From NCBI GenBank assembly GCA_964387705.1, contig CAYLWT010000001.1, positions 35,874 to 99,873 on the forward strand: a DNA stretch of 64,000 nt, read 5' to 3'. The notes beneath the pieces were generated by a model. It was not told the DNA's origin, did not search any database, and saw nothing but the letters and a program-made list of their open reading frames with translations. Shown piece after piece: positions 1 to 64,000 of the stretch. Made by a program: the position numbers and the translations under genes. Positions within the stretch are counted from its first letter, which is position 1; every line of letters begins with the position of its first letter. The stretch comes from an uncultured Christensenella sp. GTDB lineage: Bacteria > Bacillota > Clostridia > Christensenellales > UBA1242.

Positions 1-3000
1 CCAATTTTGCCATTGTTGTCAGTCCCGCTGCAATAAGTCATCACATTATTAACAATAAATTTGTTTTGCTCTTCATTATAATAAGCTGAATTAACTTCGA
101 GTTTTTTATTTATTGTGTCAAAAGAAGTATATGATATCGCTTCTTGCTTATCGCCAACAAAACCAACCTGCCAACTAGAAATAATTGCTTGAGAACGAGT
201 TATTGCCCAATTTTGTGTTAAGCCCGCATAAGTATAGTTCCCTCGAGATAAAGAACTATTATCATTTTCATAGTCATTTACAACTGTTACATTTGTGGTG
301 TAACTGCCTATACTTCCAATATAGTTTGTTTCGCTTCCGCTTAAAGTTGAATTGTAACTATTAATGTTGTTAAGTATAGTAAAGGAATCACCAACCTTAA
401 ACCCACCTTGAGGATAGATGACTGTCATCGTCTTGGCTGTCCCACTTAAATCTGTGGTCGTTATTTGGAACCTGATTTTGTCATCACCAACATTTTTGAA
501 CACAGGCAACACAACAAAAGTATAATTGCTCATATTTTGTATTGCATTTGTATAGTCGCCAACAATTGTATAATTGTTATTGCCACTTGTGTCTCTTTGT
601 GCATAAACCCATTTTTCAGTTTCAACTTTAAGTGGAGTTATACTCCAGTCTTTGCCTGTATTGTTGACAAGAACGTAATCCAAATTGCCAAAATAATCAT
701 AGCCACTATCATCAGTGTTGCCAGCAAGCCCACTTGCCGAACGACCAATGGACAAATCAACAAAATAATTTCCTGTGTTGCGAGGTTCTACTGTTTGTTT
801 AACTTTTTCTGCATCAAGAACGTAGGTTTCACCTTTGAGGAGCAAACTCGAAAGTTGCTCGCCATATGGAAGTGTAAGGGGTGAATTTGAAACAATTTTG
901 CCATTAAGTTTGGTTATTGACAAGTTGTAATTTTCATCTTTTACTGTTGTATCGTCCAAAGTTTCCCCACCTGTATAAATAGGGTTTATCTTGCTACGGT
1001 TATACACAAATGTGTTTTTTACCAAAGAAAGGTCAATTTGTGCTGGTTCTATTGAAACAGTATTAAACCCGAGATAACTCGTTGTGGTTCCAACCTTTTC
1101 ATCATCTATTCCACTGCCTGTAGCCGAGACTTGCACGCTTATATAACCAGAAAAGACATGTTTTAGAATAAGTTGATCGCCAACCACTTCGTCAGTTTTA
1201 TTTTGAATAAAGTTTTGTTCCGAACTACCATTAACTCTCCATTTCCATACATATGAATATGTGTAGTCTCCATTTACACTTTCAATATTAATAGAAAGTT
1301 TTATCTTCTTGCCATAATTGGTTGTAACTATGCCACCTTCTACATCGTACGTGCCTTCAACATTGTCTTCTTCATCAAGTATAACTGCCGACACAGTGAA
1401 TGCTGGGGCAGCAATGGTCCAAACTGCACGCATATTTTGTCCATAACGAATTTGTGTTTCAATTTCCCAAGAAAGATCTTCACCATTATCATTGATCAAA
1501 TATTTATATCCTTTTATGGCTTGTCCACTTTGTTCAAATCGACCCACAAAAACTGTTTCGGCCGCAGAAAGTTTTATCCTTCTTTCATCAGAAGCATCTA
1601 TATACGTGCTATAACTATCACCATACTTTGCCGTAATTTTAACCCATTTATTTTCTGAAATGCTTGTATTGTCTTGTGTTTTTGCAGTGTCAGTTGGAGT
1701 CTCAATTCCTGTTGATTTGAAAAGGTAGAAACTAAATTCGCCACCAATTTCTACCAAAGAAACTTCCCCTGCAACCCATTTTTGATTGCTATCTCCGGAA
1801 GAATTCTTGGATGTGTCTCGTGCAAACTTTTCGACGATTTCTGGATGCGTTGTTATAATTGCAATTTCTGTGTTGATATTGTTCTTGTATTTGTAAACAT
1901 CAGTGTTTGTCTTACATTCCACGACGACCAGTACTCTGCCAATGTCATCAATCAAAACATCTGCATTATTTTCTCCCTCTTTCATCGAATAAACATACAT
2001 CTCTCCAGAGATATTGCTAAGTTGTCTTATGTAAGGATATTCTCCATGCTCATCGGATTTTGAAACGTCATACAACACCACTTGCCCAACAATTTTAATA
2101 GCCGATTCACTGCCGTCAAGCCTCATCATCTCCTCTTGCCCTTTGAGGAAAATTGAACTATTTTTTCCACTAACGCCTGGATTAATTCTGTTATCTTCCA
2201 CAATCAAAGCTTTAACAATGATTGGCGAACACGAATAAATTCCAGTTCCTGCTGTGGAGTAATTGCTGGAAATTTTTGTGGCAGTTTCATTTTTTCCGCC
2301 ATCAAAGGAAACTTCTCCTCCAAGAATTGCAAGTGCACCACCATATGAATAGGACTTGTTGTTTGAAATTGTAGATTGTGTTATAACAACTTTTACACTA
2401 TCACCAGCACCTATTTTATTTTGATAAATTGCGCCACCATAGCCAAATAAGGTGTCGGTTGCAGGGTCTTTAACATTCGCCAAATTGTGTGTCAAAACTG
2501 CACCTGACTTAATTTCAAGCATGCCATAATTCGCTATTGCACCACCATTCCTTGCCATGTTGCTTTCAAGTGTTCCACCCTCAATTATCAGTGTTCCATA
2601 GTTCGAAATTGCACCGCCATCATTTATATTTTCCGAATTAGTCAAATACACACCGTTCCCAATACTAAGTTTGCCATTAGCTTCCACATAAATTGAACTT
2701 TCAGTGGCTTGCACACCCTTATTATAATTTGTAAGATTGGTGATATTTGATGGATAATTGCTACTTGAATAATTCGTAACACTCCAAACAGCTCCGCCGT
2801 CAATTGTTATTGCTCCGGAAATTGTAAGAGAACCCTCTGCGGTTACATCAATAAGTTTACTTGTAAAAGACTTTTCGGCACTTGTAAAACGAGTTATGAT
2901 AACCCCGCCAAGTTCTGCATCTCTGTTCCATTCTACATTTTTATCTTTAACTTCATAGGTTTCCGTAAGAATAATCTTTCCACCCTTAGTCAATGCTCCA

Positions 3001-6000
3001 AAAGCGGAATTCATATTTGTATGATAATAAATTTGGTTGCCACTTGTGTCCTTACTTTCCTCGCTTGTAACAGATTCAAGTGTTGTTGTAAGCGAACTAT
3101 TCACATAAAAGGTTGGTTCATCTTTTCCTTCACCTGTGCCATAATAAAGTTCCTGCGCATAAACAAACACTTCAATTTCACATGTCGCAGTGGAATATGC
3201 CGAATAAGTATTTTTATCTGGGACAAATATAACAATACATTTTTTGACACCAACTTCATTGAACAATGTGGAACTTTCACCCCATTCAAATTTTCCTATA
3301 ATTTCCACTGGATTTTTATCTTTTATCGTTGCTGAATCATAGACTTTTGCCGTGCCACCAAGATCAAGATAATTATCAAGAGTTGTTTTACTAACTGGGG
3401 TCGTTGCATTGTAATAAACGGACATACTAAGTTTTGGTTTATTCTTTTCATCAATTGAAACTTGTTTTGCTCCAATTTCAATAACCCTGCAATCATAACT
3501 GGTTGTTTTTAAGCTTTTTGTATTCTTAAATCTAAAATAAATGTATGACTTTCCAGAAAGAATTGGATTGTAGGAATCTTCCCAAATTTCGTTATTTTGC
3601 AAAATTTCATCAGAAAGGTTTCTTGTTGAACTTTGATAATATTGAATAGTGTAATTTTTTGCAACCGATTCAACCATCTTTATTGAAATCGAAATTGTGT
3701 GATATGCACCATCGTAACTTCCAATGTAATCGCTTGCAGTATAACTCACTGTTTCTGTTTCTGTTTCACTGATTCTGCTTCCAGATATCCCAAACATGAT
3801 GCGAGAAATTTCCCCCAAACGAGAACTGTAGTTCAAATCTGAATAATTTTGAGTACTTGTATTTGCAGAATAACTTGCCATAAACACATCATTGCCAAAT
3901 ATAACATCTGTGGAAATGGCATCGCTTGAAAAATATTGCAAATTCTTTGAATGTATAGAAGTTGAATTATTTGATGTTAATGAGCTGACACTTTTAACCA
4001 CCTCTACATATTTTGCGTCTCCCAAATTGTAAAAAATGCCAATTGCAGAGCCAGCATTCAAATCCCCATAAAGAGAAATTGTCTTTCCCACAGCGCTTAA
4101 AACAATGTTACGTTTGCTTCCACTTGGGTTATAATTGCCTAAAATGTATGGTGTCCCGCACAAAACAACACCCTCAGTATCTCCGCCGACTGCACCACCA
4201 ATTGTTGACGTGTTCCCAGAAATTTTTCCACCTGAAATGATAACTTTTCCACCCTTTAGGTTGATAATACTATCATCAGCCGAGTTTTCGCCGATATAAC
4301 CGCCAGCAATAGTCAAAGTTCCAGAAACATCGATTATATATTTGTTTTCGGAATTGTCCCCTATGTTGTTGTAAATTTGAGCATCGTCAGATATCACTAC
4401 ATTAACACTTCCAGGAATAAACACCACCGACTTAAAATTTTTATGACCTGTAATTTGTCCACCATAAATATTGAGTGTACTTCCGCTGTAGATTGCACCG
4501 CCTTCCTCAACCGCTTTGTTGTTTGAAATTATTCCATCATAAATATTAGTTGTTCCACCACTAAGATACAATGCCCCACCTGAGCCTGCGTAGTTTTGAT
4601 CAAACACCCCGCCATACATATTGAACTCTGTATTCGAGCCATTTACAAATATTGTGCCATTCCCTTGCCCATCGCCATTTTGCAAGAAATCTCCGCCATA
4701 AACATTAAGCTTTGTTGCTTTATCAACAAAAATTGCCGTTCCAGAATAAGTGTTGTTTGTCTGACTATTATAAACACTCGTTCCAGATTTCTTTATTTTG
4801 TTGCCCATAAATCTCGCACCATCATAAATATTAATCTCCGAGCCAAATGCAGCAATGGCACCGCCAGAAAGAGCCTGGTTCCCTTCAAAAATCCCACCAC
4901 GAATTGTGATTGTGCCTCCATTTGCACAAATTGCACCACCGAGGCCATCATAAGAACTTGATGATATGTAGTAGGTTTCATTTGCAACAAACCAACCTCC
5001 AGTCAAAAGCAGTGTTCCTTTTGAATACACCGCACCTCCAAAACTTGCAGAGTTGCTTTCAAACACACCACCCGCAATTTCAAGGGTTGTATTATCGCTT
5101 ACATACACCACTCCGCCATAGGTCCCATCATCAATAGGTTGAACGACGTTTCCTTCAAAAGTTCCACCATTTATCACAGCACTGCCATGTTCAAGGTAAA
5201 GTACAGAACCGTTTGAGGCATTATCATAAAAAGCCCCATCATTTATTTCTGTGTAAGCAGTTAAAGATGAATTCTTTGAATTTGAGTTTCTTATAACTCC
5301 ATAGATATTCCCATAGAATGCACCAGAATTTATAGTCAAATTCCCCTCATTCTTAATGGCTGAAGTCGTTTCCACATCTCGCAAGATTGTTCCGTCTTGA
5401 ATAATAAGTGTGCCATAATTTGAAATAGGGGCAGAGATAAACTCACTTGCAGATAAAACAAGCGTTCCATAATTCATTATTACATAGCTATTGTTTGATG
5501 TAATTTTAAGGTTATCTATTGTAAGTGTGCCATAGTTTTCGAACAAAATCCCAAGCCTGTCTCCCGCGTCTGTTACAAGGTCAACAATCATGTCTGAAAC
5601 ATTGACTGTAACCCCTGATTCTATTTTATAGAACACAACTGTTTTGACTTCCCCAGAAGAAGCTTCCCCAGAAGAAGCCCATTGACGTTTAACTTTAGAA
5701 ATGGTCATATCAGACTTGATAACGGTAGTCTCTGAAAAACTTACCACACTATATGATGTGTCGTCTAATTTTTTGTTTGTCCCACTCGAGATAAGTTTTG
5801 ATTTATTTTCATCTAATTTTAGTGATTCGGAGAAATTGACAAAAATGCTATTGTAATCTTTTTCTGTAAGATTTGTTGATTCCACAGTCGCAATGATCGT
5901 CCCCTCTCCTGACGTGTCAGGGGCAAGGTTTATAATAGAATTGCTTGAAATTGAGTTTAAAACAAGATTTGAATTTACTGTTTCTTCTGCGGACTCTCCA

Positions 6001-9000
6001 TTTTCTCTTGCAAGTTGCAATTTGCCCAAAATCTGAACATTTCCAGACAAAGTAAATGTAACGTCCGACACTATTTCCGTTACGCCACCAATATCTTTCT
6101 TTACTAGATTTTGATTTATTGCAATTTCATCTTCAGAGCCGGCTTGAATTAAGCTGTCTGAAATGTTAACAATCCCGCTGTAAACCCAAAGTTGTGAGCC
6201 ACAACCGCTCAATATTGTTCCATTTCCCGAATTCAAATTCCTGAAAAAGTTATTTGCAATGGTTGAATTGCTAATATTCATCGTAACTTTTGAAGTTTCT
6301 CCACCCACAATGCCTGCGGAACGGACATCCATTTCACTTGGTGAACCTTGAGCATAGTTGGAAGAAATGTAACTGCCCATAACTGTTATTTCATAGGCAA
6401 AATATACTGCCCCTCCAAATGTTGATGATGTAACATTTTCAATGCCATTGTTTACAACTTGAACATTGTTTAAAACAATATTTCTTGCATAAATTGCACT
6501 TCCATTTCCAGTCCCATTGTTATTTGCATGTTGAACAATATTCCCAACAAATTCACAATTTGTCAAAGTTGTCACATCGTCAGTCACGACTGTGCCATCA
6601 TCGTTTGTTTTCATTTCAACATACAAACCACCGCCATTTTGTGCTTTGTTATTTTCAACAGCAATCCCATTGGCAACAAATTTGTATTTCGCATAAATTC
6701 CACCACCATTTGTTGTCGCAATATTTCCTAAAATGGATATTGCACCCTCTCGGCCAAGTCCAAATGTTGAGTTGCAATTTTCAATATATAAACCGCCACC
6801 AATATAAGCATTATTATATTTTATCGTTGCTTGATAAATCTTTGAAACTTCTACAAAATATGCACCGCCACCAAGACCGCCAGTACCAGTTGTTGAATTA
6901 AACACAGCGGAGTTCGAAACAAGGTTGATGTTGCTTATCACAACACTCTCTCCCACTGCATAAATTCCTCCACCATTTTCAGCAGAGCAATTTAAAATGT
7001 CCGCATCGTATATTGTAACTTTTGCCGTTTCCGAAATATATAACCCGCCACCAAGAGTTGCAGAGCAATTTTGAATTGTTATGTCATAAATCGTAACCAC
7101 TGCGCCATCGCCAGCCAAAAGTCCGCCACCATTCCCCGTTGAATAACTATCCAAAATCTCCCCGCCATAAAGAACAAGAGTGGCACTTACAAAAACAGCC
7201 GAGCTTGTGCCGTTGTGATTTTGAATTGTTACACCATCATAAATAGAATGAGAACCTGAACTGAATTCAACTGCATTTTCAACTGTAGACCCCGTTTCCC
7301 CGGCATAATTTGCGCCATCAATTACAATTTTACCAGTCATATTTTTTGAACCTAGAGTTGTGTCTTTGAACATTGGTTGTGTAAAATCCGTTGCTCGCAC
7401 AAAGGTTACAGTCTTGTTGTCCACTGTCACCGTTTCGGTGGTTTCTATTGTGTTTTTTACATATATGATTCCACCATCGCTCATTTTGCTCAAAATGTCA
7501 GAGATTGAAGCCCCAATATAACTATCATTCCTATAAAAGCCAATTTTACTCTCAACTTGTTTATATTCAAGAACATCATAACCTTTAACTTCGACCAACA
7601 TTTCAAATTCTACTGGATCAAAAAGATTTGTGTTTTCTGGGGTGAATACAACCGTGAACACCTCATATCCTGCTGTTGTTCTTGCAATTCGAGTTTCGTC
7701 TTTCCATGTAAAAGTCCCTGCAATTGCATCTCCACCAAATTCTGCTCTCCCTTGTGAAATAGTTGCAGTGGACAGAGCATGCCCAACAAACAAACCATCA
7801 ACCACTGGAAGTTCACTGATTGTCAGTTGCCCTTGTGCCAAAAGTTGTATTGTGCTTTGTCTTGTTATTGTGTTGCTAGAACCTGTTGAAAGAGAATTAA
7901 CGATATAATATGTTCCTGCAAAAGAAGTTACTTTTTCAGTTGGGAACACAACCTCCTCAGAAAGACGAGAATCACTGTATGCACTAAATGTATATTTGTA
8001 GGAAACAGTCCCATTTGAAAATGTTTTATTCTCGCTATCATAAGAAAGTTTTTCACCATTTACGAACACTTGCATAAGACTGGCAGGAAGTGTTGAAATC
8101 GCACCACCATAATGGTTAATTGAACCCTTAAAATCGGAAGCAATAAAAATGTTTGAGTCTGATGAAATGGTTGTTGCATAAATTACTCCGTTGGAATTGC
8201 TCCCAGAATTTGAGAAACTATGTCCCAATGTAAATGACGTGCTGTCACTGCTGAAACATTCCACATCACTCGCCTTCATTGCATAAGGTTTACTGTTGCT
8301 GGCTTGGACAACAGTTTTCCCCGGATTTTTATCACTTACCCATGCAGTTGCATTTGTTGTAATCCCAATTTGAGAACCTGCTGACAAAGGCCCATTAATG
8401 TAAACTGGAGTGTTCCCAACCTCAAGATTTTTTGTTTGTCCGGTTATTAAAATTTCCCCTGAAATATTAAGGGTTGCACCATTTACAACAACTCCAGTCT
8501 CTGCCGAGCCTGAGACCTCAATGTCATGGAAATAAATTCTTCCACCATTAAGTTCCAGACCATTTTTTGAAGATTCTTTAAAAACTGTTGAATTGAACGA
8601 TACAAAAGAACTGCTACTTGATGCGTTGCCTGTGGTATAAACAAAACTTCCATTTGATTTGTAGAACTTTGAATTGAATATATCCCCACTTGCTTCCTTT
8701 GTGTTGAGATATATTGCTGCTCCATTGTTAGTCGCAGAAGTCGTTATGTCTTCTCCACCAAATGTAGAATTGCTTATTCTTATATATCCGCCACCAACAT
8801 AAATCACACCACCATTTTCAGCAGAAAAATTACCAAATTTCACGTTATCAATGTATGTCGAGCTTGAAACTGAATTTGCGGAAGTGACATAAATTGCTCC
8901 GCCATCTTTGCTTGTTTCTGAGGTTGTCCCTTCAAAACTTGCTACACTTGACGACATGTCTGAAAGACTGAGATTCCCTTGTGAATAAATTGCACCACCA

Positions 9001-12000
9001 CGAGAACCACTTGTATTGCAAACAAGTGAAATTCCAGTTGCAACCAAACTTCCCCAGTTACAAATCGCACCACCATCAGTTTCCGCAAAGTTGTCTGTAA
9101 AATAGCACTCTTCAAGAATAACCCCTGTATTTGAAGAAATGAAAATTGCACCGCCACAATCAGCCTCGTTTGAAACAAATCCAGTTTCTCCGTCCAAAAT
9201 TCTAAGAGCTTGTGTTGATGCGTAATTAATGAAAATTGCGCCACCGTTATTTGTTGCCTTGTTGCCTGTAAAAATTGTATTTTGAACAGTCAAAACCTCC
9301 GCATTTATTGCACCAGCATTGCCACTTGAAATATTTTTTGTAAATTCTGAATTTTTGACAAGCAATTCTTTTTTGGAATATACTGCGCCATTTGTTGAAA
9401 TATTCTCTATAAATTCGCAGTCATCAAGAGTAAGTTTTACATCTGCATCTTCACCAACTTTAACTGCAGAACCAATTGAACCCTTGTTGCTTTTAAATAA
9501 ACAACCTGCAACTGTGTATGAATATGAATTCCCCGTGATAAAAACACCTGCGCAATCACCTGAAACTGTGTTGTCAATAAACGAGCAATTTTGAATAATA
9601 TCATTTGAATTCGAAACTTTTAAAATTCCATTTACTGATTGAAGTTTTATTTCATTCCCTTCAAAAACGACATTCGAAACCAAATATCCCATATTATCAG
9701 CAAACTTGACGATTTCTTTTTGAAAGACATTGCCGGCAAATCTTCCGCCAGTTATAGAAAATTTGATATTTTCTCCAACAACCAGTCCATAACCATTTGT
9801 TGTAGTGGTGTAATAAATACTATTTGAAACAAACTCTACATTTTCAAGAGCAACCTCGCCATTGCCTGAAAGATACATAAGAGAACCCGATTGTGAAATG
9901 GTCGTGCCAGTAATTAATGCATCGGAAATTGTTAACGAACTATCTAAGGCATAAACAATAGCCCCTGAAATTTCTCGAGTTAATTCCACACTTTTTTTTG
10001 TGTCAATGGAATAAAAATCAACATTCGAAATTACTAAATTTGCCCCATTTGCAAGATAAATTGCTCCGCCTTGGTCCGCATAAATTGATGTAAAAGTTCC
10101 TTCACTAGCACTCACCTCAATGTCCCCATCAAGATACAATGCTCCACCTTGTGAAGATTCATCTTGTGCAGCAACATTTTCCATTTCAAAATCTTCCATT
10201 GTCACGTTTATTTTTACATCATTTTCTGCAAAAATTGCTACTGCGCCACGACTTCCCGTTAAGTAGTCCTTAATGCTAATACTCTTGACATCAATTGTGC
10301 AATTTTTGTCTGATTTTATAACCAAAACTCCAGCCTGCGTTGCAACCCCAACAACATTTTTTGCTTCAAATTCAGCTTGCAAAATTTGAACTTTTGAAAT
10401 GGAATTTATGTAAACGATTCCTTCTCCAGTTGCCGAGCAAGAAGAAAAAGTATTTCCGTCACGTTGATAAGCTTTTTTGGTTGGGTCCCCAAGGATAGTA
10501 TCTCCCGCAGAATTCACATAAAGTGCTCCGCCATTCGTTGCGGACAAGCCATCAAAAGAGCATTGTTTCGCTTGCAACAATTCCGTTTCTCCATCAAAAT
10601 ATATCGCTCCACCATTGCGCCCTGCATTTCCGCCAACAAAATTGTTTCTTTGAATCCTAAGCGATTTTTTGCTATATATTGCACCGCCATCAAAAGTCGC
10701 CGAGTTGGATACAAAACTTACTCCGTTTTCTACTTTATCTTCTTCATCTTGCTTGTCAAAAGTTGCATCTTCATCAAGGTAAATAGCACCACCATTTGAA
10801 GCATGATTGTTTTTGAACGTTACAATTGTTTCTTGAGCAAGGACAAGTCTCCCTGAAGCCATATAAATCGCCCCGCCATTGCCAGCAGTTTCATCACTTG
10901 TTCCATTCGAGTCAAAAAGTGAGTTTTCGACCGTCAAAATGCTTGACTTTCCGCTCACATAAATCGCCCCGCCATTGCCAGCAGCATTTTTACTCGAATC
11001 GCCACTTCCAGCAATGTTTCCTGTAAAAGTGCAATTGCTCAAGGAAACAACGCTGTTATTTATATATAAACCTGCACCACTTTCTCCCACGGAAGCTTTG
11101 CAATTATACACAGTGACATTTGACATTTCACAATTGCTTACATTATCCAAATAAATCCCACGCGAACAAATATCATTTTCTTCAAAGTTACCAATGTTTG
11201 AATTATAAATTTTGACAGTGGTTACATTCACCACTTTCAAGACACTGCCAGAACAACCTTTTGCGACAACCCCCTCAACATTTTCAGATGTTTCATCGCT
11301 CGCCAATACACCAAAATTTAGTTCACTAGCATTCTCAATTTCAAACGCGCTACCTCCGCCTGTTATATTTACGTTTTTGATTGTTGTTGTTGTTTTTGTT
11401 TCACGTTCTGATCCTTTTATCACGACATTCTTTGCACTTGAAGGATTGTTGATTGTTAACCCATCTATTTTAACCTCCTTTTCGTTTGTTGAAATGGACA
11501 AAACCGCACCAGAACTATTTGTAATGTTGTTACTATCAAAAGTGACATCTGAAATTGAAAGGGTTCCACCCAAACCCAAATTCAAAACATTGTCAACAGA
11601 CGCGTTTCCTGTAAAATTAACATTATTGAAAATTGGAGTCGTTTTAGTTGCATTCACAATTCTACCCACATTGTCAACAAAATTCACATTATTCAATCCA
11701 AGAACAACATTTGAAACATTAATGATGTTTGAAGCAACATTCCCTTCAAAAATCGTTTTATTTTGATCTGCATTTGAAAAAGTCAATGATTGATTCAAAA
11801 CTTCAACCAAACTTGCATTACCGGCATTATTGTTTGCAAAAGTGTTTACCCCCGAAAAAGTTACCATAGTATCACTTGCTTTGACAACAGTTCCGCCAAA
11901 ATCTTCAAATGTGCAATTTTCAAACGTAACATCAGTTGAAGATCCAATAGCAATCCCCGACACGCCTTTTGTTCCAATAAATTTACAATTTTTAAATTTA

Positions 12001-12458
12001 ACTCGATCTTTAGCAAATCCTTTCAAAGTGAGCATAACTCCCGATGTCAAACATTGATCAGCTTCGAATGTAAATCCGTCAAACACAAAACCCTTTTCCC
12101 AGTTAGCCGTGTCGTTAACCTCCACAGCCCCTGTAAAAACGAGGGTGTAGGCAATGTCGCTGTTTGTACTTTTATAAAACCCCTCATTCTCGTCCATCAC
12201 GATGCTTTCACTACCTAAAAGATCATTTACCAATTGTGTCATAGGGGGATACGTTGTTCCACTTTCTGGGACATAAACTCTATTCTCAGTCACACCAAGA
12301 AGAGACCCCTGTTGTTCAACAACTTGTTGACTTGCATATGCGCTAGAACGCGCGAAAAAATTTGGGGATAAAATAATTCCGCCAAATAACGCCACAACGC
12401 CCAGCAATGACGAACAGACGACTCTCATAAATTTTCGGTTCAAATTTCTCATAACCAT
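1..12458 (-). CDS. Giant secreted Pmp-repeat / right-handed beta-helix surface protein, 5' part only (more than 4150 codons; the 3' end lies left of the window)
   Basis: The minus-strand frame with codon low coordinates at multiples of 3 opens at ATG 12458 (alternative ATG 12452; AAGAGG just upstream; in-frame TAA at 12474-12476). It is absent from the ORF track although any internal stop would have produced a listed ORF; no listed minus ORF here shares its frame, so it must stay open to the window edge. Hand translation of the start: MVMRNLNRKFMRVVCSSLLGVVALFGGIILSPNFFARSSAYA|SQQ (signal peptide with AxA site). Spot translations at 3-59 and 1443-1499 contain no stops. At least 20 GGA[ILV][YF]-type motifs lie between 2424 and 10970 (e.g. 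GYGGAIY ending at codon 2424-2426, EEGGAIY at 4488-4490, GNGGAIY at 10863-10865; the frame was verified by hand for these three only). Confidence 0.85.
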   Translation of the reverse strand, partial: MVMRNLNRKFMRVVCSSLLGVVALFGGIILSPNFFARSSAYASQQVVEQQGSLLGVTENRVYVPESGTTYPPMTQLVNDLLGSESIVMDENEGFYKSTNSDIAYTLVFTGAVEVNDTANWEKGFVFDGFTFEADQCLTSGVMLTLKGFAKDRVKFKNCKFIGTKGVSGIAIGSSTDVTFENCTFEDFGGTVVKASDTMVTFSGVNTFANNNAGNASLVEVLNQSLTFSNADQNKTIFEGNVASNIINVSNVVLGLNNVNFVDNVGRIVNATKTTPIFNNVNFTGNASVDNVLNLGLGGTLSISDVTFDSNNITNSSGAVLSISTNEKEVKIDGLTINNPSSAKNVVIKGSERETKTTTTIKNVNITGGGSAFEIENASELNFGVLASDETSENVEGVVAKGCSGSVLKVVNVTTVKIYNSNIGNFEENDICSRGIYLDNVSNCEMSNVTVYNCKASVGESGAGLYINNSVVSLSNCTFTGNIAGSGDSSKNAAGNGGAIYVSGKSSILTVENSLFDSNGTSDETAGNGGAIYMASGRLVLAQETIVTFKNNHASNGGAIYLDEDATFDKQDEEDKVENGVSFVSNSATFDGGAIYSKKSLRIQRNNFVGGNAGRNGGAIYFDGETELLQAKQCSFDGLSATNGGALYVNSAGDTILGDPTKKAYQRDGNTFSSCSATGEGIVYINSISKVQILQAEFEAKNVVGVATQAGVLVIKSDKNCTIDVKSISIKDYLTGSRGAVAIFAENDVKINVTMEDFEMENVAAQDESSQGGALYLDGDIEVSASEGTFTSIYADQGGAIYLANGANLVISNVDFYSIDTKKSVELTREISGAIVYALDSSLTISDALITGTTISQSGSLMYLSGNGEVALENVEFVSNSIYYTTTTNGYGLVVGENIKFSITGGRFAGNVFQKEIVKFADNMGYLVSNVVFEGNEIKLQSVNGILKVSNSNDIIQNCSFIDNTVSGDCAGVFITGNSYSYTVAGCLFKSNKGSIGSAVKVGEDADVKLTLDDCEFIENISTNGAVYSKKELLVKNSEFTKNISSGNAGAINAEVLTVQNTIFTGNKATNNGGAIFINYASTQALRILDGETGFVSNEADCGGAIFISSNTGVILEECYFTDNFAETDGGAICNWGSLVATGISLVCNTSGSRGGAIYSQGNLSLSDMSSSVASFEGTTSETSKDGGAIYVTSANSVSSSTYIDNVKFGNFSAENGGVIYVGGGYIRISNSTFGGEDITTSATNNGAAIYLNTKEASGDIFNSKFYKSNGSFVYTTGNASSSSSFVSFNSTVFKESSKNGLELNGGRIYFHDIEVSGSAETGVVVNGATLNISGEILITGQTKNLEVGNTPVYINGPLSAGSQIGITTNATAWVSDKNPGKTVVQASNSKPYAMKASDVECFSSDSTSFTLGHSFSNSGSNSNGVIYATTISSDSNIFIASDFKGSINHYGGAISTLPASLMQVFVNGEKLSYDSENKTFSNGTVSYKYTFSAYSDSRLSEEVVFPTEKVTSFAGTYYIVNSLSTGSSNTITRQSTIQLLAQGQLTISELPVVDGLFVGHALSTATISQGRAEFGGDAIAGTFTWKDETRIARTTAGYEVFTVVFTPENTNLFDPVEFEMLVEVKGYDVLEYKQVESKIGFYRNDSYIGASISDILSKMSDGGIIYVKNTIETTETVTVDNKTVTFVRATDFTQPMFKDTTLGSKNMTGKIVIDGANYAGETGSTVENAVEFSSGSHSIYDGVTIQNHNGTSSAVFVSATLVLYGGEILDSYSTGNGGGLLAGDGAVVTIYDITIQNCSATLGGGLYISETAKVTIYDADILNCSAENGGGIYAVGESVVISNINLVSNSAVFNSTTGTGGLGGGAYFVEVSKIYQATIKYNNAYIGGGLYIENCNSTFGLGREGAISILGNIATTNGGGIYAKYKFVANGIAVENNKAQNGGGLYVEMKTNDDGTVVTDDVTTLTNCEFVGNIVQHANNNGTGNGSAIYARNIVLNNVQVVNNGIENVTSSTFGGAVYFAYEITVMGSYISSNYAQGSPSEMDVRSAGIVGGETSKVTMNISNSTIANNFFRNLNSGNGTILSGCGSQLWVYSGIVNISDSLIQAGSEDEIAINQNLVKKDIGGVTEIVSDVTFTLSGNVQILGKLQLARENGESAEETVNSNLVLNSISSNSIINLAPDTSGEGTIIATVESTNLTEKDYNSIFVNFSESLKLDENKSKLISSGTNKKLDDTSYSVVSFSETTVIKSDMTISKVKRQWASSGEASSGEVKTVVFYKIESGVTVNVSDMIVDLVTDAGDRLGILFENYGTLTIDNLKITSNNSYVIMNYGTLVLSASEFISAPISNYGTLIIQDGTILRDVETTSAIKNEGNLTINSGAFYGNIYGVIRNSNSKNSSLTAYTEINDGAFYDNASNGSVLYLEHGSAVINGGTFEGNVVQPIDDGTYGGVVYVSDNTTLEIAGGVFESNSASFGGAVYSKGTLLLTGGWFVANETYYISSSSYDGLGGAICANGGTITIRGGIFEGNQALSGGAIAAFGSEINIYDGARFMGNKIKKSGTSVYNSQTNNTYSGTAIFVDKATKLNVYGGDFLQNGDGQGNGTIFVNGSNTEFNMYGGVFDQNYAGSGGALYLSGGTTNIYDGIISNNKAVEEGGAIYSGSTLNIYGGQITGHKNFKSVVFIPGSVNVVISDDAQIYNNIGDNSENKYIIDVSGTLTIAGGYIGENSADDSIINLKGGKVIISGGKISGNTSTIGGAVGGDTEGVVLCGTPYILGNYNPSGSKRNIVLSAVGKTISLYGDLNAGSAIGIFYNLGDAKYVEVVKSVSSLTSNNSTSIHSKNLQYFSSDAISTDVIFGNDVFMASYSANTSTQNYSDLNYSSRLGEISRIMFGISGSRISETETETVSYTASDYIGSYDGAYHTISISIKMVESVAKNYTIQYYQSSTRNLSDEILQNNEIWEDSYNPILSGKSYIYFRFKNTKSLKTTSYDCRVIEIGAKQVSIDEKNKPKLSMSVYYNATTPVSKTTLDNYLDLGGTAKVYDSATIKDKNPVEIIGKFEWGESSTLFNEVGVKKCIVIFVPDKNTYSAYSTATCEIEVFVYAQELYYGTGEGKDEPTFYVNSSLTTTLESVTSEESKDTSGNQIYYHTNMNSAFGALTKGGKIILTETYEVKDKNVEWNRDAELGGVIITRFTSAEKSFTSKLIDVTAEGSLTISGAITIDGGAVWSVTNYSSSNYPSNITNLTNYNKGVQATESSIYVEANGKLSIGNGVYLTNSENINDGGAISNYGTLIIEGGTLESNMARNGGAIANYGMLEIKSGAVLTHNLANVKDPATDTLFGYGGAIYQNKIGAGDSVKVVITQSTISNNKSYSYGGALAILGGEVSFDGGKNETATKISSNYSTAGTGIYSCSPIIVKALIVEDNRINPGVSGKNSSIFLKGQEEMMRLDGSESAIKIVGQVVLYDVSKSDEHGEYPYIRQLSNISGEMYVYSMKEGENNADVLIDDIGRVLVVVECKTNTDVYKYKNNINTEIAIITTHPEIVEKFARDTSKNSSGDSNQKWVAGEVSLVEIGGEFSFYLFKSTGIETPTDTAKTQDNTSISENKWVKITAKYGDSYSTYIDASDERRIKLSAAETVFVGRFEQSGQAIKGYKYLINDNGEDLSWEIETQIRYGQNMRAVWTIAAPAFTVSAVILDEEDNVEGTYDVEGGIVTTNYGKKIKLSINIESVNGDYTYSYVWKWRVNGSSEQNFIQNKTDEVVGDQLILKHVFSGYISVQVSATGSGIDDEKVGTTTSYLGFNTVSIEPAQIDLSLVKNTFVYNRSKINPIYTGGETLDDTTVKDENYNLSITKLNGKIVSNSPLTLPYGEQLSSLLLKGETYVLDAEKVKQTVEPRNTGNYFVDLSIGRSASGLAGNTDDSGYDYFGNLDYVLVNNTGKDWSITPLKVETEKWVYAQRDTSGNNNYTIVGDYTNAIQNMSNYTFVVLPVFKNVGDDKIRFQITTTDLSGTAKTMTVIYPQGGFKVGDSFTILNNINSYNSTLSGSETNYIGSIGSYTTNVTVVNDYENDNSSLSRGNYTYAGLTQNWAITRSQAIISSWQVGFVGDKQEAISYTSFDTINKKLEVNSAYYNEEQNKFIVNNVMTYCSGTDNNGKI

Positions 12459-12681
12459 AAACCTCTTGGCAAATTAGCCTTTGAATTTGTTGACACAAAA
12501 TTGCACAATTCGACAATTCTATTACAACTATGATTATATTATATATTATGGGCCAAAAATTAACAAATATTTTGCAACAAAAAAAACAGAAAAAACAACT
12601 TTTTTATTTAAAATTTAGTTGACAAATATATTTTTGTGTATTTTTGCTTTACAAAAGTATTTTGGCGAATATCTTTCACTC

Positions 12682-12718
12682 AAAAAAATAGAAAAAATAG
12701 GCACTTTTTTGCCTATTT
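12682..12718 (-). terminator. Rho-independent terminator after the 2868-aa gene
   Basis: Minus strand: AAATAGGCA-AAAAAG-TGCCTATTT hairpin (12695-12718) followed by TTTCTATTTTTTTG. Confidence 0.6.
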
Positions 12719-12758
12719 TCCCCCAAATTTATATTGTTTTTTTATAGTTACAAAAGTC

Positions 12759-15700
12759 CTATTTTTTATAAAAAGTTTGTGATTTTTTGGACTTTACAAT
12801 TAAAATTACAAAAATTGCTATAGCAATTAACACACATATCACATTCAAAATGGTTGTCAAATTATCATTTTGAACTATTTGTTCGGAACTTTCAATTGTA
12901 TTCATTGCCTCCACTGACTCAATGGTCGAAGTTAAGACTTTTTCTCCACTTGAAAGTAAAACAGAACCTCCTTCACCTTTATACAAACCTGCTCCTTCAC
13001 CACTTGCAATATTGGACAAAATTTGTGTGTTATCAAGAACCAATTCCCCGCCGTCGGCGACACAAATTCCTCCACCATTATTTTGAGCAATATTATGAGT
13101 TATTTGACCACTTAAAAGGGTTGCCGACCCACCGTTTGCGACGTAAACTCCTGCTCCAGAGCCACTTTTATTGTTTGAGATAGTCCCACCAGATACGGTT
13201 AGTTTTCCCGCCGAATAAACAAATCCTCCATTACCATTTATTGCTTTATTGCCGTAAAATTCACCACTTAAAACGCGCATTGTTCCTTCATTATAAACCA
13301 CGCCACCAATGACATAATCACTATTTGAAGAGAACTTTAACTCGTTATCATAAATCTTGCACCCTTGCAGAATGAGCGTTCCTTTGTTGCAAATTATCCC
13401 ATGCAAGGAAGACGATGCATACGAAGTATATGTGAAATTTCTAACCTCAACATTTGCCCCAAGTGTAAGCCTACCATTGACCACAAAGAGAGGGCTCTGT
13501 GTACTGTCATCTTTACCTTCAAACAACGCTTGTCCGCCTGTGCAAGAAATCGTAAGATTTCCCCCATCATTCACTTCAATCATTGCGAAATTTATTTCAG
13601 AATTTTCTCTAACAAATTTAACTCTCTTTGAAATTGCAATAGTTTCACTTCCTTGCACAGAATAAGAGGTCTTAAAGACAAATGTTCCGTCATCATTAAG
13701 ATATTCCAGTGCCTCAGCGAACGAACTGACATTTATTTTGTTTTTACCTTCACTGTCGGCATAAATTGCAGTATCTTTTCCAACGGTCATATAATACATT
13801 TTATTATACACAACTTCAACATACATCTTGGCAGTCACATTATCTTTATTTTCATAAAGAGATGTTTGTTTTGGAGTAAATTTGCAATCATAATAACCAG
13901 AGTTTACAACGCTTTCTGGGGACAACAAACTCCACGTTCCAGCAACTTCTTGGCCATTGCTACGCTTAACCAAACCCGCTTGAGTAAGTTTGAAAGACGA
14001 TTCATTTTGAGAAATCATTTTCGCTTGAGGAGTGGAGATTATATACAAATATTCGCCCACAATTTGCACAACTATTTCGCCAGCAAGCCCATTTTTAGTA
14101 GTCTCTAAAACACTGGACTTAAGCTCCACTTCGCTTTCTCCAATTCTAATTTTTTTCACCGCGATGCCCAACGTATAACTACCCTTTGAATGCAACGTTA
14201 TGCTGTCGGTATGTTCTTCCAAAAACGAAGCTCCTTCCTTAAGACTAAATGTCATTGAAACAATGTCAACCACATTGTTGTTATTTTTAACTTCAAAATA
14301 ACTCTTATCAATTACATAACCACCTTTTGGCATATTGGAATACAAAAGTGTTATATCCGACAAAATCAAAGAATATGTATATGTATTGTCGTTTTCATCT
14401 GTTACTGAAATCATTTTACTATCTGTTGTGCTTGATTTTGAATAAGCAAGAAGTTGTTTTTTGTTTGAAGAATAACTTAAATAATATGAAGAATTGTCGT
14501 CACTGAAAAACTTTTTGATGTCATCATTTTCAAGCGGAATATTTGTATCCGTTGGCGATTGGACAACAACACTGCCTGACTGAAGTGTAACACCTATGCT
14601 ACTGCCCTCAACGAGTCCTCCTTCAAGGAAGGCTGTTCCACCAACATTTAACTTTAGGTTGAGGTTGCTTTTCGAATCACTTGTATTAGTATTGCCTGAA
14701 ATGACAACTTTTGAGCCACGAGTTATGACAATTTTGCCAGTTTCTGCTATGTAAATTGCACCATTTGAAGAACTATTCCCAGTTACAATAATTTCCCCTG
14801 AAAGACGTAAATTTACCCCATTAGAAACATAAATTGCACTGCCTGACGTTGAAACATTTCCATCTGTAAATGAAGAATCTATGATTTCAATCGAACAATC
14901 TTCATCAAGTTTATTTAATTTCAGTCCACCATTTTTTTTGTTCGAAAGAAATTTTGAATTTGCAATGATGCCATAATTTGTAGTGAGAGAAAGCCCCCCA
15001 TCTGCATTTTGATTGAAATTGCAATTTTCAACCCACACATTAGGAGCTGAAATTACAACACCACTTTCATCTCCGTCACACTTGCCATAAGAAAAATTAC
15101 TATCCAAAATTTCAGCACTTTTTGATGCCTTAACATAAAGGTGTGAGATATTTCCGCCGTTTTCTTCTCCAAATTCACAATTTGACAAAACAAATGACAC
15201 ACAATCTTCTACATACAATTTTGCTACGCCAGTTTCACTTGATTGCCCCCCGTCATCAAAAGAACTATCCTGCACCACTAATTGTCCACTGGTAAAGAGA
15301 ACCGCTCTACCATTGCCTGTTGCAGTGTTCTTTGAGAATTCGCTAGAAAGAATATTCGTTGTGCATCTTTGCAAATAAACCGCTCCGCCTGTTGTTGCAG
15401 AATTCCCGTCAAACGATAAGTAAGAAAGAGAAATTGCTCCATTCGTTGCAAATATTGCACCTCCCATTGAGGCTTTATTGCCCCTGAAAATCGTATCTCT
15501 TGCTTCAAACGAGACGCTGTCGGCATACAATCCTCCGCCTACGCCGTTCGTCACCTGTTCTTCAAATTTATTATTAGAAATTTCTGCTCCATTTATATAC
15601 AAACTGCCAATTGCATAAATTCCCGCACCAAAACTGTCGGATGAGGTTAATTTATTTTCAGAAATTATTGCACCTTGTTCAATGGTCAAAGAACTATTTT

Positions 15701-18700
15701 CCTTGGAACAAACTCCCCCACCAAACTTTGAAGCCGTATTACTTAAAATGCTCGCCCGAGAAACAGTTGTGTCTCCGAAGGAAAACACTCCGCCTCCGTT
15801 TTGTGCAGTATTATTTGAAATTATACTTTCAGAATAAGTCAAATCAATCTTAAGTTTGCCAGACACCAAAAGAGTTGCACCTTCTTGAACATAAATTGCT
15901 CCGCCATTATCTGTTGCCGTGCAGTTTGAAATCGTGCCAGCAAAAGACACATTCCCTCCATCACAAACATAAATTGCTCCGCCATTTTGAGCCTCACAAT
16001 ATGACAATGTAATGCCATCAAAAGATGCCCTGCCATATACAACAATCGCCCCTCCACCAAGAGAAGAGTTTGTGTTCTTAAGATATGAAATTGCACCACC
16101 CGAAACATTCAAGTTGCCGCCATTTCTAACCAAAATAAAGCCATTTGTGTGAGATATTTTGTTATCGTTTGTGCCATTTGCTTTAACATTATTAAGGTAA
16201 ACTACGCCCTCATCTCCAACCAAAATTGCCGTGCCATAACCAGATTTTGTTGTATCACCATTTTGAGCAAATGTGCAATCTTTAATCACAACTTCACACC
16301 CCTCAACGCTTATTACATCAGATAAGTAAGGATTTGCCTCGCTGACGTTGTTGGTGAAAGAACAATTGTCGAGCGTTCCACTGCTCAAATTTCCACTTTG
16401 CTTGGAAAATACAAGAACAGCACCTTTATTTTTGTTGCCTGTAAATGTTGAATTGTTGATTGTTATATCAACAGAACTTGTTGCTCCAACAACACCAAAC
16501 CCATTCGATATATTGCCTTCAAAGGTGACATTGCTCACTGTTAATTTGTCACTTGCAACATAATTTGATGATGCTTGAGTAAATGTTTTGAAAGAGTTGT
16601 CAAAATAAATTGTTGATGCATAATTTGCTTCATTTTTGTTGAATAATACAATATCTATTTTAAGCGGGGATTTTGCATAAATTGCACCACCAAGACCTGA
16701 CATATCGGTCATATTTTTATTTAAAACTGCTTTATTGTTTTCAAAAATTACTGCATTTTCCGCCACACCAACAATGTTAAGTGTGGAAAATTTTGCAAAC
16801 CCTTCCAAACTATCAATTGCACTGTCCGAGTATATTGCTCCGCCGTAATTTGCTTCATTTTTGATAAATGTTGCACGAACAATTTTTGTAGACATTGGAA
16901 GTGCATATGCAGTTCCACTTTGAGCATTTGGAGAATCATTTACATAATCACTATACTTGATGGTTAATTCACTATTACCAAGAGATATTGCACCACCAAA
17001 ACCAAACATTCCTTCATTTTGTGTTTGGGCAATATTTTCCTCAAATTTTGCCCCGTCAATAATTGTCACCCCACAAGCATGCACTGCACCGCCATTTTGA
17101 GCATAATTTCCTTCAAATGTCACCACAAAATCAACAGCATTCTCATTTAGGATTTCAAAGCAATTTGCTGTGTAAATTGCGCCGCCTTCACCTGTAATAA
17201 TTTCACCTTTCTTTGTTTTATTATCGCTAAAGATTACTATGCCATTTGATGTGTCGTTCGTTGTTTTGTATCCTGCAATCGTTCCCCCTGTTACAATTTG
17301 AACACACTCTCCCCAAACAGCACCGCCTTGCGAAAGGGTGGAACTTGTGGCAAAATTTTCATCAAATTTTCCACCAGAAATTATAAGTTTTGGCGAAGAA
17401 TGTTGACATTTTGTTGAATAAAGTAGAGAAGATGTGACGTTTCCATACGAACAAATTGCACCGCCTTTGGCAATCATTTCCCCACCTGCAACAGAATTTC
17501 CAGAAACATAGACATCTGTGAGTTTTAAGATTGTCTTGCACGAAAGGATTGCCCCTCCACCAACAAACAATCCCTCCCCAGAGGCAGTAACAGAATTCCC
17601 AATGAAAGTTGTATTTTTAATTTCTATTTCAGATTCAGAGCCTATGCTTGAAAGATAAACTGCGCCTCCACCAACTCCAAGATTTTTATTACCCGAAACA
17701 AAAGCTCTGTTGGATTCAAAAAGGCAATTTTGCACAATTCCCGAGCAATCTTGAATGGTCAAAGCTCCACCATTTGACATGCCATCATTATTTATAAATT
17801 CACTATTTTTTATGAGAATATCATCTTTTGAAACCACATTCTCAAGATACAAAACTCCATAATTTGCAAAATTGCTTAACGATTCATCATCTTTTTTCTG
17901 ATTGTATTTTGCAACAAAATTACTTATTGAAATGGCTGCGGACAATTCGTTTGATTTGCATTTTATTGCAAACAATGCCCCAGAACCTGTTGAAACATTT
18001 CTAACAGCATCCAAATTGTTGCCATTATTAAGGTCACCTCCAACAGTTATGTCTTCTAACACCAACTCTTCTGTCCCGTCCAAAATGAAATTTGCAACCC
18101 CATAAAGCTTTGCTTTGTTGCCCGTAAACTTTAAATTTGACATTTCTAGTTTTTTATAACCCTTTGCACTATTTGATTTAACAAGCAATGCTCCTGCAAT
18201 GGCATCTGAATTTGTACTCGTTGCCTCATTCCCATAAAAATTTGTGTTTGTTATTTCAAAATTTCCACTAAAATTGTCACCTGTGCCAACCGCACCAAAT
18301 GAAAGTCCACCCGAATAAAGTCCATTGTTTCCTTTGAATGTGCACCCGTCAAAGCAAACACCAACGCTATCTGAAGAAGTTGATTGATATAAACCTTTGA
18401 CAAGCACTGTCCCATAGCCCGAAGCAGACGAACTGTTTTTTTCAAAAGTTGTTCCACTAAATTTATAATTATATGCACCATTTGCATCAACAATCATTGC
18501 ACTGGCATATCCGTTTTCACCACGAGCATTATTTCCTTCAAACGACCCACCTTCAAATGTTACATCTTTCCCCGATAATAACCGACAATTGTCAAGATAT
18601 AGTGCTGTATCGAATATGTTGTTATCTTTAAATGTTGGATTTTTTATGTAAAGTTGATACCCTGAAATGGATACTGCATAATTTGAATATTTTGAGACAT

Positions 18701-21365
18701 TATTTGTTATTCTCTCTTTGTTGTTTGTTACATAAAGCCCTGTTGAAATGTTAAAACTCTTCCCTGACGTTGTTGTTGCGGTAAGGCTGGCCGAACCTGA
18801 GGAAGCATAGTTATTAGTCAAAATCAACTCGCTCATATCAACCTGTCCTTCACAATAAATTCCACCACCTGCACCAGTCGTTCTGCTGTTTGACACTTCA
18901 AGTTTAGTCCCCAAAATTTTTGCGTTTGACTCAACATTCAACGCACCACCATTGCTCTTTCCGTTTGCATTTTTGATGACACAATTGTTAAAAGTTGCGC
19001 TTCCCGAACCATTTACAGAAACAAAAGATTTTTCTCTTTCAACGTCTTGACCATCAAAAATAATATTCTCAAGGGTTGCCGATTCCCCAGTTGAAATTTG
19101 AAAGGCGGACGACTCTGTTATTGAAGATTGGAAAACTGTCTGATACTTAAACTCAAATGAATAATCTGTTGAAAGCTCGACCACTTCACTGAAATATAAT
19201 GTAGACATATTCCCAACCTCTAGGTCAACCCCATTTCCCGAAAGGCACCTTGCAACTTCATAACTCACTGGAGAAAATGGACTTCTGCCGGAGTTCGTAG
19301 CATAACTTGTACTTGAATTGCTCATTGTTGTGTAAATGATTGGATTTGTTATTTTGTCTGCCGAGATAAAATAGGCATTTCCCTTGAAAATTAAATAGAA
19401 AGTCAACACAAATTGCCCTTCAACATTTGACAATGTTATAGTAGAAGAGCTACCTTCCCCTCCAAGATAACTTGATGCTGGAACAAATTGTTTTGAGTAG
19501 ATGTCTGAAGAGTCTTTTATGTTTGTATAAGTTCTTATCCCTGCGACGATAAATCCTGTAACTGCAGACTTGCCATCGATGGTTATATTTGAGGCCGTAA
19601 CAGAGTATGTTTTGCCATAAGAATCATCAGAAGAGTCTTCAGGGATTTCCCCAGATTGTGTCACAGTGATGCTCCCATCAACAACACCGTCACTTTTAAT
19701 ATGCAGAAGATTTGAAGTGGAGAGATTTGCGTTTTTCACATCATAATTTTCATTTGCCTTTAATGGTTCCCCAATGTTCAATGTGTCGCCTGCATCAATA
19801 TCACCAACATTGTTTGAATTTGCAAAAGTTGAAATGTCAAGGCAAATTACCGGACGAACACCCAAAATGCTATATGCGTACGTACTATTGCTTCCTATCC
19901 AGCTTTCTACTCCTTCACTCTCAATCCTGACAATTGTGTCATGCCCAGTGTCATCAAGCAACCAACGATATTTGTCAAGAGCCCCTTGATCACCATTTGC
20001 AAGAGCATATTGGGTTTTGTATGCTGATTTAATATTGTTGCTGTCGGCATCGGCATAATCCAAAAGCCCAACCTTTTGAGTTATTGATGATGATGTTGTT
20101 CGATAGAAAGATTGCAAGTCGCTTTCATTGTTAGAAAATGCCAAATCATAAAATGTTCTATTGCTTTGATAAAAGGTATCTGTGTAGGTCGTTGAACTGA
20201 TTGAGCTTGTACTTGTAACATCTACAGAAGACTCTCCATTTAACCATGCTTTTAGCACACTGTTGTTAAAACTTTTCCCATAACTAATCAAGGCACTATA
20301 AAAAAATGTCCAAGGATTGTGGTTGATAGCATTTGAATCGATAATTTGAGTGGAAACCAACATTTTGTAATTTCCCGAAGTATCGGAGGCTTTCAAACTG
20401 GCAGAATCAACAACAACCCATTCAATTGGTTCGACTTCATAAAGGAAAATTCCATCAACACCCGTCCCCGTTTCATCGCCAACTTCATCCACTGTATCCG
20501 AACTATCTATCCCTGATGTTTGAAATCTGTCATAGCCATGCAATGCAACCACTTGATTTTTGTCTCGAACCACGCCATCATATTTGTAGTAAGTTCTGCT
20601 AAGTATCATCATTGCTGATTCGTCTCTCACCCCGTCATATGCCCTTATTGGTGCTAAATCTGGGTCTATACCTGGTTGACTGTTATTGTAAGCGTCGCTC
20701 TTGCTTGCGTCAAGCCAAATTTCTTCTCCTGAGAAGTCTGACGTTGTAGAAGAGTCTTTTTTTACTTTGTAATATTTATTCACGCTATCAACCACTCGGT
20801 TGTATGGATAAAATTTTGAGCCAGCAGAATAAGTTAGCGTTCCAACAGTGATAGGTTTTAAAAGAGTGTAATATCCGGTGCTATTGTCATAAGAAATGTC
20901 CTCATCAGCATAATCTTCCCTTGGAGCAAAATATCCTATGGTTGTGTTTCCCCATTCATAATTTTCCTTAATCTCAGTTGTTTTTCCATCCACAGTATGC
21001 GCAGTGCTGTAATATTTTTTTATCAGCGCCTCAATTTTAGTTTTGATTTCAGTGTGAATGTTTACACTGTCAGAATCAACCACATATGGGACCACTATCT
21101 CCTCAGAGCTATTTGAAGATGTTGTTAATGTGATAGTTTTCCACTCTTTCACATTAATGACAGTTGATTGAGGGTATTCACCAAAATAGACTTTGCTACC
21201 TGTGGAAAGACTTTCGACCTGCGAAACTCCTGTGCCAGAAGCAAATGCCGTTTTTCGTGGCATGCTAAGAACTGCCGACAAACAAATGCACGCCGACATT
21301 ATGCATAGTCCCACCGATTTTAAAATGGTGACTAGTTTGTTCTTTGCGGAAATTGTTTTGAACAT
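12759..21365 (-). CDS. Giant (2868 aa) secreted Pmp-repeat / beta-helix surface protein with a C-terminal transmembrane anchor
   Basis: Listed ORF, with AAAGGAG 9 nt upstream of the ATG. N-terminal signal peptide (...LSAVLSMPRKTAFA|SGTG). Dozens of GGA[ILV][YF] motifs (NGGAIYVCD, YGGAIYSDS, LGGAIYAKS, MGGAIFATN...) alternate with FxxN motifs (FTGNKA, FEGNYA, FRGNKA, FDGNSA...). The N-terminal roughly 540 aa are non-repeat and end in ...YSILGVRPVICLD. The C-terminus has a hydrophobic helix, LTTILNVICVLIAIAIFVILIV, followed by KSKKSQTFYKK. No LPXTG motif. Confidence 0.9.
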   Translation of the reverse strand: MFKTISAKNKLVTILKSVGLCIMSACICLSAVLSMPRKTAFASGTGVSQVESLSTGSKVYFGEYPQSTVINVKEWKTITLTTSSNSSEEIVVPYVVDSDSVNIHTEIKTKIEALIKKYYSTAHTVDGKTTEIKENYEWGNTTIGYFAPREDYADEDISYDNSTGYYTLLKPITVGTLTYSAGSKFYPYNRVVDSVNKYYKVKKDSSTTSDFSGEEIWLDASKSDAYNNSQPGIDPDLAPIRAYDGVRDESAMMILSRTYYKYDGVVRDKNQVVALHGYDRFQTSGIDSSDTVDEVGDETGTGVDGIFLYEVEPIEWVVVDSASLKASDTSGNYKMLVSTQIIDSNAINHNPWTFFYSALISYGKSFNNSVLKAWLNGESSVDVTSTSSISSTTYTDTFYQSNRTFYDLAFSNNESDLQSFYRTTSSSITQKVGLLDYADADSNNIKSAYKTQYALANGDQGALDKYRWLLDDTGHDTIVRIESEGVESWIGSNSTYAYSILGVRPVICLDISTFANSNNVGDIDAGDTLNIGEPLKANENYDVKNANLSTSNLLHIKSDGVVDGSITVTQSGEIPEDSSDDSYGKTYSVTASNITIDGKSAVTGFIVAGIRTYTNIKDSSDIYSKQFVPASSYLGGEGSSSTITLSNVEGQFVLTFYLIFKGNAYFISADKITNPIIYTTMSNSSTSYATNSGRSPFSPVSYEVARCLSGNGVDLEVGNMSTLYFSEVVELSTDYSFEFKYQTVFQSSITESSAFQISTGESATLENIIFDGQDVEREKSFVSVNGSGSATFNNCVIKNANGKSNGGALNVESNAKILGTKLEVSNSRTTGAGGGIYCEGQVDMSELILTNNYASSGSASLTATTTSGKSFNISTGLYVTNNKERITNNVSKYSNYAVSISGYQLYIKNPTFKDNNIFDTALYLDNCRLLSGKDVTFEGGSFEGNNARGENGYASAMIVDANGAYNYKFSGTTFEKNSSSASGYGTVLVKGLYQSTSSDSVGVCFDGCTFKGNNGLYSGGLSFGAVGTGDNFSGNFEITNTNFYGNEATSTNSDAIAGALLVKSNSAKGYKKLEMSNLKFTGNKAKLYGVANFILDGTEELVLEDITVGGDLNNGNNLDAVRNVSTGSGALFAIKCKSNELSAAISISNFVAKYNQKKDDESLSNFANYGVLYLENVVSKDDILIKNSEFINNDGMSNGGALTIQDCSGIVQNCLFESNRAFVSGNKNLGVGGGAVYLSSIGSESEIEIKNTTFIGNSVTASGEGLFVGGGAILSCKTILKLTDVYVSGNSVAGGEMIAKGGAICSYGNVTSSLLYSTKCQHSSPKLIISGGKFDENFATSSTLSQGGAVWGECVQIVTGGTIAGYKTTNDTSNGIVIFSDNKTKKGEIITGEGGAIYTANCFEILNENAVDFVVTFEGNYAQNGGAVHACGVTIIDGAKFEENIAQTQNEGMFGFGGAISLGNSELTIKYSDYVNDSPNAQSGTAYALPMSTKIVRATFIKNEANYGGAIYSDSAIDSLEGFAKFSTLNIVGVAENAVIFENNKAVLNKNMTDMSGLGGAIYAKSPLKIDIVLFNKNEANYASTIYFDNSFKTFTQASSNYVASDKLTVSNVTFEGNISNGFGVVGATSSVDITINNSTFTGNKNKGAVLVFSKQSGNLSSGTLDNCSFTNNVSEANPYLSDVISVEGCEVVIKDCTFAQNGDTTKSGYGTAILVGDEGVVYLNNVKANGTNDNKISHTNGFILVRNGGNLNVSGGAISYLKNTNSSLGGGAIVVYGRASFDGITLSYCEAQNGGAIYVCDGGNVSFAGTISNCTATDNGGAIYVQEGATLLVSGKLKIDLTYSESIISNNTAQNGGGVFSFGDTTVSRASILSNTASKFGGGVCSKENSSLTIEQGAIISENKLTSSDSFGAGIYAIGSLYINGAEISNNKFEEQVTNGVGGGLYADSVSFEARDTIFRGNKASMGGAIFATNGAISLSYLSFDGNSATTGGAVYLQRCTTNILSSEFSKNTATGNGRAVLFTSGQLVVQDSSFDDGGQSSETGVAKLYVEDCVSFVLSNCEFGEENGGNISHLYVKASKSAEILDSNFSYGKCDGDESGVVISAPNVWVENCNFNQNADGGLSLTTNYGIIANSKFLSNKKNGGLKLNKLDEDCSIEIIDSSFTDGNVSTSGSAIYVSNGVNLRLSGEIIVTGNSSSNGAIYIAETGKIVITRGSKVVISGNTNTSDSKSNLNLKLNVGGTAFLEGGLVEGSSIGVTLQSGSVVVQSPTDTNIPLENDDIKKFFSDDNSSYYLSYSSNKKQLLAYSKSSTTDSKMISVTDENDNTYTYSLILSDITLLYSNMPKGGYVIDKSYFEVKNNNNVVDIVSMTFSLKEGASFLEEHTDSITLHSKGSYTLGIAVKKIRIGESEVELKSSVLETTKNGLAGEIVVQIVGEYLYIISTPQAKMISQNESSFKLTQAGLVKRSNGQEVAGTWSLLSPESVVNSGYYDCKFTPKQTSLYENKDNVTAKMYVEVVYNKMYYMTVGKDTAIYADSEGKNKINVSSFAEALEYLNDDGTFVFKTSYSVQGSETIAISKRVKFVRENSEINFAMIEVNDGGNLTISCTGGQALFEGKDDSTQSPLFVVNGRLTLGANVEVRNFTYTSYASSSLHGIICNKGTLILQGCKIYDNELKFSSNSDYVIGGVVYNEGTMRVLSGEFYGNKAINGNGGFVYSAGKLTVSGGTISNNKSGSGAGVYVANGGSATLLSGQITHNIAQNNGGGICVADGGELVLDNTQILSNIASGEGAGLYKGEGGSVLLSSGEKVLTSTIESVEAMNTIESSEQIVQNDNLTTILNVICVLIAIAIFVILIVKSKKSQTFYKK

Positions 21366-21759
21366 CTTGGTTATCTCCTTTTAGACTACCCATTATTTCT
21401 GCCCAACATAAATTTGCATTTTTCACTTGTTATGCGGTTTTCTACTCCGACCAATTGTTCCACCTCGCACACAGCAACCATAACAAGATATATAAATTAC
21501 TACCTTATTATAGTAGTATCTTCAAAAAATACCAAATAAATTACACCAAATTTTAACAAAAAATAGTAAAATTTTTCAAGCCCTATCAACTTGAATTTGC
21601 AAAATTATTGATAAAAAAAGATAAAAATTTTCATTGAAAAAATATAAAATATCTTTTGGCAACAAAAACAATTCAAAAAAGTTTACCTTATTCACCAAAT
21701 AAAAAAATAAATCGCTAAAACTCGCACCACAAATGACTTTTAGCAATTATATTTTGACA

Positions 21760-21785
21760 ACAAAAAAGAGAACCTAAGGCTCTCT
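21760..21785 (-). terminator. Rho-independent terminator after hup
   Basis: Minus strand: AGAGAGCC-UUA-GGUUCUCU hairpin (21767-21785, one G:U pair) followed by a T-run (TTTTTTGTTG). Confidence 0.6.
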
Positions 21786-21821
21786 TTTTGCGAAAATTAC
21801 TTCAAATGATTGTCAGAACAA

Positions 21822-22094
21822 TTATTTAAGCATATCTTTGAAAGATTTTCCGAACTTGAAAGTTGGTGCTTTGGTTGCTGGGATTTTGATTGCCTTTTTT
21901 GTTTGTGGATTTACCCCAGTTCTTGCAGCTCTTTCTTTAACTTTAAAAGTGCCGAATCCTGCGAGGACAACCTCTTCTCCGTTTTTCAATGCTTCAGCAA
22001 CTGTTGCCACGAATGCTTTGTATGCTTCGTCCGCATCTTTAAGTGTGAAGCCAGCTTTTGTTGCGATTGCGCTAACAATATCACCTTTGTTCAT
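21822..22094 (-). CDS. hup: HU-family histone-like DNA-binding protein
   Basis: 90 aa: MNKGDIVSAIATKAGFTLKDADEAYKAFV...GFGTFKVKERAARTGVNPQTKKAIKIPATKAPTFKFGKSFKD. This is the classic HU/IHF fold signature. AAGGAG RBS. Confidence 0.95.
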   Translation of the reverse strand: MNKGDIVSAIATKAGFTLKDADEAYKAFVATVAEALKNGEEVVLAGFGTFKVKERAARTGVNPQTKKAIKIPATKAPTFKFGKSFKDMLK

Positions 22095-22309
22095 AATTTT
22101 TCTCCTTGTTTTAAAAAATTCCTTAACAGGTTACCCTAATATAACACATTTTCTCATTATTTCCTAACAATTTTTCACATTTTTTTGTTTTTTAGCACAA
22201 ATATTGCCATATTCACCCAATTTTATACTTAAAGGAACCTCTTTCAATCTAATTTTTGCCAAAAAATTGTTTTTTAAACTTATTTCCCATAAATTATTTT
22301 TGAAAATCC

Positions 22310-23179
22310 TTAATAATGCCCTTCATCACCATCATTAAGATAAAGTATGCCAACAGTGTTTTCGCCACAATGTGAAGAAATGACGCTCCCCGCTTGTGTG
22401 TATAAAATTTCCTTAAATTTACCATATTTCGCAAGGACTTCTTCAACCGCTTTTCGCATTGCATCTGTCATTGAAGGATAGGTTATCATAACTCTTGTGT
22501 GGTCTGGAGTGTTGAATGTTTGAAGAGTATCTTCCATATATTTTCTAACACAACTGTCCATATTTCCAATATACTTTTTGCCAACTTTATTTTTGCCATC
22601 AACAACTCTTATGCAAGGCTTAATTCTCATTATATTTGCGCCCAACATGCTGAGCATACTGCATCTGCCACCTTTATATAAGAATTTTAACTTTTCAATA
22701 ATGAAAGACGATTGCCCATAATAAGCCCTTTCGCCAACTTTTTTCGCAATTTCTTCTGCAGAATATTTGCCAGATGAGGCAAGTTCACTTGCATACATTG
22801 CAAGGAGTCCACTCCCAGACGACAACGTTCTGCTATCCACAACGTAGACATGTGGGTTTCCATTTGCGGCAAGCACCGCATTTGCATAGCCAGAAGAAAG
22901 TTCCGCCCCAATGCCGACATGCACCACATCATAACCATCATCAGTATATTTCTTGAAAAATTCTGCAAAATCTTCTGGACTTCTTGCCCCTGTTTTTGGA
23001 AGTTCACCAGTTTTTGAAAAATAGGCAAAAATATCCTTTGGCGTTATATTCACCCCATCATAAAAAGTTTCCTCACCCAACGTCACCACAAAAGGAAGAA
23101 CTTTTATATTAAATCTTTCATAAAGTTTAGGGCTAAGATCAATTGTGCTATCTGCTGTTATTTGAATTTTGTTTGACAT
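22310..23179 (-). CDS. DegV-family fatty-acid-binding protein
   Basis: ITADSTIDLSPKLYERFNIKVLPFVVTLGEETFYDGVNITPKDIF... is typical of DegV. The listed ORF starts at TTG 23191; ATG 23179 (MSNKIQIT) is preferred because the TTGGAG sequence then serves as its RBS. Confidence 0.85.
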   Translation of the reverse strand: MSNKIQITADSTIDLSPKLYERFNIKVLPFVVTLGEETFYDGVNITPKDIFAYFSKTGELPKTGARSPEDFAEFFKKYTDDGYDVVHVGIGAELSSGYANAVLAANGNPHVYVVDSRTLSSGSGLLAMYASELASSGKYSAEEIAKKVGERAYYGQSSFIIEKLKFLYKGGRCSMLSMLGANIMRIKPCIRVVDGKNKVGKKYIGNMDSCVRKYMEDTLQTFNTPDHTRVMITYPSMTDAMRKAVEEVLAKYGKFKEILYTQAGSVISSHCGENTVGILYLNDGDEGHY

Positions 23180-23376
23180 TTTTTTCTCCAATTATAGATA
23201 ATTATTAACATATATGATTGATTTTGTCAAATTATTGATATAAATTATCAAATTTAATATAAAAAATTTACGTTTAAGTATCTCTACTATGAATTTTATT
23301 TCAAATCTTTGCTTGCAAAAATTAATAATTTCCCAAAATTGATAATTGCTAAAAATCACACCACAAGCGGGAATTA

Positions 23377-24102
23377 TCATTTAAAACAATCAATAACCGC
23401 ACGAAAAGCAACTGCAATTAATGAGTCATCGTAAGCATAGTGAAGAACGACCGTTCCTCTAAGTTTTGAGGCTGATACAAGGCCAAAATCTTTGCTATCA
23501 TAACTGTTTGCTCTATTATCCCCTGCAACATAATAATACCCTTGAGGAACCTTAATTTCAATCATATCTTTTCCAAATTCATCTTTTTTAATTATCACAT
23601 CTTTATAAATGCCACTTTTCGCATTACCAGCGAACTTCCACATATATTTTACGTCCATTGCCGTGGGATCTTTTATATAATCTTCTTCCAATTTTACCCC
23701 ATCAACATAAAAGCAATAATAATCGTCATCAGTGTTTTTTTTGAGTTGCAAAATTTGTCCGCCCACCGCAATCACTCGCTTTATGATAGTTTGCGAAGTC
23801 AAATCCACAATTGCAACTTCACCATTCTTTGGTTTTCTAAATCGAGAAACAATAATGTGGTCACGATAGTGATTGGACATAAGGTCGCTTTCATTATCCG
23901 AATCTGGAGCAAGAACATTGTAGGTAGGTTGCATAGATGGGCCAATAACATCGGACGGATAAAACACAATAAAGAACAAACTGAGAGCAATTGTAAAAGT
24001 AATAACAATCGACACTAGAAGGATAAAAAGTTTATCCCAAAATTCGTATTTATCTTTATATTTCCTATTTAATTTTCCTAATGTATACTTTCTAAATTCC
24101 AT
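23377..24102 (-). CDS. lepB: Signal peptidase I
   Basis: N-terminal TM helix; catalytic Ser box GPSMQPTY; Lys box IKRVIAVGGQ; GDNRANSYDS box. Confidence 0.9.
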   Translation of the reverse strand: MEFRKYTLGKLNRKYKDKYEFWDKLFILLVSIVITFTIALSLFFIVFYPSDVIGPSMQPTYNVLAPDSDNESDLMSNHYRDHIIVSRFRKPKNGEVAIVDLTSQTIIKRVIAVGGQILQLKKNTDDDYYCFYVDGVKLEEDYIKDPTAMDVKYMWKFAGNAKSGIYKDVIIKKDEFGKDMIEIKVPQGYYYVAGDNRANSYDSKDFGLVSASKLRGTVVLHYAYDDSLIAVAFRAVIDCFK

Positions 24103-24109
24103 ATGTATA

Positions 24110-24138
24110 AGTATATTTCAAAATAATAACAAAATCAA
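24110..24138 (-). promoter_or_regulatory. Putative SigA-type promoter of lepB, with the -10 element only 7 nt from the ATG
   Basis: Minus strand: TTGATT-N17-TATACT, then TATACAT, then ATG (24102). No purine-rich RBS in between. Confidence 0.4.
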
Positions 24139-24292
24139 ATTTTTAACACACATTTTATAAAATATATTTTATTTTTATGTTCACTTCTATCAATTTTTTT
24201 AGCCATTTGACACAAAAAGATAAAAAATTTCAAAATTATTCAATCAAAATTTTTTTATCATAAAATTTGTTTCTATTAAAAAACCATAAATT

Positions 24293-24326
24293 TAATTAAA
24301 AAAACACCTAAAAAATAAGTGTTTTT
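24293..24326 (-). terminator. Possible terminator after the Cys-rich lipoprotein gene
   Basis: Minus strand: AAACAC-loop-GTGTTT hairpin followed by a T-run. The stem is short and AT-rich, so confidence is modest. Confidence 0.4.
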
Positions 24327-24364
24327 AAAATTTTTACAAAATTTTATAAACTGACATAAGTTTG

Positions 24365-25714
24365 TTATGTTGTTGTTTCATTTTGTTCAGGATATGTTTG
24401 CACGCCAAATTTTTGCTTTAAATCATCACTTAGTTTGTCATCATCAACTTTCGTGAAATCAGCGGTGTATACTCCATTGTTTGCATTGATGTTTGAAATT
24501 GTGTAACTAACTTTTCCACTGCAAGTTACGTTATTAACATTTCTTATACAGTTCACCTCTACAGTGCAACTTGCAACACTATCAGTTACGCTCCAAGTCA
24601 CTTTCACATCTCCCCACTCATGTGACAATGCTTCGGTTGACTCAATAACATTCTCGGTTGCTGGGAAAATGCTAGAATCTTTAAAAGTTGCCACATATTT
24701 TTTATAGCCAGCAAGAACGCAAGTTTGTTGCTGTTCTTTATATGTTATATTATTGTCAGAACCATTTAAAATTGCCGTTGCTGAAAAGGTTTGTTTGCAA
24801 CTTTGACACGTGTTGCTTGCAGTGCAAGTTGAGCAATCAGTTGCCCAACTGTATGTTGCTGTGCCATAATTGTGGCCAAGTGGACTTTTATTTCCAGCAA
24901 CCTTTTCCTCCTTTGGAGGGAATCGGTTTGATTTGAACGTGGCTGTATATATTGTATAATCACCCTCTGTGCATGTTGCATCATAATATTGACTTTCAAC
25001 TTTGCTAGACTCTTCTTCATACACAACCCCACAATCTGAGTTTTGGCAAGTCACTGATGCCACGCAATATTCATAATCTTTTCCCCATTCATATGTAGGA
25101 CTATCATAATTATAATTGTGTTCTTGAGTGCGTTTTTTTGTGATAACTTCATAAATTTCTTGGTCTGAAAAGGCTTCATCAAAGGCATCGTTCTCAAAGT
25201 CCGGATTTGTGAATTTTACCACTTCATCTTGCCCACAACCGAATTGAGAAATCTCAGTGGCCGAAAGTTTTTTATCTTTTGTTGAAATGGTTTCTGTTTC
25301 AACCTCATCACAACCATCGCGTATGCAATATCGTGTTGCGGTGCAAGACCAATCATTTTCTGAAGATTCCAATTTGGTAAATTTAAATATTACGTCTTGA
25401 CTTGTACCATAATTGTGGCCAAGTGGGCTCGTTTCCACCCAATTTGTGTAACCACAAACAGTACATTCCCTAAATTTCAAGCCTTTTTTGGTGCAAGTTG
25501 CAGGCTCATATATTGAAAATCCGCTAAATTCGTGTTTGCCAACGTCCATGTGTTCAGAACAATTTTGCTTGGTGCAAGTGTGAAAATGTTCTGCTGCGGT
25601 TGAACCCCAATCTACATTCGCGATATGGGTGTGCGAGCAACCTCCAACAAAAATTGCAACTGCGACAACGCTTATCAATAGAAATATTTTCAACAAAAAA
25701 TCTTTCTTTTGCAT
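24365..25714 (-). CDS. Cys-rich repeat lipoprotein (unknown function)
   Basis: ATG 25714 with AGGGAG RBS; the listed TTG start at 25741 is rejected. Signal peptide plus lipobox: MQKKDFLLKIFLLISVVAVAIFVGG|C. Four degenerate modules built on H-x-[YW]-G/x ... W ... C ... C ... C (SPLGHNYG occurs twice, plus EHNYNYD and LSHEWG). First module: ATCTKKGLKFRECTVCGYTNWVETSPLGHNYG. Confidence 0.7.
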   Translation of the reverse strand: MQKKDFLLKIFLLISVVAVAIFVGGCSHTHIANVDWGSTAAEHFHTCTKQNCSEHMDVGKHEFSGFSIYEPATCTKKGLKFRECTVCGYTNWVETSPLGHNYGTSQDVIFKFTKLESSENDWSCTATRYCIRDGCDEVETETISTKDKKLSATEISQFGCGQDEVVKFTNPDFENDAFDEAFSDQEIYEVITKKRTQEHNYNYDSPTYEWGKDYEYCVASVTCQNSDCGVVYEEESSKVESQYYDATCTEGDYTIYTATFKSNRFPPKEEKVAGNKSPLGHNYGTATYSWATDCSTCTASNTCQSCKQTFSATAILNGSDNNITYKEQQQTCVLAGYKKYVATFKDSSIFPATENVIESTEALSHEWGDVKVTWSVTDSVASCTVEVNCIRNVNNVTCSGKVSYTISNINANNGVYTADFTKVDDDKLSDDLKQKFGVQTYPEQNETTT

Positions 25715-25757
25715 TTTTTCTCCCTTTGCAAAAAACTCCACATGGGAGTTTTGCTAT

Positions 25758-26390
25758 TTAATTTGTTTTAAATGCTGGAATGGAACAAATGTATTTGTAT
25801 AGGCCACTCAAATTTACTTTTGCAGTGTAATAATATTTATATGGAAGAGTTTTGTCTTCGCCGTCCATATATTCAGTTCCTTTCATAACACCAAATGTAA
25901 CAAGTTCTCTCCCATTCGTGTTTGTAACCTCAAAAAAGAGGTGGTCGTATTCAAATGTCAAGTCTTTTTCGGCAACAGTTATTGTTTTTGTTTCGTTATA
26001 TTCAAAAATCACAGTGAATTTTTCAGTAGTATCATAGTTTTTGGAAATTTTTTCTGATGAACCTGCAATATCAGCATATCCTGCTTCAAAACCTTCGTTC
26101 ATCTGCCCTACAAAAAGTGAAACAAGTGCTTTTTGTTCAAAACCAGCATTAAACTTTTCCATAAATTCGTTTAACATTCTGGCTTTATTTGAGGTGAGAT
26201 CATCTATGTTTGATGCACAAAATCCTCCATAACCTGTCGTCTTTTCGTTGGTGATATAAATCACATTTGGAGTTTCAATTGTTCTATTTTTGTTAACCGG
26301 AACAAGAGCCAAAATTAATGTCGTAAGCGCCATAATTTCCACAAGCCCAAGAACCACTGATATTATGATGATTTTTTTAGCTTTATTCAT
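25758..26390 (-). CDS. Hypothetical N-terminally membrane-anchored protein
   Basis: 210-aa ORF with a single N-terminal TM helix (IIIISVVLGLVEIMALTTLILALV). No motif recognised. Confidence 0.6.
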   Translation of the reverse strand: MNKAKKIIIISVVLGLVEIMALTTLILALVPVNKNRTIETPNVIYITNEKTTGYGGFCASNIDDLTSNKARMLNEFMEKFNAGFEQKALVSLFVGQMNEGFEAGYADIAGSSEKISKNYDTTEKFTVIFEYNETKTITVAEKDLTFEYDHLFFEVTNTNGRELVTFGVMKGTEYMDGEDKTLPYKYYYTAKVNLSGLYKYICSIPAFKTN

Positions 26391-26442
26391 TTCAGATTTC
26401 CTTTTTCGTTTGTTTAAATATTTACCTTTTTATCTCGATTTT

Positions 26443-28818
26443 TTAATTTTTGTCTTCACCAGATTTTTCTTCAGAACTTTTATCTGTCTTTTCCTCTTCT
26501 TTTTGTTCAAGAGTTGTCTTATCAACTATTTTTCTAACAGTTTTCTTTGGTTTTGAAGCGACTTCTTCGCCCTTTTCTTGGGTTTTGATTGTCCTTTTGT
26601 GTGAGTGTTCATGCTTTTCTTGTTGTGCTGAAAATTTATCTTTCAATTCTTGAACTTTCTTTTCTGCAACAGAAATTATATTTTCAGAATCAGTCTTAAC
26701 TTTTTCAATTTCCTCTGCCGAAAGAACTCCGCCTTTTTTCAACGCTTCTGCAGTTTTGATTCGAATAGATTGTTCTTTTTTCACTCGTTCAAGGTCGGCT
26801 TGGGCACGCTCAATTTCAATTCTTTCTTTGTTCCTTATGGCGTCTTGTTCCATTTGAAGAAGAATTTGTTTGGTCGTTTTGCCTTTCATAATCATTTCAA
26901 CTTCATTAAAATAAATTGTTTCCTTTTCAAGCAAAACTTCCACCATAGTGTTCATTTGTTTTGCGTGTTTGGTTATAATATCTTTGGCTCGACTGTAACA
27001 ATTGTCCAAAATAGATTTGACTTCGCTGTCAATTTCTGAAGCTGTTTTTTCGCTGTAATTTACTTGTGTTTGATAATCTCTACCCAAGAAAACTTCACTG
27101 CTAGAGCCAAGATTCATTGTGCCAAGTTTTGCGCTCATTCCCCATTCTGTAACCATTTTTCTAGCAAGTTTCGTGGCTCGCTCAATGTCATTTGAAGCAC
27201 CAGTTGAAATATCTTTCACCATAATTTCTTCTGCAGCTCTGCCACCAAGCATCATTGTTATATTGTCTATGAGCTTGTTGTAAGACATATGACTTTCGTC
27301 ATTATCTGGACGACTGATTGTATAGCCAGCAGCCATACCACGAGCGATAATTGACACTTCTTGCACCACATCACAATGTTCAAGCACCTTGCCCACAATG
27401 GCATGCCCACTTTCGTGATAGGCCGTTATGCGTTTATCCACTTGAGTAACCACACGACTGCGTTTTTGAGGACCCATAATAACTTTGTTTATCCCTTCTG
27501 TAATATCGGTCATTGTTATTGCTTTTCGATTTTCTCTTGCGGTAAGAATGGCCGCCTCGTTCAAAAGGTTTTCAAGGTCAGCACCTGTAAATCCACTGGT
27601 AAGCCTTGCCACATTTTTAAAATCAACTGCACTATCAATTGGTTTATTTCTAGCATGGATCTTCAAAATCATTTCTCGGCCTTTGACATCTGGTGGCATA
27701 ATATAAATTTGTCTATCAAATCTGCCAGGTCTTAAAAGTGCTGGATCAAGCACATCTGCACGATTTGTTGCTGCAATTACAATAATACCAGTGTTTCCTT
27801 CAAACCCATCCATTTGCACCAAAAGTTGATTTAAGGTTTGCTCACGCTCATCATTTCCGCCGCCAAGCCCAGCGCCACGCTGTCTACCAACTGCATCAAT
27901 TTCATCAATAAATACAATACAAGGAGATTCTTTTTTTGCCTGGTCAAAAAGGTCACGAACACGAGATGCACCCACCCCCACAAACATTTCAACGAAATCA
28001 CTTCCGCTAATTGAAAAGAAAGGAACATTGCTTTCGCCTGCAATTGCCTTTGCAAGAAGGGTTTTTCCTGTTCCGGGTTGACCAACAAGCAAAATACCTT
28101 TTGGAATTTTCGCTCCAAGCTCAGTGAATTTTTGTGGATTTTTCAAAAACTCAACAATTTCAAGCAATTCTTCTTTTTCTTCGTCAATGCCCGCTACATC
28201 AGAAAATTTCACTTTCACATTATGAGCGATTTGAGCTTTTGTTTTGCCAAAATTGAAGCTTTTTTGATTTGCCCCCAAAATGCTTCTAATAAGGATAACT
28301 CCTAATATTACCACAATTATTACACTCAAGTAAGGGAGCAAACTTTCCCACCAAGTTGTCTTTGAAACATGAGTTGGATAAGCCTCAATAAGAACCCAAC
28401 CATTCCCATTACTCTCAGCCTCAGTATTATAAGCCTCAATCATAGCTTTAACTTCGTCATAATCAGATTCCGTAACATACTCAAAATAGTAATCACAATT
28501 TCCGACAATATCATCTTTAGAACATTTGCTGTCCTTTGCAATGACATAACCAATCCCATTGTCTGCAAGTGCAACATATTGTATAGAACTGCCCTTGTAA
28601 TTTACTTCATTTGAAAAAATATATTTCCCATCGGAGTCTTTTTTAACTCCAATTAATGATTGCAAAGAATTTGTGACCGTTGAAGGCCCAGATATTGATA
28701 TTTTCGTGCCAATATTTCCAGTTTGAGTGAGATAAAAGAGCAAAATAATTGCCAATAGCGACATCACAAAAACTATCCAACCCCTAGTTTTATTATTTTT
28801 CAATCGTTTTTCCTCCAT
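26443..28818 (-). CDS. ftsH: ATP-dependent zinc metalloprotease FtsH with a long Lys/Glu-rich C-terminal extension
   Basis: Two TM helices; Walker [18 protein letters not shown]; zinc site [12 protein letters not shown] 28818 ([10 protein letters not shown]) is preferred over the listed TTG at 28860. The last roughly 170 aa are low-complexity K/E-rich sequence. Confidence 0.93.
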
Positions 28819-29022
28819 TTTTCTAATAAGTATTCTACCATATAAATAGTTTTTAAGCAATAAAATTTATCCTATTTTTATCAAAAAAATTTTTATTTTT
28901 TTATTTGCCATCTATTAAGACGACTCCAAAGTTCATTTTCACAAAACATACTTATAATCACACGTATAGAGTTTTTCTCGAATGAATGTTCAGCCTCAAA
29001 AAAACTACAGGTCGGAAGGCAG

Positions 29023-29054
29023 TTATCCACAAAATTCGACAAAATTGTGGATAG
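29023..29054. promoter_or_regulatory. Inverted pair of DnaA boxes
   Basis: TTATCCACA (29023-29031, perfect consensus) and TGTGGATAG (29046-29054, one mismatch to TGTGGATAA) face each other across 14 bp that contain AATTCGACAAAA. Confidence 0.6.
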
Positions 29055-29283
29055 TTTCAAAAACAATTTTTGCAAATTAAATAATCAAAAAAATAGATTA
29101 GTTACTCCTTAAAAACTAAAGACATATTTTTATAAAAAATTTTAGTCAAAAAAGTTAAAATTCAGAAAATTTACAAAAATATTACATAAACTCATAAATC
29201 CCGCATAAATAATAGAAAGTAACGATTTTTTTTGTTCATAAAAGAGCTAAAAATAGGCCTAAATCTTCTCTCACACAGAATTT

Positions 29284-29318
29284 TCAATCAAAATTTTCAA
29301 TTTTATCAATCAAAATTT
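29284..29318 (+). repeat. Direct repeat of an AT-rich 13-mer (2 copies, 22-bp period)
   Basis: TCAATCAAAATTT at 29284-29296 and again at 29306-29318, inside the 945-bp ORF-free spacer. Confidence 0.5.
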
Positions 29319-29569
29319 ACTTAAAATCCGTTCAAGATTGGAAATAGACAAAAAAATACCCCAAGGGAATCAATTATGTTTAATATGAATGTTTTTGTCA
29401 TGGCACATTTAAACATTGTTATATTAGTATAACTATTTTGAATTTTATTTTTACCCTATCTCAAAAAACGTCTGTACAAAAGCTTATGATTCTTTTAAAA
29501 ACTACTAGACGAGAGATCCTATGTAAATTTAAAACAACATTTTTACTAATTGAAAAAATAAACATCGAA

Positions 29570-29585
29570 TGTTTCACATGAAACA
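29570..29585. promoter_or_regulatory. parS-like site 1
   Basis: TGTTTCACATGAAACA versus the Firmicute parS consensus TGTTNCACGTGAAACA: one mismatch, at the central G. Confidence 0.6.
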
Positions 29586-29728
29586 TTTATAACAACAATC
29601 AAATTGTTTTACACAGAACATTGAGCATATGGCTTAAATATTTTTAGGATGATTAAAAAACAATATTAGGTTCTCGCTAGAATGATTGATAGAAATCTAA
29701 AAACGTTAAATTAAGAATAAACAAAATA

Positions 29729-29744
29729 TGTTCTACGTGAAACA
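29729..29744. promoter_or_regulatory. parS-like site 2
   Basis: TGTTCTACGTGAAACA: one mismatch to TGTTNCACGTGAAACA (position 6). Confidence 0.55.
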
Positions 29745-29773
29745 TTTATTACAAATAAAAAAATTCCATGCAA

Positions 29774-29789
29774 TGTTTCACATGGAACT
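29774..29789. promoter_or_regulatory. Degenerate parS-like site 3
   Basis: TGTTTCACATGGAACT: three mismatches to the consensus. Lies 17 bp from the parB stop codon. Confidence 0.3.
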
Positions 29790-29805
29790 TTTTAAAAAAA
29801 ACGAT

Positions 29806-30720
29806 TTATCTTTCAAGTTTTGAAATAAACGAACAAATTCTATCTAAGTCATCAGAAGTAAAGTAATCTATTGAAATTTTACCCTTATTATCATCACCAT
29901 GAATCACAACTTTTGTTCTAAAAAGTCGTTGAATCCTATGTCCTAACTCTTTAAGCTCGATACTTTGAATTATTTTTTTCTTAGGTTCTGCAATTTTTAC
30001 ATTTTGAGCATCTTTTACAAGTTTTTCAAAATCTCGAACAGATAACTTTTTTTCAATTGCAAATTTTGCTAAATCTATTTGCTTTGATGGATCTGTAATA
30101 ACAACTAAACATTTTCCATGCCCAGCTGAAAGTTGCCCATTTTCAATAAAACTGATTACTTCTGGTGTGAGCGACAGCAAACGCAAAGTATTCGCAACAA
30201 GGGGACGACTTTTACCAATTCTATCAGCAACCGCTTCTTGCGTAAAGCCATAACTATCCATAAGTTGTCTAATAGCTTTTCCCGCTTCGATTGGATTCAA
30301 ATCCTCACGTTGCAAATTTTCAATAAGAGCAATTTCTTGCATCTGTTGCTTATCAAAATCTTTAATAATAGCTGGAATAGTCTTTAATCCAGCATTAAGG
30401 CAGGCCCTAAATCTCCTCTCGCCAGCAACAATTGTATACCTATTGTTAGAACTTTTCGTTACAATAATAGGCTGAATCACCCCATGTTGCTTTATTGACT
30501 CCGAAAGTTCTCGAAGGGAAGCCGCATCAAACTTTTTTCTTGGTTGATCCTTATTGGGATCAATCAACTTCATGTCAAGTCCAACAACCCCATCACGTAA
30601 ATTTTTTTCCAACTGCAATTTATCTTTTTCTATTGCAGTTTGTTTTTCAACAGCATTTTCTTCTTCGTCTTGATAAATTGAAAATAAAGCATCAAGCCCT
30701 CTTCCTAAACCGTGTTTCAT
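29806..30720 (-). CDS. parB: Chromosome-partitioning protein ParB/Spo0J
   Basis: True start is ATG 30720 (MKHGLGRGLDALF..., GAGGAG RBS). GERRFRA box and HTH region present. The listed 62-codon N-terminal extension (to 30906) is AT-rich junk. Confidence 0.92.
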   Translation of the reverse strand: MKHGLGRGLDALFSIYQDEEENAVEKQTAIEKDKLQLEKNLRDGVVGLDMKLIDPNKDQPRKKFDAASLRELSESIKQHGVIQPIIVTKSSNNRYTIVAGERRFRACLNAGLKTIPAIIKDFDKQQMQEIALIENLQREDLNPIEAGKAIRQLMDSYGFTQEAVADRIGKSRPLVANTLRLLSLTPEVISFIENGQLSAGHGKCLVVITDPSKQIDLAKFAIEKKLSVRDFEKLVKDAQNVKIAEPKKKIIQSIELKELGHRIQRLFRTKVVIHGDDNKGKISIDYFTSDDLDRICSFISKLER

Positions 30721-30967
30721 CTTTTTCTCCTCATAAATGGACAAGTCCAAATTCAAGAATAGTTTAACATTAAAATAAAAAAATTGCAACAAAAAAAATA
30801 TATATATTATGTGGAAAAATAAGATAAAAATGTTTTTTAGAATAACTTTATAAATCCAAAATATATACAAAAAGCAGTCCGAGGAAGTCAAATAAAACAA
30901 TCTCAAACTGCTAATAAAACACTATAGTCATCTAATTAAGCATACTATAATGAAAAAGCAAACAAAA

Positions 30968-31756
30968 TCAATTAGTTACATTTTTATAACTATCATGATT
31001 CCGTTTCATAAATTCTTTTGCAAGTTCAAAATAAGCAACCCCACCTTTACCTCTTGGGTCATAAAGAAAAATAGGCTTACCATGACTTGGAGCTTCTGCA
31101 AGACGAATTGTCCTTGGTATGGCATTATCATAAACTTTTTTACCAAAAAACTTGCGAATTTCCTCAGAAACCTGCTGAATAAGGTTTGAACGATTGTCTT
31201 TCATCGTCAAAACAACACCTTCAACATCGATTTCTGAATTTAAATGCTTTTTAACAAGTTTAATTGTATTCATAAGTTGGCTTAAACCCTCAAGCGCAAA
31301 AAATTCACACTGAATAGGAATCATAACAGAATCTGAAGCCGTAAGAGCATTAACAGTAAGCAATCCGAGCGAAGGTGGGCAATCAATCAAAATGTAATGA
31401 TAATTTTTTTTGATTTCGTCAAACAAATTTTTAACAACTTTTTCACGGTTTTTCATTTCGACAAGTTCAATCTCCGCCCCCGCCAAATCAACAGTTGCAG
31501 GTATTATATCCAAATTTTTGATAAAAGTAGGCCTTATAACCTCTGAAATTGACATTTCACCTGAAATTGCATCATACATTGTGCCCATTTTTTGAGTTTT
31601 ATCCACACCAAGCCCGCTTGAAGCATTCCCTTGAGGGTCCATATCTACAACCAAAATCTTTTTGCCAAAAACCGCAAGATAAGATGCCAAATTTATGCAA
31701 GTTGTGGTCTTACCAACACCACCTTTTTGATTTGCAAATGAAATAATTTTTCCCAT
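30968..31756 (-). CDS. parA: ParA/Soj partition ATPase
   Basis: Deviant Walker A: MGKIISFANQKGGVGKTTT. Full-length ParA-like sequence. GGAAGGA RBS. Confidence 0.93.
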   Translation of the reverse strand: MGKIISFANQKGGVGKTTTCINLASYLAVFGKKILVVDMDPQGNASSGLGVDKTQKMGTMYDAISGEMSISEVIRPTFIKNLDIIPATVDLAGAEIELVEMKNREKVVKNLFDEIKKNYHYILIDCPPSLGLLTVNALTASDSVMIPIQCEFFALEGLSQLMNTIKLVKKHLNSEIDVEGVVLTMKDNRSNLIQQVSEEIRKFFGKKVYDNAIPRTIRLAEAPSHGKPIFLYDPRGKGGVAYFELAKEFMKRNHDSYKNVTN

Positions 31757-31958
31757 ATTTCCTTCCTTATAACAACATTATAACAAAAATTTCAGAAAAA
31801 ACCACTAAAATTTACACATTTTATTATAAAATTACAAAAAATTTGTCAAAAATCGTTTGTTGTACATAAAAATTAAATCCTCACAAATAAAAAAGATAAT
31901 TGATAAAACACGCATTATAAGCGAAATATAGCAATTATCTTTAATCTTTATTTAAAAA

Positions 31959-32684
31959 TTATGAGAGTGGTTCTAGTCGTGGTTTATTTTTCCCTCTTGG
32001 AAATTTTTTTGGAGTTTCAACAATTTTTTTAATCGCAACAATATATCTTTTTGCGCCATTCAAATCAAATTGTAATACCTTTTCCAATTTTCCACCAAGC
32101 ATTTTTAATGCATTTTTAGAAGCAAGTAGTTCATCTTCTAAGTTTTGCGACTTATAAGCCAAAAAATAGCCTCCAACTTTAACAAATGGCAAACAGTATT
32201 CACACAAAGTATTCAAACTTGCAACCGCACGAGCAACGCAAACGTCAAAATTTTCACGAAAGCCATCCTTTTGAGCCAAATCTTCCGCCCTTGCATGCAA
32301 ACAAGTCACGTTTTTAAGTGAAAGAGAATCAACTAAGTCCTTTAAAAATGTAATTTTTTTATTTACGCTGTCAACTGCAAAAATTTTTAAATCATCACGA
32401 ACAATTTTTAGTGGAAAGCTAGGGAAGCCTGCTCCTGCGCCAATATCAATAATGCTTGCATTTTGTGGAATAATTTCCATCGAAAGTATGCTGTCAAGAA
32501 AATGTTTTTCAAAAACTTCATCACGAGATGTGATCGTTGTAAGGTTAAATTTTTTATTCCAATCTACCAAATTTAAAAAATATTGCTCAAATTTATTTTT
32601 TTTATCTAAAATTGCATCATAAAAGTGGGTTAATTCTTGTCCTACGCAGAATTTTTCAATTTTTTTTTCATTTTCTTCAGACAT
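31959..32684 (-). CDS. rsmG: 16S rRNA (guanine527-N7)-methyltransferase RsmG/GidB
   Basis: SAM motif IIDIGAGAGFPSFPLKI. Conserved position after mnmG. AAGGAG RBS. Confidence 0.9.
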   Translation of the reverse strand: MSEENEKKIEKFCVGQELTHFYDAILDKKNKFEQYFLNLVDWNKKFNLTTITSRDEVFEKHFLDSILSMEIIPQNASIIDIGAGAGFPSFPLKIVRDDLKIFAVDSVNKKITFLKDLVDSLSLKNVTCLHARAEDLAQKDGFRENFDVCVARAVASLNTLCEYCLPFVKVGGYFLAYKSQNLEDELLASKNALKMLGGKLEKVLQFDLNGAKRYIVAIKKIVETPKKFPRGKNKPRLEPLS

Positions 32685-32752
32685 TTTTTTGCTCCTTTTT
32701 AATTTTTCCGTGTCGTTTTTGCCAAATTTTAAAATTTTATGTTAAATTATTC

Positions 32753-34657
32753 CTACTTTTGCTCATTTTTACAATTTTTTGTTTTTTTAATCTCAATTTG
32801 ACGTTTTTTCATTGTAAGGAAAATTGTAAGCACAGCAATATCCGCAGGGGATACCCCACTTATTCTACTAGCCTGTCCAAGAGACAGCGGTTTAAATTTG
32901 TTTAACTTTTGTTGAGCTTCAATTCGCAAACCCTTTATTTGTGAATAATCAAAGTCTGCAGAAAGTTTTATTTCCTCATTTTTCCTCATTTGAGAAATCA
33001 AAACTTGTTGTCTTTTCAAATAACCCGAATACTTCACTTCCGTTTGAACGTAATTTAAAATATTATTTGGAATATTTTTGAAAATATCAAAATGTTTTTT
33101 TATGTCAAAAATTGAAATATTTGTACGTTTCAAAACTTCACGGGCTTTTGGGTCAATTGACAAAGTACTCTCACCTTTTTCCTCATAAAGTTTTTTGACT
33201 TCCTTTGTATTAAGGGAAATTTCAAGTTGTTTTTGTGCCTTTTCAATAAGTTTAAGTTTCTTTTCAAATATTTTATAGCGTTCATCTGTGACAAGACCAA
33301 TTTTTCTGCCAATTGGTGTAAGTCTAATGTCAGCATTATCCTGTCTAAGCAAAAGTCGATATTCTGCACGAGAAGTCATCATTCTGTAAGGTTCATTTGT
33401 GCCTTTTGTGACAAGGTCGTCAATCAAAACACCAATGTATGCCTCATCACGTCCCAAAATAAGCGGATCTTCATTGTGTAATTTTCTGCTAGCATTAATT
33501 CCTGCAATAAGCCCCTGTGCGCCAGCCTCCTCATAACCACTTGTGCCATTAATTTGCCCAGCAAAAAACATTCCAGATATACGTTTTGATTCCAAAGTTG
33601 GCAAAAGTTCAAGCGAGTTTATGCAATCATACTCAATTGCATATGCATTTCGCAAAATTTCAACGTTTTGAAAGCCATCAACACTACGATACATTTCCTC
33701 TTGCACATCAACTGGCATTGATGAAGAAAATCCTTGCACGTAAATTTCCGTTCCAGACTTATCTTCTGGTTCAAGAAAAATTTGATGACGAGGTCTATCA
33801 GCAAAGCGAACAACCTTATCCTCAATGGAAGGGCAATATCGAGGGCCAACACCCTTTATCATTCCACTATACATTGGTGCACGATAAAGATTTTTCCGAA
33901 TTATATCATGAGTGTGCTCATTTGTGTATCCAAGATAACATTTGCACAAGTTTTTAGGTTGTTTTTTTGTCAAAAACGAGAACGTTTGAATGTTATCATC
34001 ACCATTTTGTTCCTCAAATTTATCAAAATCAATCGAACTCTTAAGAACACGCGCAGGTGTACCTGTTTTAAATCTAAAAATTTCAAAACCTAATTCTTGT
34101 AAATTTTTTGAGAGGCCTTTTGAATTTATAAAACCATTTGGCCCTTGGTCTTTGGTAAATTCTCCAATAATAACCCTGCTTTCCATGTAAACTCCTGTTG
34201 CCAAAACAACCGCCTTACAAGAAATAACCTCCCCAAAAGCATTTTTTACACCCACAACTTTATTATTTTCAACCAAAATTTCAACAATTTCACACTGTTT
34301 TATAGTCAAATTTGGTTGTTTTTCCAAAGTTTCCTTCATGCTGAAGTGATAGCCATGTTTGTCAACCTGAGCCCTAAGACTTTGAACTGCAACACCTTTT
34401 CCTGTGTTAAGCATACGAAGTTGCAAAATGTTTTTATCCGTATTCACACCCATTTCGCCACCAAGAGCATCAATTTCGCTGGCAAGTTGCCCCTTTGCAG
34501 TTCCTCCAATGGAAGGATTGCAAGCTAAAAAGGCAATACTATCAAGATTTAAAGTTGCAAGCAAGGTTTTGTTTCCAAGACGTGACAAAGCAAGGCACGC
34601 CTCACATCCTGCGTGACCACTACCAACAACCACAACATCAAATTCTTCTTTTCCCAT
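32753..34657 (-). CDS. mnmG: tRNA uridine-5-carboxymethylaminomethyl modification enzyme MnmG/GidA
   Basis: FAD motif FDVVVVGSGHAGCEA; full-length GidA-like sequence. ATG 34657 (MGKEEFDV) is preferred; the listed start at 34735 would overlap mnmE. Confidence 0.93.
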   Translation of the reverse strand: MGKEEFDVVVVGSGHAGCEACLALSRLGNKTLLATLNLDSIAFLACNPSIGGTAKGQLASEIDALGGEMGVNTDKNILQLRMLNTGKGVAVQSLRAQVDKHGYHFSMKETLEKQPNLTIKQCEIVEILVENNKVVGVKNAFGEVISCKAVVLATGVYMESRVIIGEFTKDQGPNGFINSKGLSKNLQELGFEIFRFKTGTPARVLKSSIDFDKFEEQNGDDNIQTFSFLTKKQPKNLCKCYLGYTNEHTHDIIRKNLYRAPMYSGMIKGVGPRYCPSIEDKVVRFADRPRHQIFLEPEDKSGTEIYVQGFSSSMPVDVQEEMYRSVDGFQNVEILRNAYAIEYDCINSLELLPTLESKRISGMFFAGQINGTSGYEEAGAQGLIAGINASRKLHNEDPLILGRDEAYIGVLIDDLVTKGTNEPYRMMTSRAEYRLLLRQDNADIRLTPIGRKIGLVTDERYKIFEKKLKLIEKAQKQLEISLNTKEVKKLYEEKGESTLSIDPKAREVLKRTNISIFDIKKHFDIFKNIPNNILNYVQTEVKYSGYLKRQQVLISQMRKNEEIKLSADFDYSQIKGLRIEAQQKLNKFKPLSLGQASRISGVSPADIAVLTIFLTMKKRQIEIKKTKNCKNEQK

Positions 34658-34719
34658 AATTATTTCCAATCTTTCGCTATTATTTATATCTTTCTTATTT
34701 TTGTCAAACTTCACAATTC

Positions 34720-36078
34720 TTACTTGCCCAGGCAAAATTTAGAAAAAATTGTTTTTATAATTTCATCATTTGCAGAGACACCTGTAATTTCGCCCAGTTT
34801 TTCCCACAAATATTGACAATCAAGTGACACACAATCAAGAAATTCTGACTCAACTTTTTCAAGCAAACTATGTGCAAATTCACTTGCTTGTGAAAGAATT
34901 TGTGAGTGACGAGCATTGGTTATTATAAGTGAATCATTTATAAATTTTCCATCAAATGCAGTGTCAAAAAGCAAGTCCTTAAGTTTGTCAACATTTTCGC
35001 CACTTTTTGCACTGATTGACACCACTTTTTCATTTGCTAGATTGTTTGAAAAGGAAGTTTCATCTTTCTTATCCAATTTATTTAACACAATTATTCTATT
35101 TTTCCCAGCGGTCAAAGCAAAATTTTCTTCATCTTGCTTATCCGTTTTTCTCGAGCGGTCAATCACCAACAAAACCACATCGCATTGCTCAATCATTTGC
35201 TTAGTTTTGTCAATTCCAATATTCTCAATTATATCATCTGTTTCCCGCAAACCTGCCGTATCAAGCAAATTAAATTTCACGCCCTTATATTCCATAACCC
35301 CACTCACAACGTCACGAGTTGTGCCTTCAATGTCTGTTACAATAGCCTGTTCTGTGCCAAGAAGTCGATTAAGCAAACTACTTTTCCCCGCGTTTGTCTT
35401 GCCAACAATTGCCACATCAACGCCAAATTTACACATATGCCCTTGTTTTGCAGTGGACAAAAGCCCATCAATACTACTACAAACTTCATCAAAAACTTTT
35501 TTCAACTCATTTCTTGTAGAAATTTCAATTTTTTCTTCTGGATAATCCAAATTCACCTGCAATTCACACAAAGAATCTAGAACTTTTTGTTGAATTTCAC
35601 AAACTTTTTCCTTAAGTTCACCACGAGCAAGAGCAAAACTACACCTTAGCTCACTTTCACTTTCCGCATTTATCAAATCAGCAACACCCTCTGCCTCATC
35701 AAGCGACATTTTGCCATTCAAAAACGCTCGTTTTGAAAATTCACCCGGTTCTGCCATTCTTGCCCCCAAAGACAAGCATCTATTAACTATTTTTTCCAAA
35801 ATGAGCACACCACCATGACATTGAAATTCCACAATGTCCTCGCCTGTAAAAGAATGTGGACAAGCAAAATAAACCATAAAGCCCTTATCTTTTAGTTCGC
35901 CCAAATCTATTTCACCCAAAAACATCTTGTTCGGCTCAAAATTGCACGTTTTTGAATAAGGTCGGAACATTTTTTTTCCAAGGTTCAATGACCCCGTTCC
36001 ACTAAGCCTAACAATACCCACACCGCTCTTTCCATAAGGTGTTGCAATAGCAACAATAATATCACTTTTAGTATCCAT
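34720..36078 (-). CDS. mnmE: tRNA modification GTPase MnmE/TrmE
   Basis: G-domain motifs GKTNAGKSSLLN and DTAGLR; C-terminal ...FCLGK. ATG 36078 (MDTKSDIIVAIATP) is preferred over the listed GTG at 36096. Confidence 0.92.
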   Translation of the reverse strand: MDTKSDIIVAIATPYGKSGVGIVRLSGTGSLNLGKKMFRPYSKTCNFEPNKMFLGEIDLGELKDKGFMVYFACPHSFTGEDIVEFQCHGGVLILEKIVNRCLSLGARMAEPGEFSKRAFLNGKMSLDEAEGVADLINAESESELRCSFALARGELKEKVCEIQQKVLDSLCELQVNLDYPEEKIEISTRNELKKVFDEVCSSIDGLLSTAKQGHMCKFGVDVAIVGKTNAGKSSLLNRLLGTEQAIVTDIEGTTRDVVSGVMEYKGVKFNLLDTAGLRETDDIIENIGIDKTKQMIEQCDVVLLVIDRSRKTDKQDEENFALTAGKNRIIVLNKLDKKDETSFSNNLANEKVVSISAKSGENVDKLKDLLFDTAFDGKFINDSLIITNARHSQILSQASEFAHSLLEKVESEFLDCVSLDCQYLWEKLGEITGVSANDEIIKTIFSKFCLGK

Positions 36079-36084
36079 ATGGCT

Positions 36085-36113
36085 ATTGTAACACACTGCA
36101 CAAAATTTGTAAA
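36085..36113 (-). promoter_or_regulatory. Putative promoter of mnmE, with the -10 element 6 nt from the ATG
   Basis: Minus strand: TTTACA-N17 (ending in TGT)-TACAAT, then AGCCAT, then ATG 36078. No RBS. Confidence 0.45.
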
Positions 36114-36130
36114 TATTTTAATATTACTTC

Positions 36131-36158
36131 AACAAAAAGACTGCCATCTGACAGTCTT
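36131..36158 (-). terminator. Rho-independent terminator after jag
   Basis: Minus strand: AAGACTG-UCAGAUGG-CAGUCUU hairpin followed by TTTGTTG. Confidence 0.55.
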
Positions 36159-36202
36159 TCAAATTACACTTTAAAAACAATTTCTTGTTAAAAGCAAATT
36201 AT

Positions 36203-36937
36203 TTATTCTTGTTCTTCTGGGATAATTACAAGGTGTCTATTTGGTTCCTCGCCTTCGCTTTGAGTTGTCACACCTTCAAAATTTTGAAGAGCAGTGTGAA
36301 TTATTTTACGTTCATAAGCATTCATTCTATCAAGGCGAACTGGCTTGCCATATCTCACAGCCTTGCTTGCCATTCTTTCGGCAAGTTCCACAAGAGCAAT
36401 TTCTCTGCGGTTCTTATAATTCTCCACATCAAAGTAAACTCTACCTTCTCTGTATCCCTTGTTTTTAAGCACGTTTTTAAGCAGTTCTTGAATGGCGTTG
36501 AGAGTTTCTCCTCTGCGACCAATAAGAGCACTCACATGCTCACCAGATGCGTTAAAAAGCACACCATCTTCTGTTTTTGTAAATTCAACTTCGGCTTGAA
36601 CCTTCATTTTCTCAAGAAGTTCTTTCAAAAAGTCCTTGCCAACTTTTTCAACATCAGTTTTCTCTGAAGTTTTTTCTTCCTTTTTAGAAGATTTTTCTTC
36701 TTCCTTACTGACTTTTTTTTCTGCCTTTTTCTCGGCCTTTTCCGCCTTCTTTTCTTCTTTTGATGGTTTCACTTCAACCACACCATCATCATAAGAAAGT
36801 TCAACCTTTGCCTTTCTAAAAAGTCCACCCTCGTCAAGAACTTTTATGTCCACTTCTTCTTGTGAAACGCCAAGTTCCTTAAGTCCTTGTTCAATGGCTT
36901 TTTGCACATTTTTGGCAGTTGCTTGAATTGTTTTCAT
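36203..36937 (-). CDS. jag: Jag/KhpB RNA-binding protein (Jag_N, KH, R3H domains)
   Basis: The N-terminus MKTIQATAKNVQKAIEQGLKELGVSQEEVDIKVLDEG is typical. K/E-rich linker. C-terminal R3H-like region RMNAYERKIIHTAL. Conserved position after yidC. Confidence 0.85.
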   Translation of the reverse strand: MKTIQATAKNVQKAIEQGLKELGVSQEEVDIKVLDEGGLFRKAKVELSYDDGVVEVKPSKEEKKAEKAEKKAEKKVSKEEEKSSKKEEKTSEKTDVEKVGKDFLKELLEKMKVQAEVEFTKTEDGVLFNASGEHVSALIGRRGETLNAIQELLKNVLKNKGYREGRVYFDVENYKNRREIALVELAERMASKAVRYGKPVRLDRMNAYERKIIHTALQNFEGVTTQSEGEEPNRHLVIIPEEQE

Positions 36938-36977
36938 TTTTAAAATTCCTTTTATTTTAGAATTTTCGGCTTACGCC

Positions 36978-38117
36978 TTATCTTACATAATCAGGCTTTA
37001 TAATTTTATTCTTTTCTCTTTCACGCTTGTCCTCAATCTTATTGCAAAGAATGGTTATTGCAGGCGAAAGTGCTGTGCCCATAATTGAGTTTGTTATGAT
37101 ATATATTGAGAATATAGCACTTGAATTCAACGTAAACAAAAGCATTGTAAATGGCATCAAAATCATAAGAAATTTGCCAGACCCAGCTTGTTTAATCTGT
37201 TGTCCAGATTTATCTTTTGGAGTGGATAATTTTTTGTTTATCCATTGTGATAAGAATGTCACTGCAACAACGAGAATTGATAAAATGTAATATCCATTAA
37301 CACTGTTATGCGAACTTTGAAGTTTGCCCATAACATTGTTATAATCTTCTTCAAAAACGGTTTTATCGCCTGTTGATGAAACATAACCATTATAATTTTG
37401 AATTTCCGAAACAGTTGATTTGTCTGCTATCCAAATATTTCTAATCCACAACCAACTATCCTTAATTTCATCATACCTTTTTGAAACATTGTCTTGTGCC
37501 AAAGCCTTAAATTCTTCACCTTTTGCTTGAATTTGTTCAAGAGTTAAATCTGATGTGACTTTTGCATTTTCAAATGTCAAAAGATATGCTTTTCTTTCAT
37601 CACCAGATTTGGTATATAATTCTGCAACTTCTTCGTCAGTCATACTCAAATACTCTTTCAAATATCCACCATCATAAGTTATAGAATATGTATCTTTCAG
37701 GTCATTATATTGATTTTGAATTTTAAATCCAGCAATGCCACGCATAGAATTAAAAAGTGTAAGGAAGATGGTAAGCGTAAGCACCATATACACAAGCATA
37801 ACAATGCACGAGGCCTTCATATTCACACCGCTTTTTGCCATAATCTCATTTTGCTTTTGATAAAGCAGTGTCTGATTTTGCCCATATTGTTTTTTTATTT
37901 TTTCCAATTGGGGTTGAAGTTTTGCCTGAGCCCTAGATTGTCTATTTGTAAACAATCTTTGCAAAAAGTCTATAGGCGACAAGACAAGCTTCAACACAAC
38001 AGTGAACAAAATGATTGTCCACGCATAACTTCCCACCTCAAAAATCTTTATAAGACTAGGCCAAAAACCGCTTGGCCACTGCGAAGTGACGGAAGATAGA
38101 AGATTCATAACAGCCAT
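36978..38117 (-). CDS. yidC: Membrane protein insertase YidC/OxaA family
   Basis: Multi-TM protein in the conserved rnpA-yidD-yidC-jag context. The start may instead be ATG 38108, which forms an ATGA overlap with the yidD stop. Confidence 0.8.
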   Translation of the reverse strand: MAVMNLLSSVTSQWPSGFWPSLIKIFEVGSYAWTIILFTVVLKLVLSPIDFLQRLFTNRQSRAQAKLQPQLEKIKKQYGQNQTLLYQKQNEIMAKSGVNMKASCIVMLVYMVLTLTIFLTLFNSMRGIAGFKIQNQYNDLKDTYSITYDGGYLKEYLSMTDEEVAELYTKSGDERKAYLLTFENAKVTSDLTLEQIQAKGEEFKALAQDNVSKRYDEIKDSWLWIRNIWIADKSTVSEIQNYNGYVSSTGDKTVFEEDYNNVMGKLQSSHNSVNGYYILSILVVAVTFLSQWINKKLSTPKDKSGQQIKQAGSGKFLMILMPFTMLLFTLNSSAIFSIYIITNSIMGTALSPAITILCNKIEDKREREKNKIIKPDYVR

Positions 38118-38410
38118 CTTATATTTCCTTTAATATTTGGTTTTACGGGGTCAAATCCACCCTTTGACCAAGGGTTACACCGAAAAATTCGTTTCACTCC
38201 AAAAATCATTCCACAAAAAACTCCATACTCTTTAACTGCCATCACAAAATATTCTGAGCAAGATGGATAAAATCTGCATGCATGCGGAAGAAGTGGAGAT
38301 ATTATGTATCTATATAACTGAACAAGCCCCAAAACAACTATGTAAATGGGGAATAACAACACAAAAATAATCTTTTGACACGTTGTCTTGTTTTTAAAAT
38401 TATTTTTCAC
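38105..38410 (-). CDS. yidD: Membrane protein insertion efficiency factor YidD
   Basis: YRYIISPLLPHACRFYPSCSEYFVMAVKEYG signature. GTG start overlaps the rnpA stop (GTGA). Confidence 0.85.
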   Translation of the reverse strand: MKNNFKNKTTCQKIIFVLLFPIYIVVLGLVQLYRYIISPLLPHACRFYPSCSEYFVMAVKEYGVFCGMIFGVKRIFRCNPWSKGGFDPVKPNIKGNIRWLL

Positions 38411-38736
38411 AGTTTAACCTTTTGAAACAAGCCTTCAATTTGCGAAACCAATTCCAAAAAGTTTTTTTCCACAGCACTTGGTTTTGCAACAATGACATAA
38501 TTTGCAACAGGGAAGGAATTTATCCTAACCCTAACAATTTCACTCAACCTACGCTTAAGTTTGTGACGAACAACACTATTGCCAACTTTGTTGCTTACAG
38601 AAAATCCAACTTTAGATTGTGAAAATTTAGTTTTTGTTGCAAAAAGAGTTAAATCTTTTGCAAAATAAGTTTCGCCTTTTCGGTATATGTAAGAAAATTC
38701 TTTCTTTTTTTTAAGTCTGTTTTTTGTTTTCAGCAT
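38407..38736 (-). CDS. rnpA: RNase P protein component
   Basis: 109 aa, basic, with the RNR-like motif SNKVGNSVVRHKLKRRLSE. Immediately downstream of rpmH. Confidence 0.9.
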   Translation of the reverse strand: MLKTKNRLKKKKEFSYIYRKGETYFAKDLTLFATKTKFSQSKVGFSVSNKVGNSVVRHKLKRRLSEIVRVRINSFPVANYVIVAKPSAVEKNFLELVSQIEGLFQKVKL

Positions 38737-38739
38737 AGT

Positions 38740-38877
38740 TTAAGCGGAAAGATGTTTTCTGCCACGATTCCTTCTGCGAGAAAGCACTTTTCTTCCGTTC
38801 TTGGTTGCCATTCTTTTTCTAAAACCGTGAACTTTGCTGCGTGAGCGTTTGTTTGGTTGATATGTTCCCTTTTCCAT
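38740..38877 (-). CDS. rpmH: 50S ribosomal protein L34
   Basis: Not in the ORF track because it is under 60 aa. Hand translation: [53 protein letters not shown] 6 nt upstream. Confidence 0.95.
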
Positions 38878-38964
38878 AATTACCTCCTATCATTCTCAAG
38901 TTTGTCCACGATTTGACTGATTTTTACCCGAACAATCAGTCCTCAAAATTAAACTTGCTCTCAA

Positions 38965-38993
38965 AGTGTAATAGATTTAATTTCATTTGTCAA
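38965..38993 (-). promoter_or_regulatory. Putative rpmH operon promoter
   Basis: Minus strand: TTGACA-N17-TACACT. A DnaA-box-like TTGTCCACG (two mismatches) and an 8-bp hairpin (GACTGATT/AATCAGTC) lie in the leader. Confidence 0.45.
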
Positions 38994-39135
38994 CAGTTTT
39001 TTGAAATTTGTTGAAACTTTTTTGAAAGGAGATATGGGATGCGAGAACCTGTCCCACACCCCATATTTAAAACAAAATAATATATTTATAAATTATGCCG
39101 ACCAATCCGTCAGCATAAAAACAAGCTAAACTCCG

Positions 39136-40080
39136 CTAAAATTCAAAGTCAAATTCTCCTTGAATATCCGCAGAATCACTTTCAGAATTGCCGGTCGGAA
39201 TTGTCTCCTCCCCTTTATTTTCTTTTTTATTCATAAAGTTTTCCACAATTTTTGACTTGCTTGTGGACAACTTCCTTTTTTTATGTCTTTCAGACGTTAT
39301 AATTTTTTCAGAATAGTCAGTCGCATCAGCTTCATCATCCTCATAAGGAGTCTTAACTTCCATTCCAAAATCAATAACGTAGTCATCTGGAATAGGTTCG
39401 TTATTAACAAAAAGTGCTCCACTTTCATTTCTGGAAATAAGATTTCCATTAAGGTCCACTCCAAGCTCAGTCAACTTGACCATTTTGTAATAATCTTCCA
39501 TCGTCATCTTTCCAAAGCGATTTTCAAGATAAACAAAAGGATCATTTGTAATTTCAAGATGATACAATTTTGCAAGTTTTTCCACAATAGGATTCATAAC
39601 CTGCCTGTATGTTTCCACTCTCGTAAGGTCATTTTTAAGCTTTTTCTTTAAACCAGCAGCACCCTTAACACTTCTCTGAATTTCAATAGGAGTTGCAAGA
39701 TACTCTCTATCCGCAAGTTTATCAACTTTGTCCTCAATAACTTGTGGAAGTTTATAATTTTTAAGTGCAATAGAAATGGCCTTATTTTGCAAAAGAAATA
39801 GGCTTACCAAGTTTTCCTTTGACAATTTGTCCTGCCAATTTTTTTTATTTTGAATAAGTTTTTTGCAAAATTCACTTGCATCATCATCATAAATGAAGAA
39901 ACGCTTTGCAATTGCAGTTTGTGTTTCTGCCAAATAATCTCTTTTGCTTCTTTTAGAAAATTCCGAAGGTTTTGAATCCATATCCTTGCCAAAAATGGAA
40001 CGGATAATTTTATAATTCTCCGAAACTGCATTTCTGCAAATTACCCACTCTTCATCCTCGCTATAATTTTTCATTGTCAT
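39136..40080 (-). CDS. Orphan hypothetical protein (314 aa) between dnaN and rpmH
   Basis: ATG 40080 with GGAGG RBS. No family recognised. The basic stretch KKRKLSTSKSK is followed by an acidic tail ending ...SESDSADIQGEFDFEF*. Confidence 0.75.
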   Translation of the reverse strand: MTMKNYSEDEEWVICRNAVSENYKIIRSIFGKDMDSKPSEFSKRSKRDYLAETQTAIAKRFFIYDDDASEFCKKLIQNKKNWQDKLSKENLVSLFLLQNKAISIALKNYKLPQVIEDKVDKLADREYLATPIEIQRSVKGAAGLKKKLKNDLTRVETYRQVMNPIVEKLAKLYHLEITNDPFVYLENRFGKMTMEDYYKMVKLTELGVDLNGNLISRNESGALFVNNEPIPDDYVIDFGMEVKTPYEDDEADATDYSEKIITSERHKKRKLSTSKSKIVENFMNKKENKGEETIPTGNSESDSADIQGEFDFEF

Positions 40081-40282
40081 ACAAACCTCCTCTTTTCATA
40101 CCAAAAAAATACTTTGGAATCTTTTGGTTTTGTTTTATTGTTCGTAACCAATCACGAGTAAAACTCCACCATTTTTTCGCACAACACTGTCTAACTTTGT
40201 CGACTAAGCAAGATTGTAGTGCCATGCCATAAAGTCACAACTGTCACCCCTAGAACAGACCTATTTGCAACCTTATACTTCA

Positions 40283-40311
40283 ATTGTAAACTACGAAACA
40301 GCCAATGTCAA
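40283..40311 (-). promoter_or_regulatory. Near-consensus SigA-type promoter driving a roughly 200-nt leader of the orphan gene
   Basis: Minus strand: TTGACA (40306-40311)-N17-TACAAT (40283-40288). Confidence 0.6.
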
Positions 40312-40340
40312 TACTTAATGCCATATTTTTTTAATTTTTT

Positions 40341-40374
40341 TTTGAAAATAAAAAATCCCCTACAAAAAGGGGAT
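40341..40374 (-). terminator. Rho-independent terminator after dnaN
   Basis: Minus strand: ATCCCCT-UUUUGU-AGGGGAT hairpin (40355-40374) followed by TTTTTTATTTTC. Confidence 0.75.
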
Positions 40375-40381
40375 TAAAAAT

Positions 40382-41488
40382 TTATTGAGTGATAATTCTT
40401 ACAGGCAAAATAAGGTAAAGATATTCATCACCATCCACAGGCGTCACAACACAAGGACTTGATGGAGTGTTAAAGGAAATTTTAATTGCCTCATCACTCA
40501 TAGTCCTAAGTCCTTCAGAAAAATAGCGAGAATTGAACGCAATAGTAAGGTCATTTCCTGTTAGGGCAATTCCAATGTTTTCTCTTATGTTTCCAATGTC
40601 AGAATTTGACGTTAAAGTCAAAATCTTTTCTCTAATTTCAAACTTCACCAAATTATTTCTATCAATTCTAGACAAAATTGAAGTTCTTTCAATTGCTTCC
40701 TCAAACATGTTTCTTGAAATAATAATGCTTGTTGAAAATTCACTTGGAACAATTTGTTTGTAGTTTATAAAATCTCCCTCAATAAGTCGAGAAATAATTT
40801 TTGTGCTATCAATATCCACCATAAGAAAATTTTTCTGCACACAAATTTTAATTTCTTCATCGCTATCTTCAAGGAATTTTGAAATTTCCGTCAAACTCTT
40901 TGCAGGCACAACAATTCTTGTTTCAACACTGCTATCCTTAACAGGTTTTTTGACCAAAGCAAGTCTATAACCATCAAGTCCAACTGCTGTAATAATTTCC
41001 TTTCCAATTTCAAAACACACACCTTTCAAAATTGGTCTTGTATCATCAAGTGCAGTTGAAAAAATTGATTTTGCAACAAGATTTTTAAAATCTTTTTTGG
41101 ACATGACAAAATATTCACTGTCACCCAAAATTTCCAGATTAGGGAATTCCTTAACATTGTAACATTGAACATAACTTTCGCTATCAGTGTAATTTATTTT
41201 TAACTGGTTCTTATCATTCAACTCAAGTTCAATTCTGTCATTTGTCAACTTTCTAACAAATTCAGAAAAGAATTTTCCTGGAACAACAGCCTCGCCCTCC
41301 ACTTTAACATCTGCTTTAATAGTTTTTTCAATAGCAAGTTCCAAATCTGTTGCTGATAGTTTTAAAGTATCATTTTCCGCAGTCAACTTAATTCCTTCCA
41401 AAACAGGATTTGTTGTTTTTGAAGATATTGCCTTGATAACTTGTGCAGTTGCCACAGACAAATCTAATCCTTCACACGTAACTTTCAT
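40382..41488 (-). CDS. dnaN: DNA polymerase III beta sliding clamp
   Basis: 368 aa. MKVTCEGLDLSVATAQVIKAISSKTTNPVLEGIKLTAENDTLKLSATDLELAIE... is typical. Follows dnaA. Confidence 0.93.
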   Translation of the reverse strand: MKVTCEGLDLSVATAQVIKAISSKTTNPVLEGIKLTAENDTLKLSATDLELAIEKTIKADVKVEGEAVVPGKFFSEFVRKLTNDRIELELNDKNQLKINYTDSESYVQCYNVKEFPNLEILGDSEYFVMSKKDFKNLVAKSIFSTALDDTRPILKGVCFEIGKEIITAVGLDGYRLALVKKPVKDSSVETRIVVPAKSLTEISKFLEDSDEEIKICVQKNFLMVDIDSTKIISRLIEGDFINYKQIVPSEFSTSIIISRNMFEEAIERTSILSRIDRNNLVKFEIREKILTLTSNSDIGNIRENIGIALTGNDLTIAFNSRYFSEGLRTMSDEAIKISFNTPSSPCVVTPVDGDEYLYLILPVRIITQ

Positions 41489-41535
41489 TTAATTCTTCTC
41501 CTTTATTTTTATAATATATATAGTAGCGTTTTCAT

Positions 41536-41890
41536 TGTGCACAACTCAATTTTATCCGCCAAAATCACAACATATTGTGGTTTACTTCACCATTTTAGCA
41601 TTTCAAACCACAATTTTTAGTTGTTGATAACTGCTTTTTCCCATTTCAATAACATTGTGGATAAGTGTATGAAATTGTTGACAACCTCCCATTTTTTTAA
41701 AATCGCATTAAGGTTTTACTATATTATAAATTCAATTATAATATACAAGTTTTAAAGTAAATATTAGGGCAGTGGATTTGTGCATAACTTGTTTTTTTTG
41801 AAAAAACGAACCTTTTATATTGCATTATTTCGTTCAAAACGTCTTAAATTTATCAACAATTTTAGTGGACAACCCATCAAATGTGGATAA
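41536..41890 (-). promoter_or_regulatory. DnaA-box cluster in the dnaA-dnaN spacer (candidate oriC / DUE-containing half)
   Basis: Two perfect TGTGGATAA boxes (41656-41664, 41882-41890). Co-oriented two-mismatch boxes: TGTGCACAA 41536, TGTGGTTTA 41576, AGTGGATTT 41771, AGTGGACAA 41864. One opposite-orientation two-mismatch box: TTATCCGCC 41552. A nearly pure A/T stretch at about 41714-41765 lies between them. Confidence 0.6.
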
Positions 41891-41941
41891 GTTGCTTAAT
41901 TTTAAAAATTCGACAAATTCCATACAACAAATCAAATTTTT

Positions 41942-43291
41942 CTAACTTTCGGACTTTAACATTGTTATCAAGTCGTCAATCTCTGTTTTTAAAGCCTTGT
42001 CTTTTCGCATATTTTCGGCAATTTTATCTCTTGCATGCATAACAGTTGTGTGATCTCGTCCGCCCATACTTTCGCCAATGGTCATAAGGGGAACGTCAAG
42101 CAATTCTGTTGCCACATACATACAAACTTGTCTTGGGTCAACAATTTCTTTATTTTTCTTTTTGCCAACCAAATCGCTTCGTTTAACATTGTAGTATTTA
42201 CAAACAAGGTCAATAATTCTGTCCACTGTCAAATGTTGTGCTCGGTCAAATTCAATGTCTTTCAATGCTTCTTCCGCTTCAAACATAGTTGCTTGAGGTT
42301 TGCCAATAAGCATAGCAAGTGAAACGACTTTGTTCAAACTTCCTTCAAGCTCTCTAATGTTTGTATCAATTTTTTCCGCAAGATATTCCAGCACATTGCT
42401 TTCAACCTTGTAATCTTCCAACATAACCTTTTTTTCCAAAATTGCCAGCCTTGTTTCATAATCAGGCTTTTGAATGTCATGAATAAGACCACCAGCAAAT
42501 CTTGATTTCAATCTTTCTTCAAGCGTTTCCATATTTCGTGGATGTTTGTCGCTCGCTAGCACGATTTGTTTGTTGTGTTGATAAAGGTCATTAAAGGTAT
42601 GGAAGAATTCTTCCTGAGTTCCAGTTTTGTTTGCAATAAATTGAATATCATCAACCATCAAAACGTCAATTTCACGATATTTTTTTCTAAAAGCTTCATT
42701 TGTCTTTTCTCTTATGGCTCTTGTAAAGTCGTTCATAAATTGCTCACAAGTGACATAAAGAAGTTTTGTTTTAGGAAAATTTTTTCGTATGTAATTTCCA
42801 ATGGCGTGTAGAAGGTGAGTTTTGCCCAATCCCACACCACCATAAATAAGAAGAGGGTTAAAATTTTTACCAGGGTTTTTTGCAACGTTTTTGCAAGCAT
42901 AATAGACAACTTGATTGCTTGACCCAACAACAAAGGTATCAAAAGTGTATTTTTCGTTCAGCTTATTTTTTTCGTCAAACTCGTGCTTAATGCGAAGTTC
43001 TTCTTCAGCCTCTCTAACTTCTTCCAAAAGTTCCTTTCCTTCATTTGGCTCAAGAACAATAAGTTCTTCAATTGGCCCGAAGAATTTTTCGCAGGCATTA
43101 CGCAATTTGTTAAAATGAAGTTTTAGAAGTTGATTTTTGTTATTTTCTGTTGTCGCCAAAAAAATTAATTTTCCGCCCTCATACTTAATGGGTTCCAAAG
43201 TCTTGATATACAAGTCATAACTTACGGCAGTAACTTCGCTTTGCATTTCCTTCAAAACTTTGCTCCACGGTGTATAAAGCACATTATTCAT
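41942..43291 (-). CDS. dnaA: Chromosomal replication initiator DnaA
   Basis: AAA+ Walker A GGVGLGKTHLLHAIGN. C-terminal DNA-binding domain (...HTTVMHARDKI...). ATG 43291 (MNNVLYTPW) is preferred over the listed TTG at 43303; GGGGGTG upstream acts as RBS. Confidence 0.95.
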   Translation of the reverse strand: MNNVLYTPWSKVLKEMQSEVTAVSYDLYIKTLEPIKYEGGKLIFLATTENNKNQLLKLHFNKLRNACEKFFGPIEELIVLEPNEGKELLEEVREAEEELRIKHEFDEKNKLNEKYTFDTFVVGSSNQVVYYACKNVAKNPGKNFNPLLIYGGVGLGKTHLLHAIGNYIRKNFPKTKLLYVTCEQFMNDFTRAIREKTNEAFRKKYREIDVLMVDDIQFIANKTGTQEEFFHTFNDLYQHNKQIVLASDKHPRNMETLEERLKSRFAGGLIHDIQKPDYETRLAILEKKVMLEDYKVESNVLEYLAEKIDTNIRELEGSLNKVVSLAMLIGKPQATMFEAEEALKDIEFDRAQHLTVDRIIDLVCKYYNVKRSDLVGKKKNKEIVDPRQVCMYVATELLDVPLMTIGESMGGRDHTTVMHARDKIAENMRKDKALKTEIDDLITMLKSES

Positions 43292-43315
43292 ACGCACCCC
43301 CAAAAATACATTATA

Positions 43316-43344
43316 ATTTTACTATAATAATTTTTTAATGTCAA
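43316..43344 (-). promoter_or_regulatory. Putative dnaA promoter
   Basis: Minus strand: TTGACA (43339-43344)-N17-TAAAAT (43316-43321). Confidence 0.5.
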
Positions 43345-43739
43345 CCCCAGAGCAAAAATAAAAAATATTTTTTAAAAAAACTTGTTAAATTTGCTTGACA
43401 AGGTTTTTGGGCAAAAAATATTGTCGAATAAATGACAAAAGTGCCAAATAATGCATAATTTATAAATTTAATTGTCAAATAAACGCTAAAATTCACTATT
43501 TATGCAAGTTTTAGCAATTTTATGACAATTTATTCTTAATAATATGTATTTCACCAAAATATGTTTTTTTATTTGAAAAATCGACAAAACTTGCATTATA
43601 AGTAAAAAGTAACAATTATGTTGTTTTTTGGATAGTAAAAATAAAAATTAAATAAATTTTTAAGATGTCTATATTAGATATCTTTGATAAAAAAAATATT
43701 TTTATATTACAAAATAAATGTAAAAAAAATACAATAACT

Positions 43740-44831
43740 TCACATACGTGAAATTATTGCATTTTTTACTTGAAACATTGCATCACACTCTCTAAGTTTT
43801 CGTGTAAATTTTGTTGTTGTTAAAATTGTTTGATAATTCTCAATTTCTTTCAAAAAATTTTGACAGCGTTTTGTGTCAAGTTCGCTTAATACATCATCAA
43901 GAAGAAGCACCGGTTTTTCACCAAGTTCATTTTCAAAAAGAACAAGTTCTGCCACCTTAAGTGAAAGTGTTGCAAGACGTTGTTGTCCTTGGGAACCAAA
44001 ATTTCTAATATCAATTTTGTTTATTGTAATTTCAATATCATCTCTATGAGGGCCAACCGTTGTATAGCCAAATTCAAAATCTTTTTTAAGGTTTGTTTTG
44101 TAACTTTGATAAATTTTATTTTTTATTTCTTGCACAGATGAAAGATTTATTCCTTGATATTTTACATTCAATTCTTCTTTTCCAGAAGTTATATTGTGGT
44201 GAACATTTTTTGCAGGTTCTTTTATTTTGTTTAAGAAACAAAGTCTTTCAAAAATTATTTTGCTTGCAACATCGCTCAGTTGAGTGTCCCAAAGGTCAAT
44301 AGTGTCGTGCAAAGTCTCATAAGTTTTTGCTTGTTTTAAAAGTTTGTTGCGTTCGTTTAAAATTTTTTCATAGCGAATAAGATTATAAAAATATGACTTA
44401 TTTAATTGACTTATATCAATATCCATAAATCTTCGTCTATCGGCGGGTCCGTCTTTGACAAGCCCAATTTCATCTGGGGCAAAATAAACCACAGGCATTT
44501 CGCCAATCAGGTCGCCCATACGCTTAATTCCGATTCCGTTAATTTTTATTGTTTTGTTTGTTTGTTCGTTCAAAATCATTTCAATTGTTTGATCATAAAA
44601 TTTTTTTTTGCTCTTAATATAAATTTTTGCGAAGTTGTTTCCCCATTTTATAAGGTCTTTTTCCTTATTAGTTTTAGGTGACTTGCCGATACTACAAAGA
44701 TATACACTTTCCAAAAAATTTGTTTTGCCTTGTGCATTGTTACCTTTAAAAACATTTAATCCCGGAGCAAGCTTCACTTCACATGTAGAATAATTGCGAA
44801 AATTCTCTAATTTAACTTTTTCGATAATCAT
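43740..44831 (-). CDS. recF: DNA replication/repair protein RecF
   Basis: MIIEKVKLENFRNY...GNNAQGKTNFLESVY (Walker A); signature region GSQGQQRLATLSLKVAE; Walker B LLLDDVLSELD. Confidence 0.93.
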   Translation of the reverse strand: MIIEKVKLENFRNYSTCEVKLAPGLNVFKGNNAQGKTNFLESVYLCSIGKSPKTNKEKDLIKWGNNFAKIYIKSKKKFYDQTIEMILNEQTNKTIKINGIGIKRMGDLIGEMPVVYFAPDEIGLVKDGPADRRRFMDIDISQLNKSYFYNLIRYEKILNERNKLLKQAKTYETLHDTIDLWDTQLSDVASKIIFERLCFLNKIKEPAKNVHHNITSGKEELNVKYQGINLSSVQEIKNKIYQSYKTNLKKDFEFGYTTVGPHRDDIEITINKIDIRNFGSQGQQRLATLSLKVAELVLFENELGEKPVLLLDDVLSELDTKRCQNFLKEIENYQTILTTTKFTRKLRECDAMFQVKNAIISRM

Positions 44832-45158
44832 AAATTTATTTTAACATATTTTGAGAAATTTTAAAATATTTTTCAACTATTTTCAAAATTTTTAATATGT
44901 TTGCTTTAAATTTATATATTATCAAAAATTTTAAGTAGTTAAAAGATTTGCTTGCTTTTTTAAAATTATAAAAGAGAGGAATTTTTTTTGTTTTTTTTAA
45001 GCCTTGTTGCTATACAATTTTTGTTTACAATAGTAGTAAGATAAGTAATTTTGTTTAAAAAGATTTTTAAAAAAATTTTTCAAAAAAAGTTATTTTTGTG
45101 GTTGTTTTTTTATATTATATATGTTATATTATATATATAATGTATTATGTATATATAA

Positions 45159-47210
<2,052 letters not shown>

Positions 47211-47294
47211 TTAAATTTTAAGAAAATGCACAAGAATTAATCTCTTTTATTTAAAAGGTTAGTTTCATAAAAGAAAAATAATAAGAAGGTAAAA

Positions 47295-49865
47295 ATGAAA
47301 AAGCAAGATTATTCAAAACAATTTGATGAGTTGGTTGACAACACAAAATATGTAAAAGTTCACCTAAATGATGAAATGAAGAAGTCATTTATTTCTTATG
47401 CTATGGCAGTGAATGTCAGTCGTGCAATTCCAGACGTTCGTGATGGGCTTAAACCTGTTCATAGAAGAATACTTTATGATATGGGTGACCTTGGAATAAC
47501 CTATGAAAAAGGTTACAAAAAATGTGCCCGTATTGTCGGTGACGTTTTGGGCAAATTTCACCCACATGGCGACAGCAGTGTTTATGATGCACTTGTAAGG
47601 CTTGCACAAAATTTCTCCATAAACGAACCTTTAATTGATGGCCAGGGTAACTTTGGAAGCATAGATGGTGACCCTCCAGCGGCATATCGTTACACTGAGG
47701 CAAAGCTTTCCAAAATTTCAGGAGAAATGCTAAGGGATATTGACAAGGAAACTGTTGATTTTTATCCAAACTTTGACGGCACAATGCAACAACCAGCAGT
47801 TCTTCCAGCCCGTTTTCCAAATTTGCTTGTAAATGGTTCTGACGGCATCGCAGTTGGCATGGCAACATACATTCCTCCTCACAACTTGGGCGAGGTTATA
47901 GATGGTGTTGTAGCTCTCATAGAAAACCCTCAAATTGACATTGATGAACTTATCAAAATTATTCCAGCACCAGATTTCCCAACGAAAGGCATTTTACTTG
48001 GTAGAAATGGAGCAAAACAAGCTTACAAAACAGGTCGTGGCTCGATAATTTTGCGTGGTAGAGCAGAAATTGAAGAAGATAACAAACACAATCGCATTGT
48101 AATAACCGAGTTGCCTTATCAAACAAACAAGGCAAAGCTTATTGAGCAAATTGCCAACCTTGTAAAAGACAAGCGAATTGAAGGCATTGCAGATATCAAG
48201 GAAGAATCGGACAGAACAGGCATGCGAGTTGTTGTTGATGTTAAACGTGATGCAAATGCTCAAGTCGTTTTAAATCTTCTATACAAACACACTCCACTTC
48301 AAACAAGTTATGGAATAATTTTCCTTGCCCTTGTAAATGGTGAACCAAAAATACTTAACCTAAAAGAAATTTTATATTACTATCTTGAACATCAAAAAGA
48401 CGTCATTACACGAAGAACACGCTATGACCTTGAAAAAGCACAAGAACGCGCACATATTTTGGAAGGATTGGTTATTGCACTTGCAAATGTTGATGAAGTG
48501 GTTCAGATAATCAAAAAAAGTGATGACAAATATGACGCAAATGCGAAACTTTGTGAAAAATTTTTACTTACGGAAAAACAGGCCACAGCAATTCTTGAGA
48601 TGAGACTTCAAAGACTTACAAGTTTGGAAGTTAATAAAATTCGTGATGAATTGCAAGCACTTAAACTTCAAATTGGGGAATATAAATCAATTCTCGCAAG
48701 TGAACAAAAAATTCTTGACATTATCAAAAAAGAAATCCTTGAAATTAAAGATAAATATGCAAGACCTCGTCAAACAGAAATTGGTGTTGACTACAGCGAC
48801 TTAAACATTGAGGATTTCATTGATAGGCAAGATGTGGTCATTTCCCTCACCAATTCAGGCTATGTAAAACGTCAACCAGTGTCAGAATATCATGCTCAAA
48901 GACGTGGCGGTGTTGGTGTTTCAGGACACAAAACCAAAGAGGACGACTTTGTTACCAAAATGTTTGTCGCAAATTCACACGATGTTTTGTTGTTCTTCAC
49001 CAGTCAAGGTAGAGTTTTCTCGCAAAAAGCATATATGCTTCCAGAAGCCCAAAAGAACACAAAAGGCAGAGCAATGATAAACCTTTTGCAACTAAATCCT
49101 GATGAAAAAGTTACCGAAATTGTCCGTTTTGACCCAGAAGAAAAGGGTTCACTTATCATGGCAACCAAATTTGGAATTATAAAGAAAACTGATATGCAAG
49201 AGTTTGTTCATATAAACAAAAACGGCAAAAAAGCAATAACTCTTGATGATGGTGATACCCTAATTTCAGTGCAAGAGGCGCACGGTCTTGATGAGATTAT
49301 GCTGGCCTCGCACAATGGCAAATGCATCAGATATAGCGAAGGGAAAATTAGAAAACTTGGCAGAAATTCTCGTGGCGTAAAGAGCATGCGACTCTCTGAA
49401 GGTGATTATGTTGTTGATATGTGTGTGCTAAAAAGTGGCTATGACCTTCTCACAATCACTGAACGCGGTTTCGGGAAACGAACGAAAGTGGAAGATTATA
49501 GGCTTCAATCTCGTGGTGGTTTGGGCATAAAGGCAAGCGTTTTGAATGAAAAAACAGGCAAACTTGTTTGCTTAAAGCAGGTTGCCCCAGACCAAGACAT
49601 CATTTTGATGTCTGACACAGGCACAATTCTTCGTATGGAAGCAAGTTCTTTGAATATCATTGGAAGAAACTCTCAAGGTGTAAAAATTATGCGACTTAAG
49701 GACAAAAATTCAAAAATTGTTTGTGCCTCCGTTGCTATTCATCAAGAATCAGAAAATAATGATGAAAATGTGGAAGAACAAGAAATTTCGTCAGAAACTG
49801 CGGAAAATTCCACAGAAATGATTGCAGAAAATACAACAAATTCCCAAAATGAAAGCGAAGATTAA
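47295..49865 (+). CDS. gyrA: DNA gyrase subunit A
   Basis: [27 protein letters not shown]; active-site region [10 protein letters not shown]; beta-pinwheel C-terminal domain; acidic tail. Confidence 0.96.
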
Positions 49866-49881
49866 CAACGCAAATTGAACA

Positions 49882-49909
49882 AAAGGAAGGCTTTAAGTCT
49901 TCCTTTTTT
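49882..49909 (+). terminator. Rho-independent terminator after gyrA
   Basis: AAAGGAAG-GCTTTAAGT-CTTCCTTT hairpin running into a T-run (TTTTTTG). Confidence 0.7.
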
Positions 49910-50044
49910 GCATATTATTTTTTCAAGAGAAATATATTTATATGGTTAGTTTTAATGCTCATTTAAAACACAAAAATGATATTTTTGCTAAATAATTTAG
50001 TAAAAAAGGAAATTTTACAAAAAATAAAATATTTTGGGGGAAAA

Positions 50045-50332
50045 ATGGAACAAAAAAACAAAGAAAATGAAAAAAAATTTCAAAATAGTGAGTTAACTTT
50101 GACAAATCGTGTAAAATTGACAATTTCAGGTGTGGAAAAGGTTTTTGAATCTAATCCACAAAAATTACAACTTCAAGTTGCGGGCGATATAGTGCAAATT
50201 TCTGGCAAAGACCTTAATGTTACAAGACTTGATACTGCAACGGGTGTTTTGGAACTTGGAGGAAATGTCGATTTTATCAAATATTCCAGCACGTTTGAAA
50301 AGGGTGGCTTGCTTAAAAGAATTTTTAAATGA
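50045..50332 (+). CDS. yabP: Sporulation protein YabP
   Basis: ATG 50045 (MEQKNKEN) after GGGGG. LTLTNRVKLTISGVEKVFESNPQKLQLQVAGDIVQISGKDLNVTRLDTATGVLELGGNVDFIKY...GGLLKRIFK matches the YabP pattern known from Bacillus subtilis. Confidence 0.8.
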   Translation: MEQKNKENEKKFQNSELTLTNRVKLTISGVEKVFESNPQKLQLQVAGDIVQISGKDLNVTRLDTATGVLELGGNVDFIKYSSTFEKGGLLKRIFK

Positions 50333-50814
50333 TACTTTTTTCAACCATTTCGCAAGGCTGGCAAGTGTGGTTTTTTTGCTATCTTGGGTTAATTTCTGGA
50401 TTGCTATTTTTTATCGTGATGTTTTGTGTCAATTTCTTGACAAAAAAGAGCAAACTTAAAATTATATCTCCAAAAAATTCCCAAAATTTTCATAATTCAT
50501 CAGAAATTTACACAGAAAAAACTCCAAAACAATTTTTTTGGAAAAAATTATGCACAATTTTTACGTTTTTGTGGAAATTTTTTATTAATTTTGCGACAGA
50601 AATATTAGCAATTTTTGTTTTATGTGGTGTTGTTATGGCAAGTTTGCTCATAAATCTTCATTTCAACTATGGATTGCTTCCGCCAATATGTGTTTTGTTT
50701 TGGATATCGTCGTTTTTGCTTGCAAAATTCTTTCTCAAAACGCTTGCCAAGATTTTTTTGTCAATTTATAATAAATATATAAAATCAAAAGAGATGAATT
50801 CGTCAATCAGTTGA
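50329..50814 (+). CDS. yabQ: Probable spore cortex protein YabQ (membrane protein)
   Basis: Polytopic hydrophobic protein overlapping the yabP stop by 4 nt, as in the yabP-yabQ-divIC arrangement. Assigned mostly by context. Confidence 0.55.
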   Translation: MILFSTISQGWQVWFFCYLGLISGLLFFIVMFCVNFLTKKSKLKIISPKNSQNFHNSSEIYTEKTPKQFFWKKLCTIFTFLWKFFINFATEILAIFVLCGVVMASLLINLHFNYGLLPPICVLFWISSFLLAKFFLKTLAKIFLSIYNKYIKSKEMNSSIS

Positions 50815-50875
50815 TATTTTGTTTAAAAGAGTATAAAAATTGACAACTTTTTGAGAAATAAAATCGGAGGTAAAA

Positions 50876-51067
50876 ATGGACAAAGAGAAAAAAACGAAAC
50901 TCTTTCTTACTATGATAATAACAATCATAGCATTGCTTATTGTGGGGATAGTTTATCAATTTGTCTGCATAAAACAAATGCAACGAGAAATAGAGTCTCT
51001 CAAAACCACCACTCAAATTACAGCCGAATATAAGGAAAATTTGAACCAATTTTTTGTAAAAATTTAA
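50876..51067 (+). CDS. Short DivIC/FtsB-like septum formation initiator (bitopic, coiled coil)
   Basis: 63 aa: basic N-terminus, one TM helix (LFLTMIITIIALLIVGIVYQFV), then a heptad-like region QMQREIESLKTT. GGAGG RBS. Position after yabQ. Confidence 0.5.
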   Translation: MDKEKKTKLFLTMIITIIALLIVGIVYQFVCIKQMQREIESLKTTTQITAEYKENLNQFFVKI

Positions 51068-51186
51068 ACAAAATAAGAAAAATTTTGATAAAAAACTTAT
51101 TTTTCACTTAGAAATCGACAAAAAGTTGATTTTGTATTGTTATTTGGACAAAATTCAAAAATTTTCAGAATATTTTGCTTAAAAAA

Positions 51187-51215
51187 TTGACAAATAGTTG
51201 GAATATATTTATAAT
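51187..51215 (+). promoter_or_regulatory. Perfect-consensus SigA promoter
   Basis: TTGACA (51187-51192)-N17-TATAAT (51210-51215), 35 nt upstream of ATG 51250. Confidence 0.65.
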
Positions 51216-51249
51216 ATAGACGTATATTTATATAAAAGGGGAGATAAAT

Positions 51250-51471
51250 ATGGCAAAGAAATCAGATTATTTTGGGTTGGGATACATTGTAAGCATTATC
51301 CTTGCAATCATTCCTGTCACATCATGGATTTGCGGAGCAGTCACAAGATTTATGGAAGGCAAAATTGTTGCTGGCATAATCAGACTTGTGTTTGGTTTCA
51401 CAATTGTTTGGATTCTTGACCTCATTTTCATGATCATGAACAAACACATTTGCAGAATTATCAACTTGTAA
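51250..51471 (+). CDS. Small two-TM membrane protein (unknown function)
   Basis: 73 aa; GGGGAG RBS; two hydrophobic helices; followed by a strong terminator. Confidence 0.6.
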   Translation: MAKKSDYFGLGYIVSIILAIIPVTSWICGAVTRFMEGKIVAGIIRLVFGFTIVWILDLIFMIMNKHICRIINL

Positions 51472-51476
51472 TCTTG

Positions 51477-51514
51477 CAAAAAAGAACCTCCAATTTGGAG
51501 GTTCTTTTATTTTA
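51477..51514. terminator. Bidirectional rho-independent terminator
   Basis: AGAACCTCCA-ATT-TGGAGGTTCT perfect 10-bp hairpin (51483-51505), flanked by an A-run on the left and a T-run on the right. Serves the convergent genes 51250..51471(+) and 51535..52752(-). Confidence 0.85.
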
Positions 51515-51534
51515 AGATAAACGACAACTTGATA

Positions 51535-52752
51535 TTAATACATCTTGTTGTTGTGCAAATAGTCGACCATCATTTTGCGGGTGTATTCCTCGCATGTAGG
51601 GATGAAATAGGCCCCTGATGCCATAAGTCCGCCAATCACAAAAAATACAGGCAAAATGGTTGCAGAGCAAACTGCTGCAACACCATAAATAAATATTTGT
51701 GATGTCCGTGACGCTTGCATTCGAATAAGAAGTGCTGCGTTGCTTTTTCCCAAAATTTTGCACCTTGTAACCATTCTAGAATAGCAAAACAAACTGATTG
51801 TTGACAAGAAAAATCCCATAATTGCAAACAAAACAATGACCAGCCAAATCCATTGAACAACAAATGGCACAATCACGCACCCAGCACCCACAATAATGCT
51901 ACACACACAAACATATTTTGTTAAATCTTTTTTCTCGTCCCATTTCCCAGATAAATAAATTCCAATTGCCAACGCTATTGAACAAGCAATTTGAATATAT
52001 GATGAATAACTATAACTTTCTGCCGACACTTTGAAAAGATAAACGCTGAAAATCATTTGCATTGCATCAAATGCGCAAAACAAAAAGTAAACAAAAAAAT
52101 ATGTCGCCAAAACTTTTTTTGATATGACATCATATTGGTGTTTTTTTATGCGAATATTTTCAAAGCCTTCAACTGCATTTGAAATGCTTTCCATATTAAA
52201 TCCAGAGTTGTTTTTGTTTTTGAGATAGTAAATATAAAGTGGAATTACAGAAATAAGATATGTTATGCATGCCACAACAACAACAATCCATTTTTCCAAA
52301 TTATCCAGCAACAAACCGCCTACGAAAAAAGCAATAATTTTGCCTAAATATTCAAAAAATCTTGTTAATCCTGTTGAACTTGAATCTCCATCACAACTGT
52401 AGTTGTAAACATAGTCAAGTGGTGTTTCCTTGAAACTATCTGATATTGCCTGAAAGATAAGAACAAGAAAAATTCCTAAGATTTTAAGATTTGTGTCAAG
52501 TAGCAAAATTGAAAGTGAATAAAGTAAAAATGGAATAATAGTCAAAAGCAAAAAAAGTTGTGGTTTGCGTTGCATACTTTTATTGAATATTTGATTACAC
52601 AAAACTTTAAGCGTTTGAAAACCAATCATATATACAAAAGCCCATGCAAAACTTTGTGTGCTTTGATAAATAATAAGTGCAATAAATGCGCCCACAATAC
52701 TTGACGCAAAAAGCGATAAAACCTTGTGGAAATTGAGTAATTTTAACTGCAT
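51535..52752 (-). CDS. Polytopic membrane transporter, MFS-like
   Basis: 405 aa with roughly 12 predicted hydrophobic helices. No diagnostic motif confirmed by eye. Confidence 0.55.
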   Translation of the reverse strand: MQLKLLNFHKVLSLFASSIVGAFIALIIYQSTQSFAWAFVYMIGFQTLKVLCNQIFNKSMQRKPQLFLLLTIIPFLLYSLSILLLDTNLKILGIFLVLIFQAISDSFKETPLDYVYNYSCDGDSSSTGLTRFFEYLGKIIAFFVGGLLLDNLEKWIVVVVACITYLISVIPLYIYYLKNKNNSGFNMESISNAVEGFENIRIKKHQYDVISKKVLATYFFVYFLFCAFDAMQMIFSVYLFKVSAESYSYSSYIQIACSIALAIGIYLSGKWDEKKDLTKYVCVCSIIVGAGCVIVPFVVQWIWLVIVLFAIMGFFLSTISLFCYSRMVTRCKILGKSNAALLIRMQASRTSQIFIYGVAAVCSATILPVFFVIGGLMASGAYFIPTCEEYTRKMMVDYLHNNKMY

Positions 52753-52830
52753 TTTTCCCTCACAACAAGTATTTTACTAAATTTTAAAATTTTTATCAAA
52801 TATTATCTCAAAGTTTTTTTGTTTTTATAT

Positions 52831-52858
52831 TTGAAAACGATATAGATTGTGCTATAAT
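52831..52858 (+). promoter_or_regulatory. Putative extended -10 promoter of queH, with the -10 element 6 nt from the ATG
   Basis: TTGAAA-N16 (ending in TGC)-TATAAT (52853-52858), then AAAACT, then ATG 52865. No RBS. Confidence 0.45.
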
Positions 52859-52864
52859 AAAACT

Positions 52865-53428
52865 ATGAAAAAGAAAATGTTACTTCACAGTTGTTGTGGG
52901 CCATGCTCAACAGCCGTTATAGACCGTCTGAAAGAGGATTTTGACCTTACAATATTTTACTATAATCCAAATATCTATCCAAAATCGGAATATAAAAAAC
53001 GTCTTTTTGAACAACAAAAATATGTTAAAGAGGCAGGGCTGAACATTGTTGTGATTGATGGAACATACGAGGATAACCTTGATTTTGAAAACCATTGCAT
53101 AGGGCTTGAAAACGAAAAAGAAGGTGGAGCGCGTTGTACCATGTGTTTTGCCTATCGACTTGACAAAACCGCACAATATGCAAAGATGCACAATTTTGAC
53201 ATTTTTGCCACAACGCTAACTGTCAGTCCGCATAAAAATGCTAAACTTATAAACGAAATTGGCACAAGACTTTCGCAAAAATACGATATAAATTATCTTG
53301 TTGCTGATTTTAAGAAACAAGACGGCTATTTAAAAAGCATTCGACTATCAAAAGCATTTTCTTTGTATCGCCAAAATTATTGTGGGTGCAAATTCTCACA
53401 ACACAAAAAAGATGATAATATAAATTGA
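52865..53428 (+). CDS. queH: Epoxyqueuosine reductase QueH (DUF208 family)
   Basis: MKKKMLLHSCCGPCS...FYYNPNIYPKSEYKKR...GARCTMCFAYRL...YRQNYCGCKFS: the Cys pattern is typical of QueH. The listed TTG start at 52847 is rejected. Confidence 0.85.
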   Translation: MKKKMLLHSCCGPCSTAVIDRLKEDFDLTIFYYNPNIYPKSEYKKRLFEQQKYVKEAGLNIVVIDGTYEDNLDFENHCIGLENEKEGGARCTMCFAYRLDKTAQYAKMHNFDIFATTLTVSPHKNAKLINEIGTRLSQKYDINYLVADFKKQDGYLKSIRLSKAFSLYRQNYCGCKFSQHKKDDNIN

Positions 53429-53441
53429 TTTTTTGATAAAG

Positions 53442-54230
53442 TTAATGAATTTGAGTGGTTTTAATTTGTTCATAGCACTTTTCAAGTATTTTTTTAAATT
53501 CGTCTGGAAGTTTTGATAATGCTTTTTGTTTCAACTCGTTGCTTATCCCAAACATTGCTTCAGCCATACCGCCGACAATACAGGCATTTGTGTCTGTGTC
53601 TCCGCCGAAAGATATGGCTTTTTTTATACTTTCTTCGAACGAGTTAGAATTAAACAGGGAATATAAACAAACGTCTATGGTGTCAATACAGCTGTAATTA
53701 AATTTGGTGATATTTGGAGCTTTTATTTCTAAATTTAACTTTGATATAATATCTTTTTTTGATAAACCCCTTCTCGCATAGAAGATAATTAAAGCAACTT
53801 TTGTGGCACAGTCTATGGATTCTTTTGTGTTGTGCGAAGGGGAGGTTGCCAAATATACGTTTTCAATAATTTCACTTTCATTATTGAAAAGAAAACCCAC
53901 TGGAGATATTCTCATCATAGCTCCATTGCCTATGCTTGTACCTTGCCCATTTCCTTTTGCCCAAGATGTAAAACTAGGGGAAAACATCGTTTTGAAATAT
54001 GGAATATCCCTTGGTATGGCATTTTCATATTTTATAGCATACCTTTTTAGCATCTCTCCATAATCTTTTTTGTTTATAATAGCGTCTGCGATTGCAATTG
54101 TAAGGATTGTGTCATCACTGTAAAAAGAATCTTTTTCTATAATATTTTTTATTGTAATTTTTTTAACTTTATTAAATTGTTCAAATTCGTATATAGAACC
54201 GGCAAGATCACCAATAATTGCACCTAACAT
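53442..54230 (-). CDS. ADP-ribosylglycohydrolase family protein
   Basis: MLGAIIGDLAGSIYEF...SDDTILT...GNGAMMRISPVG...GGDTDTNACIVGGMAEAMFG are DraG/ARH-type motifs. Confidence 0.8.
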   Translation of the reverse strand: MLGAIIGDLAGSIYEFEQFNKVKKITIKNIIEKDSFYSDDTILTIAIADAIINKKDYGEMLKRYAIKYENAIPRDIPYFKTMFSPSFTSWAKGNGQGTSIGNGAMMRISPVGFLFNNESEIIENVYLATSPSHNTKESIDCATKVALIIFYARRGLSKKDIISKLNLEIKAPNITKFNYSCIDTIDVCLYSLFNSNSFEESIKKAISFGGDTDTNACIVGGMAEAMFGISNELKQKALSKLPDEFKKILEKCYEQIKTTQIH

Positions 54231-54365
54231 AATTATTACCTCAATACTATTCTAACATTTTACATATAAAATTCAAAAAAAATTGATAGAGTAAATGAAT
54301 GTTGTTAAAAATTTTTGAACAAAAAATAACACGAACTCCTTAAAAAGTTCGTGTTAAATATGAAT

Positions 54366-54441
54366 TGGTGGGCAATAAGAGACTCGAACTCCTGACTTCC
54401 ACTACGTCAAAGTGACACTCTACCAACTGAGTTAATTGCCC
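54366..54441 (-). tRNA. tRNA-Val (anticodon GAC), CCA encoded
   Basis: Minus strand: GGGCAAUUAACUCAGUUGGUAGAGUGUCACUUUGACGUAGUGGAAGUCAGGAGUUCGAGUCUCUUAUUGCCCACCA. It folds as a 76-nt cloverleaf: 7-bp acceptor stem, D arm ACUC/GAGU, anticodon stem UCACU/AGUGG with loop UUGACGU, T loop UUCGAGU. Confidence 0.92.
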
Positions 54442-54495
54442 AAAAAGAGGGGTTCGCAAGTGAAGAGTAAAAGATAAAACCTCACTTGCGGGAAT

Positions 54496-54524
54496 ATTAT
54501 TGCACAGTTTGACAAATAAATCAA
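54496..54524 (-). promoter_or_regulatory. Putative promoter of tRNA-Val
   Basis: Minus strand: TTGATT-N17 (ending in TGC)-AATAAT, about 55 nt upstream of the mature tRNA 5' end. Confidence 0.35.
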
Positions 54525-54687
54525 GTGTTTTTCAAAAACTTTTTTGTTAAATTTCGAATGGCAATCATTGCAAATTTATCTCTTATATCTAAATGCTATA
54601 GTCGAGGACAAAAACCTAATTTTGTTGTTCATATTTTTTTTGTAAAGGTTGGTGTGGTGTTGCTTTTATAAATTTAATGAGATGAGG

Positions 54688-56100
54688 TTATTCAACTACG
54701 CAAATATTGATGCTGTTTGTTGGGGTGGCAGTGTCGCTTGGCACACCAAATGTCATAACAATAATATCACCAGACTTTGCAAGTTTAAGCTCTTTTACAA
54801 CTCTTGAAGCATAAGAAGTCAATTCTTCTAAGCTTTGTTTAATTTCGGCAACCAACGGCACAACGCCCCAACATAAAGCAAGACTGTTTCGAGTCCAAGA
54901 GTCATGCGTTATGGCAATAATTGGTGCTTCTGGCCTAAACCTGGACACAGCACAAGCGGTTTTCCCACAATCTGTCCAACACACGATGGCTTTTGCATGC
55001 ACGCTTTTTGCAGTTTCACAAGCGGAATGAGCAATTACGTCAAGTGGAGTTTTTTCGCCAGTTAGTTCTGGGTTGAAATCTTTGTCATAATTCACTTGTT
55101 TTTCGGTGGCAAGGGCAATTTTGCTCATGGTGGTGGCACTTTCGACAGGATAAATTCCACTGGCAGTTTCGCCTGAAAGCATTGTTGCTCCTGTTTTGTC
55201 ATAAATTGCTTGCGACACATCAGTGGTTTCTGCTCTGGTTGGGCGTCTGCGATGAGTCATAGATTCAAGCATTTCCGTTGCAACAATAACTTTTTTGCCT
55301 TTCAAAATAGACTTTTCAATCATCTTTTTTTGAACTGCAGGAATATGTTCAATAGGAATTTCTGTCCCCATATCTCCTCTTGCAACCATAATTCCATCGC
55401 TTACATCAATAATTTTGTCAAGATTGCTTATTCCCTCGGCACTTTCAATTTTGGAAATTATTTGTTGTTTCCCACCAAGGGAACGGATAAATTCTTGCAT
55501 TTCAAGGACATCAGTTGGTGAATTTACAAATGAAGCAGAAATATATTCAACATTATTTTTTACGGCAAAGCGAATATTTTCTTCATCTTTTTTGCTGATA
55601 AAAGGCAAAGGAAGTCTTACGTGTGGAATGGATATACTTTTGTGATTTGAAAGCACGCCTCCCACGTTCACAGTGCAAACAATGTTTATCCCATCAACTT
55701 TTTTCACAGTAAATTCAAGCAAACCATTATTGGCATAGATTTTTTGTTTTGGTTTCAAGATTTCCAAAAGTTCTGGATATGGACAAGACACATATTTGTC
55801 TGTTCCGATTGTGTGGTCAGTGCAGAAAGTGAACAAATCTCCTTTATTTAACGATACTTTGCCATCTTCAAATTCTCCAATCCGAATCTCTGGTCCACAA
55901 GTGTCGACCATAATTGCACAAGGGATATTAAGCTCATTTCGAGCCTTTATAACCTTATCCAAAGTTTCTTGATGACTGGACAAGTCGCCGTGGCTCATAT
56001 TAAGTCTTGCCACATTCATGCCTGCTCGCAAAAGCTTGACAATTATTGCATAGTCGTTGCTGGCAGGGCCCAATGTGCAAACCATTTTTGTTTTTTTCAT
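54688..56100 (-). CDS. pyk: Pyruvate kinase
   Basis: MKKTKMVCTLGPASN...ARLNMSHGD...MVARGDMGTEIP...ATEMLESM are canonical PK motifs. 470 aa. Confidence 0.95.
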   Translation of the reverse strand: MKKTKMVCTLGPASNDYAIIVKLLRAGMNVARLNMSHGDLSSHQETLDKVIKARNELNIPCAIMVDTCGPEIRIGEFEDGKVSLNKGDLFTFCTDHTIGTDKYVSCPYPELLEILKPKQKIYANNGLLEFTVKKVDGINIVCTVNVGGVLSNHKSISIPHVRLPLPFISKKDEENIRFAVKNNVEYISASFVNSPTDVLEMQEFIRSLGGKQQIISKIESAEGISNLDKIIDVSDGIMVARGDMGTEIPIEHIPAVQKKMIEKSILKGKKVIVATEMLESMTHRRRPTRAETTDVSQAIYDKTGATMLSGETASGIYPVESATTMSKIALATEKQVNYDKDFNPELTGEKTPLDVIAHSACETAKSVHAKAIVCWTDCGKTACAVSRFRPEAPIIAITHDSWTRNSLALCWGVVPLVAEIKQSLEELTSYASRVVKELKLAKSGDIIVMTFGVPSDTATPTNSINICVVE

Positions 56101-56375
56101 ACTATTCTCCTACATATTTTTACAATTCCTAAGCATTGCTACGCTCAAAATTATACGCCACTTTCTAACTTTTATCTACTAATTTTAACTAATTTTTTCA
56201 AATTCTCTTTTTTTCGAGTAATATTTTTATTTGGCTATGCACAAAATATTGATGAAAACTGTTCGTTACTTAAAATGTCTTTTTACAAATACCAATTATT
56301 CAGTCGGGTTGGTTTTAAATGGTAAAAATTTTTCAAAAAAAATTACAAAAAACCAATCATTCTTGTTAAAAATGC

Positions 56376-56404
56376 TAGACAAATAGGGACTTTTAGGTTA
56401 TAAT
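56376..56404 (+). promoter_or_regulatory. Putative promoter of the TetR / P-type ATPase operon, bracketed by a 10-bp direct repeat
   Basis: TAGACA-N17-TATAAT. TTCTTGTTAA occurs at 56360-56369 and 56406-56415, upstream of the -35 and just after the -10. Confidence 0.45.
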
Positions 56405-56440
56405 TTTCTTGTTAACGACCGAAAATTCGAGAGGTAAATT

Positions 56441-57028
56441 ATGAAAAAAGAAATGATATACGAAGAAGTTCTTGCAATGCTCAACGACCGAGTGGACTAC
56501 AAGTCCATAACTTTGTCCGAAGTGGCAAAACGTTGCAACATGGGCAAAAGCACAATTTATGAATATTTTTCAAGCAAAGATGAGATGGTTTTCAATAGTA
56601 TCATTTATTATCTTAATAAAATGGTAAAATTTTTTTCCAACAGTTTCAAGGTAACCACATTTAGGACAAGTTTGAGGACTTTTATAAAGGCTGTCATAAT
56701 TACTATGAAAGCGAACTATTGGATGGTTATGCCTTGGACATTTATTGACAATTATGCTCCTTTCCTAAATGAAAGCGATGCCGACACAATCACGGAAATG
56801 CTTTACAAAAGCAAGGAGGTAGTTTTCTCTTTGTTTACCCAAATTTGTGAAAAAGGTGAGGAAGAGGGAACTTTGTTTAAAATTGATGACACAAGAATGA
56901 ATTTTGCTTTTTGCGGAATCATTGGAAGTTTAAGTGAGGAAATTGATAGCAACTATGACCTTGAAAGTGAAGAAAGCAAATTGTTTGTGGAGGACCTTTG
57001 TTCTTGCGTGTCAAAACAACTTAATTAG
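56441..57028 (+). CDS. TetR/AcrR-family transcriptional regulator
   Basis: N-terminal HTH: ITLSEVAKRCNMGKSTIYEYFSSKDEMV. 195 aa. GAGAGG RBS. Confidence 0.85.
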   Translation: MKKEMIYEEVLAMLNDRVDYKSITLSEVAKRCNMGKSTIYEYFSSKDEMVFNSIIYYLNKMVKFFSNSFKVTTFRTSLRTFIKAVIITMKANYWMVMPWTFIDNYAPFLNESDADTITEMLYKSKEVVFSLFTQICEKGEEEGTLFKIDDTRMNFAFCGIIGSLSEEIDSNYDLESEESKLFVEDLCSCVSKQLN

Positions 57029-57036
57029 AGGCTTAT

Positions 57037-59385
57037 ATGGAAGAAAACAAAAAAACTATTGTGGGCTTGACCAGTGAGGAAGTTAAGGACAGGTGTAGAA
57101 GTGGACTTAACAATACCACCCTCACCAAAACTTCAAAAACGTATGCTCAAATATTTTTTGGAAACCTTTGTACATGGTTTAATTTGATTTGCTTTATCAT
57201 TGCAGGTTTGCTTATCTACATTGGCAGTTATGAGAACATATCCTTTATTGTTGTGTTTATAGCAAATTTAACCATTGGGCTTGTTCAAGAAATAAAAGCG
57301 AAAAAAACGGTTGATAGAATCTCTGTCATCAACGTTGCAAAGGTTGACGTTCTTCGTGATGGCAAACATCAAATGATAGAAACCGATGATGTTGTTGTTG
57401 ATGACGTTTTGACCCTTCATTCTGGGGAACAAGTTTGTGCAGACCTTGTTGTGCTTGAAGGAACTGTGCTTGCAAATGAAAGTTTGCTTACAGGTGAAAG
57501 CAAGCCCATAAAGAAAAATGTTGGAGACACGTTGCTTGGGGGAAGTTATATTGTTAATGGCGAATGTGTGGCAAAAGCCGAAAAAGTTGGCATGGAAACC
57601 TACAGTTCAAAATTAATCAAAAAGGCTCGTCAACTTAAAGCAAACCAAAGTGATATTTTAAAAACGTTGAATTTTTTGATAAAAGTTATTGGATTTTTGC
57701 TCCTTCCTTTGGGGATTTGTACCTTTCTTGATGCATATAGCAACGGCACAGTAAATGATGCCATAAAGGGAACAGCAGGTTCAATTATCGGAATGATGCC
57801 TGTGGGGATGTATCTTCTCACCTCAGTGTCATTGGTTGTTGGGGTTTTGAATCTTGCAAAAAAAAGAACTCTTGTGCAAGACTTGTATTCCATAGAAACA
57901 TTGGCACGAGTAAATGTTTTGTGTCTTGATAAAACGGGAACTCTTACAGATGGAACAATGTCAGTGAAAAATGTTATTCCGTTTAAATTTCCAAGTGCAA
58001 AAGTTTTTGAAATTATGCAAAGTTATGTCAAAGCCACAAAAACCAAGAATTCCACTGCGATTGCTCTTGACAAATTTTTTTGGATAGAAGAAAGCAAAAC
58101 TGTTCAGCCAGAGGAAGTTATGGAGTTTAGTAGTGAGGTAAAATTTTCTGCAGTGAAGTTTGATACGTTGGGAACATATATGTTGGGGGCTCCCGAATTC
58201 GTGACAAACGAAGTTGATTCTGAAACATCTCAAACAATAAAAGCCTTAACACAAGACGGGTATCGTGTTGTTATGCTTTGCAAGTCAAATGATGAACATG
58301 TCGGTGAAACTATGAGCAAAAGTAACACCCCATTAGCACTCATTGTTATAGAGGACAACATTCGTCCAGATGCAAAATCTACAATTGAATGGTTCAACAG
58401 AAATGATGTTGAAGTGAAAATAATTTCAGGGGACAATGTTGACACGGTCAGCAATATTTCAAAAAAAGTTGGCGTAAAAAATTATGACAAATGTATAAGT
58501 CTTGAAAAAGTATCTGACGAAGAACTTGAACAAATTGCTTTAAATTACACTGTTTTTGGCAGAGTTACCCCTGAGCAAAAAAGTATAATTGTAAAAGCCC
58601 TTAGAGCCAACGGAAACAAGGTCGCCATGACGGGTGACGGAGTAAACGACATTTTAGCTTTAAAGGAAGCGGATTGCTCCATAGCAATGGCAAGCGGAAG
58701 CGAAGCCACCAGAAGTTCTAGCAATATTATTATGATGGACAATAATTTTTCCTCCATGCCGAACATTGTTTCAGAGGGAAGACGTGTTATAAACAACATC
58801 TCAAAAGCATCTTCGCTTTTCTTAACTAAAACATTTTTCGCCATATTTTTGACCATTTTTGCAATTCTTTCGCCAAAGCATAGTTATCCACTTGAACCAA
58901 ATCAAATTTTAATTTGGGAAACAGCGTTCATTGGAATTCCTGCATTTTTCCTAGCACTTCAACCAAGCAAAGAAAGAGTCAAGGGTTCGTTTTTGTCAAG
59001 TCTTTCCTCAAAAACGCTTCCAGGTGCAGTCGTTTTGTTTTTGTCTAGTATGGCATGTTATGTATTTTGTGCAATAACAAATCAGCAGGAACTTATTTCA
59101 ACACTAATTTCCCTCTGTGCGACATTTGGAGCATTCTTTGTTTTGCTCAACATCAGTTTGCCGCTTGACAAATTTAGAGCAATCGTAGTGTTTTCAATGT
59201 TACTTCTTGCAGTGATTTCCTATGCAGTTATTCCAAAAGAATTCTTTAAATATGGCACCCTTGGCACAAGAGAACTTGTGTTTCTAGGAATAACATTGTT
59301 CTTCATCTACCTATTGTATATTGCCTTGCGTTGGGTGTTTGAAAAGATATTCTATTTTAAGCGAAAAGACAAAAAGAGAGCATAA
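57037..59385 (+). CDS. Cation-translocating P-type ATPase (HAD superfamily), specificity unknown
   Basis: Phosphorylation site CLDKTGTLTDG; TGES actuator motif (LLTGESKP); hinge MTGDGVNDILALKEADCSIAM; ten predicted TM helices. The TM4 motif reads MPVGMY rather than PEGL or CPC. Confidence 0.9.
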   Translation: MEENKKTIVGLTSEEVKDRCRSGLNNTTLTKTSKTYAQIFFGNLCTWFNLICFIIAGLLIYIGSYENISFIVVFIANLTIGLVQEIKAKKTVDRISVINVAKVDVLRDGKHQMIETDDVVVDDVLTLHSGEQVCADLVVLEGTVLANESLLTGESKPIKKNVGDTLLGGSYIVNGECVAKAEKVGMETYSSKLIKKARQLKANQSDILKTLNFLIKVIGFLLLPLGICTFLDAYSNGTVNDAIKGTAGSIIGMMPVGMYLLTSVSLVVGVLNLAKKRTLVQDLYSIETLARVNVLCLDKTGTLTDGTMSVKNVIPFKFPSAKVFEIMQSYVKATKTKNSTAIALDKFFWIEESKTVQPEEVMEFSSEVKFSAVKFDTLGTYMLGAPEFVTNEVDSETSQTIKALTQDGYRVVMLCKSNDEHVGETMSKSNTPLALIVIEDNIRPDAKSTIEWFNRNDVEVKIISGDNVDTVSNISKKVGVKNYDKCISLEKVSDEELEQIALNYTVFGRVTPEQKSIIVKALRANGNKVAMTGDGVNDILALKEADCSIAMASGSEATRSSSNIIMMDNNFSSMPNIVSEGRRVINNISKASSLFLTKTFFAIFLTIFAILSPKHSYPLEPNQILIWETAFIGIPAFFLALQPSKERVKGSFLSSLSSKTLPGAVVLFLSSMACYVFCAITNQQELISTLISLCATFGAFFVLLNISLPLDKFRAIVVFSMLLLAVISYAVIPKEFFKYGTLGTRELVFLGITLFFIYLLYIALRWVFEKIFYFKRKDKKRA

Positions 59386-59390
59386 AATAA

Positions 59391-59415
59391 AAGTCCCATT
59401 TATTTGGGGCTTTTT
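59391..59415. terminator. Terminator hairpin between the convergent ATPase and rubrerythrin genes
   Basis: AAGTCCCA-TTTATT-TGGGGCTT hairpin followed by TTTG on the plus strand. A T-rich tract follows on the minus strand as well. Confidence 0.65.
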
Positions 59416-59417
59416 GT

Positions 59418-60008
59418 TTATTTTTTATCAAGCATATCCAGTGTAATATAATTTTGGTCAAGGTCGCAAAGTGGGCAACTTTTAAACGCCTCTTTCCCAA
59501 GATGAGTGTGTCCACAATGGTCGCATTTCCAAGTCATTTCTTTGCTAGAAGAGTAAAGCTCTTTTGACTTTAATTTGTTGTATAGATCATCAAGAATCAT
59601 AAAATGATCGTTTTCTACAAGAGCAATAAGTTTAAATTTCTCCGCGATATCACAAAACCCTTCGTCCTCGGCGATCTTTGCAAAACTCGGGTAGATTGTT
59701 GTGTTTTCGCTTTTTTCGTTGTTTGAAGCAGATTTTATAAGTTGTAACAAATTGCCATTTTCAAAAGGATATCCAGCCTTAATTTCAATATTTTTTTGTG
59801 GTTGGGAGGCATATTTCCCCAGCAAATCCCAAAAAACTTTTGCATGAGCCATCTCATTTTTTGCAAGTTTTTTAAATAAAATTTGTATGTTATTTTTTTC
59901 CTCCTTTGTTGCTTTTTGAGCAATAAATTGATATCTTGCTCCGCCTTGACATTCGCCTGCAAAAGAACGTGCAAGGTTTATTTTTGTTTGTGATGATTCA
60001 AAATCCAT
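59418..60008 (-). CDS. rbr: Rubrerythrin (ferritin-like diiron domain plus C-terminal rubredoxin-like CxxC...CxxC)
   Basis: ARSFAGECQGGARYQFIAQKA...NEMAHAKVFWDLL...WKCDHCGHTH...CPLCDL. ATG 60008 follows AAGGAG; the listed TTG at 60029 contains that RBS and is rejected. Confidence 0.85.
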   Translation of the reverse strand: MDFESSQTKINLARSFAGECQGGARYQFIAQKATKEEKNNIQILFKKLAKNEMAHAKVFWDLLGKYASQPQKNIEIKAGYPFENGNLLQLIKSASNNEKSENTTIYPSFAKIAEDEGFCDIAEKFKLIALVENDHFMILDDLYNKLKSKELYSSSKEMTWKCDHCGHTHLGKEAFKSCPLCDLDQNYITLDMLDKK

Positions 60009-60250
60009 ATTATTTCTCCTTAACGCCAATTTTTGTCATTTTTACAAAAAATATACACCAAAAAAATAGGTTGCAGATTGTTGAACACATTACAATAAAA
60101 CACACCACAAAATAGAATTTTTACAAATAATTAAAAAATGTCTAATTTTTTCTAGAAAGTTCATAATTTTTATGCATTTTGACAAAATTTGTTGGCACTT
60201 TTATTTGTATTTTTGCCAAATATCTATTAAAATAATATATGGAGTAAAAT

Positions 60251-61024
60251 ATGCTAAATATACTAAAACAAGAAAGAAGATACACTGTTTTTGACAGCAC
60301 AACCTATTCTCATTTGCTAAGGCTTCTTGGCACAATGACAACATATACCATGGACGACATAACAAGGGATGTTGTTGTGGATTATTATTATGACAATTCC
60401 GCAAGTCTGCTCGAAAAAAATGAATTGCTTTTACGCAAACGTGTTTGTAGGGGAAAGGCTCAACTGAAAATTAAAAGACGATATTTTAGTCCACAATTCT
60501 ATTATTCCGACAATCTTCGCAGTCATGAGAGAGAAAAAGAAGTTGGGGTGTATGACAGCCTTTCAAAGCATTATTTTTTCTTAAACAATGCCTTAAATTC
60601 AATGTTTTCAACAACACTTCAGTTTGACCCCGACAAACTTTTTGCACAAATGAAAGTTGTTATGATAATCAAATCTAATCAAGAAACACGCAAACTTTTT
60701 GGTTATGGCGGACTTAAGGTGGAAATTAAACAAGAGAAATTGAAAATTACGAACAAAAAAACAGGTAGGAAAAATAAATCGGAAATTGTTCAATTCAAAT
60801 TGTTGTCCAATGATGAAACTTTGCCTCTTTTTGAAGATTTGATAACTAAAATTGAAAGACACTGCAAAGAACTTTTCTACACACAAGACAGCAAATATGA
60901 GGTGTGTTATAAAGTGACAAAACCTCTTCCAACCAAAGAAGAATTGAAAAAAATGAAAGAAGAATTTGAACGTAAAAAACAGATGGAAGAATCTGCCGAG
61001 AATTACAGTGGAGGGAATAAATGA
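60251..61024 (+). CDS. CYTH-like (triphosphate tunnel) domain protein with a degenerate N-terminal ExExK motif and a K/E-rich tail
   Basis: The pattern ...YYYDNSASLLEKNELLLRKRVCRGKAQLKIKRR...SHEREKEVGV... resembles CYTH strands, but the N-terminal motif is KQERRY rather than ExExK. GGAG RBS. Confidence 0.45.
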   Translation: MLNILKQERRYTVFDSTTYSHLLRLLGTMTTYTMDDITRDVVVDYYYDNSASLLEKNELLLRKRVCRGKAQLKIKRRYFSPQFYYSDNLRSHEREKEVGVYDSLSKHYFFLNNALNSMFSTTLQFDPDKLFAQMKVVMIIKSNQETRKLFGYGGLKVEIKQEKLKITNKKTGRKNKSEIVQFKLLSNDETLPLFEDLITKIERHCKELFYTQDSKYEVCYKVTKPLPTKEELKKMKEEFERKKQMEESAENYSGGNK

Positions 61025-61947
61025 AAAATTATTATGTCATTATTGATGCCGACCCAGGAATTGACGATTCAATGGCAATTATGACTGCACTAAACAGCGA
61101 CAAAATTGAAGTGAAACTTATTTCTACCGTTGCTGGGAATATGCCTATTGAAGAAATAATGAAAAATACACTAAAACTTGTGGAACTTTTTGGGAAAGCC
61201 GTTCCCGTTGCACAAGGAGCAAGCGAACCACTAGAACGCCAACCATGTTATGCTCACTCTGCTCAAGGAGATTTTGGTTTGGGGGGATATAAGGTGAAAA
61301 ATGTCAAACTAAAACCCTTTGTCCTAAAAAGTCCTGATGCGATTCACTATTTTCTTTGTGAAAATTCTGCAAGGAATACAACAATTCTTTGCACGGGGCC
61401 AATGACCAACATTGCAAATCTTCTCACCAAATATCCAGAAGCCAAAGATATGATTTCTCGAATTGTTTTCATGGGGGGGAGCAAAGATGAGGATGGCTCC
61501 ACGGTGCCATACAAAGAGTTTAACATTGCTTTTGACCCAGAAGCAATGAAAATTGTTCTTGATAGCAACATTCCACTTGTAATGGTGCCAATGGAACTTG
61601 GGCATTTTGCCTATCTCACACCAGAAGAACAACAAAAAATTCGCAGAGCGAACTCTCTTGGCGAAGTATTCTACAAAATGTTTACTAAATACAATGATTA
61701 TCATGTGGGCAAACTTGGTGCGGCAGTGCATGATAGTTGTGGTGCAATGTATCTTACCAATCCAGAAATTTTTCACACTGAGCCTGCAGAACTTTCCATT
61801 GAATATTGCAAGGACAATGAGGGCAATGATTATGGTTATATAAAATGTGATATGCAATCAAACAATCCAAATGCAAGTGTGTGTGTGGACATGGACGTGG
61901 AAACCTTCAAAAAACTTCTTTATGGGAGTTTGTTCAACTATAATTAG
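61021..61947 (+). CDS. Inosine-uridine-preferring nucleoside hydrolase family protein
   Basis: N-terminal aspartate cluster VIIDADPGIDDSMAIMTAL. 308 aa. The start overlaps the upstream stop (ATGA). Confidence 0.85.
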   Translation: MKNYYVIIDADPGIDDSMAIMTALNSDKIEVKLISTVAGNMPIEEIMKNTLKLVELFGKAVPVAQGASEPLERQPCYAHSAQGDFGLGGYKVKNVKLKPFVLKSPDAIHYFLCENSARNTTILCTGPMTNIANLLTKYPEAKDMISRIVFMGGSKDEDGSTVPYKEFNIAFDPEAMKIVLDSNIPLVMVPMELGHFAYLTPEEQQKIRRANSLGEVFYKMFTKYNDYHVGKLGAAVHDSCGAMYLTNPEIFHTEPAELSIEYCKDNEGNDYGYIKCDMQSNNPNASVCVDMDVETFKKLLYGSLFNYN

Positions 61948-61955
61948 GAGAAAAT

Positions 61956-63227
61956 GTGAAAAAATTAAAATATATCTTAACCTCTATCTTCCTTGTGTTT
62001 GTCAGTCTTTTTGCTTGTGGATGCAGAGCAGTGACACTTCAAACAGAACTCAATTCCGCAGGGCAAGTTCGTTGTACATTGGACATTAGTCTATCTGGAC
62101 TAACAAACCCCCAACGAAAAAATCTTTATGAACTGCTTGTAAAATATAGTGACAGTTTGTATAATGCTTATGAGGAAAACCTCATAACTTTGTATGGAAA
62201 TGTCTATAATTATGAAGAATTGAATCTTGACACTCCGCAAAAGCAATTTAACTATGTCATAACACAAAATACAAAATTTTTAACCAGTGACAATTTTGAA
62301 ATTGAACCAAAGAAAAATTGGGCGACTCCAAATGATTTTTCTTCTTACGAAAACTTTTCCATACAAATGTCTTTTGCCAGTATATATGGCTACATAATGT
62401 TCTTTTGTCCAAAGACTTTTACTTATGATTTATCAAGCAACGCTGTTGTTATTGACAGGGACGTTTACACCTCACTATCTGACACTCCGGTAAGCGTTTT
62501 GGATTATGAAACAGTTGAAAAAACATTTACTGTCACATATCTTGAAACTTGTGCTCCATTCTACTATAATTTGCAAGAACCTTATCTTGTGGAGGATATA
62601 CAAATTTCCTCAAAGGTTGAAAAATATTCCGCGAGTGAAAAACTTGTTGACGTGGTGTGCGACCTTTTGGGTGTTGACAGCAAAGATGCAGAATATATTT
62701 TTGGCTTTTCAACCCCATATGAACGCTTGCATGCAGATGGTACAAAAAATGATGATGGCACATATGTTTGGAATTTTGGCAATAACATTTCAGGCACAGT
62801 CCAACTTTGGCGAACAATCGCCAATCAAGCTCCTTGGTATATCATAAGTCTTGCATGTGGAATTTTGACCTTTGTTATTGGAGGAATAGTGTGTGTGGTT
62901 GTAAAACGCAAAAAGACCAAAAAAGGAATGACTGCCCTTCAAAATATTCAACAGTTTGTTAAAATAAACGATGTTAATGCCGATGAAGACCAAAACATAT
63001 TTCAAAATAACAAAGATATTTCAAAAAATAACGAAGAAATTAATTTTTCGGTTGAAAACAATAAAAATGATGACGAAGATGTAGAAAAAAATGAAATTTT
63101 GCAGGAAAATTGGGGGAATGGAGAATTGCACGATGAAGTGCAAAAAGCGCTTGGAGAAAAAGAAAAAAAGTTGACAAATAAGAGAACGAGAACAACAAAA
63201 AAGTCAAAAAAAATTGAAAAGGAATAA
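61956..63227 (+). CDS. Hypothetical lipoprotein with an additional C-terminal TM helix and a charged tail
   Basis: GTG start 5 nt after AGGAG. Signal peptide plus lipobox: MKKLKYILTSIFLVFVSLFA|C. Late TM helix (WYIISLACGILTFVIGGIVCVVV) followed by a K/E/N-rich tail. Confidence 0.65.
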   Translation: MKKLKYILTSIFLVFVSLFACGCRAVTLQTELNSAGQVRCTLDISLSGLTNPQRKNLYELLVKYSDSLYNAYEENLITLYGNVYNYEELNLDTPQKQFNYVITQNTKFLTSDNFEIEPKKNWATPNDFSSYENFSIQMSFASIYGYIMFFCPKTFTYDLSSNAVVIDRDVYTSLSDTPVSVLDYETVEKTFTVTYLETCAPFYYNLQEPYLVEDIQISSKVEKYSASEKLVDVVCDLLGVDSKDAEYIFGFSTPYERLHADGTKNDDGTYVWNFGNNISGTVQLWRTIANQAPWYIISLACGILTFVIGGIVCVVVKRKKTKKGMTALQNIQQFVKINDVNADEDQNIFQNNKDISKNNEEINFSVENNKNDDEDVEKNEILQENWGNGELHDEVQKALGEKEKKLTNKRTRTTKKSKKIEKE

Positions 63228-63230
63228 AAA

Positions 63231-63527
63231 ATGTCAAGAAAATTGGATAAAAAAACCGCAAGGCAAGTTATGGATACAAAGGCAATGATTTATCAGTATG
63301 CAAAAAGAGTGGGGATAATTGCACTTGTGTCACTTCCTATAATTTTATTTATAAATTATTTTCTAGCCAACGAAGTTTCAGGATACACAACTGTTCTTCA
63401 GGTTTTATGCACAATTTTGATGTTTGGATTTTCACTTTTCCTTGGGTTTATAATCTTTTCAAAACAGGATAAAAAACGCAGGGAGATGGAAACGAAAGAG
63501 TCAGCGAGGGACCCGTTTGCAGATTAA
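63231..63527 (+). CDS. Hypothetical two-TM membrane protein
   Basis: 98-aa ORF starting 3 nt after the previous stop. Two hydrophobic helices. Confidence 0.55.
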   Translation: MSRKLDKKTARQVMDTKAMIYQYAKRVGIIALVSLPIILFINYFLANEVSGYTTVLQVLCTILMFGFSLFLGFIIFSKQDKKRREMETKESARDPFAD

Positions 63528-63530
63528 CTC

Positions 63531-63559
63531 TTGACTACTTGCCACTTTTGTTGGATAAT
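63531..63559 (+). promoter_or_regulatory. Putative dnaB promoter
   Basis: TTGACT-N17-GATAAT, 22 nt upstream of ATG 63582. Confidence 0.45.
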
Positions 63560-63581
63560 AAGATTACTAAAAGGATAAATT

Positions 63582-64000
63582 ATGGAAAACGATAAACTAA
63601 AAGCAAAAAAATTAGCACGAGTTTCACCAAACAGTTTGGAAGCAGAGCAATCTGTTTTGGGCTGTTGTCTTTTGGATGAAAATTCTGCCTTTTCCATTGT
63701 GTCAAATCTTTCGCCAGATGATTTTTACACCGAAGCACACAAGACAATTTTTGAGTGCATGCAGGAAATTTTTAGACAAAACAAGCCTATTGATTATGTA
63801 ACCCTTACAGATGAACTTGACAGGCGTGGCCTTATGGAAAGTGTTGGCGGAATTGATTACATTGCAATGCTAACGAACATTGTTCCAAGTGCGAGCAACT
63901 CAAAACATTATGTGGACATTGTAAGACGTGATTCGCTTTTAAGAAAACTCATTCATGCCAGCCAAGACATAATTGACAAAGCTTATTCGCCAGACGAATC
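63582..64000 (+). CDS. dnaB: Replicative DNA helicase DnaB (DnaC in Bacillus nomenclature), N-terminal 139 codons; runs off the window
   Basis: Not in the ORF track because there is no stop in the window. Hand translation: MENDKLKAKKLARVSPNSLEAEQSVLGCCLLDENSAFSIVSNLSPDDFYTEAHKTIFECMQEIFRQNKPIDYVTLTDELDRRGLMESVGGIDYIAMLTNIVPSASNSKHYVDIV... The PxxxEAEQSVLG motif is the canonical DnaB N-terminus. Confidence 0.9.
   Translation, partial: MENDKLKAKKLARVSPNSLEAEQSVLGCCLLDENSAFSIVSNLSPDDFYTEAHKTIFECMQEIFRQNKPIDYVTLTDELDRRGLMESVGGIDYIAMLTNIVPSASNSKHYVDIVRRDSLLRKLIHASQDIIDKAYSPDE

Follow-up and report, generated by a model that had tools for sequence, protein, structure and literature searches.

In chlamydial Pmps, the tetrapeptides GGA[ILV] and FxxN follow a spacing rule, FxxN-x4-5-GGA and GGA[ILV]-x14-18-FxxN, and point into the core of the helix, where their role is structural (PMC11166332). 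Pmp oligomers are predicted to stack their β-helices end-to-end (PMC11166332), and Pmps mediate adhesion (PMC2997323). Right-handed β-helix domains of up to 1,236 aa, some of them with Chlam_PMP repeats, also occur in the adhesin-like proteins of gut methanogens, together with Ig-like/β-sandwich stalk domains and a single transmembrane (TM) helix as anchor (PMC11532034). Another described system, Giant1–5 of Apilactobacillus kunkeei, is encoded by consecutive genes for extracellular proteins of 3,000–8,000 aa with β-solenoid domains; rapid evolution is typical of these giants, and assemblies often break at their genes (PMC12863079). In related Apilactobacillus species the giant clusters lie upstream of genes including rlmD and rsmG, which points to an origin-proximal position (PMC12863079).

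Here we analyse two tandem giant genes in a 64-kb window (the whole stretch of DNA under study) from a gut, Christensenellales-like Clostridia lineage with sporulation genes. Giant 1 and its upstream neighbour, giant 2, lie on the leading strand, 23–45 kb from the GC-skew switch (oriC) and about 10–30 kb from rsmG. Judged by its sequence, giant 1 has no orthologue in public data and belongs to the already known Pmp-type kind of β-helix proteins. We consider it likely that giant 1 is an intact, expressed gene whose product, by analogy with described fibres and adhesins, is a Sec-exported surface fibre or adhesin.

An open coding frame at the left edge of the window

The initial annotation held that the first 12.4 kb of the window is one uninterrupted giant frame on the minus strand. 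Indeed, translation of complement(3..12458) with table 11 covers 12,456 nt, or 4,152 codons, among which there is no stop; bases 2–1 belong to a further codon, whose continuation, like the 3′ end of the gene, lies past the left edge of the window. The remaining five frames of the same region contain 170–375 stops each, with a longest open run of 188 aa. Given a per-codon stop probability of 0.075, derived from the base composition of the region, the probability of such an open frame arising by chance is ~1e-141. Furthermore, codon usage is host-like: in the giant 1 frame, RSCU values correlate with those of the window's housekeeping genes (r = 0.955), whereas the two shifted frames give 0.35–0.40. 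The same holds for six sections of 692 codons each (r = 0.75–0.91 in frame versus 0.19–0.59 shifted), including the orphan tail, where usage is coding-like with r = 0.91. The region is a real coding frame, open and coding throughout.

The short ORFs listed for this region had been regarded as spurious, and both parts of that view hold. The high ends of the minus-strand ORFs (3289, 4990, 7816, 8725, 9244 and 10714) are 1 mod 3 and 12458 is 2 mod 3, which places them in a different frame, and the plus-strand ORFs can be accepted as antisense shadows. As had been proposed, giant 1 was missed by the ORF track owing to the absence of a stop inside the window, and the dnaB fragment at the right edge was missed likewise (63579..63998 on the plus strand, open, with the DnaB N-terminal domain PF00772 at E = 4.8e-34). 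When an ORF track omits frames that are still open where a contig ends, a fifth of a 64-kb window, or a third when giant 2 is counted, can go unseen and pass for non-coding DNA. The description of giant 1 as among the larger bacterial genes is correct in percentile terms but not in the sense of an exceptional size, as the predicted proteins reported from bacteria reach 85,804 aa, and those from Firmicutes >30,000 aa (10.1101/2023.11.21.568195); giant 1 is large but ordinary in size.

Several observations could be read as signs that giant 1 is not functional, being either an assembly chimera or collapse or a recent relic disrupted outside the window: the window ends inside the gene, the contigs of the two closest relatives (L002 and L003) break at or just before the giant locus, and no identical or orthologous giant 1 protein is on record. 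We nevertheless regard this explanation as extremely improbable. A stretch of 12.46 kb without a stop, with host-like codon usage over its full length in one frame only, is set against it, as are the even GC content (0.36–0.385) and the intact start signals. The concern, raised earlier, that the assembly might have collapsed across the repeats appears unfounded, because giant 1 has no long DNA repeats able to cause a collapse or a mis-join. The repeats are a degenerate protein motif of ~27 aa; at the DNA level, TRF reports no more than two trivial arrays, and dispersed repeats are 25–64 nt at their longest, with 60–97% identity. As to phase-variation features, no long homopolymers or simple repeats were found within or upstream of giant 1. 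Moreover, a 5,115-nt Logan contig from an independent assembly (L001, SRR11880803), retrieved with the ParA encoded next to ParB, is 100% identical to window positions 28290–33404, a neighbouring part that stops short of the giants, and supports the window assembly in general.

Table 1. Positions of the two giant genes, the modules of giant 1 and the nearby signals (window coordinates; aa numbering of giant 1).
Feature	Position	Strand	Basis or remark
Giant 1 CDS, 5′ part only	1..12458	-	ATG 12458 to base 3; 0 stops, RSCU
Signal peptide, aa 1–43, MVMRNLNRKFMRVVCSSLLGVVALFGGIILSPNFFARSSAYA/SQ	12330..12458	-	Putative; sequence by eye and hydropathy only
β-Helix block 1, aa ~360–1330	8469..11381	-	Predicted; Chlam_PMP, Beta_helix, self-similarity map, AlphaFold2, Foldseek
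Linker 1, aa ~1420–1640, non-repeat	7539..8201	-	No Pfam match
β-Helix block 2, aa ~1640–2100	6159..7541	-	Predicted; internal sequence similarity with block 1 and with the β-helix of giant 2; GG[AG][ILV] motifs
β-Helix block 3, aa ~2240–2800	4059..5741	-	Predicted; Chlam_PMP 28.5 bits; self-similarity
Linker 2, aa ~2870–3160, non-repeat	2979..3851	-	No Pfam match at E <= 1; no self-similarity
β-Helix block 4, aa ~3160–3450	2109..2981	-	Predicted; shares up to 34 bits of self-similarity with block 3
Orphan tail, aa 3480–4152, open at window edge	3..2021	-	β-Rich; no detectable homologue
Shine-Dalgarno-like AAGAGG	12462..12467	-	Read from sequence; 3 nt before ATG 12458, 9 nt before ATG 12452
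Promoter-like site TTGTTA-17-TATAAT	12538..12566	-	Consensus match only, 10/12; upstream of giant 1
Intrinsic-terminator-like hairpin and T-run	12690..12723	-	14-pair stem; directly after the giant 2 stop
Giant 2, 2,868 aa, upstream tandem neighbour	12759..21365	-	17 GGA[ILV] motifs; C-terminal TM helix and basic tail

Pmp-type coils and the modules of giant 1

Profile scores above the curated cut-offs, together with the spacing of the motifs, indicate that giant 1 carries Pmp repeats. Three segments match PF02415 Chlam_PMP with 51.3, 41.4 and 28.5 bits (cut-off 20.6), the first two within block 1; the undivided 4,152-aa sequence scores 17.9 bits and stays under the cut-off. PF13229 Beta_helix matches aa 850–1350 with 34.4 bits (cut-off 25.9) and TIGR01376 POMP_repeat reaches 25.2 bits (cut-off 15). 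GGA[ILV] occurs 26 times against 0.7 expected, typically 24–36 aa apart, and FxxN 39 times against 15.4. The combined patterns are further above expectation, with eight instances of FxxN-x(4,5)-GGA and five of GGA[ILV]-x(14,18)-FxxN (0.01 expected for each) and 20 of a relaxed coil pattern (0.25 expected). The alignment has the repeated consensus F..N.A...GGAIY. Since the Pmp tetrapeptides face the core and have a structural role (PMC11166332), their presence in giant 1 would mean ‘β-helix’ and not ‘adhesin’.

The densest run of Pmp-type coils is found in block 1, for which AlphaFold2 produced a model with a pTM of 0.65 and a pLDDT mostly of 80–97 over aa ~430–1170. The model is all-β, with 51% strand and no helix. 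A PDB sequence search with giant 1 gave no meaningful match; in a Foldseek search of the PDB with the block 1 model, all 50 of the 50 matches listed are right-handed β-helix proteins, matched weakly (best E = 5.6e-4, TM <= 0.45). Block 1 is thus predicted to be a long right-handed parallel β-helix with a pectin-lyase-like fold. The best E-values belong to PL6 alginate lyases, GH110, AlgG/AlgE epimerases and phage depolymerase tailspikes, and glycan degradation is common in the gut, where the host dwells. Giant 1 might therefore act mainly as an enzyme on polysaccharides at the cell surface (a lyase, hydrolase or epimerase with the pectate-lyase-like β-helix fold), using a catalytic groove in one or more of its β-helix blocks to degrade host or dietary glycans. 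This seems unlikely to us, as the structural matches are weak and at the level of fold, and it is pertactin, a non-enzymatic passenger, that has both the top probability (1.00) and the best TM score. Moreover, among CAZyme-type Pfam families such as pectate lyase, GH28 and PL6, none matches a giant 1 segment even at E <= 1, the only matching families being the generic Beta_helix and Chlam_PMP, and an arrangement of four distinct coil blocks of such length and regularity is seen more typically in stalks or adhesins than in enzymes.

Blocks 2–4 were called as β-helix by sequence self-similarity only. A region from aa ~1561 to ~1720, running from linker 1 into the start of block 2, weakly resembles aa 2441–2640 of giant 2 (phmmer, 14–18 bits). 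For about one third of visible giant 1, namely the linkers and the last ~670 aa, there is neither a homologue nor a usable structure model; a single-sequence AlphaFold2 model of the orphan tail has a pLDDT of 30 and is uninformative. With a pI of 4.6, visible giant 1 is acidic; it is also rich in Ser, Gly, Asn and Thr, and this composition is typical of extracellular fibres.

Block 4 has weak Chlam_PMP and Fil_haemagg matches. The Fil_haemagg match, at aa ~3250–3300 (E = 0.008, below cut-off), would fit a different role, in which giant 1 is the delivery stalk of a polymorphic toxin or contact-dependent competition effector whose toxin domain and immunity gene lie past the window edge. The C-terminus is outside the window, and the C-terminal region of the visible protein is orphan and apparently fast-evolving, as toxin-bearing protein ends often are. 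However, the 4,152 aa contain no detectable toxin, pre-toxin, RHS/YD, LXG or TpsA-TPS domain, TpsB and T7SS genes are absent from the window, and giant 2, the tandem paralogue, has nothing more than a TM anchor at its C-terminus. We consider a toxin-delivery role very unlikely.

Relatives of giant 1 are distant. The top match to its N-terminal part is a β-helix protein of a Methanomicrobiales archaeon (P0001), and identity to any Pmp-repeat protein is only 26–36%, with partial coverage. Searches with other parts yielded zero homologues of aa 1400–1720 in a collection of 5.8 billion proteins, no match to aa 3501–4152 in a word-indexed search, no relatives of the last 500 visible aa in scans of genomes and metagenomes, and no tblastn match of aa 2870–4152 among plasmids and phages. 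An exhaustive phmmer search of the orphan tail against 1.84 billion representatives returned a single protein (P0024), a tandem-repeat translation that was discarded as junk. Neither giant 2 nor MnmG had a record in exact-protein look-ups. Among 80 ftsH-anchored loci of related MAGs, none holds a relative of giant 1, and a homologue of giant 2 is present in one alone: L003, a contig of a Hadza-gut MAG, carries at its end the start of such a gene, with 60% identity across 220 aa. Large ORFs near ftsH in more distant relatives were considered as kin and proved unrelated, having no PMP or Beta_helix matches. A seemingly unusual conservation between degV and giant 2, shared with L003, was traced to an ordinary hup (HU) gene.

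Start signals, export and proposed role

The nearest in-frame stop lies five codons upstream of ATG 12458 with no alternative start codon in between, so that ATG 12458 is the first possible start. The true start may be two codons later, at the in-frame ATG 12452, as the spacing to the AAGAGG element is 9 nt there versus only 3 nt at ATG 12458. Eight promoter-like sites were counted in the region against 3.1 expected, and one terminator-like site against 0.2. This terminator-like hairpin, directly after the giant 2 stop, suggests that giant 1 is a transcription unit separate from giant 2. No regulatory RNA was found near the giants.

The N-terminus of giant 1 had been annotated as a signal peptide, and inspection by eye combined with hydropathy agrees: a basic n-region with Arg/Lys in aa 4–12 is followed by an h-region and by the site A-Y-A/S at aa 41–44. 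Aa ~10–36 form the sole strongly hydrophobic segment of visible giant 1 (hydropathy >= 1.6 in windows starting at aa 10–18). These features point to Sec-dependent secretion with a type I signal peptide that is probably cleaved. Genes for signal peptidase S26, YidC and YidD are present within the window, in which no accessory secretion genes were seen.

Giant 2 has a signal peptide, a non-repeat N-terminal region of ~760 aa and Pmp-type β-helix blocks, with 17 GGA[ILV] motifs against 0.4 expected, and ends in a TM helix with a basic tail, LPXTG being absent. No LPXTG-like motif was found in giant 2 or internally in visible giant 1. The two giants have in common the coil type and one linker module; their genes are adjacent, apparently with separate transcription, and giant 2 alone has a visible anchor.

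As a surface fibre, the giant 1 pre-protein would cross the membrane through the general Sec pathway, with signal peptidase I cleaving after AYA. On the outside, its coil blocks would form rigid β-solenoid rods, with β-rich linker modules between them. The rise of a β-helix is about 4.8 Å per coil, and the roughly 90 coils of giant 1 would give a fibre some tens of nm long. A C-terminal element outside the window would tether the fibre to the cell, in the manner suggested by the TM helix and basic tail of giant 2. The fibre could then mediate adhesion to, or surface contact with, host glycans or mucus, dietary polymers or other microbes, its fast-evolving non-repeat regions carrying the specificity. 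A more elaborate scheme, which we think rather improbable, joins the two giants into one two-component surface fibre: tail-anchored giant 2 would be the base, on which giant 1, possibly anchorless, would stack end-to-end via its Pmp-type β-helices, and the linkers and tail (>1,000 aa) would contain new, lineage-specific ligand-binding folds.

Giant 1 challenges no current concept. As a probable fibre or adhesin, it would add a very large, lineage-specific surface protein to the poorly known uncultured gut Clostridia. Fibres of this sort probably determine how cells attach to mucus, food particles or partner microbes; MAGs routinely lack them, since contigs break at their genes. The homologue-less, non-repeat third of giant 1 is a modest source of possibly new extracellular domains.

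Comparison with known systems

As to size, giant 1 has at least 4,152 codons in a frame still open; the ‘giant gene’ survey features proteins of >10,000 and >30,000 aa (10.1101/2023.11.21.568195). The likeness to chlamydial Pmps (PF02415, TIGR01376) lies in the GGA[ILV] and FxxN coils, the repeat of ~25–30 aa and the FxxN-x(4,5)-GGA spacing (PMC11166332), as well as in the N-terminal signal peptide and the predicted right-handed parallel β-helix, which resembles pertactin-type passengers. However, Pmps are type V autotransporters of diderms with 900–1,800 aa, whereas the host of giant 1 is a member of the Clostridia and the protein exceeds 4,152 aa. Pmps combine one β-helix with a Pmp-middle domain and a C-terminal 12-stranded β-barrel, whereas giant 1 has four predicted β-helix blocks and unrelated linkers. 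Neither the PF03797 autotransporter domain nor Pmp_M was detected in the 4,152 visible residues, the C-terminus lying outside the window; the paralogue giant 2 has a single TM helix at its end and not a barrel. An outer-membrane barrel is unlikely for giant 1, because its host belongs to a Clostridia lineage with sporulation genes. Pertactin, other β-helical passengers and TpsA proteins of the filamentous haemagglutinin type likewise form a long single-chain right-handed β-helix that acts as an extracellular fibre or adhesin. They differ in their diderm-specific type V secretion, giant 1 having no visible β-barrel or TPS domain, and from TpsA fibres giant 1 is set apart by a Fil_haemagg match that remains under the cut-off.

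The adhesin-like proteins of Methanobrevibacter smithii and Methanosphaera stadtmanae share with the giants the gut habitat and a modular architecture (PMC11532034), and with giant 2 the TM anchor. By contrast, they are much smaller, usually have one β-helix domain and are mostly anchored N-terminally; they also carry recognisable Big-type domains, whereas none of the known Ig-like families matches the giant 1 linkers. Finally, A. kunkeei Giant1–5 resemble the present locus in the Firmicute host, the tandem arrangement of giants and the β-solenoids, and the clusters of related Apilactobacillus species resemble it in their position near rsmG and, apparently, the origin. The A. kunkeei giants, however, have one N-terminal SRRP-like β-solenoid, rods of α-helical repeats and an SH3b-like wall-binding C-terminus, whereas giant 1 appears to be all-β, with Pmp-type coils in four blocks.

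An uninterrupted coding frame of 4,152 codons

Translated with table 11, complement(3..12458), here termed giant 1, comprises 4,152 codons and no stop; the remaining five frames across these 12.46 kb are interrupted by 170–375 stops, with the longest open run being at most 188 codons. Given a stop probability of 0.075 per random codon, derived from the local base composition, the chance of such a frame is ~1e-141. Relative synonymous codon usage (RSCU) agrees with that of housekeeping genes from the window (ftsH, mnmG, gyrA, gyrB and dnaA), with r = 0.955 for the claimed frame versus 0.35–0.40 for the two shifted frames, and six consecutive 692-codon sections give r of 0.75–0.91 in frame versus 0.19–0.59 off frame. 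Thus, giant 1 is coding over its full visible stretch, not just open. The initial annotation, which had described the first 12.4 kb as one uninterrupted giant frame, is confirmed in its observation and supported in its interpretation. Its frame arithmetic also stands: all six listed minus-strand ORFs have start coordinates of 1 mod 3, whereas that of giant 1 is 2 mod 3. The same is true of the dnaB fragment said to be hidden at the right edge, which is missing from an ORF list that demands a stop because its frame leaves the window there.

ATG 12458 is the first possible start, since an in-frame stop lies five codons upstream with no further start codon in between. The Shine-Dalgarno-like element is placed 9 nt from the in-frame ATG 12452 and therefore the real start is perhaps two codons later, a shift immaterial for the finding. 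Judging from its own promoter-like site and from the hairpin and T-run that follow the preceding gene, giant 1 looks like a separate transcription unit.

Assembly collapse across repeats, proposed earlier as a way in which the frame could be spurious, finds nothing to act on at the DNA level. Tandem Repeats Finder detected two trivial arrays only (31–38 nt), and dispersed DNA repeats are short (25–64 nt, 60–97% identity) and mostly encode a single short protein motif. Along the gene, GC content is uniform (0.36–0.385). Furthermore, a 5,115-nt contig from the independent Logan assembly of SRR11880803 is 100% identical to window positions 28290–33404, indicating that the same strain was sampled elsewhere and that the neighbouring assembly is sound. 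With the frame uninterrupted, codon usage uniform and collapsible repeats absent, it is very unlikely that giant 1 is an artefact or a pseudogene.

Coordinates of features in the window and of large ftsH-adjoining frames in related MAGs
Feature	Position	Strand	Remarks
Shine-Dalgarno-like AAGAGG	12467-12462	-	3 nt before ATG 12458, 9 nt before ATG 12452
Promoter-like TTGTTA-17-TATAAT	12566-12538	-	upstream of giant 1, same strand
Hairpin, 14 pairs, then T-run	12723-12690	-	directly past the stop of giant 2
Giant 2	12759..21365	-	2,868 aa; directly upstream of giant 1
hup (HU)	21822-22094	-	90 aa; PF00216, E = 3e-32; between degV and giant 2
Two adjacent ORFs	24365-26390	-	458 aa and 210 aa; between ftsH and signal peptidase S26 gene
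yabP homologue (sporulation)	49976-50332	+	downstream of gyrA
dnaB 5' end	63579..63998	+	DnaB N-terminal domain PF00772, E = 4.8e-34; open to the window's right edge
Large frame, L020	3-8186		near ftsH
Large frame, L018	2-7576		near ftsH
Large frame, L033	15791-21694		near ftsH
Large frame, L063	13694-18892		near ftsH
Large frame, L034	15106-19800		near ftsH

Predicted beta-helix blocks and regions without relatives

The visible product is an acidic protein of 442 kDa (pI 4.6), rich in Ser, Gly, Asn, Thr, Val and Ile. Its sole strongly hydrophobic segment (aa ~10–36) is preceded by basic residues and followed by A-Y-A↓S-Q; by inspection this N-terminus is a putative type I signal peptide, in agreement with the initial annotation. 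Undivided, giant 1 gave barely any signal in Pfam; in pieces of ~500 aa it matched the Chlamydia polymorphic-membrane-protein (Pmp) repeat with 51.3, 41.4 and 28.5 bits (cut-off 20.6) and Beta_helix with 34.4 bits (cut-off 25.9), and TIGR01376 POMP_repeat scored over its cut-off as well. The motif GGA[ILV] occurs 26 times (0.7 expected from shuffles), usually spaced by 24–36 aa, FxxN 39 times (15.4 expected), FxxN-x(4,5)-GGA 8 times (0.01 expected) and a relaxed coil pattern 20 times (0.25 expected). The spacing is that reported for chlamydial Pmps, in which one repeat forms one beta-helix coil with the conserved residues toward the core (PMC11166332). These motifs are structural and therefore constitute evidence for the fold of giant 1, not for its function.

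Sliding-window phmmer self-comparison delineated four coil blocks (aa ~360–1330, 1640–2100, 2240–2800 and 3160–3450) separated by non-repeat segments. An alignment of block 1, the densest coil run, with its paralogous blocks and 23 distant homologues displays the consensus F..N.A...GGAIY repeated throughout. AlphaFold2 run on this alignment yielded a model (pTM 0.65; pLDDT mostly 80–97 over aa ~430–1170) that over the same residues contains 51% strand, as short and regular segments, and no helix; block 1 is accordingly predicted to be a beta-helix. Among the matches listed by Foldseek against PDB, all are right-handed parallel beta-helix proteins, including PL6 alginate lyases, GH110, AlgG/AlgE epimerases, phage tailspikes and pertactin, the last ranking first in both probability (1.00) and TM score (up to 0.45) among them. 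E-values of the listed matches are all weak (best 5.6e-4), as expected for a helix of ~30 coils set against far shorter solved ones. The lyase and epimerase among these matches would fit a glycan-active enzyme of beta-helix fold, but the structural matches are generic and CAZyme families have no match at the sequence level, which argues against giant 1 being such an enzyme.

By eye and regular expression, a segment of the form ...IG[IV]... followed by FSSD/FFSD was observed at aa 1402 and 2843 of giant 1 and at aa 2286 of its neighbour giant 2. This short segment closes blocks 1 and 3 and, in giant 2, the principal beta-helix region, and on this sequence pattern may be a motif that caps these beta-helices C-terminally.

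Neither the linkers nor the final ~670 residues of the visible protein matched a Pfam family even at E <= 1 or a PDB sequence, and tblastn gave no match to them in plasmid and phage collections. Word-indexed searches of 5.8 billion proteins returned no match to aa 3501–4152 or 1400–1720. Exhaustive phmmer of 1.84 billion representatives with aa 3480–4152 gave one match, a junk tandem-repeat translation whose score was summed over twelve low-complexity stretches, which was rejected. A single-sequence AlphaFold2 model of the tail was uninformative (pLDDT 30). The N-terminal 700 aa retrieved only distant Pmp-repeat proteins (26–36% identity, 21–64% query coverage) from a Methanomicrobiales archaeon, an Endomicrobia autotransporter and metagenome proteins. 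With tail and linkers matchless and all N-terminal relatives distant, giant 1 has no orthologue in the searched data.

The tandem neighbour and the origin region

Giant 2 begins with a signal peptide and an unrecognised non-repeat N-terminal region of ~760 aa, continues with Pmp-type beta-helix coils (GGA[ILV]: 17 versus 0.4 expected) and ends in a transmembrane helix and the basic tail KSKKSQTFYKK; LPXTG is absent. It shares just 24–29% identity with giant 1 in coil regions, and one linker module is weakly common to both. Together, the two genes occupy one third of the window. The only relative of giant 2 found is a 60%-identical start of 220 codons at the contig end of L003 (7036–7719), a Hadza gut MAG. 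L003 is one of the two closest MAGs, whose contigs stop at or just before the giant locus. These breaks resemble the assembly fragmentation reported at giant genes (10.1101/2023.11.21.568195), here without evident long DNA repeats as the cause.

The window represents the origin region of a chromosome. Its minus-strand genes run in the order recF-like, dnaA, dnaN, a 314-aa ORF without assignment, rpmH, rnpA, yidD, yidC, jag, mnmE, mnmG, rsmG, parA, parB, ftsH, two unassigned ORFs, the S26 signal peptidase gene, degV, hup, giant 2 and giant 1; from 45171 onward, the plus strand carries the divergent genes gyrB and gyrA. Since GC skew changes sign at ~44–45 kb, the giants are on the leading strand, 23–45 kb from the origin. 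The layout at 38740–45171 is non-canonical: the genes from recF-like to rnpA are co-linear, and the usual divergence of dnaA from rpmH-rnpA is not seen. With an FtsH probe, the host falls among gut Clostridia that are uncultured and in most cases carry the label Christensenella or Christensenellales (best matches 90% identical), and the yabP homologue points to a sporulating-Firmicute heritage. The adjoining 161-aa ORF, with no Pfam match, could by position be yabQ.

The degV–giant 2 'gap' is more conserved with L003 (88% nt) than its flanking genes (79–83%) because it holds hup. The two ORFs between ftsH and the signal peptidase gene match no Pfam family even at E <= 1, apart from a Glyco_hydro_2 trace of 14 bits. 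Between parB and ftsH, an AT-rich stretch of 945 nt (28861–29805) lacks ORFs > 60 aa and has no Rfam match at the gathering threshold; it falls in the lowest-GC 4-kb bin of the window (0.307).

Very large open frames (1,500–2,700+ aa, some cut by locus ends) also adjoin ftsH in more distant Christensenellales-like MAGs. None of the five is similar to giants 1 or 2 in tblastn. The four scanned with Pfam (all except that of L018) have no PMP or Beta_helix match, and the L033 frame contains a Listeria-Bacteroides repeat. Genes for large surface proteins close to the origin may recur across the group.

Proposed working and comparison with known systems

For giant 1, an intact coding frame, start signals, an N-terminal segment resembling a signal peptide, Pmp-type coils and, in block 1, a predicted beta-helix were observed; beyond this, its working is inferred. 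Giant 1 would be exported via the general Sec pathway and cut by signal peptidase I; no accessory secretion genes lie near the giants within the window. Outside the membrane, the coil blocks would fold as rigid beta-solenoid rods. Beta-solenoids rise ~4.8 Å per coil, so that at ~27 aa per coil block 1 would measure 15–20 nm and the four blocks a few tens of nm. A C-terminal element beyond the window, perhaps a tail anchor by analogy with giant 2, would hold the protein on the cell. With the C-terminus hidden, a toxin-delivery fibre is a low-probability alternative; no toxin-system domain was seen in 4,152 aa and no transporter gene in the window. A surface fibre or adhesin is the most likely role, suggested by analogy with three systems: chlamydial Pmps, which mediate adhesion (PMC2997323); adhesin-like proteins of gut methanogens, whose right-handed beta-helices are joined with stalk domains and a TM anchor (PMC11532034); and the tandem extracellular proteins of 3,000–8,000 aa in Apilactobacillus kunkeei (PMC12863079). 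It is conceivable but improbable that the giants form a fibre of two components, with giant 2 as the membrane-anchored carrier of giant 1 and new binding folds in the orphan regions.

Giant 1 belongs to the broad class of Pmp-repeat, right-handed beta-helix proteins, as both defining features were tested and found. Classing it among the chlamydial-type Pmp autotransporters appears unjustified, because its visible 4,152 aa, the C-terminus lying outside the window, contain no barrel or Pmp-middle domain, its host is of a Clostridia lineage and its paralogue giant 2 terminates in just a TM helix. Such protein sizes are uncommon yet well documented, with predicted lengths of up to 85,804 aa reported across bacteria and of >30,000 aa among Firmicutes (10.1101/2023.11.21.568195). 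What is unusual is the combination of size, four blocks with orphan linkers, no orthologue in the searched data and an origin-proximal tandem arrangement with another giant. Collectively, these points extend a known class and do not define a new one.

Follow-up and report, generated by a model that had tools for sequence, protein, structure and literature searches.

Adjacent giant genes for Pmp-type beta-helix proteins, most likely membrane-anchored adhesins, in a presumably monoderm gut member of the Christensenellales

Two adjacent, co-oriented genes in the window (the whole 64-kb stretch of DNA that was analysed) encode giant proteins carrying Pmp-type right-handed beta-helices. On balance, we favor the reading that both are type I membrane-anchored fibrillar surface proteins, most likely adhesins, of a monoderm gut Christensenellales bacterium. 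As the first-pass annotation had described, gene B is complete and encodes 2868 amino acids, while gene A is open to the window start and encodes at least 4150. Although large, the two proteins can be recognised as belonging to an established protein type, and finding Pmp repeats in organisms other than diderms is nothing unusual. Indeed, all 30 distant homologs of the A N-terminus (first 900 residues as query) carried PF02415 and/or PF13229, and they included archaeal proteins from Methanomicrobiales (P0015) and Methanobrevibacter (P0019), which speaks against the earlier view of these repeats as a trait of diderm autotransporters. Because such repeats are not diderm-specific, their presence in this lineage is less odd than had been suggested.

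The motifs that define these repeats are strongly enriched in both proteins. We counted 26 GGA[ILV] motifs in A and 17 in B, where composition alone predicts 0.65 and 0.42 occurrences, and FxxN occurs 39 and 32 times (15 and 10 expected, respectively); none of 500 residue shuffles reached the observed counts. A contains 12 and B 11 cases of FxxN placed 5–25 residues ahead of GG[AG][ILV], compared with at most two in any shuffle. The motifs are spaced 25–32 amino acids apart, and the median spacing of 27–31 amino acids in both proteins corresponds to about one rung. The proposed Pmp and beta-helix assignment also held in profile searches, with matches above the curated cut-offs for three models. 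The POMP_repeat model TIGR01376 (cut-off 15 bits) matched eight stretches of A with 25.2 bits and four stretches of B with 15.3 bits; B thus exceeds this cut-off marginally. Chlam_PMP (PF02415, cut-off 20.6) scored 51.6 bits (E 4e-14) on the A tile comprising residues 420–660 and only 17.9 bits on A as a whole. For Beta_helix (PF13229, cut-off 25.9) we obtained 26.9 bits on B, at residues 1973–2137, and 31.0 bits on the same A tile, with whole A staying under the cut-off at 20.1 bits. The PMP middle domain (ChlamPMP_M) was not found in Pfam scans of A, B or their tiles, and a PDB sequence search with an A helix tile gave no match.

Gene B occupies positions 12759..21365 on the reverse strand (-), on which all parts of B and A described below also lie. 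Its open reading frame starts with ATG, an AAGGAG ribosome-binding site lies 8 nt 5' of this codon, and a terminator-like hairpin (12690..12723; a 14-pair stem, then a T-run) lies just 3' of the stop codon. There are nine full-length orthologs with 98–41% identity. The B sequence of this window itself is absent from the records, the closest strain being 98% identical. Residues 1–42 (21240..21365) form a signal-peptide-like N-terminus that is kept in the orthologs, with a basic N-region, a hydrophobic core (residues 11–36) and then AFA/SG, where the slash marks the presumed cleavage site. As for gene A, the proposed Sec signal peptide was read from the basic N-region, the hydrophobic core and the AxA motif, and a conserved lipobox in either signal peptide was considered and rejected.

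The remainder of B follows the domain order given in the first-pass annotation, according to the motif map and an AF2 model. A head without repeats (residues 43–510, 19836..21239) is followed by a beta-rich spacer of unassigned family (residues ~511–770, 19056..19835), recognised by its predicted strands (pLDDT 60–80) and without match in the Pfam scan. Next comes a long right-handed beta-helix of about 50 rungs (residues ~771–2285, 14511..19055), whose limits are approximate and drawn from the motif map, and both ends of which were modeled by AF2 with a pLDDT of 70–90. The repeat-free middle (residues ~2286–2535, 13761..14510), for which the Pfam scan gave no match, is modeled as an all-beta, Ig-like sandwich (model residues 137–386, pLDDT 70–90), and its Foldseek matches are Ig/FN3-type proteins. 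A short second beta-helix of about 10 rungs (residues ~2536–2808, 12942..13760, pLDDT about 90) then leads to a transmembrane helix (residues 2835–2857; helix 686–708 of the model) and the basic tail KSKKSQTFYKK, which together span residues 2835–2868 (12762..12863). When the AF2 model of residues 2150–2868 (pLDDT 79), comprising beta-helix, beta-sandwich, second beta-helix and a single transmembrane helix, was searched with Foldseek, the best PDB matches were beta-helix proteins, led by RbtA's beta-helix domain (9cdv, E 4.6e-4). Further matches comprised the TibA passenger, tapirin, pectate lyases, tailspikes and Ig/FN3 proteins.

The end of B was correctly described as a hydrophobic helix plus KSKKSQTFYKK with neither barrel nor LPXTG. 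PF03797, the autotransporter barrel, gave no match in B, and the helix and tail are conserved in nine of nine orthologs. A hydrophobicity scan detected exactly two hydrophobic segments per protein, which in B are the N-terminal one and residues 2834–2862. The designation 'tail anchor' is nevertheless inappropriate, since the N-terminal signal peptide would make the C-terminal helix a type I (stop-transfer) anchor.

For the ~470-residue head of B, we propose a putative DUF6273/C-type-lectin-like domain. In the ortholog P0008, DUF6273 (PF19789) matched residues 354–529 with 27.8 bits (cut-off 23.5), spanning profile positions 4–171 of 172; this was the only match among seven aligned B heads scanned, and the head encoded in the window gave no Pfam match at E<=1. 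Invariant FGEYPQ, PIEW, WLN and GVRPVIC columns tie the P0008 match to residues ~308–510 of B (PIEW...GVRPVICLD, 19836–20444), which align with it. In phage proteins, this domain has been described as C-type-lectin-like and as binding receptors (PMC10743442). The AF2 model of the head was poor (pLDDT 55.8) and was left out of the fold search, and a PDB sequence search with the head profile gave no match.

The first ~4150 residues of gene A lie at 3..12458, in a frame that runs without a stop codon from 12473 to the start of the window. Translation starts either at ATG 12452 (MRNLNRKF), which is the choice of the gene caller in the two ortholog loci L001 and L004, or at ATG 12458. Upstream, a promoter-like TTGTTA-17-TATAAT (12538..12566, consensus scan only) suggests that A may be transcribed on its own. 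The signal-peptide-like N-terminus (residues 1–42, 12333..12458) contains a hydrophobic segment at residues 10–36 followed by AYA/SQ, and VVCSSLLGVVA and LSPNFFAR rank with the longest stretches that are invariant among A orthologs. Based on the motif map and Pfam tile matches, a first beta-helix module with Pmp repeats extends over residues ~100–1390 (8289..12161). Three further modules were placed within residues ~1651–3450 (2109..7508) from the motif map and the sequence, namely at ~1651–2150, ~2301–2800 and ~3131–3450, with non-repeat, beta-rich regions between them; all these limits are approximate. The modules show 25–35% tile similarity to each other and to B. The last part in the window, residues ~3451–4152 (3..2108), is beta-rich, not helix, and judging from orthologs forms the start of a stalk; the Pfam scan gave no match, and HMMER retrieved a single weak match among 1.84 billion representative proteins.

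The contig of the 98% identical strain (L001) ends inside A. The C-terminus was reached in orthologs through an alignment-based genome scan and then a metagenome scan, which located the stop codon in two loci (L012 and L013). The size of more than 4150 residues stated for A holds, but orthologs colinear with it comprise 8775 residues (60% identity) and 8736 residues (46% identity), and their second half is not beta-helix. In a full ortholog of 8765 residues, pieced together from L006 and L012, the part beyond the window portion consists of divergent beta-rich repeats of ~90–100 residues with a mutual identity of 25–50%. No Pfam or NCBIfam match was found on residues 2793–8765 of this protein; a possible MBG/YDG-type likeness of the stalk repeats was left unconfirmed by these models and is not claimed. 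The ortholog ends in a transmembrane helix and a ~35-residue basic tail, as does the one in L013, with no PF03797 barrel in its last 1473 residues. By extension from these orthologs, at about 46–60% identity, the A protein of the window would likewise end in a single transmembrane helix. Protein searches with A residues 1–900 and 3450–4152 recovered no A ortholog, not even those of 8.7 thousand residues, and because both searches missed the giant orthologs, such surveys may overlook part of the proteins in this size range.

The first-pass annotation had also pointed to near-identical DNA repeats as a possible basis for recombination-driven length variation. The 27-mer that it quoted, which codes for ...NGGAIY, does occur twice (at 10862 and 10958, with 0–1 mismatch), but the other copies are only 65–97% identical, at most 29–52 nt long and form no tandem arrays in A or B. 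The longest near-identical DNA repeat measures 27–29 nt, the protein repeats are 25–35% identical, and strains of 98% identity differ by only one 16-codon rung duplication. The case for recombination-driven length variation is therefore weak. Length switching of the stalk is also unlikely because its repeats are only 25–50% identical and near-identical DNA repeats that could support it are lacking.

Taken as anchored fibrillar adhesins, both proteins would be exported through the Sec pathway by means of their long N-terminal signal peptides, and translocation would halt at the single C-terminal hydrophobic helix, leaving the short basic tail in the cytoplasm (type I topology). The exported part of B could then form a rigid rod composed of head, spacer, a beta-helix of ~1500 residues, the Ig-like region and the membrane-proximal short beta-helix. 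For A, four distal beta-helix modules would be followed by a stalk of ~4500 residues made of the ~90–100-residue repeats seen in the orthologs. Because of this rod and stalk architecture, the putative binding surfaces, namely the B head and the distal beta-helices of A, would be held far from the membrane, by tens of nm for B and perhaps 200–300 nm for A, positions from which they could attach to glycans, to material of the host or to other cells.

The locus speaks to both the adhesin reading and its main alternative. A and B adjoin the replication origin, and the order HU-B-A beside DegV, signal peptidase and FtsH is kept down to 42% identity in relatives that are Christensenellales/Clostridia gut MAGs. 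Of the neighbors named previously, DegV, Jag and YabP were identified, but not yabQ, as the open reading frame at 50329–50814 gave no Pfam match. The assignment to a monoderm Firmicute agrees with the lineage (Christensenellales) and with C. minuta, which is reported to lack bamA, ompH, lpxABCD and lptA (lpx/lpt) genes even though it stains Gram-negative and was ascribed a 'Gram-negative cell wall structure' (PMC11448272). Between strains, A and B diverge 3–5 times faster than their neighbors, with small indels, yet their dN/dS is 0.4–0.5; these values mark them as functional, fast-evolving proteins, presumably at the surface. The same data lend a modest chance to the idea that the pair, instead of being adhesive, has a structural role in the envelope, forming for instance an S-layer-like, proteinaceous outer coat or a spacer layer on a thin-walled, Gram-negative-staining monoderm. 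This idea would account for the strict position beside housekeeping origin genes across the order, from 98% down to 42% identity, for the purifying selection and for the staining of a species without outer-membrane genes, and the S-layer protein SbsB was one of the Foldseek matches. However, HMM scans of A and B revealed neither S-layer homology nor SLH, CWB2 or similar wall-binding domains, S-layer proteins are normally lattice-forming and of 40–200 kDa instead of transmembrane-anchored rods of ~0.3–0.9 MDa, and a head with a putative lectin-like domain better suits ligand binding.

We also consider it possible, though unlikely, that the pair represents the aggregation machinery of the Christensenellales, responsible for flocs and for the capture of hydrogen-consuming Methanobrevibacter; similarly tentative is the notion that the putatively lectin-like head of B or the distal Pmp helices of A would then provide the cell-cell binding surfaces. 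Christensenella species form flocs by themselves as well as together with M. smithii, in a study that names no adhesin (PMC7002349). This notion is in line with the conservation of the pair across the order and with the best distant matches of A, which include Methanobrevibacter and Methanomicrobiales proteins.

Another scenario concerns the C-termini, which could serve as sorting signals that are cut by a sortase-, exosortase- or rhombosortase-like enzyme for wall attachment or release. Known sorting signals are resembled by the combination of a conserved motif, a transmembrane helix and a basic cluster: STIESVEA stands directly before the B helix, with STI(E/Q)S(V/I)E invariant among orthologs, and A orthologs carry LPPDG three residues N-terminal of their helix. 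Moreover, RbtA, the best structural match, is named as a rhombosortase target. We nevertheless give this scenario a low probability. LPXTG is absent from B and its nine orthologs, as are PEP, PGF and GlyGly sorting motifs from B, and no sorting enzyme is encoded within the window. LPPDG was rejected as a sortase motif, given that Asp replaces the near-invariant Thr of LPXTG and that the sequence is where the last repeat unit closes with the regular F-x-[IV]-x-P pattern, and the conserved ~35-residue cytoplasmic tail of A exceeds typical sorting-signal tails. A toxin or CDI-type C-terminus was likewise considered and rejected.

That A and B are surface-tethered carbohydrate-active enzymes of the pectate-lyase or polysaccharide-lyase type, used for glycan foraging, seems very improbable. 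The PF13229 match, together with Foldseek matches to pectate lyases, polygalacturonases and a PL6 alginate lyase, would fit such a function, but the structural matches are weak (TM-score 0.1–0.2), no HMM of a catalytic family matched A or B, whose matches were limited to the general models for Beta_helix and Pmp repeats, and multiple long helices that carry Pmp motifs typify adhesins and not enzymes. Finally, the notion that A and B form an ordinary type V autotransporter pair of a diderm, suggested by the Pmp-type repeats, the passenger-like beta-helix fold and one distant A homolog that is an autotransporter (P0044), is extremely improbable. It is refuted for B by the one transmembrane helix without barrel, A orthologs end in the same manner, and the lineage and the gene content of C. 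minuta argue against an outer membrane.

Little has been learned so far about the surface biology of the Christensenellales, gut bacteria that are heritable and associated with health. As anchored adhesins of about 0.3 and 0.9 MDa, the two proteins would probably dominate the outward face of the cell, and they are concrete candidates for flocculation, methanogen co-aggregation or host/mucus binding. The locus documents Pmp-type beta-helices on a plain transmembrane helix in a presumed monoderm, along with the architecture of a complete 8765-residue ortholog, and it presents the Pmp repeat as a general rod-building module that is not specific to autotransporters.

Among known systems, chlamydial Pmps share with A and B the alternating FxxN and GGA[ILV] motifs at one-rung spacing, the beta-helix rod, the Sec signal peptide (predicted for A and B) and matches to the repeat models PF02415 and TIGR01376. 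Unlike these type Va autotransporter adhesins, A and B have neither PMP_M nor a barrel and would be held by one transmembrane anchor; they are also 3 to 9 times larger, carry extra lectin-like (putative) and Ig-like modules, and belong to a lineage without a reported outer membrane. Giant Gram-positive fibrillar adhesins such as Ebh and SasG combine a signal peptide with a repeat stalk, a region for binding at the distal end and an anchor at the C-terminus. A resembles them in its very long beta-rich repeat stalk, predicted signal peptide and C-terminal anchor and putative distal binding region, but differs in having a transmembrane anchor instead of LPXTG, a distal part made of beta-helix and divergent, 25–50% identical stalk repeats. 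Both proteins also differ from length-variable proteins of the 'periscope' type in lacking tandem near-identical DNA repeats. Fap2 of Fusobacterium and EtpA are described as beta-helical adhesins; like A and B, Fap2 and E. coli proteins of the TibA/EtpA type feature a long right-handed beta-helix rod with a distal binding site (putative in A and B), but they use type V or two-partner secretion, whereas A and B probably rely on Sec and a stop-transfer anchor in a monoderm. RbtA (Rhombotarget A of Acinetobacter baumannii, PDB 9CDV) is located at the cell surface, as is predicted for B, and likewise contains a beta-helix domain; with 617 residues, a diderm host, 15% identity and a TM-score of only 0.17–0.25, it appears to share the modeled fold of B with no sign of common descent. 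The adhesin-like proteins (ALPs) of methanogens such as Methanobrevibacter likewise combine the absence of an outer membrane and a gut habitat with Pmp and Beta_helix repeats. They are 24–27% identical to A over part of the helix, comprise about 1–1.5 thousand residues and differ in their anchoring and accessory domains (Big, CARDB and others), and this class of proteins in gut and rumen methanogens has been assigned a putative role in binding between microbes (PMC7883539).

The two adjacent giant genes at the start of the window, A and B, are a real feature, and the first-pass annotation, which had read them as a membrane-anchored pair of Pmp-type beta-helix proteins, was largely right. Both genes lie on the minus strand in the same orientation. 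Gene B is a complete ORF of 2868 aa (12759-21365) that begins with ATG and is preceded by an AAGGAG ribosome-binding site. Gene A has no stop between 12473 and the window start (at least 4150 aa), its likely start being ATG 12452 (MRNLNRKF; the gene callers' choice in the related loci L001 and L004) or ATG 12458. Given a terminator-like hairpin after B (12723-12690) and a promoter-like site before A (12566-12538), both on the minus strand, A and B are probably transcribed as two separate units.

The best-supported interpretation is that A and B are a pair of fibrillar surface proteins, which would be exported through Sec, held by a type I membrane anchor and most likely act as adhesins. In B, a beta-helix of ~1500 aa would carry a lectin-like head, and in A four beta-helix modules would be borne by a very long repeat-domain stalk. 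If a rung of about 27 aa adds 0.48 nm and a ~95-aa domain 3.5-4 nm, we estimate that B would form a rod of roughly 45-60 nm and A one of 200-300 nm. That such rods build a structural envelope coat is conceivable, though unlikely.

A contains 26 copies of GGA[ILV] and B 17 (0.65 and 0.42 predicted from composition), and FxxN is present 39 and 32 times (15 and 10 predicted); none of 500 residue shuffles came close to these counts. FxxN precedes GG[AG][ILV] by 5-25 residues 12 times in A and 11 times in B, compared with at most two in shuffles, and the motif spacing of 25-32 aa equals one beta-helix rung. With whole proteins as queries the Pfam scores were weak, Beta_helix reaching 26.9 bits for B and 20.1 for A (cut-off 25.9) and Chlam_PMP 17.9 bits for A (cut-off 20.6). 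Both proteins exceeded the cut-off of 15 for the NCBIfam model POMP_repeat, with 25.2 bits in 8 stretches of A and 15.3 in 4 of B. The 241-aa tile A 420-660 reached 51.6 bits with Chlam_PMP (E 4e-14, four stretches) and 31 bits with Beta_helix, while a Pfam scan of the non-repeat parts gave no match. Based on these whole-protein and tile scores, we consider the Pmp/beta-helix assignment sound for A; for B it is marginal, though consistent. As the motif pair had first suggested, these are true Pmp repeats.

The orthologues of B (P0001-P0009) are 98%, 57-58% or 41-42% identical to it, one being named Christensenellales bacterium, and every locus fetched showed the order ParB-FtsH-two unknowns-signal peptidase S26-DegV-HU-B-A. 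The gene following B encodes 8775 aa in L002 and 8736 aa in L004, and A is colinear with these over its first ~3200 aa (60% and 46% identity), so that the window contains less than half of A. Because protein searches with the A sequence returned no A orthologue, we reached the gene end by walking: an alignment-based scan of GTDB genomes yielded loci L005-L011, including Christensenella sp. UBA7862 and Clostridia gut MAGs, and a metagenome scan with their far end yielded L012 and L013, both containing the stop codon. Over an overlap of 11.3 kb, L006 and L012 show a single mismatch, and merging them gives a full 8765-aa A orthologue; at its C-terminus (...VLRFTVLPPDGQHTLVIVAIVLGVLALAGVAIGISVRIARRNMRKNIQKQQMRRIKKELKSLSKRENNNDKNIR) a lone TM helix (8701-8730) is followed by a basic tail of ~35 aa, as in L013. 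Its last 1473 aa had no Pfam hit of any kind, and thus an autotransporter barrel is absent. By orthology with these other strains, the truncated A would likewise end in a TM helix and basic tail. That the C-terminus is instead a cleaved sorting signal, recognised by some sortase-like enzyme, seems improbable.

The second half of the A orthologue holds two families of divergent ~90-100-aa repeats (aa ~4400-5600 and ~6400-7850, 25-50% identical) without a match in Pfam or NCBIfam. An LPPDG just before the TM helix was rejected as an LPXTG motif, since it lacks the Thr and is the F-x-[IV]-x-P with which the preceding repeat unit normally ends. The Lys/Arg-rich cytoplasmic tail of ~35 aa is conserved in A orthologues (L012 17700-17920). 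In the 3 kb past the stop (L012 17924-20993), no ORF of at least 60 aa was listed on the same strand, ORFs running off the locus end not being listed; either these 3 kb are non-coding or they belong to a further long gene that leaves the locus. L010 (a goat caecum Clostridia MAG) and L011 (a 'Bacillales' MAG) are more distant relatives that match part of the A query at 30-43% identity within open frames of >5100-6800 aa that run off both locus ends, so similar giant proteins exist in other gut Firmicutes.

With seven orthologues in the alignment, AlphaFold2 modelled B 2150-2868 at a mean pLDDT of 79 and a pTM of 0.62. From N- to C-terminus the model comprises the last part of the long beta-helix, an all-beta region (~2286-2535), a second beta-helix (~2556-2804, pLDDT about 90), a low-confidence linker and one alpha-helix (2835-2857). 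Its best Foldseek match in the PDB is RbtA, a cell-surface protein of A. baumannii, through the beta-helix domain (9cdv, E 4.6e-4); next come the TibA passenger, tapirin, pectate lyases, a PL6 lyase and phage tailspikes. The sandwich region matches Ig/FN3-type proteins, and TM-scores are low because the model is multi-domain. Even with lyases among these matches, we regard a tethered polysaccharide lyase as very improbable. A Kyte-Doolittle scan found only two hydrophobic segments in B (11-36 and 2834-2862), the second agreeing with the modelled helix and with the single C-terminal hydrophobic helix noted before. The linker carries an invariant juxtamembrane motif, STI(E/Q)S(V/I)E..N (window 12864-12941, minus; B ~2809-2834); this motif or the basic tail of the A orthologues could serve in processing, in contact with the wall or in cytoplasmic docking. 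For the head (B 43-800), the model had a pLDDT of 55.8 and was set aside as poor. Among seven aligned heads scanned, Pfam DUF6273 was found in the orthologue P0008 only (27.8 bits, cut-off 23.5; residues 354-529, profile positions 4-171 of 172) and window B itself had no hit; B ~308-510 is the counterpart in the family alignment, with invariant PIEW, WLN and GVRPVIC columns, and a DUF6273 head in B would rest on orthology.

Near-identical DNA repeats had also been suggested as a possible basis of length variation by recombination. The quoted 27-mer indeed occurs twice, encoding NGGAIY, but none of the remaining DNA repeats exceeds 29-52 nt, all of them being 65-97% identical, a search for tandem DNA arrays found none, and internal protein repeats are only 25-35% identical. 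Between the window and the 98% strain (L001), protein identity was 99-100% for housekeeping neighbours, 97.9% for B (dN/dS 0.42) and 97.3% for the A N-terminus (0.48). The few indels include one 16-codon rung duplication in B, tandem in L001 at ~14000-14300 (TNDTSNDIVIFSNDKT / TSDTPNGIVIFSNNKT; P0001 residues ~1365-1400 versus window B ~1360-1385), and two small ones further along, with no other length polymorphism seen. Some small length change thus occurs; frequent recombinational length switching is not favoured by the architecture.

The signal-peptide regions of A (12333-12458) and B (21240-21365, both minus) stand out by their length of about 42 aa and by unusually strong conservation. 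When A orthologues of 46-60% identity are aligned over 3200 residues, VVCSSLLGVVA and LSPNFFAR rank with the longest invariant runs, and the B N-terminus is conserved likewise. These regions may have a specialised targeting or slow-cleavage role, like the extended signal peptides of very large exported proteins.

The minus strand of the window also carries recF-like, dnaA, dnaN, rnpA, yidD, yidC, jag, mnmE, mnmG, rsmG, parA, parB and ftsH genes. Five DnaA-box-like sites (41622-41890), two of them perfect TTATCCACA, lie in the dnaA-dnaN intergenic region (41489-41941) and the cumulative GC skew has its minimum near 44 kb (turn near 44000-45000), indicating that the window spans the chromosomal replication origin; A and B lie 20-45 kb from it, co-directional with replication. 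The RecF-like gene (43740-44831, SMC_N hit only), dnaA (41942-43303) and dnaN (40382-41488) follow one another on the minus strand, departing from the usual order dnaA-dnaN-recF-gyrB, with divergent gyrB/gyrA candidates by size and position (679 and 856 aa) at 45171-49865 (plus). Of the neighbours named initially, YabP, a sporulation family, is present; the ORF after it, the supposed yabQ (50329-50814, plus), had no Pfam hit, nor had the ORFs at 39136-40080 (minus), 60251-61024 and 61956-63227 (both plus). Two conserved minus-strand genes, which keep their place in all related loci, separate FtsH from the S26 signal peptidase. One (24365-25741) encodes a Cys-rich repeat protein of 458 aa whose N-terminus is lipoprotein-like (...AIFVGGCSH; counterpart 280 aa in L002), the other (25758-26390) a protein of 210 aa with a single TM segment near its N-terminus, both without a Pfam hit.

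The monoderm context suggested at first fits the host; Christensenellales belong to class Clostridia of the Bacillota. C. minuta stains Gram-negative, yet lpxABCD, lptA, ompH and bamA are reported missing (PMC11448272), so that one would not expect an autotransporter pathway, and anchoring by a TM helix is plausible; a classical autotransporter is refuted for B and virtually excluded for the pair. Flocculation and the trapping of M. smithii have been described for Christensenella species in a paper that gives no adhesin (PMC7002349), which makes the B-A pair a testable, if speculative, candidate.

Compared with Pmp-type autotransporters, A and B share the Pmp repeats but have neither barrel nor PMP_M domain and occur in a lineage with no reported outer membrane. 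All 30 distant homologues of the A N-terminus carry PF02415 and/or PF13229, including proteins of Methanobrevibacter and Methanomicrobiales, and methanogen proteins with parallel beta-helices already go by the name of adhesin-like proteins (PMC7883539), so Pmp beta-helices in cells lacking an outer membrane have precedents. The novelty lies in this particular conserved B-A pair, in the full architecture of a protein of ~8.7-8.8 thousand aa, and in its occurrence in an understudied, health-associated gut order.

Follow-up and report, generated by a model that had tools for sequence, protein, structure and literature searches.

The window, that is, the whole 64-kb stretch of DNA analysed here, carries a gene-free gap between parB and ftsH. 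The first-pass annotation had described this gap as an ORF-free spacer of 945 bp (28861-29805) and had singled it out as the longest in the window. The lack of ORFs was borne out, as the ORF of 60 aa named as the sole candidate was the longest in the gap and had no match in the relatives. The extent, on the other hand, had to be corrected. In lineages L004 and L005, the 'MEEx' extension just upstream of the TTG at 28801-28803 contains an in-frame stop, and the start of ftsH was therefore re-set to this TTG; the GGAGG-N7-TTG arrangement is kept across all aligned relatives. As a consequence, the spacer covers 28804-29805 and is 1,002 bp long. Its singling out did not hold either, since a second gap, of 944 bp and without a convincing ORF, is present at 21366-22309. 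The spacer DNA is AT-rich (24% GC) and non-coding, and a gene-free, AT-rich parB-ftsH gap of 0.45-3.1 kb is conserved family-wide. For the comparisons, the loci of relatives were fetched (L-numbered lineages); the FtsH N-terminus gave one match in the protein database, and a metagenome scan yielded three loci with short upstream flanks. The spacer consists of four parts, namely the parS sites, filler, a 20-bp palindrome, and the ftsH control region (Table 1). The DnaA boxes, the 13-mer pair, and the parS-like sites reported earlier were each found where they had been placed.

Table 1. Features of the parB-ftsH spacer and its surroundings in the window.
Feature	Position	Strand	Details
ftsH translation start	TTG 28801-28803, Shine-Dalgarno GGAGG 28812-28816	−	Placed by stops in relatives and alignment
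ftsH sigma-70-type promoter	28832-28860	−	-35 TTGCTT 28855-28860, 17-nt spacer, extended -10 TGg-TAGAAT 28832-28840
ftsH upstream block	28861-29022	−	Conserved, almost without indels; A/T-rich UP-like tract, short invariant motifs
Inverted DnaA-box pair	29023-29054	.	TTATCCACA 29023-29031 (+), CTATCCACA 29046-29054 (−), 23 bp start to start
Weak palindrome copy	29099-29118	.	TAGTTACTCCTTAAAAACTA, 2 mismatches
rsmG 5'-end relic	29226-29297	−	About the first 25 codons, 72 bp, non-coding now
13-mer pair TCAATCAAAATTT	29284-29318	+	Apparent local tandem duplicates of the rsmG-relic edge
Palindrome copy 1	29416-29435	.	TTGTTAT-N6-ATAACTA; family consensus TAGTTAT-N6-ATAACTA
parS site 1	29570-29585	.	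TGTTTCACATGAAACA, 1 mismatch to Firmicute consensus
parS site 2	29729-29744	.	TGTTCTACGTGAAACA, 2 mismatches to the fixed query, 1 to TGTTNCACGTGAAACA
parB terminator-like hairpin, then T run	29758-29793	−	Stem contains degenerate third parS-like site 29774-29789
parB	29806-30720	−	304 aa, true start MKHGLGRG; Pfam ParB_N, HTH_ParB, ParB_C
Palindrome copy 2	30973-30992	.	TAGTTACATTTTTATAACTA on +; covers last 7 parA codons
Likely oriC	dnaA-dnaN spacer 41489-41941, 453 bp	−	DnaA-box cluster, nearby skew switch

The three parS-like sites at the right end were confirmed and probably account for most of what the right-hand third of the spacer does. Of these sites, the third, in the hairpin stem, carries three mismatches. 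Across the 64-kb window, six parS-like matches were found against 0.88 expected, and the only good ones were the three in the spacer, all belonging to one 42-nt repeat family. The AGTTCCATGTGAAACA element of the hairpin was also found in L001 and L003, 17-20 bp past the parB stop. The sole match to the window ParB was an identical protein on Logan contig L026. Arrays of 2-9 parS sites occupy the same position in most relatives down to approximately 52% ParB identity, and are absent from this position in the more distant L012-L016 and L018-L021. In the sub-clade of the window, the centre of the site is mostly CATG, not CGTG. In coherence with a centromere, the 16-bp palindrome matches TGTTNCACGTGAAACA, lies directly after parB and beside parAB at 12-15 kb from the predicted oriC, and is conserved in relatives. 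The same palindrome in several copies near oriC and parB is seen with the B. subtilis type. B. subtilis has eight parS sites at separate genome positions, one of them inside spo0J, while the family of the window has a dedicated gene-free array. In the P1 and F plasmids, the centromere directly follows parB (type Ia order parA-parB-centromere). The right-hand third would thus be a centromere in the plasmid-style order parA-parB-parS, at which ParB is expected to load and to build the partition complex close to oriC.

The middle of the spacer appears to be filler, that is, fast-evolving, AT-rich DNA containing a decayed rsmG 5' end with local duplicates and one copy of the palindrome. The rsmG relic is 80.6% identical to the start of rsmG in L004 over 72 bp (E = 4.6e-11) and has stops in every frame. 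Copies of the rsmG 5' end, aligned with the window relic and with rsmG 5' ends, are also found in the spacers of L001 and L003. Antisense pairing between the relic and rsmG mRNA was considered and dropped, as the copies are in direct orientation and the identity in the window is only about 72% (by eye). The AT-rich 13-mer pair, which had been listed among origin-like elements, is indeed present as two identical copies, but its significance for an origin was not upheld. Allowing up to two mismatches, the 13-mer has 21 matches in the window against 23.4 expected, which is chance level; a third exact copy lies at 24240, and none was found in the loci of 25 relatives (0/25). By eye, the 13-mers adjoin and resemble the AAATTCTGTGTGA start of the relic. 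The chance-level count, the absence in relatives, and the adjacency to the relic rule out unwinding-element repeats.

The left part is the ftsH control region, a 250-bp block that can be aligned throughout the clade of the window. The ftsH promoter was the sole promoter-like match located at the same column in all six aligned relatives (overlapping and opposite-strand matches inside the element set aside). It is near-invariant across seven lineages, and a promoter of the same type is present in more distant relatives. No other conserved promoter-like match was found on either strand in the last 300 bp, and a second promoter overlapping the DnaA boxes was ruled out, since none is conserved in the alignment of relatives. 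The upstream part of the region is about 77% identical to L001 and L003 over 251 bp and includes the invariant motifs GTCG near 28920-28924 and CCGAC at 29010-29015. CtsR, sigma-54, and ECF-type motifs were no match for the conserved GACTTTTTGGTCG region (by eye).

At the upstream edge of this block, the first-pass annotation had noted a perfect DnaA box, TTATCCACA, opposed to a one-mismatch box, CTATCCACA, across 14 bp, and this was confirmed. A perfect box and a box with at most one mismatch within 40 bp occurred in none of 300 shuffled windows. Conservation in relatives, proposed earlier as a check, was observed as well: the pair occupies an equivalent position in six related lineages (L001/L023, L003, L027/L028, L004, L005/L024, and L032), with near-invariant box columns, while the DNA between and around the boxes has diverged. 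Furthermore, the distance from the boxes to the ftsH promoter is near-constant, 164-167 bp in seven lineages, as would be expected for a DnaA-regulated promoter. The start-to-start distance of the boxes corresponds to approximately two helical turns, and both would therefore face approximately the same side of the helix. In 475 kb of family sequence, the inverted two-box geometry, with 13-15 bp between the boxes, was the commonest arrangement (19 of 31 close DnaA-box pairs), and most such sites are intergenic and near promoters of origin-proximal genes. L004 and L005 use a variant box, TTATCAACA, and no other variant is as frequent around the dnaA of the window. The 12-mer TTTGTCGAATTT lies between the boxes (29032-29043, minus strand). 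Exact copies are found only here and beside a perfect box in the dnaA-dnaN spacer; with one mismatch it is also present upstream of dnaA. In the oriC of B. subtilis, Spo0A boxes (TGTCGAA) are interleaved with DnaA boxes, and a perfect TGTCGAA is contained in the 12-mer between the two boxes of the window; it is missing in L004, L005, and L006.

The pair is not present everywhere. In relatives with 59-67% ParB identity, the spacer is present but has no box pair, and in more distant relatives the position upstream of ftsH is taken by the unrelated-looking 20-bp palindrome instead of DnaA boxes. This could mean that some bound protein, not DnaA specifically, matters there. The distance between the upstream site and the promoter varies between sub-clades (129-189 bp) and is constant inside each, and the idea of a fixed helical phasing was dropped because of this range. 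An apparent 12-bp ladder in these distances was noticed post hoc, and we make no claim about it.

For the 20-bp palindrome, 0.3 matches were expected in the window and three were found, each of them located in the par region. The weak copy TAGTTACTCCTTAAAAACTA aligns opposite a second DnaA-box pair of L001 and L003, an alignment of uncertain significance. Downstream of the parS array, the palindrome was found in 19 of the 23 lineages searched there. At the end of parA, it lies 21-24 bp before the stop in all nine lineages that have a copy with at most one mismatch (ParB 53-100% identical), with conserved arms and a free centre. L001, L003, and L005 carry this copy with two mismatches, and none was found in L004, L012, and L013.

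Taken together, we read the parB-ftsH spacer as a composite of a centromere, filler, and an ftsH control region with a DnaA pair, and we give this reading a probability of roughly 0.6. The left 250 bp would then contain one strong sigma-70-type promoter with an extended -10, and two inverted boxes of predicted high affinity about 165 bp upstream of the -35 element. DnaA is predicted to occupy the pair; transcription of the ftsH operon would thereby be tied to the level of the initiator, and the pair would incidentally hold some DnaA near the origin. Of the options raised earlier, a DnaA-regulated ftsH promoter thus survives, owing to the conservation of the pair and its near-constant distance to the promoter. 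Against a regulation of ftsH, the boxes lie approximately 195-230 bp upstream of the transcription start, which is far for classical repression by DnaA. The effect could instead be activation or insulation; this is a guess by analogy, since upstream boxes activate at sda of B. subtilis and gidA of P. aeruginosa.

Similar arrangements are known from other bacteria. In B. subtilis, stable DnaA sites outside oriC regulate neighbouring genes (Ishikawa 2007, PMC2533591), and the ywcI-vpr site among them has a parS as well (PMC2533591). Like the pair in the window, these clusters have consensus boxes, are intergenic, near but outside oriC and beside promoters of their neighbours, and are conserved among relatives. 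They differ in being loose clusters of 4-8 boxes in 45-100 bp in mixed arrangement (PMC2533591), in contrast to the stereotyped inverted two-box unit of the family; instead of at least four boxes (with at most one mismatch) in about 100 bp, the window has two. In addition, none of the eight DnaA-bound regions reported for B. subtilis adjoins ftsH (PMC2533591). The gidAB-parAB operon of P. aeruginosa is under the control of DnaA boxes that lie upstream of the gidA promoter (PMC13438810). That oriCII region resembles the window in that the boxes precede and do not overlap a promoter in a gid/par neighbourhood and connect cell-cycle genes with the initiator, but it belongs to another phylum, has gidA and not ftsH as the target, and its boxes lie in a recognised origin-like region. 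DARS1, DARS2, and datA of E. coli are likewise non-origin sites with oppositely oriented boxes. A DARS-like site was ruled out on spacing and box number, as the DARS core has three boxes, I and II in opposite orientation 5 bp apart and III in tandem with II, while the pair here has a gap of 13-15 bp and lacks a third box in tandem. B. subtilis has neither the IHF/Fis sites nor Hda-type regulation (PMC13220808).

Alternatively, the pair could be purely a DnaA reservoir near the origin, tuning the timing of initiation without any role for ftsH, on the model of the B. subtilis DnaA-box clusters or of datA in E. coli. The option of a DnaA-titrating cluster, also raised by the first-pass annotation, survives in so far as the box pair is conserved, and with its consensus boxes the pair lies 12.6 kb from the predicted oriC. 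The same module is found at varied places in other lineages: L006 has it beside a parS, L033 in the middle of the spacer, L008 ahead of parB, and L035 ahead of parA, which suggests that it may act independently of ftsH. With four boxes in 88 bp, L001 and L003 fall inside the B. subtilis range, and deletion of the six B. subtilis clusters advanced initiation, according to the account of Okumura 2012 given in PMC13220808. However, the window itself has two boxes only, and the pair, its distance to the promoter, and the intervening block are conserved together, which pure titration would not need. We therefore regard a pure reservoir as unlikely.

The pair and the palindrome could also belong to the partition complex. 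In a boundary version, sliding ParB clamps would be kept within parB and the parS array by a protein bound tightly on the ftsH side and at the 3' end of parA; in a coupling version, DnaA would be placed beside ParB-stimulated ParA/Soj, and Soj/ParA is known to inhibit the oligomerisation of DnaA (PMC13220808). Copies of the palindrome bracket parB and the parS array in most lineages examined. In the clade of the window, the DnaA pair sits in the ftsH-side palindrome position and has the outer arms AGTTAT/ATAACT in common with it. The palindromes often adjoin a parS, and in L006 the DnaA pair is 7 bp from one. This case is purely positional, though, and the positions would be just as well accounted for if the sites were simple operators of parB and ftsH. 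We are aware of no natural protein established as a dedicated ParB roadblock. The proposal that the array is bracketed by dedicated boundary elements, namely the palindrome at the 3' end of parA and a further copy 130-190 bp upstream of the ftsH promoter, with the latter replaced in the clade of the window by a head-on DnaA pair that kept the outer arms, is doubtful, and the pair or palindrome as a boundary or coupling element in general seems improbable.

An unannotated small RNA or small protein gene in the gap is very improbable. A small RNA had been suggested on the first pass, and the block of 160 bp almost without indels upstream of the ftsH promoter would be compatible with a transcribed element. 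The Rfam scan proposed for the spacer found no ncRNA: at the gathering threshold, neither the window nor the spacers of seven relatives gave a match, and a permissive Rfam 15 scan of the window gave, as its sole match at E ≤ 5, a miRNA model with 16.7 bits (gathering score 90). Folded as single sequences, the conserved block and the opposite strand of the middle had z-scores of -0.74 and 0.04, no better than shuffled sequences. The consensus fold reaches only -4.67 kcal/mol, and the helices in the conserved motifs rest on invariant columns, without compensatory changes. Moreover, the only conserved promoter-like match in the last 300 bp is the ftsH promoter. For a hidden gene, a tblastn comparison with the relatives took in every stop-to-stop peptide of 18 aa or more, and all matches contained in-frame stops, were encoded by parS, or derived from the rsmG relic. 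No conserved ORF was found in the ftsH upstream block in relatives. A tiny ORF of the 'MDFLVV' type, seen by eye, lacks a ribosome-binding site and is unstable in length. The longer spacers of L001 and L003 contain an ORF of 162-169 aa, but it has no counterpart in the window.

The parB-ftsH spacer is almost certainly not a replication origin; the likely origin is elsewhere. The spacer had also been proposed as a relic or second half of a bipartite origin, separated from dnaA by rearrangement, in view of DnaA boxes in AT-rich non-coding DNA; it also has the 12-mer TTTGTCGAATTT in common with the dnaA-dnaN spacer. The GC-skew check suggested at the time pointed to a different site: the skew across the non-coding parB-ftsH spacer is negative throughout (-0.15 to -0.21), and the sign changes only at about 44.5-45 kb. 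The dnaA-dnaN spacer contains five DnaA boxes with at most one mismatch (two of them perfect) and 11 with at most two, against two with at most one mismatch in the parB-ftsH spacer, and its tandem boxes adjoin a GC patch and an AT-rich tract. A dense box cluster with an AT-rich unwinding element is lacking in the parB-ftsH spacer. A layout of box, GC cluster, and unwinding element was looked for there by eye; the box next to the GC patch faces the wrong way, and no trinucleotide repeats were seen. Eleven genes over 12.6 kb separate the spacer from dnaA, and the part of this gene order that the loci of relatives cover, from mnmE to parB, is the same in them. Together with the unconserved 13-mers and the relatives that keep the spacer without a box pair, these findings leave a split origin hardly credible.

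Finally, the probability is close to negligible that the 32-bp inverted repeat is the operator of a dimeric transcription factor, which its fixed inverted N13-15 geometry and the arms in common with the palindrome could suggest, as each arm is a canonical 9-mer DnaA box, the same 9-mers and variants are clustered between dnaA and dnaN, and the window's DnaA has a standard DNA-binding domain.

For the prediction of origins, the lesson from the locus is that consensus DnaA boxes in long, AT-rich gaps adjoining parB should not be taken for origins. Both the palindrome and the gene-free parS array seen throughout the family provide handles for studying chromosome segregation in Clostridia. Should the boundary elements be real, they would represent a novel means of confining the ParB partition complex, and could physically couple the initiator to the centromere through a palindrome-binding factor and a two-box mode of DnaA that would be new to science. 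If DnaA occupies the pair, then non-origin DnaA sites can be fixed two-box inverted modules instead of loose clusters, which would help to predict DnaA regulons in metagenome-assembled genomes, and the initiator would be linked to FtsH, and thereby to cell division and the quality control of membrane proteins, in an as yet uncultured gut lineage.

The gene-free spacer between parB and ftsH was compared with the loci of relatives (L001-L036), of which 22 genome loci were obtained by ParB-based retrieval, three by a metagenome scan and 11 by exact-protein look-ups. Wherever the contig extends to ftsH, the order parB, gene-free gap, ftsH is kept in relatives with ParB 59-95% identical, and L025, fetched through FtsH on a contig without parB, was counted with them. 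The gaps measure 0.45-3.1 kb at 16-26% GC, and those of seven relatives gave no Rfam match. Conservation within the gap is limited to islands, namely the parS array, the last 250 bp before ftsH (about 77% identical and nearly indel-free within the window's clade) and a 20-bp palindrome; the middle evolves fast. A conserved ORF of 162-169 aa lies inside the spacers of L001 (11469-11978) and L003 (11455-11943), with a palindrome array directly after it; this ORF had no Pfam match and is absent from the window. The gaps of L004 and L005 (1.8-2.2 kb) contain no internal ORF of at least 60 aa. The gap of L033 (5910-9002, 3.1 kb; ParB 65% identical) has no called gene, yet the palindrome is present there together with four parS sites and one pair of DnaA boxes.

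The window derives from a low-GC bacterium of the class Clostridia that has not been cultured, and the nearest genomes in public collections carry the names Christensenella sp. UBA7862, Christensenellales or Clostridia MAGs. The best ParB identity to the window was 94-95% in the genome collection and 99% in the protein collection, and a 5.1-kb part of the window was identical to a Logan contig of run SRR11880803. Gene order was assigned by Pfam scans. The origin region (38407-45170) is unusually arranged, with recF upstream of dnaA and with dnaN followed by an unknown ORF and rpmH-rnpA; noc is absent between rsmG and parA. The two tandem giant ORFs probably encode surface or adhesin-type proteins.

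Genes and sequence elements of the window
Feature	Position	Strand	Remarks
Giant ORF	3-12473	minus	4,157 aa or longer, open at the left edge of the window
Giant ORF	12759-21365	minus	2,868 aa
ftsH	beyond the spacer	minus	M41 peptidase / AAA protein; Pfam
ftsH promoter	28832-28860	minus	TTGCTT, 17 nt, TGg-TAGAAT
Palindrome, weaker copy	29099-29118		
Palindrome	29416-29435		
Palindrome	30973-30992		
parA	30968-31756	minus	Pfam; then parB, spacer, ftsH
rnpA, yidD, yidC, jag, mnmE, mnmG, rsmG	between the 314-aa ORF and parA, in that order	minus	Pfam
Unknown 314-aa ORF	after dnaN	minus	then rpmH-rnpA
dnaN	40382-41488	minus	Pfam
dnaA	41942-43303	minus	Pfam
recF	43740-44831	minus	Pfam
gyrB, gyrA	from 45171	plus	divergent

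The ftsH start was set at a TTG (28801-28803) with GGAGG upstream, because in L004 and L005 the extension upstream of it is interrupted by a stop codon; the gap therefore spans 28804-29805 (1,002 bp, 24% GC). Each sequence element that the first-pass annotation had listed here was found in its place, and a perfect and a one-mismatch DnaA box at most 40 bp apart occurred in none of 300 shuffled windows. The spacer is not uniquely long, as had been thought, since a second gap (21366-22309) measures 944 bp. This second gap, upstream of the 2,868-aa gene, is without a convincing ORF and gave no Rfam match. The original observation is largely right; its interpretation as part of an origin is wrong.

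Starting at the window's left end, cumulative GC skew declines steadily until about 44.5 kb and climbs beyond that point, which speaks against the spacer as part of an origin. At 1-kb resolution, the sign switches between 44.5 and 45 kb, and the skew of the spacer (-0.15 to -0.21) matches that of its neighbours despite its being non-coding. The dnaA-dnaN spacer (41489-41941) holds five DnaA boxes when one mismatch is allowed, two of which are exact, and 11 when two are allowed; the parB-ftsH spacer, which has twice the length, holds two and five, respectively. Read by eye, the dnaA-dnaN spacer has tandem boxes, then a short GC patch and then an AT-rich tract, in agreement with the usual layout of Firmicute origins. 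The parB-ftsH spacer differs from this layout, as its box beside the GC-rich CTGCCTTCCGACC points the other way. The recF-dnaA and recF-gyrB gaps (15-18% GC) contain no DnaA box with at most one mismatch, although the skew switch lies there. Skew course, box counts and box orientation all speak against the parB-ftsH spacer as an origin.

The AT-rich 13-mer, also flagged as a repeat, is not significant as such, with 21 matches against 23.4 expected at two mismatches; a further exact copy lies at 24240, and none was present in the 25 relatives' loci compared. Over 72 bp, the stretch 29226-29297 shares 80.6% identity with the opening ~25 codons of rsmG of L004 (E = 4.6e-11), and it has stops in all frames. 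The same rsmG relic is found in the spacers of L001 and L003, where 36 nt are identical to their own rsmG. Both 13-mers adjoin the edge of the relic and by eye resemble its first bases (AAATTYTG..TGA). We read them as local tandem duplicates of this edge, which accounts for the 'origin-like' AT-rich repeats.

The ftsH promoter is the only promoter-like site that keeps one column across all aligned relatives, overlapping or opposite-strand matches within the element aside, and more distant relatives have a promoter of the same type. Upstream of it lies the inverted DnaA pair (29023-29031, plus; 29046-29054, minus). Its box columns, TATCCA(C/T) and TTGT(G/T)GATAACT, are nearly invariant, and the 13-15 bp between the boxes are wholly different from sub-clade to sub-clade. 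Boxes and promoter are separated by 164-167 bp in the window, L001, L003, L027, L004, L005 and L032. In L001 and L003 another pair follows 57 bp upstream of the first, so that 88 bp contain four boxes. For the box-promoter block, neither a conserved ORF nor a fold that is stable or covarying was found.

Close box pairs (at most one mismatch per box, 9-40 bp apart) were counted in the window pooled with the non-redundant loci (475 kb). Among the 31 pairs, 19 were of the type 'forward then reverse' with 21-25 bp from start to start, and the usual sequence of this module was AGTTATCCACA-N13/14-TGTGGATAACT. Elsewhere, L008 carries the module between parA and parB, L035 between rsmG and parA, L006 at a distance of 7 bp from a parS, and L033 in mid-spacer. 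The parA-parB gap of the window (30721-30967) is unusually long (247 bp) and has one one-mismatch DnaA box (30810). A second conserved inverted pair of the same geometry is located at 39239-39270 in the window, L001:735-766, L003:901-932 and L008:1797-1828. In the window and L001 it falls near the end of an unknown ORF of 265-314 aa, within the 3' part of the coding sequence and ~330 bp upstream of rpmH; the L003 and L008 pairs probably also lie in the 3' end of this ORF. The boxes of this pair are conserved better than the overlapping protein.

The exact 12-mer TTTGTCGAATTT, which holds the Spo0A-box core TGTCGAA, has two copies in the window, one between the DnaA boxes of the spacer (29032-29043) and one in the dnaA-dnaN spacer (41906-41917), 16 nt from a perfect box; about 0.03 copies per window are expected by chance, as estimated from base composition. 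A further copy, with one mismatch, is located upstream of dnaA (43577-43588). In 25 relatives' loci (~330 kb), the 12-mer was found only within the pairs of L001, L003 and L023.

The three parS-like sites of the spacer are the sole good matches in the 64-kb window, and the third doubles as the stem of a terminator-like hairpin directly after parB. In most relatives, an array of 2-9 parS sites starts directly after parB. The sites of more distant lineages are mostly perfect TGTTTCACGTGAAACA (e.g., L029, L031, L034, L035). In the window and its nearest sub-clade members (L001, L003 and L004), most sites have a CATG centre (TGTTTCATGTGAAACA) as opposed to the canonical CGTG.

The palindrome, TAGTTAT-N6-ATAACTA, matches the window three times, where 0.3 matches would be expected, and every match falls in the par region. 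It is family-wide, with copies bracketing parB and the parS array (e.g., L008:9817 and 11383, L029, L034, L035). Most relatives, at ParB identities of 53-99%, have a copy that overlaps the final seven codons of parA, 21-24 bp ahead of the stop codon. The arms of this copy are kept and the centre varies freely, which points to a constraint on the DNA rather than on the protein. The second copy comes after the parS array, at 199-257 bp ahead of the ftsH start in L007, L008, L025, L029, L031, L034, L035 and L036. In the window's clade the DnaA pair takes this ftsH-side position, with the palindrome located further upstream; relatives of the palindrome type share homology that starts exactly at ATAACT-N8-GACTTnnAGT. 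In L003 (11966-12037) the palindrome forms a tandem array of three copies, spaced at a period of 26 bp. A role as a hairpin is unconvincing, because by eye the arm changes are mostly uncompensated and the stem would be AT-only.

In the arrangement that we propose, ParB would load at the parS sites, making the region a centromere, and parB transcription would terminate at the hairpin (29758-29793). The ftsH promoter would drive ftsH and the genes behind it. DnaA may bind the inverted pair, whose boxes are roughly two helical turns apart, and such binding could modulate transcription of the ftsH operon in either direction; the pair may also keep some initiator near the origin. There are precedents. 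In B. subtilis, sda, ywlC and yydA are under the control of stable DnaA sites that lie away from oriC, and one of the stable sites adjoins a parS (PMC2533591); deleting the non-oriC sites is described as advancing initiation (Okumura 2012, in the citing statement of PMC13220808). In P. aeruginosa, DnaA boxes upstream of gidA control gidAB-parAB (PMC13438810). The ftsH-upstream pair is unlike the DARS of E. coli, which are also non-origin DnaA-box sites. We conclude that a probable centromere of a known kind is joined here to a probable DnaA site outside the origin, of a variant form. What remains novel is the fixed geometry of the two boxes, together with the palindrome bracketing parB.
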